NCBI RefSeq assembly: GCF_004010195.1
Contig: NC_057716.1
Coordinates: 40,403,821 to 40,467,820 of the forward strand
Source: Chiloscyllium plagiosum
Lineage: Eukaryota
Direction: 5' to 3'
Length of the DNA stretch: 64,000 nt
Shown here: piece by piece, positions 1 through 64,000 of the stretch
Position numbering within the stretch: the stretch's first letter is position 1
How the letters are laid out: each line of letters begins with the position of its first letter
Made by a program: the position numbers and the translations under genes
Notes under the pieces: generated by a model
Seen by the model: the letters and a program-made list of their open reading frames with translations, nothing else
Database searches by the model: none
Told to the model about the DNA's origin: nothing

Positions 1-721
1 TGAGCAGTGTAGTTGGAAGTGAGCTGGACCTTTGGAAATTGGATCGCTTCATCTGTGCAAGAGGTTCATTCTTGGGTGATCTCTCTCCCTCTCGCATTAT
101 TCGATCATTTGCTTTGGTCACCGGACGTCTTGCTCTTCCTGAGCTACTTGAGACAATATAGGTTTTTGTTTTAGCTCTCTCAAGTACTGTAGTAATTTTA
201 TCTATTGACGAAGAAGAAAAACTCATTGCTTCAGCATCCTTTAGATTTAAAGCAGCAGGTTCTGAATAGCAACTCAGGACAGAATCCATGCTACTCTGCC
301 TTTGTCCAGCTTTATGATGACCAGAGTATATAGGAATATCACCTTCACTTTCATACCTTGTGTCACTTTCTGGGTACAGTGTCATGTCACCTTGTGATGA
401 AGATTCTTCATCAGTAAAATCCAAAGCCTTCTGTCCACCTGACTGCGCAGAATTGTCCACATCAGCAGCTTCCTTGCCATCGTTCTCAACCATTGCCCCT
501 TGTGAATCAATCACAGCATCAGGAATTAGTTCTGCCTTCAACCCTAAAATTGTCTCCTTAAGATCCAGAGTCATGTTTTCCACCGGTGTTTGAAATGGAG
601 TGAAAAACTGTTGGTCACAACTCTGAGGAGTTTTAAGTTCATCGATTAATGATGTGACTGTTGTCTCACTATCACAGCTATCAGCACTGCTCCCCATAGC
701 CTGCAGGTAACCATCTGGACC
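1..721 (-). CDS. ITPRID2: Coding exon 11, partial (GPDGYLQAMGSSADSCDSETTVTSL...RSSSLPTTLL), continues past window edge
   Basis: ctatccaag|GGTCCA acceptor (alternative in-frame ctgcag|GCTATG at 700); conserved motifs at both ends lie in the same frame. Confidence 0.9.
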
Positions 722-2666
722 CTTGGATAGACCACAAGAATTAAATGTATCATAAAAATTCAACTCAAATAATTAATTCAAATCAATCAATCAGTCACTA
801 GTAGCTTAAATTTAAATGATTTTGTATCCAGTTAAGAAACTCAGTTTTATTTTCATCACTTCAACAAAAAGAGAAAACAGTCAATACTCGGAAATGGGTC
901 AGTAAACATCGTACATATCGTAACTGTTTGCAGACTTCAAATGTGTCTAAAGGGCACAGATCATTTAGGAACTATGCTGCGGTAAAGGTAATTTAGTTTT
1001 CACAATAGAGTGTGAGGGTTTGAACCATTGGGTAGAAAAGAACTGTCTCGGGAACTTCTCACCACAAGGATCTCTTCAACCTTTAAATTTGTGGCAAACT
1101 AGAGTCACGTTCTCGTACATATGCTTTCCAACAAAACTCTCTATGCTGTTATTCTGCTGGCTCAAGGGAACTCTTTCCTGGAATGGAAACTGCTGCTAAA
1201 GTTATTGATCAGCTACTGATTGAAAAGAAATTGCTTCCATAGCTGAGATTTATAGAAAGAGAGGTTTCTGCTTTATTAAAATAACATTAATAGCAAAACA
1301 AAATCCATTGTTTTGCGAAATATAAACCCTCAACTAACTACAAGAGTTCTCAAAGTTGATTTTAAATCCCACCAGTGTCTTAGATATTCCCACTGTTTTA
1401 CTCGATGAAAACAGCCCCTCACACAAATTATTACTTGGAACTGGTCACAAAAATATATTTAGGTCAATCATCTGTTCTGGAAATGTAATGTGTAAAATCT
1501 AATGCAGTCTTAGTATGTACACTTAGTATACAAGCCAAATGCACTGTAAAGATATTTTGAAATAAATAGTCAAAAAGTTTATTTTATTAATCTTAAATCA
1601 TTTCAAGTTAAACTCCCTGCAGAAATGATTAGGGAGAAATACGACAACATGTATGAATTTACAAACAGCAACAGTGCATTAATTGATCTGCTGAAAAAAT
1701 ATAAAACAAGAGATTCTAGAAATAAAGCATTAAGTGCCAAGTAACAAGAGGAGAGAATAACATAAGCTCCATAGAATCCAAATATGATACCAGATATGTG
1801 TCAACATAGCATCTGAGCCACAAGGGAGGGAACAGTGAATACAGCTGTCCAATTTAAAAATCAATGTTGATTATTTGACAAATACTAGTACCTCCTCAGC
1901 TTTTAAAGTTACTGAATACATGACCTACAGCATCTGCTGGGGCTCAGTCACCAAAAAGGTCACCAGTATCCCCAGGTATATGTTTCAACTGCAGATAGAA
2001 CAGATTTATTAGACATTAAAGATATTCTTAAAAGTCAACAGGACGTGCATTAGAAATCAGATATCCCCCTGACATTGTGTGGCTAATTTAGATGGGTAAT
2101 TAAAGTGGATACACATTACAGATTAGGACACCTTTAGTAAACGTCATGATACTGTAGTATATTTCTTGTAATAGTAGGGCCTTAAATGTCAATAAGCAAT
2201 TTGTTAAAAGATATATATAATTTCAAAAAATTGAATACTTGCAAATTTAAAAACAGAATACTGCAAGGATTGCAGATCCAAAATAAAACATACTGCACGG
2301 ATACAAATCTCTCTGGTCTATTTTAAGATGTTGATTAACCTGCTATAGTTACGCAAAAAAATTGTTACTCTTTTAAATCTGAGTGTATCAGTGTACAAAC
2401 TGGCAAAAAGTATCCTATATTTTGGAAAAATAGATCCTTCTATCAAGGTTATCAAAGGTTAAGTCTGCAGTTTCTCCTCTCTTCACAAATACTTTTCCTT
2501 CACTGTCCCCTTCAAAAAGTCATATAACATTCGAGAGAAAGCATATGGCCTGCTCCTGACCTCTACTGCCTATTATTTGCATTCTCCTTAAAAAAAACCT
2601 AAAATGTAACTGTTAAGAAGTAAATTTGAGCACAATTTTCTTTCATTGAAAGTAAAAATGTAATAC

Positions 2667-2752
2667 CTGACACTGTCCAGTCATGTCAGAGGATGGATCT
2701 TCTGCAAAGCCGCTGCTATCAGAATGGGAGCTGCTGGTCCTTGTAAAATGTT
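2667..2752 (-). CDS. ITPRID2: Coding exon 10 (HFTRTSSSHSDSSGFAEDPSSDMTGQCQ), 86 nt
   Basis: atttcag|AACATT...GTCAG|gtatta; phase 1 to 0; HSDSSGFAED motif. Confidence 0.92.
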
Positions 2753-3012
2753 CTGAAATGTACAGCAGACTTCATTAAATCTGAACCCAAATTAACATAA
2801 ACACGCAGACAAAGCGTGAGCTAGAAATGGAAATGTTGCACTTAGAATTAATAATGTTAGAATGGAATGCATTGCACAAAAGTAAACTCAAACTGGTTTG
2901 AACTAGCATAACAAAGTTGCATTGACTATTCTATTGTCACTTCTAGTTTGCTGAGCATATTCATACTGTAAGCTTACATTTGCAATGAGTTGTTTTACTC
3001 ATTAAGATGTTA

Positions 3013-3205
3013 GAGGAGAAAGTGAGGTCTGCAGGTGCTGGAGATCAGAGCTGGAAATGTGTTGCTGGAAAAGCGCAGGTCAGGCAGCATCCAGGGAACA
3101 GGAGAATCGACATTTCCTGAAGAAGGGCTTATGCCCGAAACGTCGATTCTCCTGTTCCCTGGATGCTGCCTGACCTGCTGCGCTTTTCTAGCAACACATT
3201 TCCAG
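3013..3205. mobile_element. Short fold-back Penelope-like (pLTR-only) insertion
   Basis: Arms of about 70-75 bp are near-perfect reverse complements; flanked by 15-bp direct repeat CTCATTAAGATGTTA (2998-3012, 3206-3220). Confidence 0.8.
3117..3144 (+). ncRNA. Minimal hammerhead ribozyme motif (PLE type)
   Basis: CTGAAGA-A-GGGC-TTAT-GCCC-GAAAC-GTC; stem I weak; antisense to host gene. Confidence 0.65.
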
Positions 3206-5195
3206 CTCATTAAGATGTTAACAAAACTCATAGTTGACAACTTGAAAATCTCCCATTTATTCTTGGCATAAATAAAGTTTATACAGATTTCTCAGTCTCA
3301 AGGCAAGCCATATGAAACAAAAGCTATTCCTTCTTTGATTGATGCACATTTCATATCAGTATTGTGGTGATCAATACTTCTTTTGATCCTAATATGTAAT
3401 CTATTTCCCATATTGCTTCTTGTACCAAGCAGCTTGGTATCTTCTCTTCTAGTTTAACATCCCCTCAGCGACTCCTAGCACTATCAAATCAAACAAAAAA
3501 TAGCAGATTAGATTACTTTCATTCCTGAGGAGGCTTATCTAAAACTTTTGCTCCTTCAGCAGGACACAGATGGATAAATCTTGCCTCCACATTCCATAAT
3601 TGATTTAGTCTTTCTCTTGGTGCTCCTCTGAACTTTAATTTCATAAATAATTTCATAATAAACTCTCATTTATTAGGAGGGACAGATTTAGATATGCTAT
3701 TCAACAGCTATCACGATTTTCTCTTTTTCCTTATGAAATTACTCCCTCCACTGAAACATACCTTGCCAGAATGAGAATCTTGCACATAAGGACTAGACAA
3801 TGTGCTCACAAGTTATTCTATCTTGTAGAGCATAACAGCCACGCTTGATTTATCTTCAGCTGACATCAACGCATGCACAGATTTAGTGGGTGACATTGAA
3901 AAATCATCGGAGGCAGTAATCCTAGATAAATTTCTTCTTCCTAACCTGAGGCACTAAGATTGATTGTAGCATGCTGCCAGAATCCTAATCAGACCCGCTA
4001 ATTTATAAAGGACAGAGAGTGAACTTGAGGCTTGTTTGGCTTAGCTATGCATCACTTTTATCAACTGGGTCATCCGAAGAAAGGCTAAACTTTGATACAA
4101 ATTAACTCTCAACTTTGCCAGAATTAACATCTGAGAAAGTAATAAAGGACAATTGCTATACAGTTGTTACATGTTTTTTGTGTTATGGAACCAAGAGAGA
4201 TGTCTATTCCTTCAAATAAAATAATTCATAAAACCACAAAGTAACAGTATCTTACAAAATTATTTACCATCATTTGAAAAGCTCTGATAGGTGCAAACTA
4301 ACTAGATTTTATCTTAATGGCAGCATATGTTGATTGCATTGTAAATTATTGTTATTTAACACGCTGCTATAAAGCAATTTATATTAATGTTACTTAGGAC
4401 ATGAGCAATTTTAAAATATTGTACCAAATAATCATGTTTTCTGATCAAAGTACAGAGAGGTGTTATCTGATTAGTTATGATCACACAGAATGGAAGGAAA
4501 TCTGTCAATTATCAACCAGGTTGCAAAATCAAAATCAACTCTATGCAGCTCCAAGTTTACTTTACCTCCATCAAAAAAAATATTGTGCTGTAACTTCTGG
4601 CCCCATCTGTTAGTTTCTACGCACCAAACAAGTCATTTTCAGCACATGCATAACAGCTCTTCTATCAATGATGCATCAGTAAATCTTGTACACTTTTACA
4701 AAGGGAACCAGCAACAATTACTTTGGAACCATTTGATGAACCTAATTAGAAAATGCCCAACATTCATTCTTTAACTGTTCATCAAGAAGAATTGGAATGC
4801 AAAGATTTATTCACAAAAAAGTGTGATTAGTAAGTACATGTGATGAACACTTTATTGTAATACAATATGTAAAAAAACCTAATCTAGAAAGTCTGTTTCT
4901 ACCCCAGTTTTACAATGTAAAACCTGTGCCTAAACATCCAATATGGCTGGTAACATACATTCACATTGGTAAAGGCTTTTGTATAGGGACCCAGAGCCGA
5001 AGGCTGTAACAGTCATTTTAATACTCGGCTTCTCCTGAAAATTAATTTGCAACTAACATCAGCATCCATGAATACTCTGTTATTACTGTCAGGTACTTGG
5101 CAGCCAAATCAGCCACCTTCAAAGAAAACCTGGAGGCTTCCTCCCAAAAGGCAAACTTGAAAGAAATATTAAATCAATGCCTCACTGCTGGTCAC

Positions 5196-5420
5196 TGTTG
5201 TGATTTGAATGAGATTAGCCAGGTGGATCTCAGATTAGGACCTCCCTGATTAGACCAGGTTAACAGTGCCAATCGGGGAGTCCTGGCTGATGGATATAAA
5301 CAGGAGAATCAGAGATTCTGGTCATTCACTTTGAGGGAGCTGGATCAGTGTCAAATACTCTCCAACTGTAATTCAAGGGTGACTTGGTGATGGCACATAG
5401 GCCTCTGTGAATTTATTCCA
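5196..5420 (+). mobile_element. Solo LTR, probably Gypsy-type
   Basis: TG...CA termini, 5-bp flanks GTCAC/GTTAC, internal CCAAT and TATAAA. Confidence 0.6.
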
Positions 5421-7009
5421 GTTACCACTTCCGATCAGCCCAGTTGCCTTGATGGATTTTACCTGCAACCTCAACTGATATCGGTGTTGGAAAATGTTAG
5501 TGCCTTTCAAGACTGTCAAATTTTGCAGGGTCTGGTAGCTGCAGCTCACTGATAATAAACAAATGAGGCCCAGCAAATCAACTTCCTGCAGTCCTGTCAC
5601 TGACCTCTTTAAATACAGGCCTTTTGCTCAACACCAATATCACAACCCAATTCAACTCAACTCCATTTTTGGACTCAAATATTTTGGTGGCAAATTCTAA
5701 CAACAAAAAACTTCACCAAAACTGAAAACCCCTTTAGTTTGAAACATAAAAACAAATTATCTGTTTTCACTGTAGCATCTGTCTATTATGAGACTTCATA
5801 AAAAGTGACTGCATGCTGAAAGTGCTGTGTATTACATATAAACATTGAGTAGGAAATAAGTATCTGACATGGGCTGATTCATGCTGTAAGCAATCTTGCA
5901 TGTGGTTGGCCTGACCTAATCTAAAGTCAACAGGGATGTGATGTGGAACTTGAGATGTACTTAGTACACAAAGAATGCACAATCAATAAAGCAAATAAAA
6001 GCTAACCAGTAATTGCAGGACAACAAGCAAACCCCAGATCTGAAAACATCACTTCCTTGACACTCAGTGATTATAAAGGCTATAGTGTACTTAGACACTT
6101 TTAGAGCTTCTTGTTAATATGTGATTTCCTGCTGTTTAAGTTTACTGACTGTTTAGAGATAAAGGAACTGCACCTTCAATCCTAGGCATGAAATCCCTTT
6201 TGAATGAGTGAAATTTCTGCTCATATAGACTTGAGCATCCCATTGTAAAATTTCTGCCAATGGCACATGAGCAATCTAAGCACAAACTATGCTCAAAACT
6301 TTTCTGCTCAAACTCATTTATATAATCATAAATATAAAAGTCTATCTTGAACCAGATTTTTCAGGACTTATTTTTCCCTTTTTGTTTGTTTTCTGCATTT
6401 AAACATATAAATACTTTTAAGCTTGATAACTGTTTTGTCAATGCAGATGAAATGTGCTTACCTCAAAAAAACATTTTTAACAAATATCTAATCTATCACT
6501 TGTTAATACAATAAAAATAACTAAAAAGTGAACCACAACAATATATTGGCTTCAATATAGAGTGTGTGGTCAGTTTTAGTAAATAAATACTTTGCTGATA
6601 TTCAAGAACTATTTAAAAAAGGTACACATTATTACTCTTGCAACTATAAATTAACCATGCTTTTAAGAACTTCCTCAGAGGCCCGATACAGTTTAATTCA
6701 TGCAAACTCAGTGTGCTGATTAATTGAATTTGTTTCTGTGGCCAGATTCCAGAGATATACTTCTTAAAACAAAGTAAAAGGTTGCAGAAAAGGTCAAAGT
6801 CAAGTTTTGCTTGATAATATCCAAGAAATGCCTTGTGACACTTGCCATTAAAGGAACCATATAAACACAAGTTGTTGTAAATCTTTTTCAATATTCACAG
6901 AAGAGATTGACTCAGTCATGAGCTGGACATATACAGGAAAGGGAAAAGGCCACTCAGTTCCTTCAGCCTACTTTGTCATTCAATTAGATCATGGTTGAAA
7001 GAGGGCCTT

Positions 7010-7218
7010 ATGGTGCACTGGTAGTATCACTAACTTTGGACCAAAAGCTCTGGATTAGAGTCCCACTTGCCCCTGAGATCGCTGTAACACTATATTCTGC
7101 ATTCTCTTCACTTACCCTGATATACGTGTGTAAGGTATGATTTGTCTGGTTAGCATGCAAAACAATACTTTTTGCTGTATTCCAGTACATGTGACAATAA
7201 TAAATAAAATCAAATCAT
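7010..7218 (+). mobile_element. SINE-like head plus Rex1/Babar-like 3' tail, within old CR1 3' remnant (about 6930-7560)
   Basis: Degenerate tRNA-like 5' part, then ...CTGTATTCCAGTACATGTGACAATAATAAATAAAATCAAATC tail. Confidence 0.4.
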
Positions 7219-8529
7219 AACATATCCAAGCACATTGATTGAAAAATTCTCAACTCTTTTAGTTTTCGTATGGAAGGGCAAAATGTGACAGCACAGGCTT
7301 GGAGTACAGACAGGCCAGTTCCTTTACCATATTGTTCTTTATTCTATTTACCTGCCTTCTCTCACCGTCCCTCAATGTATCTAGTTAATTAAGGTCTGTG
7401 GATCTCGGTCTTGAAAATTGCAATAACACCAACATTCACAGCATTTAAAGAGATTGAATTCTAGATTTCAAAACCCTATATGAAAAAGTATTCTGATTTC
7501 AGTTCTGTATGACCAAATTTTTATTTGAGGATTATGCCCCTTGTTATAGGTTCTATCACTAGAGGAATTAGGTCCTAAATTAAATTCACATTTTTAGGCA
7601 TAATTGACACAATCCAGCTTAATAATGGGTGATTATAGTGGCCTGACTGTCACCCAGTCAGTGCGAGAATCAGTGCAAAAAGGATTTTGTTAACTGATGA
7701 CTCCTAGTGGAAAATATACGTATGAGCATTGTGTGAGAGCAATGAGTTTGGCTGACACTGCTCGAGATAGAATAAGCCTTTGTTGAGATGTGCATATAAA
7801 TATGGTCTCATTACATGAGTTGCATGAGGAATTTCAGGGCCCCTTAGAAATACATTTCACCACTAATCAGGGGTTTGAGATACGGAGAGGAGACAGTTTG
7901 CAGATCAACAACTTTTAGTGAAATTAATAGAGACCATCATTGATGAGAAGGATATCGAACTAGGGAGAAGAATTGGCGGATATAGCATTCCTCTCTACCA
8001 ATACCCCACAATAGAAGTTTGGAGTCCAGCAGCTTAGATCACTTAACATTTCTTTGAGGAATTCAGGTAGCACAGGAATTGTCTATGTTGAAGATTAAGA
8101 AGTTGGAATTCCTTGCAAGTTTACAAATTGATATACACCAACTCTTCTCATATTGTGACAAAATCAGACATACAGTTGAAAATCCTTGCTACAAATATCA
8201 ACAAACAGTAAAAAACTTTTAAAAAGCAGTTTATTTCTGAAAACCTCTATTTTAAAACGACCGAAAGCACTTTTATACATTTCCCCCCAAGATTCAGTTA
8301 AAACAAGTTCAATGTTTGGAGGCAGGTGCAAATTGAATATTACATTTAAAATAGATTGCTCTCATAGTTTAAAAGTATTTTCAATATTTTAATCATTTCT
8401 ACATAAGCTATGCCTTTTCTCATAAATGGTAACTACTGTGCTGTGCAATTCTTTGTTTTCATCAAGTGGTGTCAGTATCCACAAGGCTATTGAGACTAAG
8501 GGAACATTCATTTGATCAAGGTTTGGTAA

Positions 8530-9305
8530 ACTTTGCAGCCTCCACCACCTCCTCTGGCAGCTCATTACACACACACACACACACACACCACCCTTTGTGA
8601 AAAATGTGTCCCTTAGATCTCCTATAATTTTTCCCCTCTCACCCTAAACTTATGCCCTCTGGTTCTGGACTTCACCACCCAGAGAAAATACCTTGTCTAT
8701 TTATCCTATCCATGCCCCTCATGATTTTATAAACTTCTTTAACGTCACCCCTCAGCCTCCGACACTCCAGGGAAAATAGCCCCAGCCTATTCAGCCTCTC
8801 CCTATAGCTCAAATCCTCCAACCCTGGCAACATCCTTGTAAATCTTTTCTGAACCTTTTAAGTTTCACAACATCCTTTCTATAGGAGGGTTGCACACAAC
8901 AATTCCAAAAGTGGCCTAACCAACATCCTGTACAGCCACATGACCTCCCCAACTCCTATACTCAATGCTCTGACCAATAAAGCAAAGCATACCAAACGCC
9001 TTCTTCACTATCCTATCTACCTGCGACTCAACTTTCAAGGAATATAAACATGCACTCCAAGGTCTCTTTGTTCACCAACACTCTCCAGGACCTCACCAAT
9101 AAATGTATAAGTCCAGCCCTGATTTGCCTTTTCAAAGTGCAGCACCTCACATTTATCTAAATTCAACTCCATCCGCCACTCCTTAGCCCATTGGCCCAAC
9201 TGATCAAGATCCCATTGTACTCTGGAGATATAGTGGACAGCAAAGAATGTTACCTCAATTTTGGTGCCATCTGCAAACTTACTAACTATATCTCCTATGT
9301 TCATA
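8530..9305 (-). mobile_element. CR1-clade LINE fragment (RT C-terminal part)
   Basis: Translation SKFADGTKI...DLDQLGQWAKEWRMELNLDKCEVLHF...RDLGVHV. Confidence 0.88.
8567..8590 (+). repeat. (CA)n microsatellite
   Basis: Direct reading. Confidence 0.9.
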
Positions 9306-9350
9306 GATATACAGAATTCCTGTGCAATTATCCCAGAAATAATTATTTGT

Positions 9351-9669
9351 GGGCGGCACGGTGGCACAGTGGTTAGCACTGCTGCCTCACAGCGCCAGAG
9401 ACCCAGGTTCAATTCCCGCCTCAGGCGACTGACTGTGTGGAGTTTGCACATTCTCCCCATGTCTGCGTGGGTTTCCTCCGGGTGCTCCGGTTTCCTCCCA
9501 CAGTCCAAAAATGTGCAGGTTAGGTGAATTGGCCATGCTAAATTGCCCGTAGTGTTAGGGGCAGGGGTAAATGTAGGAGAATGGGTCTGGGTGGGTTGCG
9601 CTTCGGCGGGTCGGTGTGGACTCGTTGGGCCGAAGGGTCTGTTTCCACACTGTGAGTAATCTAATCTAT
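9351..9669 (+). mobile_element. HE1-like tRNA-derived V-SINE, full length
   Basis: A box TGGCACAGTGG, B box GGTTCAATTCC, V-domain (GTGTGGAGTTTGCACATTCTCCCC...GGTTTCCTCC), CR1-like tail ending TAATCTAATCT. Confidence 0.9.
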
Positions 9670-10367
9670 CAAGTCAAAATGTAATCCTGAGCTAGAATTA
9701 CTTAAGAACTAGCTACTTTTCACTTAAAACTGTAAAATTATAGATGGCAGTGGCGGTTTGCAGATGGCGATTTGCTTTCATCATTTAAAATCCTTCTTAG
9801 CAAAGCAATAAGGAACTAATAGTTAATTTTTTTCTAAAAATTGGGAGTACCTAAATGGTAGAGGATTAATGACAAATGCTAATTTTAACTACTGTTTCAA
9901 TCAGTTTCTATTTGCAACTGATACTAATATGCATGAACCGCTTACACATTTAAACTTATTTTAAATTAAAGCTTTAAGTCAATATCTTCCCTCGAAAAAT
10001 CAGGATACACACATTGAAGCACAATCCTAAAATAAATGAGCGACAGCAAAGGGTCACTCAAACCCCACAAAGCTAACTGCTACTAGATGATGCAATGTTC
10101 TAGGGTAGGAAAACATCAACCTGCACAAGATTATTGGCAGATTACAGTAGATATAGAATTTCATGCCAATTATCAGATCATTTCTGAAAAGGTTTAAGCA
10201 ATTATATCACTAAACAAGAATACCTTTGTATTAATGTCAACAAATCTCAAGGTTACACAACATACTGAGAGGTGCTATCATTGCAGACAATGGCTAAAGT
10301 AATAATTCAATTTCTGGTATCAATTCTTTAATTTTTATCAAAGGTTCTTGTGAAGAAAAAGAACCAT

Positions 10368-11284
10368 TCAAAGTTTGTGAGAAGATTTGTAGCTCGGGTA
10401 CTCGTTGTTGTGGTTCTGTTCGCCGAGCTGGAAGTTTTTGTTGCAAACGTTTATGAACTATGAAAGCAACCACCCCAATACACACAAACGAAGTTGCATC
10501 AAGACACTATTCAAAAGGGCCACAACACACTGCAGCACACCAGAACTGCAAAAAGAGGAAGAGGAACACCTATACAAGGTATTCGCCAAAAACGGATATC
10601 CTCGCAATTTCATCAACAAATGCCTAAGGGAAAGACAATGGAACGAGGACATGCCGCAACCCAAAGGACTAGCCACACTACCATACATCAAGAACATCTC
10701 TGAAATGACAGCCAGACTACTGCGACCACTAGGACTTATAACAGCACACAAACCAACAGCCACACTCAGACAACAACTCACCGGAACGAAGGACCCGATA
10801 CCCAGCATGAGCAAAACTAACGTAATGTACAAAATCCCATGCAAGAACTGCTCAAAACACTATATAGGACAAACAGGAAGACAACTAACGATCCGCATCC
10901 ATGAACATCAACTACCCACGAAACGACACGACCAGCTATCCCTAGTAGCCACACACGCAGACGACAAGCAACATGAATTTGACTGGGACAACACTACCAT
11001 TATAGGGCAAGCCAAACAAAGAACAGCCAGAGAATTCCTAGAAGCATGGCACTCATCCACAAACTCCATCAACAAATACAACGACCTGGACCCAATATAC
11101 CAGCCACTTCAGCGGACAGCTGAAACTGACAACCGGAAGCGGCAGGGACAGGCCACTATAAATGCCGGAGGAAACACCACAGAAGCGCTTCACAGGAGGC
11201 TCCCAAGCACTGAGGATGTCACCTAGACAGGGGACGAAACGTTTGCCACAAAAACTTCCAGCTCGGCGAGCAGAACCACAACAA
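10368..11284 (+). mobile_element. Penelope-like element, 5'-truncated, with GIY-YIG endonuclease ORF and inverted pLTR
   Basis: ORF 10405..11226 contains HP..HKRS.IKTLFKRA, NGYP, VMYKIPCKNC..HYIGQTGR.L..RIHEH; 10405-10452 is the reverse complement of 11237-11284. Confidence 0.9.
11207..11246 (+). ncRNA. Minimal hammerhead ribozyme motif in PLE pLTR
   Basis: GCA-CTGAGGA-T-GTCACCT-AGAC-AGGGGAC-GAAAC-GTT-TGC (stem I GCA/TGC, stem II, palindromic AAACGTTT). Confidence 0.65.
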
Positions 11285-11499
11285 GGAAACATATTCATAC
11301 TTCCGGCTTCTAGCAGGAGTAAAACGTAGTGATAGTTAACGTAGTGCCAGACATCATTTATCAAAATCATGTGACTGCGATAAATGTGGAGATTTACTTT
11401 CTCACATTTATGCTGTTGACATCTAGCTTGACCTCATTAATACCCCTCAACTCCTTCCACTGGTGCTAAAATTATCAAGTTGCTTACCTAATATCAAGC

Positions 11500-12560
11500 A
11501 CTTGATGGGTAGCAATTTCTTCTAACTAAGTATTGGGAAGAGTAAAGCCTCACTGTTTAGTCACCTGTCCAAACTCTGTTCTCTATTTTAACCTCTGCGA
11601 AAATGCCCAACTTCGCCCACACCCAGCTTACCTCCTTCAGAAACCCTCATCCATCCATCAACACCTCTAGATTCAACTAACCTAACGCACTCTTGGGCTG
11701 TAGGTTCCATTCTATCCTTGGTGAGCTTGAGGCCATCCAATATTCTCTTTCCAGTGCCTTCATCTCTAGCAGGCTTATTCCTCATTCATCACTGTGCTTG
11801 TTGACCACCATTTGCACACATTTAAGCTGCATCTTAGAATCATAGAATCTCTACAGTGTGGAAACAGGCCATTCAGGCCAACAATTCTACACTGATCCTC
11901 CAACGAGTTTCCTATCCAAACCTATTCCCCTGCCCTACATTTTACATTTTCCGCTGACTAATGTACCTAACTAATGCACCTCTGAACACTATGGGCAATT
12001 TAGCATGGCCAATTCACCTAACCTGCACATTTTTCAACTGTGGGAGGAAACTGGAACACCCAGAAAAAATCCAGCAGACAGGGGAGAATGTGCAAGCTCC
12101 ACACAGACAGTTGCCAGAGGCTGGAATTGAACCTGGGACCCTGGTGCTGTGAGGCAGCAGTGCTCGCCACTGAGCCACCCATCTTGATTTGAGCATTTTC
12201 CTCGTCAATTGCAAGTCCCGCCATGATTGCACCCATCCCTCTTTCTGCAATCTCTTCCAGTCCACAAACCTGCCCAACATCCAGGATCTTCTAATTCTGA
12301 CCTCTTGCCTATCCCCAATTTGCTTTGGTTCACCAGTTCCTCAGTTCCCTAGAGCTCACACTCTGGAGCTCTACACCAAAGCAGACCAACACCCAGCTCA
12401 TTCTTCGCTTTGAAACCACACCTTAAAACCTACCTTTCTGCCAATCTTTTTGTCACCTAACATAATATCTCCTGATAGGCTTGGTCCCATACCTGATAAT
12501 GCTCCCTGTGCTAGACCTTGCAAAATCTTGAAATATTAAAAACGAGCTAGGTAAACAGAA
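11500..12560 (+). mobile_element. Degenerate L2-like LINE 3' region interrupted by HE1 SINE
   Basis: L2-type text such as CCATCAACACCTCTAGATTCAACTA and CCTTAAAACCTACCTTT. Confidence 0.55.
11836..12180 (-). mobile_element. HE1-like V-SINE
   Basis: Reverse complement of the 9351 copy, more diverged. Confidence 0.88.
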
Positions 12561-12625
12561 GAGGTGATAATGTACCAGCAGCATTGTATTAGAAAGCTAA
12601 GGCGTTATACTTATTTAGTGTAAGC

Positions 12626-12876
12626 TTTCTCTTTCTGTATCTAACTTGGTATTGAATTTACCAGCACTAACTGACACTTCTTTCCACTCCTTATATTGGT
12701 ACTTCCCTCATTTTGATTGATTTAGCAAATTGCTTGCATTATTCAATCCAGTCACAGGTGCCTTGTTGCCCTCACAGATATCAACACGCGCTTTCAGCAA
12801 CAAAATATTGATGGAACCAAATGTTCTATTTCCCGACAGTTAAGCTTCAGATTCCTGTTGAATGCCAACAAGTACC
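12626..12876 (+). repeat. Local direct repeat, copy 1 (about 250 bp)
   Basis: Highly similar to 13632-13890. Confidence 0.92.
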
Positions 12877-13189
12877 TTGGATTACCAACTGAGATAGTGC
12901 TGTAACCAAATGGATCATAACTTGCTCCTAAATTTAAAGTGTACCAATTACTCACCATTAATTATGCTCAAATGATGCAACAATTCCAGGTGAGGGGATG
13001 ATATATAGTTAAACTCAGAAATCCAAAGCTCTTTGTGACATGAGTTGTTTCCATCAGTTTCACAAAAAATAGCATCTTGTTGCATTGTGCAACATTGAAG
13101 TCTACTGGGTGCTGTGACACTACTGTATATGTGTGGTCAAACTCACCAGAAAAAATGAAGTCTTGTCCCTTTCAGTCCAAGTATATTAT

Positions 13190-13212
13190 TAGTAGTAGTA
13201 GTAGTAGTAGTA
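13190..13212 (+). repeat. (TAG)n microsatellite followed by (AAC)n
   Basis: Direct reading; adjoins L2-like 3' end. Confidence 0.85.
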
Positions 13213-13229
13213 AAAGTAACAACAACAAC

Positions 13230-13585
13230 AACCTACAGACACTTGTAACTTAATATGAGACCACAAGACATTTCACAGGAGCATTATAAAGCAAAGTTTG
13301 ATACTAAGCCATGTAAAGTGACATTAGGTCAGATCACCAACAGCTTGGCCGAAGGGATCAGTGCTAAGGAGTTTTTTTATAAGAGGAAAGTGAGATAGAC
13401 AGGCTTAGGGAGGAAATTTCAAAGCCTACAGCTGAAGGCATAGCCACCAATGGTGGAGGAATGAAAAATGGGGATGTCCAATAGGCCTGAATTAGAGGGA
13501 TCCATCTCTTGGAGGCTTGCAAAGCTGGAGAAGATTTAGAGAGAGGGGGAAAGAAAAGGCATAGAGGCATCTGAAAATAAGAAAA
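13230..13585 (-). mobile_element. L2-like LINE 3' fragment
   Basis: Similar to 28880-29360, 20680-20980 and 41900-42080/46400-46560. Confidence 0.55.
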
Positions 13586-13631
13586 AAAAAGTCTGAACCA
13601 TTCCTTTCTGCTTTTTATTCCTCTCTCTTCA

Positions 13632-13890
13632 TTTCTCTTTCTGCATCTAATTTGATGTTGAATTTACCAGCACTAACTGACACTTCTTTCCACTCCTTAT
13701 ATTGTTACTTCCCTCATTTTGATTGTTTAAAGGCATTTAGCAAATTGCTTGCATTATTCAATCCAGTCACAGGTGCCTGGTTGCCCTCACAGATATCAAC
13801 ACGCGCTTTCAGCAACAAATATTGATAGAACATTTGGTTCCATTTCCCAACAGTTAAACTTCAGATTGCTGTTGAATGCCGACGAGTACC
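13632..13890 (+). repeat. Local direct repeat, copy 2
   Basis: Highly similar to 12626-12876, with a short insertion and a 19-bp inversion. Confidence 0.92.
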
Positions 13891-14264
13891 AGAGGTACTA
13901 ATGCTTTTAAGGTAAGATGTTCCATTGGTGTGTAATTAAAATGAAATGAGTAAATTCAATTTTGTTGGAACTGATCATTAATTATAACTTAATGATTTAG
14001 ATCAGCATATGAATAAAAGCTTTCATACGGACTTTAAAAATATTTAGCACTTGCAAATTTAGGTCAAAATCATGTGATTTCAATTTGAGACGAGATGTAG
14101 CTAATGTCCTTCAAACAAGTATAAAGCCATGCATTTGGGCTTAGGAAAGACTAGGTCTATTTATGACATTCAGGAATACCTGGTAAAAATTACACACAGT
14201 TCAAGAAAGGGGTCTGAGGATCACAATCAATGTTCCTTCTAGGCTGTGCATTAATGTGGAAGTT

Positions 14265-14590
14265 CATAGAATCATAGATTCCCTACAGTGTGAAAACAGG
14301 CCATTTGACACAACAAGCAAACAGTGTCCCTCCGAAGAGTAACCCACCCAGCCCCATTCCCTACTCTATTACTCTACATTTCTCCCTGACTGCACATCCC
14401 TGAACACTATGGACAACTTAGCATGGCTAATTCACCTAACCTGCACATCTTTGGACTGTGGTTGGAAATTGGAGCACCTGGAGGAAACTCAAACAGACAC
14501 AGGGAAAAAAGTGCAAACTCCAGACAGTCACCTGAGGCGGGAATTGAACCTGGGTCCCTGGTGCTGTGAGGCAGCAGTGCTAACCACTGA
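14265..14590 (-). mobile_element. HE1-like V-SINE
   Basis: Reverse-complement match to the other HE1 copies. Confidence 0.88.
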
Positions 14591-16562
14591 ACAAGTTACA
14601 CAAAAGTCAGCCCTTTTAAAAAGGTAGTGCACTGTGTAGCGACACAAAAACATTTAAAAAGCTCATTCATTCAAATAAATCAGTCACATTACAAGAAATT
14701 TAGACGGTACTAGATAGTTACTGAAAAATGGCAAAACAAATAGTATGGCAACGCAATTAGGGCCTTTCAATTATATTGCTAGAATACAACATTTAAAAAA
14801 TCCATAAAAGTGCTATAGACAGATAGAATAATAATTTGTGGAAAGGAACTGGATGCTTTCTTGAAAGTGAAAAGATTACAGGATTATATGGCAGGAGGAG
14901 TGAGTCAAATTGGGTAGATTTTTACAAGAATTAGCACAGGCACAATGGTGACCCACCTATAAAGGATAAAAAAGGTTTCCTTCAAGGATCAGGAACAGAA
15001 TATGTATGTTATACATTATATAGATATATGCAGTCTATACAGCTGGCATCACAAACCCAAGAATTATACAGAAACCTAAACTGTACCAATCACAAAATAT
15101 CATAGCACCCCCACTGATGAGCCAAAACTTAAAAAGGATATAAAGTTACTGAGGTATTGATCTAAATAGTAGATTAGTCTAGAGATGAATAAGTAGATCA
15201 GCATCTGCAGGAATTTGGTTTTTATCATGGAGGTATTAGTAATCTTGACAATTGTGTAACAATACAAAACAGAATGACAGAAGAATGGTTTCTTTTTGTA
15301 TTGATTTTCAAACCATTACAGTTGTCACAAGACAAATCCTTAAGAGATTAGTGGCGGAGTTAAACCTTATTTTGGTACAGTAGAAATCTTCAGAAATCAG
15401 GCAAAATTTCTGATTTTCTAAAGCAAATTTGTTATTTCTATTTTCTCAGCATTAATTCAGCCCATTTCGTGTTTGGAGAAAAGTTAAATAATCCTTTCAT
15501 ATAACTAAATAACTTGGTGATTTTCTTTCAAATACTTCAAACTATACGGAGGCAAACATTTCCACTAAATTTGTTCAATTCACAACCTTAATGCAAGCAA
15601 CTTCTCACAAGAATGCCATAGCTCATTTACACAAACAGTACTGACGTCCAAATACCAGGAAAGGTGTTTCACTTCATTACAGATATTTAATAAACTGCAA
15701 TTTCTATCTAAATCAGTAGCCAGATAACTCAGCACACACCTGCTGGTTTTAGTTTGTTTCCAATGAATCAAAATCAATCCAATTACAACAGACTAGATAG
15801 TATAGTTAAAAGCCATTGCTCAAAGTTGAAAATAGTGCTGCATAGTATACTTCTGCACAACCTAATAACATGCAAACAAAATAATAATATTGCTAATTTC
15901 AGGGGAAGACAATTACTCTTCATGTAAATAAGGAGATTTTTAACCACATCATTATTGGGTCAACTCAGTCGAATTACCTGATGACTACCATGTGCTGAAT
16001 AATGGAAGAAAAACAGAGAAATCTGCTAAAGTACTTTTCCTGAATAAGACACAAAATTGACAGAACACAATTACAACACATTGCATTCTCTGAATGTGGT
16101 TTTCTACTAGATGCTGAATTCAGGGGAAAACAAAAAGTGCCAACTTTCTAGATTTACACAGCTAACAAATTTTGAATAGGTTAGTAATCTATTACTTTAT
16201 GGTCATATTTTACTATTAAACTATTAAATAGGATGAAGTTTTTCCAAATACCAAATGCAGTAGAAGTGTAGCCCATGTAAATCCCAATGTTTCTTAGGTG
16301 CAGAAGCAGAAAAATAAAAATCCAAAATATTGCACAAGCTACAAATTGCAAAGAAAATTTCCATTAAGTTAAAACAGAATGAATTTACTTTGGTATCTTA
16401 AATCAAACCAATGTGTTGTTGCAATTGGCTTTGTGCCATGGAATTGGATGTACTCTCAATATCTACATGTCACAATCACTTAACATTCAAAACAAATGTA
16501 ACTTTTTAAAAAATTAAATCTAGAAAACTACAATGCTTATAAATCTTTCAAATTTTACTTAC

Positions 16563-16647
16563 TTTTACTGGCTGCTGAAACTCTGTCTTGTGCAGCATGA
16601 TTTCTAGTTGCTGGAACATTTACCCCTTCACCTTCATTGCTTTGAAC
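16563..16647 (-). CDS. ITPRID2: Coding exon 9 (VQSNEGEGVNVPATRNHAAQDRVSAASK), 85 nt
   Basis: gaacag|GTTCAA...AAAA|gtaagt; phase 0 to 1; resembles SSFA2 VQSTEGE..VPAT. Confidence 0.88.
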
Positions 16648-16879
16648 CTGTTCAATAAGAGTATAAGTGTGACCATATATATAATTGAGAGAGATCATTT
16701 TGAAGAAAAGCAAAAATACCACCTTATCTTAACAGGACATAGCATCTACTGCTGCTATTTGAATCCTTTACCATGTTTGCAAGTTGTTCAGAATAGGTTA
16801 ATGTTCATAACTCATGAATTCTAAACAAAAATATCTAAAAATTGATATTCTTATAATACTTTTGCTATTCCAAGTTAAA

Positions 16880-17560
16880 CAGCAGCTTTAGTAACACAGT
16901 TGTTACGTTACTGATTTCGTGATCTGGAGACAAGTACAAATTCCAACATGGCAGTTGGGGAAAATAAATCCAGTTAGTTTAATTTGGGAAAAAAATGTTG
17001 TGTCACTCCCGGTGACTATAGAGCCAGCAGCCTGTTATGAAAGCCTATCTGCCTCACCTAAATCCTTACTCTGTCTAGCCTATATGTGACTGTAGACCTA
17101 CAGCATGTAGTTGACTCGTAACTGTTCCCTGAAATAGCCTAATAGGCAAATGAGTTACCAGAAGTTACTGTGAAAAACATAGTTATAAAACTGGTTGAAC
17201 TACCCAAATACCTGCCCAAGCACACCATGCCTATTAGATCCTGCAAAGTCCTCTTCCCGGAGATCTGTGGACATACAAAATTAAGAAATCTGTCTTGCAG
17301 GCTGATTAAGCAATAGCCTGGCAATCATACTCTCGGAATCATACTTTACATGTACTTTACAGGGGTCTTCAAAATGGACTCTGAACCTATGAAATCTAAT
17401 GATATCAAAACCAACATGAGCAGCAAAAATTACAGCATTCCCTGAGCTGCTGGATTTGTACCTCTGCGTGTTGAACAACATTTGAAAAAAGCAACAAAGG
17501 TGCAGAATAAACATTGGGTGGAACTTCAACATGCACCACCAAGTGTGGCTTGATAGCACC
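16880..17560 (+). mobile_element. Old retroelement 5' remnant (SINE-like head followed by degenerate endonuclease-like sequence)
   Basis: GTCTAGCCTATATGTGACTGTAGACCTACAGCATGTAGTTGACTC motif, related to fragments near 19100, 50200 and 63700. Confidence 0.4.
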
Positions 17561-18009
17561 ATGACATGGAATTAAATGGAATTAATTAGTGCTTAAATAT
17601 TTTTACAGGAATATAAGGCTATGAAACTATGGAAACTAGTATTAGAATAGTTAGGTTCTTGTTTATGGCAGGTACAGACTCGATGGGCTAAAGGGCTCTT
17701 CTGTGCTATAGACTTTGAGGATTTTATGACTCTAACCGCTGTATGATGTTGACATGTCCAGATTGAATGGTAGGGAATGACAGAGTACGAGAATGGATGG
17801 GGAGATGTTTGGATGGAGTTGGTTGAGGTGAATCCGGGATATGTGGTCAGATCAGGTTATGTCAGGGAGCTAATGAGACAGGATAAGGGGATGCCAGGGT
17901 AACAATTAGGTCTCGCTGATACCAGAGGAGTTGCATGATTGGATAGGGTCGGGGGGTATTAAACTTAGCAAAGAACAATACATCTTGCCCTTCCATACTA
18001 AAACTGTCT

Positions 18010-19035
18010 TCATTTACAGGATCCGTATCCCTCTATTCCCTTCCTTTCCACATGTTCATCCAGGTACTTCTTCAATACTACTATTGTGTCTATTTCCACT
18101 ACCTCCTCTGGCAATGCATTCCAGGCACTCACCACCCTTTTTGAATGAAAAACTTGCCGCACACATCTCTTTTAAACTGCACCACCCCCCCCTTACATCT
18201 TGAACTGGTGTCCCTGAATAATTGATCCCTCTGACCTGGGAAAAAGACTCATACTTTCCACTCTATTCATGCCATTTACAATCTTTATAAACTTTTATCA
18301 GGTCACCCCTTCAACCTCCTGCATTCCAGTGAAAACAAACCCAGTCTATCCAACTTTTCTTCATAGATGAAATTCCCCATACCACGCAATTTCCTGGCAA
18401 GACTTTTCTGTATATTCTTTTGATAGTGTGGTGACCAGAACGTACACAATATTCCAAATGTGACCTAACTAAAGCTGTATAAAGCTGCAGCATAACTTGC
18501 CTATCCTTAAACTTAAGGCTCCTTCCAACGAAGGCAAGCATGCCATAGGCCTTTTTCACTACGTTATCTACCCGAGTTGCCACTGTCACTAATCTGTAGA
18601 CCTGCACACCCAGATCCCTCTGCATATCAATACTCCTAAGGGTTCTGTCATTCACTGTATTGTTTCCACCTGTACATGACCTTCCAAAGAGCATCATCTC
18701 ACATTTGTCCAGATTAAGCTCCATCTACCATATTTCTGCCCATGTGTTTAACTGATCTTTAAACTGCTGTATCCTCTGACAATCCTCCTCACTATCTGCA
18801 ACTCCACCAATCTTTGTACCATCTGCAAACTTACTAAGTAGACCAGCCACGTTTTCCTCCAAATATTTACGTAGATCACAAACAGCAAAGGTCCCAGCAC
18901 CGATCCCTGTGGAACACCACTAGTCACAATCCTCCATATCAAAAGGCATCCTTCCACTGCTACCCTTGGTCTCCAACTAAGCTAGTTCTGTATCCACCAT
19001 GTCAGCTCACCCTTGATGCTATGTGACTTCCAAAG
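18010..19035 (-). mobile_element. CR1-clade LINE fragment
   Basis: VTSGVPQGSVLGPLLFVIY, RDLGVQV, KKAYGMLAF, LY.ALVRSHLEYCV. Confidence 0.9.
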
Positions 19036-19225
19036 AGGGAGGCGGGAGGGCCAGGTGGTTAGTTTTGGGAGAGGTTGCTGGGGAAGGTGGTTAGTTCAGT
19101 GGGTCAGAAGTCACAAGTAAACCAGACTTTCTTCCCTTGAGGACATTAGTAAATTGGTTAATTTAGTAAGTAACATATTAAGCAATTTTTTTGGCAGATG
19201 AACACAAACTGAAGTGACAATTCAC

Positions 19226-19995
19226 CTCTTCTAAATCAAAAGAGAATTCCTTCTGCTCCTCCATCAGAGTTTTCACAATTGGATGCTGAATTGTTGCAGT
19301 AGGCCCTTTGCTGTGAGTTGAACACACTGGTCCTGTGCTCACTATCTCTGAACTTTCCTGGGAGTGGACAGATGTCAGTTCGCTGTTGGCTTCAGGTTCC
19401 CTGTCTGTGGAGGTACTGTGGAGGTCCTCAGTCAGAACAGAATCTGAGATCCCACTATCCTCTTTCAAATAATTCCCTGACCCTTTTCGAGTGTTCACAG
19501 CCCCACTCAGCACGGATGTCTGGCCAGCTGTTACGTCGCATGTCATTCCCTGAGGAACAGATTCTAAGGGACTAAAAGGAGAATCACTTCCACCAATCAC
19601 TTCTTCAGTTACAGTCTTCAGTGAAGAGTCAGTCAATTTACGCCATTTCTGCAGCCTTGCTTCTTTCTTTTGCTTTACCTCCTCTTTCTTCTCATTGTCA
19701 GTCATACTTTCATTAGTCCCGGGAGACTGCGATGGTTTAGAACCTTCCGTATCTGCTGATTCTGTTTGATTGCTTGTTTCTGTCCCTTTTACCTGCTGTG
19801 GCCCAAGCAAATTGAGTTTTGACACGGTTTTCTTTAATCTACTGGCTGCAACATTTCCATTTGCAGGAGCTTCACCTGCAGCCGAGTCTTCTGTTGAACT
19901 ACCAATCCTTTTCACATGGGCACCAGAAACTTGAGAATACAGTGATGAGAATACATTAGCCACAGTGGTGAGAACTTTAATCTGGCGGAACCGGC
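19226..19995 (-). CDS. ITPRID2: Coding exon 8 (RFRQIKVLTTVANVFSSLYSQVSG...FSFDLEE), 770 nt
   Basis: aattacag|GCCGG...GAAGAG|gtgaat; within 296-aa ORF 19178..20068; phase 1 to 0. Confidence 0.93.
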
Positions 19996-20161
19996 CTGTA
20001 ATTGAAAGGAAGAATTTATCATACAAAGAATAATACACATGATAGAGCTTAGGATATGACAGCAACACACAGAAGGATTAAATACCAATAAAATTTGTAA
20101 CAGTCCTACACAAAATTTCTCTATGCCATCTGAATGATAGACCAGACACAGATAGTGCCAT

Positions 20162-20465
20162 TCACTTGAGAATATAACTTTTAAAAAACGCTTTGCGATT
20201 TACAAGTGAAAGAACTGAAACCAACATGGTCATTCTAACAGCTGAGAGACTTAACAAACAATCCAGGTCTTTTTCAATATATAATTTTAGTTACATCCCA
20301 CTGTAAACTTTTGCTATAAATTCTTATTCTCCACAACCATCTGATAAAGGATCAGCACTCCAAAAGCTAGTACTTCCAATTAAACCTGTTGGACTATAGT
20401 CTGGTGTTGTGAGATTTTTTTTAACTTGGTACACCCTAGTCCAACACCAGCATCTCCAAATCATG
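20162..20465 (+). mobile_element. Penelope-like 3' end fragment with decayed hammerhead (20341-20369)
   Basis: Matches 54290-54585; 8-bp flanking repeat AGTGCCAT (20154-20161, 20466-20473). Confidence 0.75.
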
Positions 20466-22710
20466 AGTGCCATCTATAATTTTTATAACTACTACAACTG
20501 TACAATGCCTGGTCACGGTGAACATTAACCATGAATAGTGATGACTACTGCTTGAAATCATGTAATGTTATCGCAACAGACATACTACCATTTCATAAGA
20601 ACAAATCTAATTCTATACCTTAAATACTTCAAAAAATATTTGTAAAGAAATTCTGGTCAAGTAACAATGTATGTAGACAGCACCCTTAAAATATCAAATC
20701 GTCACAACGTCTTTCATTTAAACACCAAAAGATTCAGCACTTGGTAATGGAGGAGATATTAGGGACAGTGACCAATAACAAAAACACACATCTCACAGCG
20801 AAGGTGGCTTAAGGCAAAACTGTTGATGATGTCGTGTTTAAAGCTGGAACACACAAGAGGCCAGAATTAGAGTACGCACAAATCACCAAGTTATAGGACT
20901 GAAGGAGATTAGAAGAATAAGGACTGGTTAGGCCCTAGAGGCTTTTGAAAACAAGTCTGAGAGGTTTGCAATCTGGCAGTCTATGTAATAAGCTATAATT
21001 TAAAGACATTTTTAGATCGCAATGATTATTTGGACACAAAAATGACCAAAATATGTGTATTCAACAAATATATAGAAGACCTCATGGAAATTAAACAGCC
21101 AGGTGATAAAGAACATAAAATTGGCTAGAATCATTCAGATTTCAATGGTATTTTCAATTAATTAGCAGCCTATCCATGGTAGGATGTGGAATTTTCAGAG
21201 TTTTATAACAATGGGGATGGTATCAGTGAAGTGTAATGTGGCAAGTGTTACAACAAGTTTGATATATCTGTAAGTTTTAGCAAACAGTACACACATAATG
21301 CTGATTGTCCTTATTGGTTTGGGCTCCTAAAGACATTCCTTTGTGCTGGATTGAAAACTGTATCACTGATATTGGGGGGCTACTCTATAATCACATACAA
21401 CTCTTCAGACATGCTGACCATTTTCTTCATTACCATTAACTTTAGCGATAGACAAAACCATAAGTCCCTAACAGCCAATGTTGTGAAGTCCAAGGCTTGA
21501 ATAGAGGTGAGTGGAGTATTGTACTCTAAACTATCTGAAAACCATGTTCTTTAGTAAACATCACTACATTTATCCTAACAGCAGTGCAGTCAGTAGTTAA
21601 TTCTTCATCTAAGTAGTCCACAAAACAAAAGGCTTACTGAAAGCATTGAAATAAAAGATCAGGGAGGACAATAGTAACATATACAAGGCGTCAGATAAAG
21701 ACAACTGTTGGAATTTTTGGGGGAAGCTAATCAGTTGAAATATTGGGGGCAATCCCATCTCCAGCTGCCCAGGAAGCCCCAAGCATATTTCACAGGTCAC
21801 TGCCCAAGGTCAGGGCCTTTAGGTGTAGTGGCTGCTGCTGGAATGGCAATCAAACCTTGAACAGAGGCAGTGTTGGAAACCAGATAGCCAGGCAGTTGGA
21901 GTGGGTGCTGGGGTCTTTTTGCAGCAATCAGGGGGTCAGGGACAGCAATGAATGAAGGTGTACGTTGGGGTGGGTCTTTCTACTAGGGTAGGGAGGGAGG
22001 CCCACCTCGGCATGCTTTAGTCAGGAGGAGCTCCAACATATCCTGAAGCCACAGTTACATAGTTGTGACCATTCCCTTTCCCTTCCGGACTATGCCAATG
22101 GTAGATTACCAGTCACAGTCAGAGGAGGATTCTTTGTTGTCATTAATTAGTCACTTACAAGCCTCAAATAGCCCAAAAGAGAGCATGATGCCTGGCATCT
22201 ACAACGGAGGAAGAATAATTTTGCATTTGAGTTACTTCCAACCTTTTGGAGAAAGGTCAATGTTATTTGCATTCTGAAAGCACTACATCATGTAAGTGCG
22301 TTTCTTAAAATCTCTTCCTATCTGCTATATTCTTGCATCTCTTTACAGTTTGCTTTATGAGACAAAAGAACTTTCATATAAAGTGACTTCTTTGTGACCT
22401 GAAACTGCTAAACTGGCATCAAATTAGGAACAAACTTGCATTCTGGTAGTTTTCTCTGTGGAAACAGGGTCAAGAATATGCAAAAACAAGTATGCCACTT
22501 AGAATACTTATAGTCATCAGGATTGAGATTCATTTATGTTAAAACATAGATTGCTTTTCCTTTTTTGAAAATAAATAGGAAGCATTGTTATTTCTTCAGA
22601 AAATAAATGTTTGAATAAATTGTTAAATTACTCAATTAGGTTATGGTGCAAAATGTTAATAAACAGAGAATATTAATGAATTTGATTTTTTTTCAAAAAG
22701 AGAAACCTAC

Positions 22711-22919
22711 TTGTAAGAGCAAAATTTGGATTGTCTAATTCCATACGTTGCATTTGAGCATCTAAAAATAGCTTAAAATCAATTCCTTTTGCAAATGATG
22801 CAGCATTAAAAAATCGACATGGAATTTTAGATGCAAGGTCAGGCTCATCTGTTCCAAATCCAAGATTATACAGAACATCCTCAGGATCTTCCTCATAAAG
22901 GTCCAATAATTCTGAAACA
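22711..22919 (-). CDS. ITPRID2: Coding exon 7, core of KRAP IP3R-binding domain ([22 protein letters not shown]...RFFN...NPNFALT), 209 nt
   Basis: ctgctcag|TGTTTC...ACAA|gtaggt; overlaps ORF 22673..22906; NLGF and FF motifs present. Confidence 0.95.
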
Positions 22920-24435
22920 CTGAGCAGAAAATAAAAGAAAACAACAAATATTTCAATGCAAACAGAGTAAAAAAAGTTAAAAAATTATCAAACGAATCAG
23001 AAAAATAAACTTATAGACAATTGTGAGTTTAATAGTTCTTTGCACTTTTGTACAGCCTCAAAGGCTTTCCGAGCTAGAATGTAGTAATAAATGCTCGCCT
23101 ACCACTGAACTCCTTTGCATTCTATACTAGACCATGGCTCAGATATTCTGGACCCCATGTCCTAACGAAATAAACTTTATGGAAATAGCAGGGGTGAAAT
23201 GTCCATGACCACAACAGAGTGAGCACAGTCAAGACTGGGACCCACATCCTTATCTGGACTATAAAAATCCCATACAACAGAGCAGGAATTCTGGAATTGG
23301 ATCCCACCCACTACTTTTAAATATCATCTGACTCCATTCTGACATGGTTGGAGACATGAAAATCCAGACCTCAATGTCTCAAAAGGCTGAATCAATCGTG
23401 ACAGTAGATATATACCTTTCAATTTAGAGTAACGAAAGAGTAATTTTACTCAATATATACTTAAATTTCAATATGGTACATTAAAACATTTTCATGAGTT
23501 TTCATAGAATCACTAGAGAATCACTAATTCTCTCTGATGTGTTTTGTTTGCCATCTGGGGAAATCCAGTTAATGAATGCATAAGTTTGAGGGACTGTTGA
23601 CAACACAAAATACAACCTTATTATTAGGGAATGCTAAAAGGAATGTTTGTACTTTTGTTCTATCCCTGACCAACCAAGCTTAAAAATGTTGTTCATATTC
23701 TAACATTAACAGTCAGCAAGAGAGTTAGCCTGGTATGACAAGTTGTTAATATGTAATGTATGCAGTGCAGAAAAAAAAAGTTTCAACCCTTCAGCTGAAC
23801 AGATTTAAAAATAATAGTTGGCTATACTGAAAAAGACCTGTAGTCCATGCCTGTGAAATAATAATAGTTAATAGCAAAGAGACATATCATTGCATACAAA
23901 TGATCAACATAATAGCCTTTTTTCATCATAATGCTGACACTGAGGAAAAAATTAAAATTAATGATTTTAATAAGGAGGGATAGTTCATAGAAGATTGGTG
24001 GAAAACAATTAAGATTGTGGATAACGAAGTGCAAGGCATTACTGAAATCACTAACCACTTATCCTGGAAAATTAGGAATTCCTGGGTAAATCCTTTTATA
24101 CAAGGCTAAACATATTTTCATACACAACAATGGCAGGAAATGAAAAATTGATGTAAAAATAACTTCTTTAGTGCAATACAATTGCATTTTTTTTTTAAGA
24201 AAAGCAACCATTTAACTGCTGCACATCCAAACTCTCAACAAATTTACTAAAAACCGGAAGTACATTTATAATAACACAGTTTACTCAAGTAGAAGGCATG
24301 CAGACATTTTTGAACTACATTATAATATACTTTCTGTACAAATTCAATACACATTGTTAAACATTATTAGCTGAGGAATATGCAGTGAACAACAAAAAAG
24401 GTTAGAAGCCTACATTTCATTTGACATCAGATTAC

Positions 24436-24534
24436 CTAGATACAGTTGTATTGCTCCTGCCAGAGCCAGTAGAATTCATGCTGTTTCCCATTTGATAAAA
24501 CTGCTTCCGTTTTTCCTTGGCTGATGTCCCATGG
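24436..24534 (-). CDS. ITPRID2: Coding exon 6 (HGTSAKEKRKQFYQMGNSMNSTGSGRSNTTVS), 99 nt
   Basis: tttgtag|CCATGG...TCTAG|gtaat; phase 2 to 2; 90-nt intron from exon 5. Confidence 0.92.
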   Translation of the reverse strand, partial: PWDISQGKTEAVLSNGKQHEFYWLWQEQYNCI

Positions 24535-24624
24535 CTACAAAGCATAAGTATTTGATTAGAAATATTGAATGTTCTCTTCAGTAAGCAAATTAACAAAAGC
24601 ATTTTTCCTGAAGTGTATACTAAC

Positions 24625-24667
24625 CTTGCTGCTGATATCGAGTCACTGCAAGTCTGAAGATGTTTTG
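24625..24667 (-). CDS. ITPRID2: Coding exon 5 (AKHLQTCSDSISAA), 43 nt
   Basis: ctacag|CAAAAC...GCAAG|gttagt; phase 1 to 2 bridges exons 4 and 6. Confidence 0.82.
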
Positions 24668-24874
24668 CTGTAGATGAAAAGTTTGAATAATAAAATTTAT
24701 TGGTCTTCAGAAAGTCTACAATTTAAACAAACAGCTGTATAGATGCAGATATCTAACTTCACAAGCTAGAAACAATAGCTGTTTGCTGATGGGCTCCTTG
24801 ACTCGACAAGCCATAAGCACTTTTATTTCATGCTCATCCGCACTTTATATCTTAACTGGTATCCTTCTCACTTA

Positions 24875-25005
24875 AACAAAAGTACTGTGAATGCTGCAGG
24901 TCTGGAAACAAAAACAGAAAATGCTGGAGAAACACAGCAGGTTTGGCAGCATCCGTGAGAGAGAAGCAGAGTTGACATTTTGAGTCTGATGACTTCTTCA
25001 GAACT
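24875..25005 (-). mobile_element. PLE pLTR fragment with decayed hammerhead
   Basis: Minus strand AGTT-CTGAAGA-AGTC-ATCA-GACT-CAAAA-TGTC-AACT, then the GATGCTGCC...CCAGCA tail shared with other pLTRs. Confidence 0.65.
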
Positions 25006-25329
25006 AATCCTCTTCTTGCTGTTTATTCCATTTTGCATTCACTTCAGAAGATCAAAGCTTACTTTTTTGAACAACCTGGCCACATAACACAAAGTTAAGA
25101 CAACTGGTACATAGATAAATTTTACTCTGTGCAGACTTGTTAAACCAATTGAGTAAACCTCTTCTGATAACTTATAAGGACAGATTTGTGGCTTTGCATA
25201 CCCAGTGGAAAGCCACGGGTTCCAAGAGTGCTTCTGAGAAATTGGAAGGCAGGCTGTGTAATATGACTGCAAACTTCAGTAAGGCATTCACACTAAATTA
25301 CACAGGATGTTCCTACAGTAACGCAAAGG

Positions 25330-26135
25330 TGGAGGAGTACCCTTATAACATTCAAGTAATTATTTTTCTAAAAAAGAAAGAGGCTGGCCTCCTTCTGTGC
25401 CATAATAAGTCTGTGCCACTTTGGCAAGATAAATAAGGAGGCACATTATTTGAAAAGTAGATATCTAAGCTTGATACAGAGCACAGGTATGTGGGAGTGT
25501 AAATACAGAAATCACGTAAGTAGCAATGCCAACTAATAAGGTTACAAAGGAAACCAAGCACTAGAATTTATTTCTAGAGGTACAGAAAGATAAGTAGTGG
25601 TATTGTGCTAAATTTGTGTCAAACCTCGTGAAGCTATGATTGTAGTAATGTGTGCAGTTCTTGACACCACATTATAAAATTGACATAGAGACAACAGAGT
25701 GAAAAGAAAAAAATTGTAACTGTCAGGAAATTATAAACTGACTGAGGATCTTGTCTGTTCAAAAGAGAGAACTGAGGGTGAACAGGTAGAAGTTTTAAAA
25801 AATATGAACAATATATTTGGAGTAGACTCAGATAAAATGAGTTCACGTCTGGGAAAGAGCAAAATGACAGAAGATGATCAGCAACCAATCAGATGAAGAA
25901 ATCAAAAGAAACTTTTTTAGTTAGAGTGGCAAGTGTGTGGAGTTCACACCCACAGAAAGTGGCTGGGGTAAATAATATAGATGCATTGAAGGGGACTCTA
26001 GATAAGTCTATAAAAAGGATACAAGGGTTTTGCTTACAATTGTGTGGGCAATGTTGGGAGGAAGGTCATACTGTATAACTCTGAACTGACTTGTGCCAAT
26101 GGCATGTTTCTGAGCCATATACTCTGAACAATTCT
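25330..26135 (+). mobile_element. Highly degenerate CR1 3' region
   Basis: Residual motifs (FLVRVASVWSSHPQKV, similar to RVV..WN.LP..V). Confidence 0.6.
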
Positions 26136-27489
26136 AATAAGTCTTCTCCTTCCCATTTCTTCATATCTTTAATAAATCTGTGGCATTTGGAAAACAAATG
26201 TAATATAAACCATCTGAATTCTAAATGTACATCAATCCCAGTGATATTTCAGTTACATAAAGGTTTAAGGAATTAAGGTAACACCCAGTGTAATAAAGAT
26301 TTCATGTTAGGTATTTCATCTGTATGGATTTAGAGGATTTTCAACAGGGAAGAGATTCTGGTGTCACATCAAGCCTCAAGGCTGTTGATTGAGTAAAGAA
26401 AAAAAACAAGCAGAGTTCTCCCGCTCAATCATTTTCCATGACTCATAAATGGGTGTACACATATCAAATGACATAGGACATCAAGCAAGAATTTGGTTGT
26501 GATAACTAGGATGAATAAACCACGCGCTCAATTATCAAGGTCATGTGAAAATGTGTTGTATGTCATCATGGACCAACCTGGAGTCAGTTTCCATACTTGC
26601 CTATGGAATCCAGCTCTCTCACATCTTAACCATTCCATTGCTGATGCTATGTCAAACTACTTGCGTTGTTTTCAGCATTAGATTAACCCCACCTAAGCAC
26701 TGGGAAACTATCAAATAAAAATAATCTCTTTGCACCAATTCCATCCTCCTTCCAAGCCATTTTTTCAACTAAACCAGACTGCCCAAAACCTTGGCAACTC
26801 ATTCAATTGGAAGCTGAATTTGCCACCTTTCATCACCAATATTGCCTGCCTCTATTATTCAACATCCTGCACCTCCCCTCACTTGTTCCACTAGACTTAA
26901 TTATTGCAGCACTTGTTTAATGAGCCCTCCCACCTTTCATCATACAAAACCTTCAGCTCATAGAGTCATAGAGATGTACAGCACAGAAACAGACCCTATG
27001 GTCCAACCTGTCCATACCGACCATCTAAAACTCTACTGTCCATAACATTTTGTAAAAAAGCTTCAGATCACTGCATGAAATATTTCCTTTCTTGTCTCAA
27101 TACCCTTTTCATTAAATATACCTCTACAAGATGCTTTGGGGGATTACAGCAATAAGAATGCCAGCTGTTGTTACTCATTGCAAGAGGTTGCAAGTGTAGC
27201 TGCAGAATGTGATTCAATAATATCTTCTTTGAGAGAGGGTGAAAATATATTTACTTTTAAGCTACATCTTCTTCAGATATAATGCCAGATGTAGATTCAA
27301 ATATTTAATTTCCAGATATCCAACGTAGTTATACGGCTCGAGAGCAAAATGGTTGAAGCCAAAGAAAAAAAAAATGGTAGCTAGGAATTTGAAGAGCCTT
27401 TCCTGAAGATTTACCATTCAAAGCAATAATGCACAGTAGTTTGTGCATACCAATATTTCCAGAGAATTGTGTATCTGTAGGGAGTAGAT

Positions 27490-27950
27490 GCATGGTCGGA
27501 GAGAAGGCCATCTAAGCAATGGAAGTGCCATGGAAGATTGGAGGTGGCAGCACAATGAATCAGTAGCACCAGCGAAGTGGGCCCAGCAACTAAGAGACGG
27601 CACCAAAGGTGGGGCAACTTCTTCGTCAGTGCATCTGGAACCGGCAGCGGTGAGGCAATGGAGGTCTCTCTTTCAGTTATTGGAGGCTGGGTGCCAGCTT
27701 GGACTGGACTGGACTGGAAAGACTTATTCTGAACTTTTTACTTCTTCATTTTTCTAATTTGTTCCTGTGACCTGTAATGCTGGACTTTTTTTTATTTCTT
27801 TGCTTTCCTAATTTTTCTTTCCCTAAGAATTAGTTCTGAAGAATCTGTACCTCAGTACCTTTGTACTTAAGATGGTGCCGTAATTTGGCGACTTGTAAAC
27901 TTTTCACTGTACTCATTTGCGTACATACGACAATAAAGCTAATTCAATGC
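27490..27950 (+). mobile_element. Rex1/Babar-like element fragment
   Basis: GC-richer body and 3' tail TTTTCACTGTACTCATTTGCGTACATACGACAATAAAGCTAATTC. Confidence 0.45.
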
Positions 27951-28879
27951 TTGATAGAGTGCTCTCAGAGAAATGAGCTTTGATTCTGTCTTCTGAACCC
28001 CGAGTGCTTTCAGCATGATCCCTTTTTATTAATATTTTAGAGAAGAGTCATGTCGATCTCACTTCAATCAATCAATCTAAGAATGCTACAGACACATCCT
28101 TAACGTTAATGTGGACACATTTGCGAGCTTGGCAAGCGAGACTGGCTTATTAAGAGGAATATTTTGTTATTTTTCATACCATAAGCAATTTAAAAAATTA
28201 TATCATTTCAGTGAAATTCTATCACTTATTTCTAATAAAATAAACCACTCTGTCAACTTACAATTGACCTCATCACTCTGTGGTAAACAAAAACAGGCAG
28301 GGGAGACAAATCACACATGTGACCATAGAACATGAGGATCATAATAATCAGGTCTTATTGAAAAGGTTTTTGGTCAGTAAGAAGTTATACAAATTGAGTG
28401 CAAAGCATTCTAATTTTTCTTTTGATTATTGAACTATTAGTCATAACTAAGCTTATTAGTATCTAAGTTTGCTATAACAGACTATGTTAAGGTTTGAGGA
28501 TTTTAAACAATTCTGTAATATCAGTGATTATTCTAACATCTTTTCTCGAGGTCTCAAAACCTTACTGCCTACATCTTAACTCACACCAAATCTCGTTCAT
28601 CTAACACCCCAAGCTTGCTGACTTACATTGACTCTCAGTCAAACAACATTTTAAAATTTTAATTGTTGTTTTCACATCCCTCAATGGCCTCTCCCCAAAA
28701 TTTGTAACACAGATGCAGAGCTCTAATAATTAAATCTCTACTGCCAATGGCCACAAGTTCAAGTCTCAGTCTCAGTCATCTGAATTTGTTTACTCTTGCT
28801 TTTCGAACATTACTTTGGAAAACCAGCTCAACCCTTTTTCAAAGCAAAACACATTGCTTAATGTTTATTTTGTGCTATT

Positions 28880-29360
28880 ATTGTGTTATTTATAGAGCAC
28901 TTGTAACATAATAAACCATGCCAAAACACTTCATAGAAGCATTATAAAACAAAATATCCCACTGAGCCACATCAGAGGCTATTGGGACGGATCACAAAAC
29001 ATTTGGACAAAGAAGTAGGTTCTGAGGAGTATCTTTGAGGAGGAAAGCAAAGGCAGAAAGGTAAAAAGGAGGATATTCCAAAACTTAGAGGCTAAGCAGT
29101 TGAAAGTAAAACTACCACTGGTGGGACAATAAAAATCAGAGATACTCAAGAGGCCAGAATTAAATCAATGGAGATACTGAAAGATTGTGGGGCTGGACCA
29201 GATAATTGAGGTAAAAAAAGATATTGTCAATTAAGATATGGGAATCTAGATTTTGGATAACCTTAAGTTTATAGAGTAGAATATGGAGATCAGCCAAGGT
29301 TGGGCTGCAACAGCAGAGTCGAGAGGTAACGAAGGCATTAACTGAGCTTCGCATCAATGG
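28880..29360 (-). mobile_element. L2-like LINE 3' fragment
   Basis: Translation NAFVTSRL....LADL...LYKLKVIQN resembles L2 ORF2 C-terminus. Confidence 0.7.
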
Positions 29361-29660
29361 TAATCAGAAATTGAATGGAATTCCCAGAAATGATTAAACC
29401 AGGAAGTTGTTTGAATATATTTACAAACTCAGTTGCTTTATTTAAATAGATGAAGTGCAATTTTAATTTGATTTCCATATTATATGAAAGCCTAAAAGCA
29501 GTTCATCATTGAACAAACCTTTCAATTATAGAAAATAAATTAATATTATTTTGTCCTCCCTGAAGCTGGAGAGAGATGGTAAGAAAGGGAGTTAAGACAC
29601 CACTGTCAAGGCCTGTCATAGGCTGAGATATTTGCTAAAGCTTCACAAGTTGGTGGCTGA

Positions 29661-30208
29661 TCATAGAGTCATAGAGATGTACAGCATGGAAACAGACCCT
29701 TCGGTCCAACCCATCCATACCAACCAGATATCCCAACCTAATCTAGTCCCACCTACAAGCACCCGGCCCATATCCCTCCAAACCCTTCCTATTCATATAC
29801 CCATCCAAATGCCTCTTAAATGTCGCAATTGTACCACCTCCACCACTTCCTCTGGCAGCTCATTCCATACCCGTACCACCCTCTGTGAAAAAGTTGCCCT
29901 TTGGTCTCTTTTATATCTTTCCCCTCTCACCCTAAACCTATGCCCTCTAGTTCCGGACTCCCTGACCACAGGGAAAAGACTTTGTCTATTTACCCTATCC
30001 ATGCCCCTCATGATTTTGTAAACCTCTATAAGGTCACCCCTCAGTCTCCGATGCTCCAGGGAAAACAGTCCCAGCCTGTTCAGCCTCTCCCTATCACTCA
30101 AATCCTCTAACCCTGGCAACATCCTTGTAAATCTTTTCTGAACCCTTTCAAGTTTCACAACATCTTTCCAATAGGAAGACGACCAGAATTGCACGCAATA
30201 TTCCAATA
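29661..30208 (-). mobile_element. CR1 LINE 3' end, relatively young
   Basis: LEYCVQFWS...LERVQKRFTRMLPGL...RRLRGDLIEVYKIM; tail (CTCTATGA)2. Confidence 0.93.
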
Positions 30209-31139
30209 GTAGCGGTAGGAGTGGCAAGTAAATTGATACTTAACATGCTAACTCCCATATGAAAGGGGAAAATTGCACTCCTAATATTAATCAGTAAGTA
30301 GGTAACTTTTTGTATCACAGTCACACAAACATGACACCTTTTCAATTCTATTCCTTTAACTTGGTAAGAAGCAGTTTTCCCTGGCAAGATTGTTTAACTC
30401 GTTGAAACATGTAAATATTTTATACACAAGAATATTAGGTTTCACCAAATATTTTTGGACAGACAGTAAAGCCTTATCCTAATAACGAATATCATGACAA
30501 TTTCACTCCGAAGCTGAATGGATCATCCATAAAGAAAATTAACCTACTGCTGGCAAAATAGGAAAATACATTTCCCGTTTGAACATTGAGTATGTGCGAA
30601 TAAGATCAAACTAGTTACTAGCTAACATTACCTTTCTGAGTATTCAAACCTGGACAGTCAATAGTAAGACTGAAAAAGAATTAGTTATGGGTGGGGCAAC
30701 CGGTTTTGATTAGTCCTCCAGGTAGTTGGCAAGCAGTTTTAAAACAATTCCTGGAGAGAGTTTTGTATCACACTGGAGGATTGATGAATGGCAATACAAA
30801 GCAGACTGGTCATGGTTTCTCTTCTGTAGTTTCCCTATGTCTGATGATCATGCATAGTGCACAAAGAAGGAGAAAAGATAAATGTTCCATAAATATTTCT
30901 TTCCTCCTGTGCTCAAAATGGAACAGGTTCAAAATTTGTGGGTGGAAAAGTCTCTCCATTCAGATAAATAAAAGCACTGACATTAAACCAAATCTAGCAG
31001 GCAATAACCCACAGACCAAACTGACCCCAATATGGCACTAAATGCACAAGAACTAGCAACCCTGTTCAGAGGTTTTAGGATTGCTGCTGTGTAAACTGGA
31101 AATATCATTTGAGAATTAAAGTATGATTGTTTACTGTTA

Positions 31140-32230
31140 CAATTAAGGCAAGTTGTCAAACAGTAACATTTGCACTACTCAAGCGCCAGATAATGACCAT
31201 TTCCAACCAGAGATAATCCAACCATCTTCCTGAGGTTCAGAGACATTAGCATTACTGAATTCCCCCAATAACAAATCCTAGGGTTACATTGACCAGAAAC
31301 TGGACTGGACTAACCATACGAATACTGTGGCTATGAATGCAGATCAGAGACTCGCGATTCTGCAAGGAGCAACTCCCTGAAGTCTGTGTATCACCTCCAA
31401 GCCACAGGTCAGGAGTGTAATAAAATACCACTTTCCTGGAGGAGTGCAGCTTCAACAACATTTATGAAACTCAACACCATTCAAGATAAAGCCACCAGAT
31501 TGGCATACTATTCACCATCTTCAACATTCACTCTTTCTACCACCAATGTGCAGTAACAGCATTGTGCACCATCATTTACAAGTTAGATTGTAGCAACTCA
31601 CCACAATTCCTTCAACAGCACCACCCAAACCCACAACTTTTACCACTGAGAAAGTCAGCAGTGGGAGGTGCATGTGAACATCACTACCCACAAGATCTCC
31701 TCCAATTCATACCATTCTGAACTGGAAGTGGTGTATTATTGGAAGTGATGTAATTTACTTGCCACTTCAGACACTTGCATGACATTGCAATAAAAAGTCA
31801 CTTGCCTTGCCTTCAGTAACACCCTGTTGACTGGAATTGGTGTTTGCAGTCAGCTACATGTGTGCGTTGCACTGTGGCATCACAAGACACAGAACCGGGA
31901 CTGTGGGCAAGTCTAAGATATTGTTGCCATATAAATAACAAGGGTTGCTAATACCTTCAATAATTCTGTCTCAACAAGAATCTACACTTTGTGACATATA
32001 TGTTACGTGGGCTAACACAGAAAAAACCTCATCAGGAACTGTATATCCATTAATGTAGCATCACTGGGTCAAAATCATGGACCTTCCTTTCCAAAAGCAC
32101 TGTGAATGTATCTACACTTCATGGACTGTACTAGATGTGCAAAAAGGCAGATCGCCACCACTTTCTCAAGGGCATTTAATGATGGGCGATAAATGCTGGC
32201 CCAGCCAGTGATACCCACATTCTACAAACA
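31140..32230 (+). mobile_element. Old CR1/L2-group LINE 3' region with an internal insertion (about 31730-32055)
   Basis: Degenerate LGVT.D..L.W and QVRS..EY-like motifs; 3' end ATAAATGCTGGCCCAGCCAGTGATACCCACATTC. Confidence 0.55.
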
Positions 32231-32834
32231 AATTAATAAAAAGCAAAACAAGTTTTAATGTGTACCAAACTTGGTCTCTGCATAATGTATAGCAATCACT
32301 GTTGATAAAGAATCTAAAAATGAAATGGTAAGCTCACTTGTGCACACACAGATCATCATTATTTTAAAACTGGCAAAAATGTGAAGGTCCAGTGGAAACC
32401 ACAGTTTCACAAGGCCACAAAGGCTTGAAAATAGATTGAGCATTTTTTTCTAAATGCAGCATGGTACAAGATAGCTGTTAAAAAATAACCAGCATCATTT
32501 TAAATTTCAAACAAATTTCTAAATTAAGTAGTGGAAAAAGCCTAAGTGTTATTTTGAAAGATAGTTCCAGAACATTGCCTTGTACTAAAACTTTGCATTG
32601 GCCACTTTACAAATTCCTATCTTTATGCAGTAGCTCTACAGTTGTTAAGGAAACCTATTAAGCAGCAGTTCTTCTGCGTCAGAACTAATATCAGTAACAA
32701 TCCGTAACTGTACAAGCAGATGCTATAAATGTACTTATTTTTACCTGGTAACTCACAAAACTAATGAGGTAATAGAATACAAAGGACTGGAGTGAAAATA
32801 CTACTATACATTCTTCATCAGAAAATATACCTAC

Positions 32835-32891
32835 CTTCTGCACCCAGGGACAGGTCATCCTCAAAACTACAGCCATTCTTTGTACCTGCAC
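32835..32891 (-). CDS. ITPRID2: Coding exon 4 (GAGTKNGCSFEDDLSLGAE), 57 nt
   Basis: ttcaacag|GTGCAG...GAAG|gtaggt; phase 1 to 1; SFEDDLSLGAE family motif. Confidence 0.92.
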
Positions 32892-33147
32892 CTGTTGAAA
32901 CATTTACAAAATTATGCATACCCTACATTCCTCAAATGCCTTTATATCAACATTATGCTTTGCAAGTTATATTTTTAAGCTGTGACTCTAATTTACTTGC
33001 CACTTCAGACACTTGCATGACATTGCATTAAAAGAAAGAAAACCCATAAAAACAAAAAATAAAAAAATTAATGAAATCATACCTCTAAAATAAATCACCT
33101 TTTCTACCAATTCAAACAACATCCATTGGTAAAAAAATCAAATTTAC

Positions 33148-33197
33148 CTTTTAAGGGCAGTTGGCTTTGTTCTTCCAAAGATGCCCCTAATGGTGGT
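33148..33197 (-). CDS. ITPRID2: Coding exon 3 (PPLGASLEEQSQLPLK), 50 nt
   Basis: tttacag|ACCACC...AAAAG|gtaaat; phase 2 to 1. Confidence 0.9.
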
Positions 33198-34666
33198 CTG
33201 TAAACGTACAATAAATATTTGATAAAGAAACTTATGTTTTACGAAATATGCTTGCAAATAAGCAAAAAGACAAAAATGTAAGAGAACAATCACCATATCA
33301 ACAGCTTTTATTTCTCATTAAAAAACAGGCTCCGAAGAAGACAAGAACTTAGGATAAGTAGAAAATTGGCTAAATGAAGCTCTTGTTAGCAGAGGGTTTT
33401 TTGACATGCCATAATGTCGCTACCAACTACAACACAACAATCTGCTTACACTATTACAACTGTCCCAAACTTCTAAAATATTTCACTGAATGGCTTTCAG
33501 CCAGCTTGAGGTCATGAAAAGTCTTGTGGTCTGCCTTTTCTTTCAAAGCAAACAAGCAATGAAAAGCTGCTGAATACTGGAATGCTTCTGTGTGGTGTAT
33601 GCACTACACCTGATCAGAGGAAAATACAGGAGCCTCTTCTCACACACAATTTTAATAGAAGAAAGAAAGAATTGTTACAATATTTTGAGAGCAACAAAAA
33701 CACACTGGCCGAGATCTTACGATTGGAAGAAAAATCATTGCTGAAGCATAGAATGAGTTGTGAATCGGAACCGTGTGGATGTCCAGGGGCAGCAGTAAGT
33801 CTAAATGTCTGATGGGCAATTTAACCATGACTAGAACCATTGGAGTTGGAAATTTCAGACTGTTCCCACTCACTAGTTATTATCTACTGGGTTTGGCAGC
33901 AGCCTGACGCCAAATGGAAGCAGAAAACAGCTAGAGTAAAGTGAGGATAATTTGTCACAAACCTGATTGGGTGCATTTTTAGGAGGAACATGTAAATCGG
34001 TATTGATGGGGCTGATCTGAGAGACTGAGAATAAAATGCTGACCAGAAAAACACTTGTTTGGACTCTCTCTTAATGATGTTTTAAATTCTAGTTTTATCC
34101 TTGCTTGGCTTAATAGTTAACCAGGAAATGTTAGAGGAATTACACCTTGATCCAATTCCTAGGTTACTATTAAACTGAACACCCACCATATGCTACCAAA
34201 AACTGACCCACTCTCTCTCAACTACAGCCCATCCTGCTTTATCAGAGATATTCAAAACCCCACAAACCCCATGACTCTCTTCATACATCCCCCTGGCACC
34301 TGAACACCACATTTCCTCCCAACATGACCCCCAATTTCCAGTGGACCTGACCCTGCTCCTTGTGGCTCGCATCTTCCTGACCTGATTGAATCCCCTAATC
34401 TACATGACCATGCACAGCAAAACCCACCGGCGTCCAGCCTTAATTTCCCCACCCAGCCTACAATAAACCCTCAGAAATCTACCTGCCACAGTCCCCATCT
34501 ACCATTCCCACATCCGCCTGGCAACCAACTATCTCACCCACCAGCAGTCATTTCATGGCATCCTACCACTGGGCAATCTACCTTCTCCCTACAACACATT
34601 CCTTCTCTTTGTCTCTGTCAAGGCTTTGGGACCTTTAAACTATGGAATAGGGCATCACCTGCAGAA

Positions 34667-34873
34667 CAGGTCTTTCTGCTATAACACACGTTTCGTTAAC
34701 ACAAATTCACTACAACACGATTGATGAAATGAGGGCATTGTTTCTTTTAATGTGTGTATTCATTATAATACAATTCTAGCTCCATTAGTTTAAATGGTGC
34801 TGCTATTATGTGATTTTCTTATAACACTGGATTGCATGAGAATGGGCCTACCATGTTAAGGCAGAAACGACTG
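34667..34873. mobile_element. Tc1/mariner (Tigger-like) MITE
   Basis: Imperfect TIRs CAGGTCTTTCTGCTATAACA / TGTTAAGGCAGAAACGACTG, TA on the right flank, internal TATAAC repeats. Confidence 0.55.
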
Positions 34874-35689
34874 TATAACACGGTATAGTTGCTGACTGCT
34901 GATCCGCTGACCTGCTTCAGAGGCTCAGCCAATAGAAATCCTATAAAAAGGGGAAATCTGTCTAATCTGGGTAAGAAATAAGGATGCTGACCAGGAATTG
35001 GATGCTGACCCAGAATGGCAGATTCAGGTCAAATGTATTGCAGCCATGCCCTTGCAAAGAGCATGTTTTCCTGCAATAAAGGCAGGGTTACTTGAAATCA
35101 CCTTCATTCCCTACAAAAGTTTCTTGGATACAATAGATAATCCTTGTTAGAAACCATGTAAACTAGTCATATTTCATGCAATATTTAATAGGTATTTCTT
35201 TGCTAAACTCTTTGGATTCTCTTGCACAATTAAGAAAAACATCAGATTATCTTATAGCAATTACACAATTTTTCACCATATTATTTCCAAAACATCCACA
35301 CAATTTTTAGAAAGATAGTACATTTTTACTAAATCATCTTATTTCATCCTGTCAACTGTTGCTCTTTAAATGCTCACATTGCTGGATGAGTATATTTTAA
35401 ATTTTGTTTGCATTCGCTGTCCTACAACTTAACGAATTCAACCAAAAAATAATTGCTATTTGGGTAACCAAAGTACACAAACGAAATGGCTTATATTCAA
35501 AAAGTATTCTGTTTTTGGCAAGGCTATGAAATGCAAAAATTAATTTGTACTATCTTGTTAATCTAAGTGTAACAAAATCTTTTGGAGAAGGGTAAAAGGG
35601 AAATGCCTTATACTGCAGTACTTTTCATCTTTCTGTTGCCTCCTATCAAAATACATAAAATTTTACTCCAGTTTATTTTCCCAGAAAAA

Positions 35690-36090
35690 AAACTTGCATT
35701 TGTATAGCATCTCTTATTCACAAAAGTAGAACATATGGAAGTTAATATGCACAAAGCAGTGTCTCACAAACAACAACAACAAACAAACTGAGTAGTTATT
35801 CAGTATTAAATTGCTCATGATGGGGGGGGGGGGGGGGGGAGATAAATATTGACTAATAAACCTGGAGAACTTTCTTGCCCACGATTGAGATGTGCCAGGA
35901 GTGCTTGATTTCTGCCTCAGAGGACAGTTGGGCCTGTTATGTCAAATGACTTAAAGCAACACCTTTGCCATTGCAGCACTTTCCCAATACTGTCCTAAAA
36001 TGTCTACCTATGTTTTGTACACAAATGTCTGGAGAGAGACTTGAACTGGCATTCTGACTTAGAGGCAAAGTTCTACCACAGAGACCAAGT
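35690..36090 (-). mobile_element. DeuSINE (SacSINE1-like), degenerate; contains a G-run at 35822-35839
   Basis: Minus-strand tRNA-like head (CAGTTCAAGTCTC) and L2-like tail (GCTATACAAATGCAAGTT). Confidence 0.5.
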
Positions 36091-36797
36091 GATTCGATTG
36101 CTAATTGGCAAAAGTTTTATGGAAAACAGCAGCTAAGCGCCAACAGTTCTTTGTGTTTCCAAATGACTCAACGGAGACATAAAGCAGATTACCATAACTC
36201 TTTCATCTTCTACAAATGCACTGACCCGAATTTTGATTAAACGCCTTGAAACATGAACAACATTGAACATGGAATAGTTCTAAAATGAATAAACTACTGC
36301 TAAAAAAACTTTGGTTTTGTGAAACACAAGTTTTTACATAGAGTTTTATCATTTTAACAGAAAATTGTTCTCATTTTGATCTTAAATAAACTTAGAGTGC
36401 AACTGTGCATTATCTACCAAGTTAGTGCTATTCCTGAAACAGTAGTTTTCTCTTACAGCATAGATTTTTTATTATATACAAAAATCACTTTACTATGTAT
36501 TTCCAAAATCATACAAGAGAAAAGTTCCATTAATGATTTGATTATCAGTTTCATTAAGTAACGTTTTTCTTCTGAGCTCCTCCTACAGAGACTTCTCTCC
36601 AGATCTTCCCACGATCATGTTCTCACAGAAATGTTCTCTGGTGTGCTGTGCGCAGTGTCACACAACAATTATGTACCCTAATTTTCTCTAAGTGTGTCAT
36701 AAAGTTAAATTTGTACAACATGATTACTGCTGTAAAAATACTTAGCCAAACTAAATTTTTATTCAAAATAAAGCAAATCTTAAACATGAAAATGTGC

Positions 36798-37596
36798 TGT
36801 AGAGGTCAAGGACATTCAGTCTCAGATCTTTGGGTGACTGTCCTCCACAGGAGACTTCGGGATACACAACAACCCACAGTGGCTGAGCGGAAGCTGGTAG
36901 CCAAGCTCAGTAACTGCAAGGATGGCCTCAAATGGGATCTTGGGTTCATGTCATACTACAGGTGACCCCACCACACCACAACACACACACTCTCATATAT
37001 GCATGCACGCACACACCCACTCTGTCCACCTCTCCCCCATATACTCTCTCATTCGCACACACACATACACAAACATATATATACACACATAAGTCTATGG
37101 GATGAATTTGTATTTGCAAATTTGTATTTGCAGATACATTCTATTTGGTTCAAAAAGCACACAATCTGGAGGCAGTCAGTTCATGTGATAATTTATAAAT
37201 TCTTGCTTTGGAAATAGATCCAATCTGACCCGAGGACCCAATAGATCCAATCTAACCTCACACCTTTAATGCATTGTCTGAGCTGAGATGTCACCTTTTT
37301 TTAAATATACTGATAACACCTTAAGTTATCTCGGGACAGTGACTTGAAAGAACTCTGGGATTTACATATTCATGAATCGAAACCTGCATCCCCATTCTAA
37401 GTGATTAAAGACTGAACATCAGTCTAGTTTGTTCAATGTATCACATCAGTTGTATAACACTGTGATCTTTTGCTATAAATTCTGTGTCCTATGATCCTGC
37501 CCCACTAGCTACCTGACGAAGGGACAGTGCTCCAAAAGCTTGTACTTTCAAACAAACCTGTTGGACTATAAACTGGTGTTGTGTGGCTTTTAACTG
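36798..37596 (+). mobile_element. Penelope-like element 3' part (GIY-YIG C-terminus, CA-rich tract, pLTR with decayed hammerhead at 37513-37541)
   Basis: VTVL....DTQQ..VAERKLVAK....DGL..DLGFMSYYR; 11-bp flanks TGAAAATRTGC (36787-36797, 37597-37607). Confidence 0.82.
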
Positions 37597-37959
37597 TGAA
37601 AATATGCATAATAAATGGCATGGAAATTTCAATTACTTGACAATTTTTGCAGCAAGTCAGTACTATTTCAACTAACTTTCATGTAGATGAAATGCTAATG
37701 TCCGCACTCACCTGTAGCCATGCAATGTCACCAGCAGGCACCACTCCCATTGGTATCATCCTCTGGTTGGTGGCAAATATGCCACCTGCTGGTCAAGGAC
37801 CTCTTTCATGGGCAGGCCCAGTGATGGAATTTAATGGAAGTTGGAACTGCTAAACTCACTGCAAATGTCCTACCTCACAAATGCATAATTTGAGGAAGAC
37901 AACTTGAATAATGCACCATGCAACTTCCAAGAAAATAATAACCAACAGATGAGTTAACT

Positions 37960-38228
37960 GAAACATTGGACATTAGGGCCAGACCATTCAGGTGAGATGT
38001 TAGGAAGCATTTCTATACATAAAAGGATGGTAGGATGTATGGAAATCTCCAAACATCCAGTAAATGTTGGATCTGTTGTTAATTTTAAATCTTAAAGATA
38101 GATAAACTTTTTGAAGCAAAGGGATATGGTCAAAAGGCAGGTATATGGAGTTCGGCCTCATATCAGCCATGATCTCACTAAATAGCAGAGAGGGGACAGA
38201 ATGGCCTACTCCTGTTCCTATGGGATTC
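37960..38228 (+). mobile_element. Old CR1 3' end
   Basis: TCAGCCATGATCTC...GAATGGCCTACTCCTGTTCCTATG tail. Confidence 0.65.
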
Positions 38229-40115
38229 CTGTGTGATATTACAATGACAAGAACGTTCAAGAATTCTTTTCAAGTGAAAATAAACTCTGGGCATTCAATT
38301 TAAGTTTTTAACAACATTTAGTAGGATTTAGTTTAGATTTGCAGAAGCCTCTGTATATGAGACAATCAAATCTTAAGCTTCTGAAGATCAGATGGTCACT
38401 GACTTCGAAGTCGAGATCTTAACTGGACAATGCAAGTCTCAGTCACTGGTCAGGGACCGGGGAAGAAACCCTTGTCAATGTGGCCCACAGGAATCAGAAC
38501 CACCTTCGGGCCTTTGCTGTGACTGTGATCCCAGGCAGCCATTCAGTGGCAAGCTGCCCATGAGAGTTGTGGCTGATGGCTAAACTCAACCCTTCTAAAT
38601 TGGAAGAGGACCCAGGACAGTGGCTACTAACCATGTAATGCCGATTCCTATTGCAAGTAGCAAGGTGCCTATACCTGGGGAGATTGTTGGCACTATCCAC
38701 GGGTTTTGCTAGATGGCCTTCTCGATATCTCTGGGTAATCCCGGAGCCATTTAATTGTAGTGGGCTGAGGAATAATGAGTGATAATAGGCTCTCTCATGA
38801 GCCTAATTAATCCCAGTGCTACTGGTTAGCAATCCCACATCAGTCTCTGGAAATTTTATCACTGTCAGGAAACTGGTCGGGCTCCTCCCACAATCACCCA
38901 GGCCCAGTAGGCATGGTTCTTACAGTGACAAGCTTTATAAAATTCCAGCCCATAACGTCGTAAATTTACATCCATTTTATACACAAAGGTTGACTTACTT
39001 CGTTAGATAGAAGAGGAGTCCCAAATGGACAAAAGGTTCAAGTTTGCAAGTCGATTGTAGTAATTCACAAAGAATATTAATAGCTACTATGAAGAATTCC
39101 ATACGGAAGATATTTCAACCTTGCTTTCTGGAAGAGCAAAATCCCTGACAGCGGGTAGACTGGAATAAATATTAGGCTGCATAAAAAGTGAATGCAAGTG
39201 GGGAATATGCTGACTGTTTTTGATAAAACACCTGAGGATTTAGTTTTCAAATCTTATTAAGTTGCCACTTGTGAATTTTTGGCATGGATCACCTAACTTG
39301 GAGAATCCCACTGAATATGTTGTTGAGGGGTGTTTCTGTGCATCTTCGAGCTGTTCCACATGAAAATTATGGAGGAAGGGGATGAGAACTAGATCCTTCA
39401 CTGTTGACTAAGCCGCAGCTTTCCAGGCCAATACACCATAGGCAGGATACACTGGATTCACAAATCCATCACAACACTTCCATAGAATTCCACAAATCAA
39501 GAGGAACCTAAGCCAGGCAGATTTTGTGGATTGTTTCCTATGCAACCACTTGAGGATACTCTGTATTAATGACTTCAGTAACCTTTAGGGTCTTCGAATC
39601 GCACCAATAACATCAGTTTTGAAGAAAAACTAGTAAATTCTTTAAAGTATGAAACATTTGGTACTTACCTTAGACCCACTTTTCCCTGAAGAAAAATTCT
39701 GCACTAAAACATGCCTCGAATGCTTAAAGGAAACTAAACACAACTGTAGCTCTGTTATGAAGAGACCAATTGTAGAAGCAAATCACGTGATCTTACAGTT
39801 CCTCTGAACTATTCTAAACTCCTCAGGGTAGAACCGCATATTATACTTGATTCCAGCCAACTGCCTTGACTTGAAAACTTATTTATTTATTGCCGAACAG
39901 TCTTTGCACAATAATCTAAAAGCGGTTCACAAAAATAGAAATGCATTTGTGCCAAAAAAAAAGTATTAATTGTTTGGTGTACATTCATGTTTAAATTTAG
40001 ATTATTTGACACAGTAATGAAAAAATTCCAGTGCAATAAAATTGAACTTAGTGAATTCTTATGGACATTTAGCATATTTTCTAAAAAGCATGCTTCTCCA
40101 ACAGAAACAACTTAC

Positions 40116-40164
40116 CCACAATCTTGAAGCCAAATTTCAATCTTCTTATTTGATATGCCATTTT
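40116..40164 (-). CDS. ITPRID2: Coding exon 2 (ENGISNKKIEIWLQDCG), 49 nt
   Basis: ttgacag|AAAATG...TGTGG|gtaagt; phase 1 to 2; conserved KI.xWL.DC motif. Confidence 0.9.
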
Positions 40165-42758
40165 CTGTCAAGATATATCAGATCAGTATTAGCAATAAAT
40201 TATCACTCTTAAGTTAATTAACTAAGCATTAGCCACAACGAAGATGGTTACAAATATAAATCACTGTACAAGTCAAAACCAGGCTAAAAATCTAAAAGAT
40301 CTTGAACAGATCTGTAATGACTTTGTACTCACAAGTAACTAAAAATCTGCTGTTTCTAAAGTACACTGAATACTCAAAATCCCAGCAAATATGAGGGGCA
40401 TTAAAGTAATGGTTGTATCTGGCTCCATCTGATCTGATGGTGCCACACATTCATCGGTGCAGAACTTAGTTGTCGAGCATTATAACCCAACGGAGACAAA
40501 TGTGTCATCTCTAGCTTATAATAATTTTTGTAATTATGCTTAACAATCAATGAATGTAGCTTGTTGTACTGTTACCATGCAGTAAACTTATCTTGTACCC
40601 CATCTCATTCAGATTCAATCGTGTTTAATTCCGTTCTAAATGGAATAGTCCCATGTGCTTAGCATAGAAAAGGAGGATTTGTCTCTTCAGAGACTGTTTA
40701 ACCTGATTATAGTTTTGTTTACAACAGGCGAAAGGAGGATTAGTGTATTTGGTTCCCAACCATAAGCTGCTGGTGGTTGATACTACAAATGGTGATCATG
40801 GTGACCAATGACAAGATCATGGCTTATATAGCTCAAAGCAACAACAGTGAAAATTTACATCCATTCAACCAAGCAGGAAACATACTTGGAAGAGAGTGAT
40901 CTTGCTACATTAAGCACATTACTGCTTTATAAATACTCAAGAGTTAGTCGGCAACAGCAACAAATTCTCTCACAGAGAAGCAGGACAGAAGTGGTACTCC
41001 AGAAGAAAACCTCCACATCAGAGCTGGTAGGAGGTGAAGCAAACAGTGTAGAGTAGGAAGAGGATAGAAACTAGTCACACTGGGAAGTGATGGAGTCCTT
41101 ACAGTACAAGGAACTGCAGAACCAAACCAGAACTTCATGATCAAAAGTTTCAAACCCCTGTGGGCAAGTCGGAAAAAATTTAAAATAATGACACAGAGAT
41201 CTGACTGAGAGGACAGAAAGGTAAAAAAAAAACACTTGCCCTTAAAAACTAGTAATGATCCCACATTGAGCTGCAATTGTTTCTGTAAAAGCAGAATTCT
41301 TAGTCTCCTCAAAGGACATACAACAAGATGAAAGTGATTAAGCTATTTCAGCTGCTTCTGAAAGTTTTGTTCAAAATTAATGCAAAGTCATGTTCTGAAT
41401 GAGTCACACAGCTAAACTAATCTGCCTTAAAAAAAACATTTATTTACTTAATGTATTTACTTACCTTTAGCAAACTCATTTGATTGTGAGATACTTGATT
41501 TATGGTGTTATAAACAAACTTGTGCAAAAGCACTTTCAGAATTTGGAGTTTCTTGCCCCTTAAGTTTCACAACTTTCAACATGGATAACAGATACTTACA
41601 CAAAAGAAGAGATTTCAAAATGTTAGAAGATCTAAAAGGTATAATGCCACTAGAGTGAAGTGACTAATGCATTAAACAGAGAAGTCATAGAGCCAGAGCA
41701 TTATGTTATTTCTCCATTTTCTGTTTTTGTGATCTGCCATCATTGAAAGCACCTTAATTTTGCTGTCTTCTCCAAATAGGGGAGACAGAAATGGTTGGAC
41801 AAATTAAACTATGCTAATAAGACAGCAACAATTATTTTTGACACTGGAGATGCACCAAATTAAAAATTTGCAAATTAAGAAAAATTAGTTATTTGTGATA
41901 ACAGCACTATGCATTGTTACAGTTACTTTACCACAATAAATGTCTCAAAGTATTAGATAGGAGCATTACAAAACAAAATGTAGACATCAGTTTATATCAG
42001 CAGTAATTTGGTAAATGACGAACAGCTTTGTCAAAATGGAACACTTCAGAAAACACCTCAAAAGGAGGAAAGTTGGGAGGTGAGCTTGCAGCATGGAGAG
42101 GTACCTCTAAAATGTTGTGGCTATTTCAGAGACATGGATAGAGCAGGGACAGGAATGCATGTTGCAGGTTCCAGGGTTTAGATCTTTCATTAAGAACAGG
42201 GAAGACGGTAAAAGAGGGGGAGGTGTGGCCTTGTTAGTCAAGGATAGAATAACGGTGACTGAAAGAACTTTTGATGGGGACACGTCTACTGAGGTGGTAT
42301 AGGCTGAGGTTAGAAACAGGAGAGGTCTCACTGCTGGGAGTTTTTTTTATAGGCTTCCACAGAGTTCCAGGGCTATGGAGGAGAGGATCGGCAAAACAAT
42401 TCTGGATAGGAGCGAAAGGAACAGGGTGGTCATTGTAAGGGGCTTTAACTTCCCCAACATTGATTGGAAATGCTATAACTCTATTAGGTCAGTTGGATCA
42501 GTTTTGTCCAACGTGTGCAGGAGGGTTTCCTGTCACAGTATGTCAAAGGGCCAACAAGAGGGGAAGCCACACTGGATCTAGTGCTTGGTAATGAACCAGG
42601 CCAAGTATTTGAATTAATGGTAGGTGAGCACTTTGGAGAGAGTGACCATAATTCAATTACATTTAATTTAGCGAAGGAAAGGGATAGATACATGCCACAG
42701 GGCAAGAATTATCAATGGGGCAAGGGTAATTATGTGATTAGACAAGATGTAGGACGCA

Positions 42759-43124
42759 TAGATAAAATCATGAAGGGTATAGACAGGGTGGATTGAGACA
42801 AGCTTTTTACCAGGGTGAAGGATTCAATAATGAGAGGTCACACTTTCAAGGTGAGAGGTGGAAAGTTTAAGGAGGATACACACGACAAGTACTTCACACA
42901 GAGGGTGGTGGGCATTTGGAACATGTTGCCAGCAGAGGTGGTCGAGGCAGGCACGGTAGATTCATTTAAGATGCATCTGGATAAATGTATGAGTAGGTGG
43001 TGAGCAGAGGGATACAGATGCTTAGGAATTGACCCACAGGTTTAGACAGTACATTTGGATTGGCTCAGGCTTGGAGGGCCAAAGGGCCTGTTCCTGGGCT
43101 GTAAATTTTCTTTGTTCTTTGTTC
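42759..43124 (+). mobile_element. Second CR1 3' fragment nested in CR1
   Basis: KIMKGIDRVD...FTQRVVGIWNMLP and tail GGGCCAAAGGGCCTGTTCC...TTTGTTCTTTGTTC interrupt the host ORF2. Confidence 0.85.
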
Positions 43125-43671
43125 ATAAAATGGGGTAGGAAGATGCAGGGGATAGGGACAATCAAAATGTGGAGCTGATTTAAGGAAGAGATAGTGTGTG
43201 TCCTTGATAGGTAAGTCCCTGTCAGGCAGGGAGGAAGTGATAAGGTAAGGGAACCGTGGTTTACTACAGAAATTGCACCTCTTGTTAAGCGGAAGAATGA
43301 GGCTTATGTGACGATGAGACAAGATGATTCAGATGAGACATTGGAGATTTAAATCCTTGCTAGCTAGTCTGTAAAGAGAGAGTCAAGAAGAGCAAAGAGT
43401 GGACATGAGCAGTCTTTAGCAGGTAAAATAAAGGAGAACCCTAAATGTTTTCTACAGGTATGTAAGGAATAAAAAGCTGACTAGGGTAGGAATAGGGCCA
43501 GTCAAAGACAAAAGTGGGAAATAGTGTGTGGATCCTTTGAAGATATGGAGAGGTGCTAAATGAATATTTCTGATCGGTTTTCACTCAGGAAAAGGAGAAT
43601 ATTGTAGAGGAGAAGAATGAGATACGAGACATTAGACTAGAAAGGATTGAGATTGGTAAGGAAGAGGTGTT

Positions 43672-43900
43672 GAAAATGTGTTGCTGGAAAAGCGCAGCAG
43701 GTCAGGCAGCATCCAAGGAACAGGAGAATCGACGTTTCGGGCATAAGCCCTTCTTCAGGAATAAGCCCTCTCATTCCTGAAGAAGGGCTTATGCCCGAAA
43801 CGTCGATTCTCCTGTTCTTTGGATGCTGCCTGACCTGCTGCACTTTTCGAGCAACACAGTTTCAGCTCTGATCTCCAGCATCTGCAGTCCTCATTTTCTC
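43672..43900. mobile_element. Short fold-back PLE insertion with two oppositely oriented hammerhead motifs (43731-43758 minus, 43777-43804 plus)
   Basis: About 90-bp inverted arms; 14-bp TSD AAGGAAGAGGTGTT (43658-43671, 43901-43914). Confidence 0.85.
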
Positions 43901-44692
43901 AAGGAAGAGGTGTTATCAATTCTAGAAGGAATGAAAGTAGACAAGTTCCCTGGGCTGGATGGGATTTATCTGAGGATTCTCTGGGAAGCTAGGGAGGTGG
44001 TGTTGGAGCGTTGGGCTTTGATCTTTTGTGTCGTCATTGTCTACAGGTTTAGTACCACAGGACTGGAGGATTGCAAATGTTGTGCAATCTCTACCTGCAC
44101 TAGAGATGATGCAGGTAGTGAGCCACTATGTCTGTTGTAGGAAATGTTTTGGAAAGGATTATAAGACATAGAAATTATAATCTTAGCAAGCAACAATTCA
44201 ATTGCAGATAGTCAACATGTTTTCGTCAAGGGCAGGTCATTTCTCACAAATGTCACTGAGTTTTTTGAGAAGGTGTCCAAGCATGTGGATGAGGGTAGGG
44301 CAGTTGAAGTGGTGTACATGGACTTCAGTAAAGCGTGTGATAACATTATACATGGTAGGAGAAAGTGGGATTGAGGGTGATTTAGCAGTTTGGATTAGAA
44401 ACTGGCTTTCTGTAAGAAGGCAGCGAGTGTGGTCGATGAAAAATATTCAGGCTGGAGTCTGGTTACTAGTGGTGTGGAACAAGAATCTGTTTAGGACCAC
44501 TGCTGTTTGTCAATTTTACAAGTGACTTAGACGCAAGCATAGGTGGATTGGTTAGTAAATTTGCAGATGACACTAAAGTCAGTGGAGTAGTGACAGTGTG
44601 GAAGAACGTTGCAGGTTGCAGGGGGACTGGGATAAACTGCAGAATTGGGCGGTGAGGTGGCAAATGGAGTTCAGTGCAGCTAAATGTGAGGT

Positions 44693-45010
44693 TTAGATTA
44701 GATTAGATTAGATTACTTACAGTGTGGAAACAGGCCCTTCGGCCCAACAAGTCCACACCGACCCGCCGAAGCGCAACCCACCCATACCCCTACTTTTTGC
44801 CCCTTTTAACCTAACTCTATGGGCAATTTAGCATGGCCAATTCACCTGACCCGCACATCTTTGGACTGTGGGAGGAAACCGGAGCACCCGGAGGAAACCC
44901 ACGCAGACACGGGGAAAATGTGCAAACTCCACACAGTCAGTCGCCTGAGTCGGGAATTGAACCCGGGTCTCTGGCGCTGTGAGGCAGCAGTACTAACCAC
45001 TGTGCCACCG
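44693..45010 (-). mobile_element. HE1-like V-SINE nested in CR1
   Basis: Splits CR1 AAATGTGAGGT|GATTCACTTTGG; (TCTAA)n tail. Confidence 0.9.
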
Positions 45011-45782
45011 GTGATTCACTTTGGGAAGAATAACTAGAAGGCAGAGTACTGAGTCAATGGAAAGATTCTTGGTAGTGTGGATGTACAGAGGGGTCTTGGA
45101 GTCCATGTACAGAGATCCCTGAAAGTTGCCACCCAGGTTGATAGTGCTGTTAAGAAGGCATACGTTGCGTTAGGTTTTATTGGTAGAGGGATCGAGTTCC
45201 AGAGCCGTAATGTCATGGTGCAACCATACAAAACACTAGTGCAGTCGCATTTGGAATATTGTGTACAGTTTTGGTCACCCCCATTACAAGAAGGATGTGG
45301 AAACACTGAAAAGATGCAGAGGAGATTTACCAGGATTTTGCCTGGTCTGGAGGGAAGGTCTTATGAGGAAAGGCAGAGAAACTTAGGTCTGTTCGCATTA
45401 GAAAGAAGAATGCTAAGAGGGGATTTGATAGAGACATAGAAGATGATCAGAGGATTACACAGGGTAGACAGTGAAAGTCTTTTTCCTAGGATGATGACGT
45501 CAGCTTGTACGAGGGGGAAATAGCTACAAATTGAGGGCTGATAAATTTTAAGACAGATGTCAGAGGCAGGTTCTTTACTGAGAGAGTAATATGGGCATGG
45601 AATGCCCTGCCTACCAAAGTAGTTAACTCTGCCACATTAGGAATATTTGAACAATCCTTGGATGAGCATATGGATGACAATGGGATAATGTAGGGCGATG
45701 GGCTTAGATTAGTTCACAGGTCAGCGCAACATAGAGGGCCAAAGGGCCTGTTCTGCGCTGTATTGTTCTGTGTACTATGAAA

Positions 45783-46390
45783 TCTTCGAGGAGAAAGTGA
45801 GGTCTGCAGATGCTGGAGATCAAAGTTGAAACTTTATTGCTGGAACAGCACAGCAGGTCAGGCAGCATCCAGGGAACAGGAGATTCGACGTTTCGGGCAC
45901 AGGCCCTTCTTCAGGAATGAGCAGAGAGTGTTCAGCAGGAGAAGATAAAAGGTAGGGAGGAGGGACTTGGAGGAGGGGCGTTGGAAATGTGATAGGTGGA
46001 AAGAGGTCAAGGTGAGGGTGATAGGTCGGAGTAGGATGGAGGCGGAGAGGTCAAGAAGAAGACTGCAGGTCAGGAAGGCGGTGCCGGGCTGGAGGGATCC
46101 GGCTGAGACAAGGTGGGGGGAGGGGGGATGAAGAAACTGGTGAAGTCCAAGTTCATCCCCTGCGGTTGGAGGGTTCCCAGTCGGAAGATAAGACGCTCCT
46201 CCTCCGACCGTCGGGTTGTTGTGGTTTGGCAGTGGATGAGTCCAATGACCTGCATATCCTCGGTGGAGTGGGAGGGGGAGTTGAAATGCTGTGCTACAGG
46301 TTGGTTGGGTTGGTTCGTCCGGGTGGCCCAGAGGTGCTCTCTGAATCGCTCCGCAAGTAGGCGGCCTGTCTCCCCAATATAGAGGAGGCC
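45783..46390 (-). mobile_element. Penelope-like element 3' end (GIY-YIG C-terminal part and pLTR)
   Basis: GLLYIGETGRLLAERFREHL...PVAQHFN...EERLIFRLGTLQPQGMN; 9-bp flanks ACTATGAAA (45774-45782, 46391-46399). Confidence 0.88.
45883..45918 (-). ncRNA. Minimal hammerhead ribozyme motif, intact-looking, sense to host pre-mRNA
   Basis: ATTC-CTGAAGA-A-GGGC-CTGT-GCCC-GAAAC-GTC-GAAT: 4-bp stem I, 4-bp stem II, conserved core, GUC site. Confidence 0.72.
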
Positions 46391-46917
46391 ACTATGAAAG
46401 ACAGGGAGAGGGAGAGAGGCAGAGAGATTGCAAAAGGGAATTCCAAAGCTCAGAGCCAAGGTAGCTAAGGGCAAAGCCAAAATCAGAGGCATTCCACAAG
46501 CCATTTTGAGAGACGCACAGAGCTGAAGGAATGGTGGAGATTCTAGAAGCTAAGAGAGGACCATCTATTGGTTGTTATCTTCCCACTCTAAGTAAATGTA
46601 GGCAACCATTTGAATTGTAATGTTTTTCAGGAAGACATTTGGTTTCTGAAATCCTATTTTGCCCCGTTCCACACCCCTGCCCCACCAATCATCTTCAATT
46701 TAAAATTCCAATTCCCAGGAAAAAATATATTCCTAGAATATATAAATCATAACATTACATTCATAACATTACTGTTCAAAAGATTTTGATTGTCTCAAAG
46801 CATTTTACAGCCATTGTAAAATTATAAGATATAGTAAGAGAGAATTAATTAGTGCCTTTCATGACCATCTGATATCTCAAAGTGCTTTACAGCCAACCAA
46901 GTTCCTTTGAAGGTTTA

Positions 46918-47094
46918 AATCAAAAAATGTGGTGCTGGAAAAGCACAGTGCATCAGGCAGCATCCAAGGAACAGAAGAGTCAATGTTTCGGGCATAAGCC
47001 CTTCATCATTCCTGATGGCTAACCTGCTGTGTTTTTCCAGCGCCACACGTTTTGACGCTGATTCTCCAGCATCTGCAGTCCTACTTTCTCCTAG
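46918..47094. mobile_element. Short fold-back PLE insertion, older and partly deleted
   Basis: Same family as 3013 and 43672; 13-bp TSD CTTTGAAGGTTTA (46905-46917, 47095-47107). Confidence 0.8.
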
Positions 47095-47107
47095 CTTTGA
47101 AGGTTTA

Positions 47108-47392
47108 GAGGGGTAGTTTTAAGGTGAGAGGAGAAAGATTTAAAAGAGACCTAATGGGGCAACTTTAGCACACGAAGGGTGGTGCATGTATGGAATGAGC
47201 TGCCAGATGAAGTGGTGGAGGCTACTACAATTACATTTGAAAGGCATCTGGATGGACATATGAACATGAAGGATTGAGAAGAATATGGGCCAAATGCTGG
47301 CAAATAGAGCTAAATTAGTTTAGGATATCTGGTCAACTTGGACAAGTTGGACCAAAGGGTCGGTTTCTCTGCTGTAAATCTCTATGACTCTA
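47108..47392 (+). mobile_element. CR1 3' end
   Basis: Reverse complement of the 29661 copy; tail CTCTATGACTCTAT. Confidence 0.85.
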
Positions 47393-47475
47393 TAAGTTTG
47401 GTCAGTTTTGAAATGTGGGAACTGCATCAGCTGAATTTTAAAAAGGTAAGTATTCTCTTTTTCCTTTCTATCCTC

Positions 47476-47650
47476 CCAGTGTGAACAATGACCCTTGATC
47501 ACCACCCTCTGTCTCCTATCGTCAAGCCAACTTTGTATCCAATTGGCTAGTTCGCCCTGGATCCCATGCGATCTCACCTTACTAACAAGTCTATCATGCA
47601 GAACTTTGTCAAAGGCCTTACTACAGTCCATATAGACAATGTCTAGTTGT
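47476..47650 (-). mobile_element. CR1 RT fragment
   Basis: MDCSKAFDKVLHDRLVSKV..HGIQG....WIQSWL..RRQRVV. Confidence 0.85.
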
Positions 47651-48162
47651 GACCGCTCTCTCCAGGTGGAAATACTTTTCCATTTCCTTCATCAAATACT
47701 GTATTTCATTAGGTCACTCATCATTTTTGAGAGAGAGAAAAGCCTGAGTAAATACTTTTTATACCTTCTCCATTGTCTTTTTTTATATAGCATTTAACAT
47801 AACACTTTTGCTTTTTGACTTTAATGTTAAGAATCCCAATAACTTTATTTAATTACACAAGTTGCTACATTTCATGATTTTTTTTTGCAGTTGTATTCTT
47901 TTTTCTCAGACCCCCATTTTGTTAGTTCCTCCCCAAGTCTTCTTTTTGTGATAAGTGAAATATATCCTCTCATTCCCAAAGTTTATTTTCTTATATTTTA
48001 TCTCATCATCTTTGGTATGAATGACATTCCACCTAATTTGGTGTCTTTCACAAATTTTGAAACTGTATTTCTGATTCCAGAGTTTATTATCACTATTAGA
48101 CTTCATAAGGTGAGAGTGTTTTAAACTTCAATTTACATTAAGCAAAATGCCTTGGAACGGGG

Positions 48163-48253
48163 ATTAGATTAGATTACATTACATTACAGTGTGGAAACAG
48201 GCCCTTCAGCCCAACAAGTCCACACCGACCCGCCAAAGCGTAACCCACCCATA
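48163..48253 (-). mobile_element. HE1 SINE 3' tail fragment
   Basis: Nearly identical to 44693-44784. Confidence 0.8.
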
Positions 48254-50455
48254 ATGACGCGAGTGATGTGATATACGAATTCTACCAGTAATAGACCCAT
48301 TCAATTCAATTGACAAGGGGACAGGAGACCATGGTCAACTGGAGCGATAGCAGATATGAGCTTTAGCACTTTCAAAGGAAGCAGATCTTATCTGATTCAG
48401 ACTCCCAGAGCCAGTGAGACCAACAGACTTAGGGGAAATAGACCACTATAGATACTGCAATGCCAGTCCAAATAAATGGCTGTTTTTTTTGCGATAACCA
48501 CCAATTAAATGCTGGTAAGGATGAAATCCATGTTCAAGGAAATCAGTGTTGTGCATTTTACAAGCCTACTTAATTATGTTTAAAGAGTTGAGTGAAAAGG
48601 GTGGTTATTTTAAAAGAATACTGGAATATACACCTTGGCAAAGCAGGGAGAAGGATCCTATTAATATTGGGAAGAATTGGACTTTACGTTAAAGCTGCAC
48701 ATATACAAAGAGTGAGTCGAACATACCAATACTACATACCAATAAAATGGGCAGGGATGGGGGGGGGGGTGAACAGATTTTTTGTAGTTTAGTGTATTAT
48801 TTTCCTATTAAGTAACATATAGTTAACATGGATCGTGGCATGCTTATTTTGATAATATTCTTTTTGTGTAGGTCACTTGGATATATGTAACTGTTTTAAA
48901 AGTTATTGGTCTCTAAGGAGATTCTAATTGTAAATTGTGTATGTAAATTGTTACCAACAGCCCTAGTACCAATCCTAGTGGATCCTCTCTTCCATCCTGC
49001 TACCAATTTGAGGAGCCATCCACAATCCATACTCGATGTCATCTGCTACTTATCCCCTGACTTCACATGCCCCGATCTTAGTTGCGCATCTTCCATCAGC
49101 ACCTTATCAAAGGCCTTTTGGAAATCCAGACTTACAATGTGTGCCACATCACTCTTATGAATCCTTTCTGTTACTTCTTTTTAAAAGGAAAATCTAAAAT
49201 ATTGATTATTCCTTTTAGAATCAATGATGACCATTAGTCGTGTTTCCTGTTTCTTGATCGTGTTCTACTGCATATTTGATTAAGATATCATTTCTTTCCT
49301 ACCACTGACACTGAATTATTTGGTCTCCAAATTGCTCAATTTGTTCCATGTGCTTTTTAAACACAGGAGCCACATAAGCAGTCTGCCACTTCTTGAGCAC
49401 TATTCCCTTCCTGCTGGTAATATGAGTGATTCCAATTGTTGAACGTTTGCAGAAACTCCTATCCACAGTATACCCACAGTGTTTATTCCTCATCTGGCAG
49501 ACCAAACACTATATTATATTCGGACAGTCATGATTGACTTAGCTGGTCACGTAACCAGAATGCCTCTGTGAATTTTGTATGGAGGACTTGACTCTCCAAT
49601 ACACTACTATGGCAGATATATAAAGCAATACGAGGATATTGTGACGGTTTCACTTAGGTGTTTTGGTATTGACCTTGTGGTCCACTATAAGCTCATGAAT
49701 AATCTGCATTTGGTGCAATCAAGTAAAAACAGCATCTCAGAGCCATACTACATGGAAACAGACCCTTTGATCCAACTCATCCATGCCAACCAAGTTTCCC
49801 AAACTAAATTTGTGACAAAGCAAACATCAGAGACAGAAAAAAAAAACACAAGGAGAGGAAATTCTCAGCCAGTGTCCAGATATCAGTCTCCAAAGTGTCC
49901 TGTCCAGCATACAGTAGAACATTCCAAAGCCCATTGGCCTTCACAGTCACTGGTGCACCCATTGGTATACCAGCAGACACTGCAAATGAAGAAGATGGTC
50001 ATCCTCACCCTGAAAGATGAACTAGATCAAACAGTAAGCAGCTGTTTTATCACAACCAGGGACAAGGGTCTAACTCGCATTGAATTGTATCAAAGAAACT
50101 GTACCTAGATGACTAGCTAATCAAAAAGCTAATTATGGAATATTTCTAATAATCTATTCTAAGAATATATGCATAATCCCTAGTTGCCCCAAGTTGGTAG
50201 AATTTGATGGTTTTCTGGGCTATTTCAAAGGGAGGTTAAAGATGCTCCATGTTGGAATGGGACTAAATACCTTTGTCAAAGAGATCTGTGCACACATACA
50301 ACAAATGCAGGTAATTCCAGATAAATAGTTGTAGGATTTTTAAAAAAGTTTATGCTCAGTCTACATAAAAAAAACAACCTGTTTAATCATGAACCATTAT
50401 TCGTTCATGACCGACTACATAAATCTTATGTACCCTTTGGAACAGAAATTCTTAC

Positions 50456-50645
50456 CTTCAGTTGATGGCCCAGACAGTGCTAGATTTGCGGATCTGTTTT
50501 CTTCTGATAGCACAGTAGACTCTGCAACACACCCATTTTCTGTTTCAGAGACTTGCCAAGAGTCTCTGCTTCTTGCCCAAGCTTTCCTTTTATCCTTTGC
50601 ATTTCTCCAGCTATGTGCACGGCCAGATAAAACTGCCTCATCCAT
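50456..50645 (-). CDS. ITPRID2: Coding exon 1 (MDEAVLSGRAHSWRNAKDKRKAWARSRDSWQVSETE...PSTE), ends phase 1
   Basis: ATG at 50645, donor GAAG|GTAAG after 50456; upstream acceptor TTGCAG|G at 50683 implies a spliced 5' UTR. Confidence 0.88.
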
Positions 50646-51813
50646 AGTTACAATTACACTTTTAATTCAATGAAGAAGTCAACCTGCAAGTCCAGGACAA
50701 AGGATAACAATTAATATGCCAGATCATCAGAAAAACAGAGTTTCAACCTTTCCAGTTATCTAAGCTAAGTGATAAGTGAAGGCTTGCCAGTAGCACAAAT
50801 GTCCCACTGCTGCGATTCCATATAACATGCCAACTCACCAGCTTACGGACAAATAGTTGTTTTTTGTTACAAAACTCGTACTATTGCCAAAAAGAAATAC
50901 ATTTTCTGAAAGCTTTTCACATCATAACATGAAGTTGCCGGTGTTAGACTTGGTGGACAAAGTTAAAAATCACACAACACCAGGTTATCATCCAACAGGT
51001 TTATTTGGGTTTACAAGATTTCGGAGTGCTGTTGTCAAGTAATCAATGGGGTAGGATCATAGGACACAAAATTTAAAGTAAAACACCAAAACGTCATACA
51101 AATGATGCAATGTATTGAATAAACCTAGATTGCTGTTAAGTCTTTAATCATTTAGAATGAGTTGTAGGTTTCAACTCATTAATATGTAAATCGCATAACT
51201 TATTTCAAGGCACATTCGAGATAACTTAATGTTTCATAAAAACAAAGGTGACATCTCAGCTCAGACAATGCATTAAAAGTGTGAGGTCAGAGTCCGTCTG
51301 TATCCCAACCTTGGGTCAGATTGGTTCTATTTCCAAAGTAGGAATTTATAAAATGTCACATGCACTGACTGCCTATAGATTGTGCACTTTTTGAACAAAA
51401 TAGAATGCATCTGCAAATGCAAATTCACCCCATAAACTTATGTGTGTATGTCGGGGGGTGGGAGAGGGGAAGAAGAGACACAGAGAGAGAGACAGACAGA
51501 CAGAGACAGAGAGAAAGAGAGAGATGTGGGGGGAGGGGGGGAGAGATGGTTTGCTTGACAGAGTGCATATGCAAGTGTGACAGAGTCTTTGTAAGTGTGT
51601 GTATGTGTGCGAGTGCGAGTGCGAGTGCGCGTGCGCGAGTGTGTGTGTGAGAGAGAGTGTGTAAGAGTGAGAGAGTCAGTCTGGGGGGACGGAACACTTC
51701 AGCGGTCAAGGACATTCGGCCTCGGATCTTCAGGTGACCATTTTCCAAGGTGGACTTCAGGATATGCAACAATGCAGAGTGGCTGAGCAGAGGCTGATAG
51801 CCAAATTCAGTAC

Positions 51814-52039
51814 TTAGATTACTTACAGTGTGGAAACAGGCCCTTCGGCCCAACAAGTCCACAACGACCCGCCGAAGCGCAACCTACCCAGACTCATTCC
51901 CCTACATTTACCCCTGCTCATAACATTATGGGCAATTTAGCATGGCCAATTCACCTAACCTGCACATTTTTGGACTGTGGGAGAAAACCCACACAGACAC
52001 GGGGAGAATGTGCAAACTCCACACAGTCAGTCGCCTGAG
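51814..52039 (-). mobile_element. HE1 SINE (5'-truncated, internally deleted) nested in PLE
   Basis: Interrupts PLE coding text between GCCAAATTCAGTAC and GATGGCCTTAACCGGG. Confidence 0.82.
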
Positions 52040-52689
52040 GATGGCCTTAACCGGGACTTTGGGTTCACGTCACACTACAGATGATCCCACCACACATTAC
52101 TCTCGCTCACACACACACAGCACATATGATCACATTCACACAGACCCTCTCTCATTCACATACACACCTTCTCAAAGGCATATACTCTGTCACACTCGCG
52201 CACACACTATCAAGCATACACACACTCTCACTCTCCCTCTCTCTCACACACACTCACCCCATAGACGTAAATGTAAATGTGCCTTTTCAGATTTGGACTT
52301 GTAGGTACATTCTATTAGTTCACAATCTCGAGGTAGTCAGTCCATGAGACATTTTATCAATCCCACTTAGAAAACAGAATAAAATCTGACGTAATGTTGC
52401 AATACAGACAGATTCTAACCTCACATCATAACTCATCTCTAACCTAACCTCACAAATGAATTGTTGGAGCTGAGATGTCACCTTTATTTTTTAAATAAAA
52501 CCTTAAGTTATCGCGGGAATATGACTTGAAAGTAGTTCTGAGATTTACATGTTAACAAGTCAAAACCTGTAGCCTCATTCTAAGTCACTAAAGACTTAAC
52601 AGCAACCTAGGTTTATTCAATTGCATCAGTTATATGACGCTTTGATATCTTACTATAAAGTCTGCGTCTTCTGATCCTGCCCCACTAGT

Positions 52690-52724
52690 TACCTGAAGAA
52701 GGAGCAGTGCTCTGAAAGCTTGTA
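52690..52724 (+). ncRNA. Minimal hammerhead ribozyme motif
   Basis: TAC-CTGAAGA-A-GGAGC-AGT-GCTCT-GAAAGCTT-GTA. Confidence 0.62.
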
Positions 52725-52992
52725 CTTCCAAATAAACCTACTGAACTATAACCTGGTGTTGTGTGATTTTTAAACTTTCACGTCATAAGCATCATGACAA
52801 TTCACAAGAATACCAATGTTTGGGAAAAACAACATTTATACCATAAAAGAGGAGAGTGATGATTTGTTGGCAAGTGGACTCTGATTGGTGGAGGTGCTGT
52901 CATGTGGAATGTATCAGTTATTGATGATTGAAAGTTATCGGTCAGGCTTTCTTTAAATTTTAATCATAGGCATGTTGACTCTGATTGGTCAA

Positions 52993-54585
52993 AGTTAAAA
53001 ATCACACAACACCAGGTTATAGTCCAACAGGCTTAATTGGAAGCACTAGCTTTCAGAGTGGTGCTCCTTCAACAGAGGGTTGTGGAGTACACAATTATAA
53101 GACACAGAATTTAGAGAAAAAGCTGACAGTGTGATATAACTGAAATTATACTTTGAAAAATACCTTGATTGTTTGCTAAGTCTCTCAACTGTTAGAATGG
53201 CCATGTTAGTTTCACTTCTTTCATATGTAAATCACAAAACTGTTTTAAATGTTACATTCTCAGGTTAACTTTAACAATTGGTGTCAGCCCAGATAATATG
53301 TTGAAGGTGTTAGCCCCTTGTGTTTCCTATCTGTGCCATAATGTTTAGACTGATTCTAATCTAAAAAGTGACTTTACAGAGTCTTACATGGATTCATGCA
53401 GTTTTTGAGCAAAGTACAATGTAACTCTGCAAGTACAAATTCACCCCACAAACATGTGTGTGCGCGTGTGTGTGTCTGTGAATGGGGTGGGGTGTTGTGA
53501 GTGTCTGTGTGTGACATAAACCCAAGGTCCCGGTTGAGGCCCTCCCTATGGGTACCAAACATAGCTATCAGCCTCTGCTCAGCCAGTTTTTGCTGCTGCC
53601 TGTCCTGAAGTCTGCCTTGGAGGATGGTCACATGTCAGAGTGTGGACATGGATACCACCATTACGTGTGGGAACACCTCCAACCATGTACGTGGCAGGTA
53701 TTCATGCGACTCAGCCAACGTTTCTATCTCATACACTGCAGGCAAAGATGCCGAGACATGGTACATTGGTGAAACCGAATAGAAGTTACCGCAAATGAAT
53801 GGGCACCGCACAACAATCAACAGGCAGGAGTGTTCCCTCACAGTTGGAGAGCACTTTAGCAGCCCAGGAATTCGACCTCGGACCTTCGGGTGACCATCCT
53901 CCAAGGCGGACTTCGGGATTGGCAGCAGCGAAAAGTGGCTGAGCAGAGGCTAATAGCTATGTTCTGTACCCATAGGAAGGATCGCAACCCAGACCTTGGG
54001 TTCATGTCACATTACAGGTGACCACCATTGCTCTATATACACACACACACACACACTTACATCCCTTTAAACAGACACATGCACACACGCACGCATATAC
54101 GTTTGTGGGGTGAATTTGTGCTTGCAGAGTTACATGGTACTTTGCTCAAAAACTGCATGAATCCATGTAAGACTCTGATTCTTAGATAAAAAATGAGTTA
54201 ACAATCTAAACTTTATGGCATAGATAACAGCATACAGGGGGCTAACACCTTCAACACATTATCTGGGCTGACACCAATTGTTAAAGTTAACCTGAGAATG
54301 TAACTTTTAAAACAGTTTTGTGATTTACATATGAAAAAAGTGAAACTAACATGGTCATTCTAACAGATAAGAGACCTAACAATCAAGGTATTTTTCAAAG
54401 TATAATTTCAGTTACATCAAACTAAACTTTTGCTCTTAATTCTGTGTCTTACAATTGTGTACTCCACAACCACCTGGTGAAGGAACAGCGCTCTGAAAGC
54501 TAGTGCTTCCAATTAAACCTGTTGGACATAACTTGGTGTTGTGTGATTTTTAATTTTGTACACCCCAGTCCAACACCTCCAGATC
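52993..54585. mobile_element. Large inverted-structure Penelope-like insertion
   Basis: Arms about 52993-53630 and 53890-54558 are reverse complements; loop carries decayed GIY-YIG (WYIGET, VGEHF); 12-bp TSD CTGATTGGTCAA (52981-52992, 54586-54597). Confidence 0.88.
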
Positions 54586-55949
54586 CTGATTGGTCAAGGC
54601 AGTGTCCTGAGAAATGAACTAGAGAGTGGCTGCTACCTATTTTGGTAAGTTTGAATAACAATACTCAGCAGTAAACAAGTTTCAGGTTGGATAAATTTGA
54701 CTGCAGATAAAGATCTCATATTCTGTTCTATTCCAGATCTTGAACAGATAATATAATTGCACAGGGGTCTAACAAGGTTAATAAATGATTGCATGCTGGA
54801 AGCGCCAATTACTGTGAGGGTGTCTTTGGACTGAGTCAGAGTAAAGAAGAAACCTGTAGGAGACAGACCTAGGGCTATGGTGGTCCTAACAAACTCCATA
54901 GTAATGTATGTCACGTTCGCGCAATCTGGAATTAACTGTAGTGAGGCAATAAACATCCAATTGTTTATTCAACCAGATACTTCCAGTTAAACCTGAAAAG
55001 TTGGATAGCCAGTCTAGGCCACATCAGCATTAAAGGAACCCATGTACAAAACATATGGTAAAATGATTGGCCCCTGCCACAACAAAGCTGTCGATCACAG
55101 CATACTCTTTCTGCCAACTAAGTGAAATTAGAATTTGCACTTTCTATAAAATCCCCAGACAGAAAAGAAAACATGTTTATGACTCAAAAGACAAAGTCAA
55201 CAGATACTAATTGCTGATGACAGAGAATTGCACAACATTCAACACAGAAGAATGATTTAGGAGATGCCACGGAAAGCAGTTCAGACCAAAAAGAAGGCAT
55301 ACAAGAACAGAAAGAACTCTGCAGCAGGCGTACAGTCTACATCACGACACAATGCTCTGTGGAACAGTCCTGAGTCACAGCTGAGTCAATGAGGCAACCA
55401 TACATGAAGAATTGTATGAGTCAAAACTAAAACTTCTTGTACCAAACGGAAAACCTCAAATGCTCAGTAACTTGGGTATCATGAGTGGATACCATGAGAC
55501 ACGGCTGGAAAACATTTCAAAGCCACGAGCAAAAACTGCTACACTCTGGGAGCAAAGAGCTGGGGAAGTAACTAACCAAACTAACTCAAAACAAGCAAGC
55601 ATTGAGCAATGCAACGTAGTATGCAATTCTGACCTTACACAGAAATATTTTCAGGGGTCGATAACTCAACTGTAGTCATGGTGAGGCTCTAAAATGCAGG
55701 AAAACCTCTGTCACACCTGAAAAGCATAGAAAGATGTCTAAGTTGGACAAGAAACTCTACAGTACAGCAGCTAAGCATGGGAGAACTGCTATTACTGCAG
55801 AATAAAAGTCTTTAAAATGAAAAAAATACCTAAGCGCATTAGGAAGTAATGACATCAGAAATAGCTTTCCCAGGAAGATTTCGTTTCAGATGAGCCAAAT
55901 AGAACACAAAATTGGACAATCTGAAGATGATGATTCTTGAAGTACTGAG

Positions 55950-58270
55950 TAGCTTCTAAACAGTGAATGAAGAAAGAAATTAAACATACAAATATTCTTC
56001 TATACACATCTGAGAGAGTAGCAGATGATTTTATTACTCAAAGGGTAGATGAAACATTGGTTGCACTTGTGAAGCTGCTTTGCTCTAGACCGTTGGCAAG
56101 GAGAGCAATATCTGGTATCTGTCCTACCCACCTTGCTAGTCTTTTATGCTTAGTCTATATGACATTGAAGAGGTATTGAAAACCTTTGGCGATTATTTCA
56201 AGGCCAGAACTATAAAAATCTCGAAAGGGCAAGACTCAACAAAACGATGAAATATCCAGATTAATGCATGAATAATTTCATTTATTCCCTTTACAGACAA
56301 ACGGAGAAATGTCATTATGGTGATGTAATGCCAGATTCATAAGGGATTGGATTGCGTAGGCAATTCTGGTGAGCCTTTGGCTTTCTCTAATGGATTTGAC
56401 AATCAGAAGGTGAGCGAAGCAAAGGAAGCTGGAAGCAAAACAGATCAACCCTAAGGAGAAGATAATACCTGGCACAGAAGGTCGACAAAATCTATTCATT
56501 TTGTCACAGACTAGATTGGGTTGGGGTATCTGGTCAGCATGGAAGAGTTGGACTGAAGGGTGTTTCTGTGCTGTCCATCACTATAACTCTTTGATTCTTT
56601 ATACAAAGCATAAAAGACTAACAAGGTGGGTAGTGCAGAGGTTGACATTTTGGGTGTAACTCTTCTACAGGACTGGGGGGGGTGGGGGGAGCTGCAGATA
56701 AAGAGGGAGGCAGGGGCAGGATGAAGTGGGGACACCTCTGTCTCATCGGGAAGAACTGTTTGGATGAGCATGAAAGGGTTGGTGTACCAGCAGCATGCAG
56801 ACAGAGATTTACCTGTCTCTCTTCCAACCTAGTTTACTGCATCAGGTGCTCCCAATGTGGTCTTCTCTACATCTGGGAGACTGAACGTAAACATAGGGAG
56901 CACCGAGCATCTCAGCCAGGTCCACACAGGCCAACCAGACCTCCCAGTCACCACCCATTTTAATTCCCCCAAACACTCCCTTTCCAACATGACCATCCTT
57001 GGTCTCCTCCATTGTCAAAACAAACCACAGCTCCTATTGAAGGAACAACACCTTATCTTCCACCTGGGCACCCTACAGCCCTGAGGACTCAACATTGAGA
57101 TCTCCAATTTCAAATAACCTCCTTCCCCATCCACCAACTTCCTTCCCAGCCCCTCCCCCCTCCTTTCCACATCTCCCTCCACCAACCGGATTCATTCCTT
57201 CCATTGATCAACCAGGTCATACTTGTCTTCACCTGTCCCCACTTCACCACCCTGCCTTCGCCTCCTTCTTTATCTGCAGCTCCCCCCACACCCACCCCCA
57301 GTCCTGAAGAAGGGTTACACCTGAAATGTTGACTTCTGCACCTCCTGATGCTGCCTGGCTTGCTATGTTCTTCTAGCCTCCTGCCCGTCTACTTTGGATT
57401 CCAGCATCTGCAGATTTTTTGTCCTTAACAAGGTGGGTAGGACAGACACCAGACACACTCTGTCCCTGTCAATGGTCTGCAGCAAAGCAGCCTCACAGGT
57501 ACAAGCAATGCCCAGCTTTTAAAACAAAATAATTGTATTGTAAATAGTCATTTGTTAGTACAGAACTTCAGTATTGTTCACAACAGGTGCATTTTGTCAA
57601 GCTTTTTGTCTTGCATTCGTCTGGACATTTCCCAAGAATATAAATTCAAGAGGAAAACAAATATTTATACAGCGCAAGTGGAGAGTACTGATGGGTCAGC
57701 AAGTATACTCTGCTTTTATTATAAGAAACAAGGGCACTTCATGTAAATGCACCAAAACACGACATAACAGAGTGGACTCGATGGGCCGAATGGCCTTACT
57801 TCCACTCCTAAGTCTTATAACCACAGAAAAATGGAAAGACTAAAGAACATATCACACAAACAGATAATTGAGAGAGAACCATCTCCAGTAGAAGATAAAT
57901 CTCAAACATTCCTTGGAGAAATCAGACACCTAGACCAAATATCTCATTATGGAAACATTCACATCAATAGGTATCACATAAATTTCAAGTTAGCTACAGG
58001 AGCAAGTGTTACAGTATTGCCAGGGAGAGCGCTGTAGTTAACAACATACTGCTTACACTGAGCAGCTGTTTGGCAACACAGTCCAGGGCCTTCATACTTA
58101 AACGTTAAAGGTATGTTGTAAGCAACTCTCCAATATCAAATACCTTATGTACTTCACAAACAAGAGTTCTCTCTCCCGGTAAGGCATATATTTTGGCCTC
58201 AAACCCATTCAAGAGGTGGAAGAGGTTAAACAACAAAAGGTCAAGGAAAAGCTGGCATCGAATTTTCCTG
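55950..58270 (+). mobile_element. Decayed Gypsy-like gag-protease remnant, interrupted by CR1 tail and PLE
   Basis: INFKLATGASVTVLP near 57980 resembles retropepsin FKLDTGA; gag-like residues near 56200-56480. Confidence 0.45.
56634..57425 (+). mobile_element. Penelope-like element 3' part with inverted 5' pLTR piece; hammerhead-like motif at 57300-57334
   Basis: FTCLSSNLVYCIRCSQCGLLYI.ET...PVTTHFN..LIFHLGTLQP; 15-bp TSD TAACAAGGTGGGTAG (56619-56633, 57426-57440). Confidence 0.88.
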
Positions 58271-58272
58271 GG

Positions 58273-59930
58273 CTACTCCACCATACTTCCATAAAGTTTC
58301 AGCATAACTTGTCCACCCTCATACTCAATGCCCCTTCCATTGAAGTAAGCATCCCATAGGTCTTTTTTTACTACCTTATCTACCTGAGCTGCCACCTTCA
58401 GTGATCTGCACACCCAGATCCCTCTGCATATCAATATTTCTACGGGTTCTGCCATTCACTGTATTATTTCCACTTGTACTTGACCTTGCAAAATGTGTCA
58501 CTTCACATTGCTTGAGATTGAACTCTACCTGCCATTTTTTGGTCCATGACTCCAACTGATCTACATCCTACTGTATGCTCTGACAATCCTCCTCACTATC
58601 TGCAACTCTACCAATCTTTGTACCATACAAACTTATTAATTGGACCAGCTAAGTTTTCCTTCAAATCATTTAGCCAGACCATGAATAGCACAGGTCCCAG
58701 CACTGATCCCTGTAGAACACCACTAGTCACAACCCTCCATTCCAAAAAGCATCTTTCCACCACATCCCTCTGTCTCCTATGGCTATGCTAGTTCTGTATC
58801 CATATTGCCAGCTCACCCCTGAAAACATGTAACTTCACCTTTTGTACCAGTCTGCATGAAGGACCTTGTCAAAGGCTTTACCGAAGTCTATGTAAACATC
58901 AAACTACTTTTCCCTCACCTTCATTACCACCTCAAAAAACTCAGTCAAGTTCGTGAAGCACGACCTCCCCCACACAAAACCATGCTGTCTATCACTAATA
59001 AATCCATTTGCTTCTAAATGTGTTTAGATCCTGTCCCTGAGAATCTTTTCCAATAATATCTGTATTACTGACTTGAGGCTCACAGGCCAGTAATTTCCTG
59101 GATCATCCCTGCTATCCTTCTTAAACAATGGAATAATATAGGCTTTTTCCAGTCCTCTGGGACCTCACCTGTGGCCAAAGAGGATACAAGATGTCAGTCA
59201 ATGCACCAGCAAATTGTTCTCTTGCCTCCTTCAATATTCTGGGATAGATCCCATCAGGAGCCAGGGACTTATCTACTTCAACACTTTTTAAGAAGCTCAA
59301 GACCTCTTCCTTTTTAATAACAACTTGGCTTAGGAAATGGAGTGTCAAATTTCTGAGATCATTCTCTACCAATTCCTTCTCTTTGGTGAATACTAACACA
59401 AGTTATTCATTTAGGACCTCATCCACCTCTTCTGGTTCCACACATAGATTCCCTCCTTTGTCCTCAAGTAGGCCAGCTCCTTTCCTGGCTACCCTCTTGC
59501 TTTTTATATATGCCTAAAAAGCCTTGGAATTCTGCTTAATTCTGTTTGCTGACTATTCTTCATGACCCCCTTTTGCCCTTCTAATTCCACGTTTAAACTC
59601 TTTCCTACTTTCCTTGTATACTTCAAGGCCTTCATCTGTTCCATCCTCCTATGCCTTATATATACTTCCTTTTTCTTTTTGACCAAGTTCATAACATCCC
59701 TGATCATCCAAGGTTCCCATAACTTGTGTACATATTCTTCATTCTCACAGGAACATGCCACTCCTGAACTCTCATCAACTGCTGCTTGAAGTACTCCCAC
59801 ATGTCCGATGTGGATATCCCCACAAACAGCTGCCTGCAATCAAAATTCTCCAGTTCCTGCCTATTATTGTTGTAGTTCACCACTCCAATTTGACACCTTC
59901 ACCTGAGTACTGCTGTTCTCCCTATCCCTA
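58273..59930 (-). mobile_element. CR1 LINE ORF2 fragment, frameshifted
   Basis: VFTKE...VDKSLAPDGIYPRILKEARE, SLKVAAQVDKVVKK. Confidence 0.88.
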
Positions 59931-60630
59931 TAATACAACAGATAAGTCCAATTCCAGTAGCTGAAACGAAAGGAAAATAAAAGAAGGTCTACAGCTGTTC
60001 AAGTCAGAAGAACCCACAAGGAAAACGACCAGGAGCAGAAGACAGGCTGAAGTTGAGACCTCCACATCAGGTTCTTATCAACCAGACGACAGACAGGTAA
60101 TATCGCATACACACACACATACACAAAGAATAGTTTATCTAGCTACAGTATTCTATTAGTAATATGCTTTTAGGACAATAGCTGGATTATTCAAACAGCA
60201 GTTTGATTCTCAGGGTTGTTACTCGCTTTCACTGGTCAGTAGATAGTACATACTTAATCTAGACACAGGTCAACAGATTGAAATGTTTTCCAACACTATT
60301 AAAACTGAAGAGAGTTTGAATTCCATGTAGCAATAAAATTTGTGTTAACATGGAAGCAAAGAGATCACAACTGAACCATCAACTCCACTAGAAAGGATAT
60401 ATGGTGATGGGCGATGGATACTCCACAACTGTATTCCATCAGATTGTCACACAGCCCAATGAACAGTTATCTACTGCAATGTTAAGTCAGCAACTAATTG
60501 TTGAGGTGTTAGGAAGTGTCAAGTTCAAGCATATCCAAAGAATACACTATTATTGCCAAACATGTTATGTTCAGATCATCTGAATTTATAAAGTTAAACC
60601 CTTAGGAAAATGGGGCAATAGTAATTAGAC

Positions 60631-60962
60631 TCGGTGGTTAGCACTACTGCTTCACAGCACCAGGGACCCAGGTTCAATTCAACGCTCGGGCAAGTGTCTC
60701 TGTGGAGTTTGTACATACTTGGGTTTCCGCTGGATGCTCCAGTTTCCTCTGACAGTCCAAAGATGTGCAGGTAATGTGAATTGGCCATGCTAATTTGCCT
60801 ATAGCGTCAAGGGATGTGCAGACTAGGTGGATTAGCCATTGTAAATACAACGTTACAATGATAGCATAACAGGGATGGGTCTGGAAAGGATGCTGCGTGG
60901 AGGGGCAGTGCAGACTCAATGGGCTACGTGGCCTGTTTCCACACTGTAGGCACTCTAATACT
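60631..60962 (+). mobile_element. HE1-like V-SINE, diverged
   Basis: GTGGTTAGCACT..GGTTCAATTC head, V-domain and CR1-like tail. Confidence 0.85.
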
Positions 60963-61289
60963 CTAGTTGAGAAAAACAAACACTGGTTGGAGGGAAATGT
61001 GTACATGGATCTCAAAGAGTTAAAATTTCTTTGAGTGCAACCAAGCACCTAGTTATCTCCGATACTCTTTCAGATTAACAAAAGGAACAGTCAGCAACAG
61101 ACCCGAGTGTCCTAACAGTAGCAATGTAGGTCATACCCATAACCAGGAAATAGTTACAATAATGCAATAAAAACTTCTAACTGTTTACTCATTATCAATC
61201 TACTAGCTACACCAAAAAAAGGTAGATATCCTGATCAAACTAGGGCACTTTAGACTTGAAGGAATCCATACATACCGAAATACAACCTG

Positions 61290-61560
61290 CCATCACATGT
61301 AGCACAGAGTGTTGTGCTATTTGGCACAACATCCTGCGGGCGAGATGTTAAACTGAGGTTCCTTCTGTCTTGCTGTGGTTCAGATGAATGCTTAAAAAAA
61401 AACCCATGTTACTATTTGAACTGTTCTTTTCTCAAATAATCAGAGCACACATCTACTGGTTGTTTCTCACAATGCCGTTCGTGAAATCTTGCCATGAACA
61501 AAATGGGTGTTTCACTTATTTAATAAGTAACAGGCATAACTACTTTGAAGAGTTTATGTG
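61290..61560 (+). mobile_element. DeuSINE-like remnant
   Basis: GAGATGTTAAACTGAGG...CCCATGTTACTATTTGAA resembles the Deu domain. Confidence 0.4.
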
Positions 61561-62704
61561 CAAGGTGCATGGAGTCATTTCTGTGGCAACAGATTCATGG
61601 GAGTTGGCCTTTTCAGCTATTCCAGAGTTTCATACAACTTTCAGAAAGTGAAAATTATCAATTATTGAATCAATTATTACTTACCCTCGGGTAATGGGAG
61701 ATTGAAATGCTTTTTCTTATTTTATGAACTTTACAATGATAGCTTATTGTCAGAACAGAAAGGATTGCTTTATCCTCTCTATTTTGGCCCACTGGGATAT
61801 TTTGGTTATCCTTATTTATAGGCTGGATATGAATACTATCATTGATTGAACTGACTCTAGTAAATTACTGAAAGAACCCAATTAACATTTTTTGTTATTT
61901 TTCACATTTCAAACTTAATGAGAATTGCTTTTCAAGAATGTGTTTTAACAACTAAAGAAGCAACGATCCAACTACAGAAGTATTGGCCCATGACTCACAA
62001 TGCAAATGAGACAAAAGCCTAAGTCCATTTATTATATGGAAATGTGTGACATCAATGAGAAGACCTGTGTGTTTTACATAAGTGTCACTTGTTCACATTT
62101 GACCACCAGAAAAATTGGCACATGTGTCTACAAACATAACTCAGTAGACAGTCTCCCACATCGAGCACTGCTCCAAGGCTCCAGAGTCCTGTTGTCACTG
62201 CTACTGGAAAGCAAAGCGATTGAAAACAGCTGCCCACTGTAGGCACAAATTCTTGTGAATTCAGGAATTTCCACCCACAACATGCTGATATATTAACCAC
62301 TTTTTCATACAACAGTAGTCACAGTATGATTTTAGAAGCAGCCCTGGAGCAATGCTAAGGAAGAATGTGAGGGGAAAGTGGGTGTGGAGCTGAGAAGCAG
62401 ATAGGCAGTTACAACTATCAACTTGCCAGAGAGAATACCAACATGAAACTGCATGTGGGTCCAGGCGTGATGAATGGAAGCAGAGTACTTGGGTACGGTG
62501 ATTATTTGCACTTTTGCAAACATGATGAGTTTTGATATGTCTCCTTGTTTTCAGTTCAATATCAGACACTCATGTGAAAATAAATAATACTTTGTTTAAA
62601 CGTCAGTTTGTGAAAAGTAGCTTATTTTAGCCAAAAACTAAAAAGGGGGGGGTTGAAAATAAACCACTCTGTCTGTGGACGGAAAGTGAGGAAAATAAAA
62701 TGAG

Positions 62705-62815
62705 TTCAGACTCAAAATGTTAACTTGGTTTCTTTCTCCACAGATGCTGCCAGATCAGATGAGTTTCTCCTGCATTCTGGTGTTTGTTTCAATTTACAAG
62801 ATCTGCAGTCCTTTT
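62705..62815 (+). mobile_element. PLE pLTR tail fragment
   Basis: Reverse-complement similarity to 24875-24990 (CAGATGCTGCCAGA...TGAGTTTCTCC). Confidence 0.55.
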
Positions 62816-64000
62816 TTTTAAAAAAAAAGGGCTCTGTCTTTCCCTCTCCTAAACATTCATGGATCATACGGAAGCACACTATACTAAATATGAATGAATA
62901 GACAGCTCGAATTCAAAGTGAAGTATACAAAGAATGAAGTCTAAAAATCCATCAAAATACTCAATGTCTGATATATCCATTTTTAAAAGCTAATATCTTC
63001 AGTCTTGCATCCCACCCTATTTCATATAGTACCAAACTAAACTGGAGAAAGCTTTATTGTCACAATTACTAATATTTCAATAATAAAATCACATCAGATA
63101 TAATGATAACCTGCCTACAGTTCAGATGGTAAACTGGATATTTTCACATTGAGGTTATTTTCAGAATTCCTAGCGACTTATATATTTGAATACAGTTTAT
63201 TTCTGGTTTTGTCTGGAAGTAAACATGGAAATCTCCATTGCTCAGAAAGACATGTAACAAAAACACAGCTAGGAAATTTTTAAAAAATTGCTAAATGTGA
63301 TTATTAAAACAGAGAATAGTTTCTCATACCGAACCATATTTCTCATTCTTCTGAAAGTTTACCCCAAATACAGAAATAGACATGAATATAATAGAGACTG
63401 ATTCTCATGTTAATGCAGCTGCAGCATAGATGTCCAAAGTGTGACAGCATTACATCATCAGAGAACTATCAATTCATATCACTTTAACAAATAACCATTT
63501 ATATAGCTAAAATATATTGCTCCTTTTAATGATTTCTGCAGACCCCCAAATCTTTACAAACTTCATGTTCCATCTCAAAACAGCAAGTCTAATGAGGTCT
63601 ACATATTTTAAAAAAAATATCTTTTAGCTTCAACATGTGTCAAATAACAAATATGCCTTGGCTGTTTTTAAGTCTTCGCAGTCAGAAATAGTCTAATGCC
63701 CTTTTGATAAGGAAGTTCTCCCTCCATTTCTACTCTGGCAAACATGTGACATGAATGATGAATGATGAACCAAGCCATTCAGTGGTATTAAACCATTGGG
63801 TAGTCTTTAAAAAAAAGGAATGAAATCAGATGGATCAGCTGGCATTCTGGAAGAACTGGAAACAATGGTGACAAATTAGCTATCAACCCTGCAAAATGAA
63901 GCTCTTTCTTATCAGCATCTGGGAAATTGTGCAGATACATTCTCGATCAGTAGGGTAGACAATGGTTATGGAAAAAGAGCAGGAATGTTGGTTCAGCCAT

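What the first reader, a model, noticed from the sequence alone, without database searches (positions are those of the whole stretch)
3117..57334. About a dozen Penelope-borne minimal hammerhead motifs of three sequence types inside one gene
Seen: CTGANGA-stem II-GAAA-NNUH cores at 3117(+), 11210(+), 43731(-), 43777(+), 45887(-), 52693(+) and 57304(+), with decayed copies at 20341, 24974(-), 37513, about 46985(-), 53047(-), 54474 and about 56645(-). Stem II differs among families while pairing is kept (GGGC/GCCC, GGAGC/GCTCT, GTCACCT/AGGGGAC, AGTC/GACT), and stem I covaries too (ATTC/GAAT, AGTC/GACT, TAC/GTA, GCA/TGC, CAC/GTG). Stem III is reduced to a short palindrome (ACGT or AGCT). Established: Penelope-like elements carry minimal type I hammerheads that work best as dimers. 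Inference: this genome holds a very large, structurally diverse ribozyme population.
Basis: partly seen in the sequence, partly recalled or inferred. Interest (0 to 1): 0.7.

Follow-up and report, generated by a model that had tools for sequence, protein, structure and literature searches.

The report
Hammerhead-headed Penelope stubs in shark introns
These are real copies of a known small self-cutting RNA motif carried by end-pieces of Penelope-type jumping genes, about 200,000 of which litter this shark-type genome; in most families many copies stop just in front of the motif and not at its cut site, likely because the element's RNA starts there and is copied uncut.

Summary
Confirmed. Seven intact and seven decayed minimal type I hammerhead cores lie at the stated places (0 in 20 shuffles). 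They come from 11 Penelope-like (PLE) insertions of five lineages, not three, in and upstream of a shark ITPRID2 gene. The kind is published (Cervera & de la Peña 2014).

The window is ordinary for this genome: a generic core pattern hits 205,555 times (control 237). Stems covary between lineages, but copies decay like neutral DNA, and most here are mutated, antisense or locked in hairpins, so an active ribozyme population is not shown.

The useful result lies outside the finding. Copy 5' ends pile up 4-8 nt in front of the core (40 of 100 and 29 of 60 tail-anchored copies, about 8-fold; none of 30 in the Poseidon-type family). That point is an initiator-like A about 30 nt below a TATA-like box. 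There is no excess at the cut site. Best reading: stubs are run-off cDNAs of the uncut RNA's 5' end. This scan noted the same pile-up earlier on other DNA.

The parts
3014..3208 (.). Family A1 head-to-head stub: core-less arm 3014-3116(-) plus arm 3114-3208(+) with intact core (C3 3117, predicted cut after 3144); 15-bp target-site duplication 2998-3012 / 3206-3220
   Evidence: local fold pairs the core region with the inverted arm
10368..11287 (+). Poseidon-type (family C) 3' remnant: GIY-YIG frame about 10500-11226, intact core C3 11210 with an ATG inside the motif; core-less inverted arm 10368-10452(-)
20161..20461 (+). Family B remnant, core at 20341 with G8 and G12 mutated
24922..25005 (-). 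Family E-like stub, C3 25001, G12 mutated, shortened stem II
37115..37598 (+). Family B remnant, core at 37513 with G12 mutated; endonuclease C-terminus traces upstream near 36830-36960
43671..43900 (.). Family A1 head-to-head stub, two intact cores (C3 43758- and 43777+), both arms starting at -7; 14-bp target-site duplication; folds as one long hairpin
   Evidence: (-179.7 kcal/mol, z -23)
45789..46390 (-). Family A1b (Neptune-type) 3' remnant: GIY-YIG end 46390-46133, TTATCT box 30 nt above the initiator-like A at -4, intact core C3 45914 with perfect 4-bp stems I and II; sense to the host gene
46924..47092 (.). Older family A head-to-head stub; arm 46924-47008(-) starts at +1 (C3 lost); tail-only arm 47013-47092(+)
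50930..51425 (-).
52333..52778 (+). Family B remnant with intact core C3 52693 (G-U at 10.1-11.1), TATAAA upstream
52990..54585 (.). Family B head-to-head insertion, cores 53075(-) and 54474(+), both with A6 mutated; broken GIY-YIG end near 53500-53950; 12-bp target-site duplication
56590..57420 (.). Family D head-to-head pair (outer limits approximate): decayed core about 56670(-); broken GIY-YIG end 56793-57150(+) followed by intact core C3 57304 (ATGT, G-U at 10.1-11.1)
1..50645 (-). Host gene ITPRID2 (SSFA2/KRAP): coding exons at about 50645-50457, 40165-40115, 33196-33119, 32892-32824, 24668-24405, 22927-22691, 20008-19223, 16656-16564, 2753-2646 and 733 onward past the window edge
   Evidence: PF14722; homologues; tblastn exon map

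Best explanation
The motifs are minimal type I hammerheads in the terminal repeats of Penelope-like retrotransposon remnants, and in the Neptune-type families many copies begin 4-8 bases in front of the core, likely because the element's RNA starts there and reverse transcriptase runs off the 5' end of that uncut RNA. Steps. (1) Shown: motif, PLE context, copy number, position of 5' ends, lack of excess at the cut site, a TATAAA or TTATCT box 30-32 nt above the peak. (2) Inferred: that box and the initiator-like A form the pLTR core promoter, so the hammerhead is the first 32-37 nt of the transcript and stem I starts at or near +1. (3) Inferred from Anolis Poseidon biochemistry (PMC11167929): the endonuclease nicks both target strands and reverse transcription starts inside the RNA about 90-130 nt downstream; run-off gives a stub of about 100-135 bp, and two such cDNAs joined at their 5' ends give the head-to-head pairs inside one target-site duplication. 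(4) Inferred: the ribozyme is selected only in the active master elements, where it would cut as a dimer or with help from the element's protein. The inserted copies are mostly dead, promoterless passengers of host introns.
For: Tail-anchored samples, chosen without regard to the ribozyme: family A 40 of 100 junctions at -8..+5, rate ratio 8.1, p 7e-18, mode -4/-5; family B 29 of 60 at -12..+5, ratio 7.6, p 3e-12, mode -8. The peak windows were set after seeing the first 70 and 50 copies, so these p values are optimistic; the later copies gave 11 of 30 and 5 of 10. Genome-wide nested counts for one subfamily: 9,656 copies reach -4, 4,635 (48%) reach -14, 4,211 (91% of those) reach -24. Of 58 short A1b-type copies that hold -4, 56 end within 3 nt of it. 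Family E, fetched afterwards: by eye about 25 of 30 copies start near -4/-5; family D about 9 of 30. Box 30-32 nt above the peak base: A1 16 of 16 boxed copies, A1b 23 of 26, A2 17 of 17, B 30 of 33, D 15 of 19. Cut site +-3: A 6 observed vs 3.9-4.7 expected, B 0 vs 2.4-2.9, C 1 vs 0.6-1.1. RNA reads: 78 reads leave the reference at exactly -4, both strands about equally, 95% running into unrelated flanks. Neutral-like decay at CpG sites. In Anolis Poseidon, reverse transcription starts internally, uncut RNA is the main substrate and the ribozyme cuts only with protein.
Against: No direct transcription-start data: the one informative raw-read run showed no place where many molecules begin or end. 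TTATCT is not a canonical TATA box. Family E's box rests on 3 copies at -25, -25 and -29. An untemplated G from cap copying was not established: 13 of 32 G, at least one of them target-derived. The Poseidon-type family C, the clade on which the biochemistry rests, shows no pile-up (0 of 30 at -8..+5) although it has TATAAA upstream. In A, D and E the peak also coincides with the 5' end of stem I. Samples come from the start of one contig. A cut-and-religated circle would also leave no excess at the cut site. D. virilis Penelope has a TATA-less internal promoter with an intron before the ribozyme, so the layout is not universal.
Confidence: 0.65

Rival explanations
1. One reading: the genomic copies are a large working population of ribozymes that cut host pre-mRNAs as cis or trans dimers through the shared ACGU/AGCU palindrome.
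For: 57 of 66 family-A copies that span the core keep it intact; copies are present in RNA reads; 45914 is sense to ITPRID2 and its minimum-energy fold shows stems I and II; tandem same-strand units exist elsewhere in the genome.
Against: CpG decay is equal in catalytic and non-catalytic positions (6 of 66, 8 of 66, 15 of 132). Monomers are inactive and dimers weak in vitro. The Anolis motif needs protein. Only 1 of 9 Xenopus dimers cut. No pile of read ends at the cut site, though in a library not built for that. Hairpin sequestration at 43758/43777 and 3117.
Confidence: 0.08
2. The pile-up is structural: reverse transcriptase or the repair step disengages at the 5' end of the folded ribozyme on a longer template.
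For: In A, D and E the peak base is the first base of stem I.
Against: A folded barrier should stop copying at its 3' side, where the rate is background; stem I is already unpaired when its 5' strand is reached (inference); in B the mode is -8 while the contiguous stem I is 3 bp; family C has the same fold and no peak; it does not explain the fixed 30-32 nt spacing to the upstream box.
Confidence: 0.12
3. The pile-up reflects sequence-directed joining or cutting at ATT (endonuclease preference or microhomology with A/T-rich targets).
For: The Anolis enzyme prefers 5'-ATT-3'; family A starts with ATT and several target-site duplications overlap it.
Against: Peaks at the equivalent place in B (ACA), D and E (AGT), which lack ATT; other ATT sites in the element show no peak in the sample.
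Confidence: 0.07
4. The stubs are an independent SINE- or retrozyme-like family made from a short separate transcript or a cut-and-ligated circle.
For: Very high copy number; recurring internally deleted tandem units of 210-320 nt with shared junctions exist for A1b, like the PLE-derived retrozymes of the 2026 preprint.
Against: Stubs match the ends of long copies of the same subfamily; junctions and spacers differ from copy to copy; stubs lack the upstream box; the pattern that finds the tandem units has only 354 hits against 9,656 for the subfamily; none is in this window.
Confidence: 0.08

Closest known systems
min-HHR of metazoan Penelope-like elements (Cervera & de la Peña 2014, PMC4209133; seen: parts 1-2 of 4, abstract through discussion)
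   Same: Type I core, helix III reduced to a palindromic 15.2-16.2 pair, extra base between 9 and 10.1, G10.1-C11.1, short helix I, several consensus families per genome with covariation, mostly single truncated copies, some close opposite-strand pairs.
   Different: Counts there are about 4,000 (coelacanth) and 9,000 (Xenopus) against 205,555 here, with different search methods. No shark in the text I read (supplements not read). Helix II is only 4-5 bp in most lineages here. The paper proposes cut-and-circularise; it gives no map of 5' junctions.
Poseidon of Anolis carolinensis, PAc (Frangieh et al. 2024, PMC11167929; seen: parts 1-2 of 4, the main text)
   Same: Family C has the start codon inside the hammerhead and an AC-rich 3' end about 110 nt downstream; two classes of 3' end ('tail') are seen in family A; uncut RNA as template fits the lack of cut-site junctions.
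   Different: The paper does not map transcription start or genomic 5' junctions; the pile-up here is in Neptune-type lineages and absent from the Poseidon-type family; in A1b the first ATG of the body lies at +162, below the ribozyme.
EN+ PLE insertion units, Neptune and Penelope/Poseidon clades (Craig et al. 2021, PMC8557442; Arkhipova et al. 2013, PMC3846280; passages seen)
   Same: Heavy 5' truncation, adjacent inverted copy, 30-40 bp optional tail, target-site duplications; a putative TATA plus Inr in a rotifer pLTR; Zn-finger-like linker in Neptune (present in A and D).
   Different: Those papers explain head-to-head palindromes by self-priming on an antisense template and call HHR function unknown; a sharp truncation peak at an Inr-like base just before the ribozyme is not in the passages I saw.
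Non-LTR retrozymes derived from PLE pLTRs (Li, Clavereau, Pollet 2026, 10.64898/2026.07.22.740005; seen: abstract, Results part 1 of 2, passages; supplements closed)
   Same: Tandem hammerhead units derived from pLTRs, also in one cartilaginous fish; matches the 210-320 nt tandem units.
   Different: The window's copies are single or head-to-head, not direct tandems; the preprint counts only tandem arrays (maximum 14,255).

Membership tests
PLE minimal type I hammerhead (min-HHR) | Core C3-U4-G5-A6-N7-G8-A9, G12-A13-A14-A15.1, U16.1-H17 | tested here: met
   7 of 14 sites intact, 0 in 20 shuffles; the other 7 carry 1-2 core changes or lack C3
PLE minimal type I hammerhead (min-HHR) | Helix III reduced to a palindrome (ACGU or AGCU) | tested here: met
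   9 of 10 family majorities Watson-Crick at 15.2-16.2 (C-G 7, G-C 2); family D majority is U-G
PLE minimal type I hammerhead (min-HHR) | One unpaired base between A9 and G10.1; G10.1-C11.1 pair | tested here: met
   extra base in 7 of 7 intact cores; G-C in 5 of 7, G-U in 2
PLE minimal type I hammerhead (min-HHR) | Helices I and II kept by compensatory change between families | tested here: met
   five lineages: stem I 18 of 20 vs mean 9.0 (1 of 120 permutations), stem II 18 of 20 vs 11.0 (2 of 120). Stem II was part of the family patterns, stem I was not; A, D and E are related
PLE minimal type I hammerhead (min-HHR) | Self-cleavage after H17, as a dimer or with protein | not testable with these tools
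   no assay possible; no read-end peak in one unsuitable library
Rfam hammerhead families | Match to a curated covariance model | tested here: not met
   no hammerhead family among 14 hits at E up to 10
EN+ Penelope-like element | C-terminal GIY-YIG endonuclease directly upstream of the pLTR | tested here: met
   tblastn with the 902-aa RT+GIY-YIG protein P0127: 46390-46139 (E 4e-22), 56793-57105 (2e-14), 10819-11094 (1e-7); family B frames by translation. No Pfam hit on the fragments themselves. Not shown for lineage E
EN+ Penelope-like element | Inverted 5'-truncated partner, optional tail, target-site duplication | tested here: met
   duplications of 15, 14 and 12 bp around three composites, 8 bp near a fourth, none found at 4 of 8 tested; inverted partner in 30 of 100 A and 23 of 60 B copies, 0 of 30 C by a strict pattern
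EN+ Penelope-like element | Intact RT-EN reading frame between two pLTRs | tested here: inconclusive
   none in the window; no full-length copy among 30 pLTR-body junction loci, only internally deleted units; RT-containing relatives exist in protein databases
Neptune clade | CX2-5CxxC linker between RT and endonuclease | tested here: met
   present upstream of family A and D loci; absent from the family C frame, which fits Poseidon; not reached for B or E; no tree built
Non-LTR retrozyme | Direct tandem units each with a type I hammerhead, no ORF | tested here: not met
   no direct tandem in the window; met by derived units elsewhere in the genome

The most novel reading that the evidence does not exclude
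PLE transposition begins with a strong-stop-like cDNA. The transcript opens with the hammerhead at +1, reverse transcription starts 90-130 nt downstream on uncut RNA and runs off the cap, and long copies need a jump to the 3' pLTR or a read-through template. The ribozyme is then a switch that removes the capped leader (and in Poseidon the start codon) and takes that RNA out of the translated and copied pool, not a unit-length processor. The roughly 200,000 shark stubs are the fossil record of this step.
Probability: 0.3. Interest if true: 0.7.

Novelty: new member of a known kind. Interest (0 to 1): 0.42.

Why it matters
As stated, the finding is a known feature of Penelope-like elements in a new genome, with a count 20-50 times above the published vertebrate figures I read (methods differ). 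What could matter is the junction map. The role of the PLE hammerhead is called unclear in Craig et al. 2021. A genome with 200,000 insertions records which RNA ends were copied, and it points to the uncut 5' end of the transcript, not the cut site. That names exact bases to test by CAGE and in vitro, and it links the Anolis biochemistry to genome structure. It does not indicate a function for the host gene.

Tried and rejected
Rfam scan at E up to 10: no hammerhead hit, only hairpin look-alikes. Pfam on the endonuclease fragments: nothing. Single-sequence folding of 7 motifs: no stability signal except 3117's alternative hairpin (z -2.7; others -0.4 to +0.7), as expected for such short stems. 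Splice acceptor as cause of the peak: rejected, since A and B have no AG at the peak and short copies share no upstream exon sequence. Cap-derived G: 13 of 32, inconclusive. Second peak at the cut site: not seen after enlarging the sample; a weak one in family A cannot be excluded (6 vs 3.9-4.7). Full-length element: not found among 30 junction loci. Sequencing runs: no RNA holder listed on record; run X21 gave no laid reads, X1 gave one contig in the first lay, and X1 and X14 gave none in the second. Orientation bias in introns: too few copies (intact cores between coding exons: 2 sense, 3 antisense; 12 plus and 9 minus in 264 kb). Upstream exon of ITPRID2: not located; nearest CpG island about 152 kb above the ATG exon. 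Lünse et al. 2017 was not held; I know it only from its citation in PMC6765202. Some background junctions (B at -154, C at -236) probably mark the end of my references; they raise the background and so lower the ratios.


Full report
Observation. All 14 sites are in the sequence. A hammerhead descriptor (CUGANGA, optional extra base, stem II of 3 or more pairs, GAAA-NN-UH, stem I of 2 or more pairs) returns 7 intact motifs and none in 20 shuffles. The other seven carry changes at A6, G8 or G12 or have lost C3. Every intact motif has one extra base between A9 and G10.1. Rfam has no hammerhead model that matches.

Setting. The host gene is ITPRID2 on the minus strand (PF14722; best named hit zebra shark at 82%), so the genome is a carpet-shark type (inference from named homologues). 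Nine motifs lie between coding exons and five above the ATG exon at 50645. One contig suggests a further spliced exon upstream; I did not find it. The 14 motifs belong to 11 insertions of five lineages. A, B, C and D have GIY-YIG remnants directly upstream. A and D carry the Neptune linker, C lacks it and has its ATG inside the motif like Anolis Poseidon; B and E were not classified by linker. Three composites are head-to-head pairs inside one 12-15 bp target-site duplication.

Copy number. Exact pattern counts in the 3.56-Gb genome: generic core 205,555 (reversed control 237); family A core 76,851 and tail 203,805; B core 21,164 and tail 34,326; C tail 6,179; D 941 and E 2,618. The generic pattern does not test pairing. 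Two 100-kb tiles gave 4 and 5 intact motifs. The window has 6 generic-pattern cores against about 3.7 expected, so it is ordinary. Published counts are about 4,000 and 9,000 for coelacanth and Xenopus, by another method. PLE expansion in whale shark introns is already reported.

Covariation and decay. Across five lineage majorities, stem I keeps 18 of 20 Watson-Crick pairs (permutation mean 9.0, reached by 1 of 120) and stem II 18 of 20 (mean 11.0, 2 of 120). Stem II was partly fixed by my patterns and three lineages are related, so this is support, not proof. The common A1 and A2 subfamilies have a U-U mismatch in stem I. Within family A, 57 of 66 core-spanning copies are intact (one more could not be aligned without gaps). 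CpG sites are hit at 9-12% in core, stem II and stem III alike; non-CpG sites at 0.8% (core) and 1.7% (stem II). This fits selection on master elements and drift after insertion.

Activity in this gene. Of the 7 intact motifs, 2 are sense to ITPRID2. 43758 lies in a hairpin of -179.7 kcal/mol. 45914 folds into stems I and II alone but has a 139-nt, 87% complementary copy 1.9 kb away. In published tests such monomers do not cut and dimers cut weakly, the Anolis motif cuts only with protein, and 1 of 9 Xenopus dimers cut. Cleavage of the host transcript is unlikely (inference).

Where copies begin. I sampled copies by a tail pattern downstream of the ribozyme and aligned them upstream to long references: the first 100 listed plus-strand A hits, 60 of the first 100 B hits (all of the first 30, then plus-strand ones) and the first 30 C hits, all from one contig. 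Junctions pile up at -8..+5 in A (40 of 100; ratio 8.1) and -12..+5 in B (29 of 60; ratio 7.6), with modes -4/-5 and -8. C shows none (0 of 30). The windows were drawn after the first batch; the second batch gave 11 of 30 and 5 of 10. Genome-wide nested counts confirm it for A1b: 48% of copies pass -5..-14, 91% pass -15..-24. Of 58 short copies holding -4, 32 end there and 56 within 3 nt; 34 long copies were set aside. D and E, fetched later by core pattern, show the same edge by eye (about 9 and 25 of 30). In raw RNA reads, 78 leave the reference at -4, with both strands alike, as expected for passengers in host transcripts. The cut site shows no excess: A 6 vs 3.9-4.7, B 0 vs 2.4-2.9, C 1 vs 0.6-1.1.

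What marks that point. In long copies a TTATCT (A1, A1b, A2, D) or TATAAA (B) box lies 30-32 nt above the peak base, which is an A after pyrimidines. That is the spacing of a TATA-initiator core promoter (own knowledge; the initiator consensus is recalled). E has only 3 boxed copies (-25, -25, -29). A putative TATA plus Inr was described in a rotifer pLTR, whereas D. virilis Penelope has a TATA-less internal promoter and an intron. No read-start peak was seen, and cap-derived G is inconclusive.

Mechanism. Most likely (0.65) the element's RNA starts 4-8 nt before C3. The element's protein nicks both target strands and starts reverse transcription inside the RNA, as shown for Anolis Poseidon; A1b 3' ends fall near +90 and +125-130, above the first ATG of the body at +162. 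Run-off at the 5' end gives a stub; two stubs joined give the palindromes. The template is uncut, or cut and religated. Rivals: structural stop (0.12), working host-level ribozymes (0.08), independent SINE or retrozyme (0.08), ATT-directed joining (0.07). The main result against my reading is that family C, the clade with the biochemistry, has no peak.

Known and new. The motif, its PLE link, its abundance and its families are in Cervera & de la Peña 2014; inverted truncated units are in Craig 2021 and Arkhipova 2013; tandem derivatives like those are in a 2026 preprint. Eight library searches showed no paper on shark PLE hammerhead counts or on a truncation peak at the ribozyme's front. The library lacks most subscription journals, Lünse et al. 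2017 was not held, and I read no supplements; those of the 2014 paper and the preprint may list shark motifs. Eight earlier unreviewed notes of this scan report the same pile-up on other DNA; my reading was noted before that look-up. One note reports a second peak at the cut site in another genome, which I did not see here.

Verdict. Real, correctly named, known in kind, ordinary for this genome. The junction map adds a testable clue about how PLEs use their RNA. Interest 0.42.

Noticed in passing
L281-L310 (e.g. L295, L296, L302, L306: 320-nt unit; L283-L285, L305: 224-nt unit); G000:C8:24157651-24158527: Internally deleted A1b units (ribozyme, tail, first part of the ORF, jump to the 3' UTR) recur at different loci with the same junction and form short direct tandems, up to five listed in a row: retrozyme-like non-autonomous derivatives and the best natural dimer substrates.
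   Followed up: partly
window 11216-11218 (+): In family C the extra base between A9 and G10.1 is U and completes an ATG, upstream of the cut site, as reported for Anolis Poseidon; cutting would remove the start codon.
   Followed up: partly
L394, L404, L432: Three separate head-to-head insertions have both arms starting at the -4 A with a single G-C pair between them; either a template base or a cap-derived G.
   Followed up: partly
window about 45835 (-) and about 52730 (+): AATAAA (A1b) or AATAAA/ATTAAA (B) lies in the tail below the ribozyme, a possible polyadenylation signal in the pLTR; absent from A1.
   Followed up: no
window 9359-9668, 11842-12179, 14274-14596, 44704-45010, 48175-48254, 51814-52027, 60630-60821: Another abundant short repeat family of about 300 nt in both orientations, probably a shark SINE (label recalled, not tested).
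   Followed up: no
window 18311-18724, 29793-30239, 45034-45439, 47320-47688: Frames that look like CR1-type LINE fragments (recalled resemblance; the two scanned had no Pfam hit).
   Followed up: no
window 12626-12722 and 13632-13728: A 97-nt direct repeat, 94% identical, 1,006 nt apart; possibly a local duplication.
   Followed up: no
window 62743-62773: A tail fragment related to families A, D and E with no core found by the scans.
   Followed up: no
L065, L147, L220, L290, L318: Further hammerhead variants with other stems (ATCT/AGYT stem I; CCA/TGG stem I with a GTTACCT stem II), so the genome has at least seven lineages.
   Followed up: partly
L330, about G000:C7:40606300: The only CpG island in 264 kb, about 152 kb above the ITPRID2 ATG exon; could be its promoter or that of a neighbour.
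   Followed up: no
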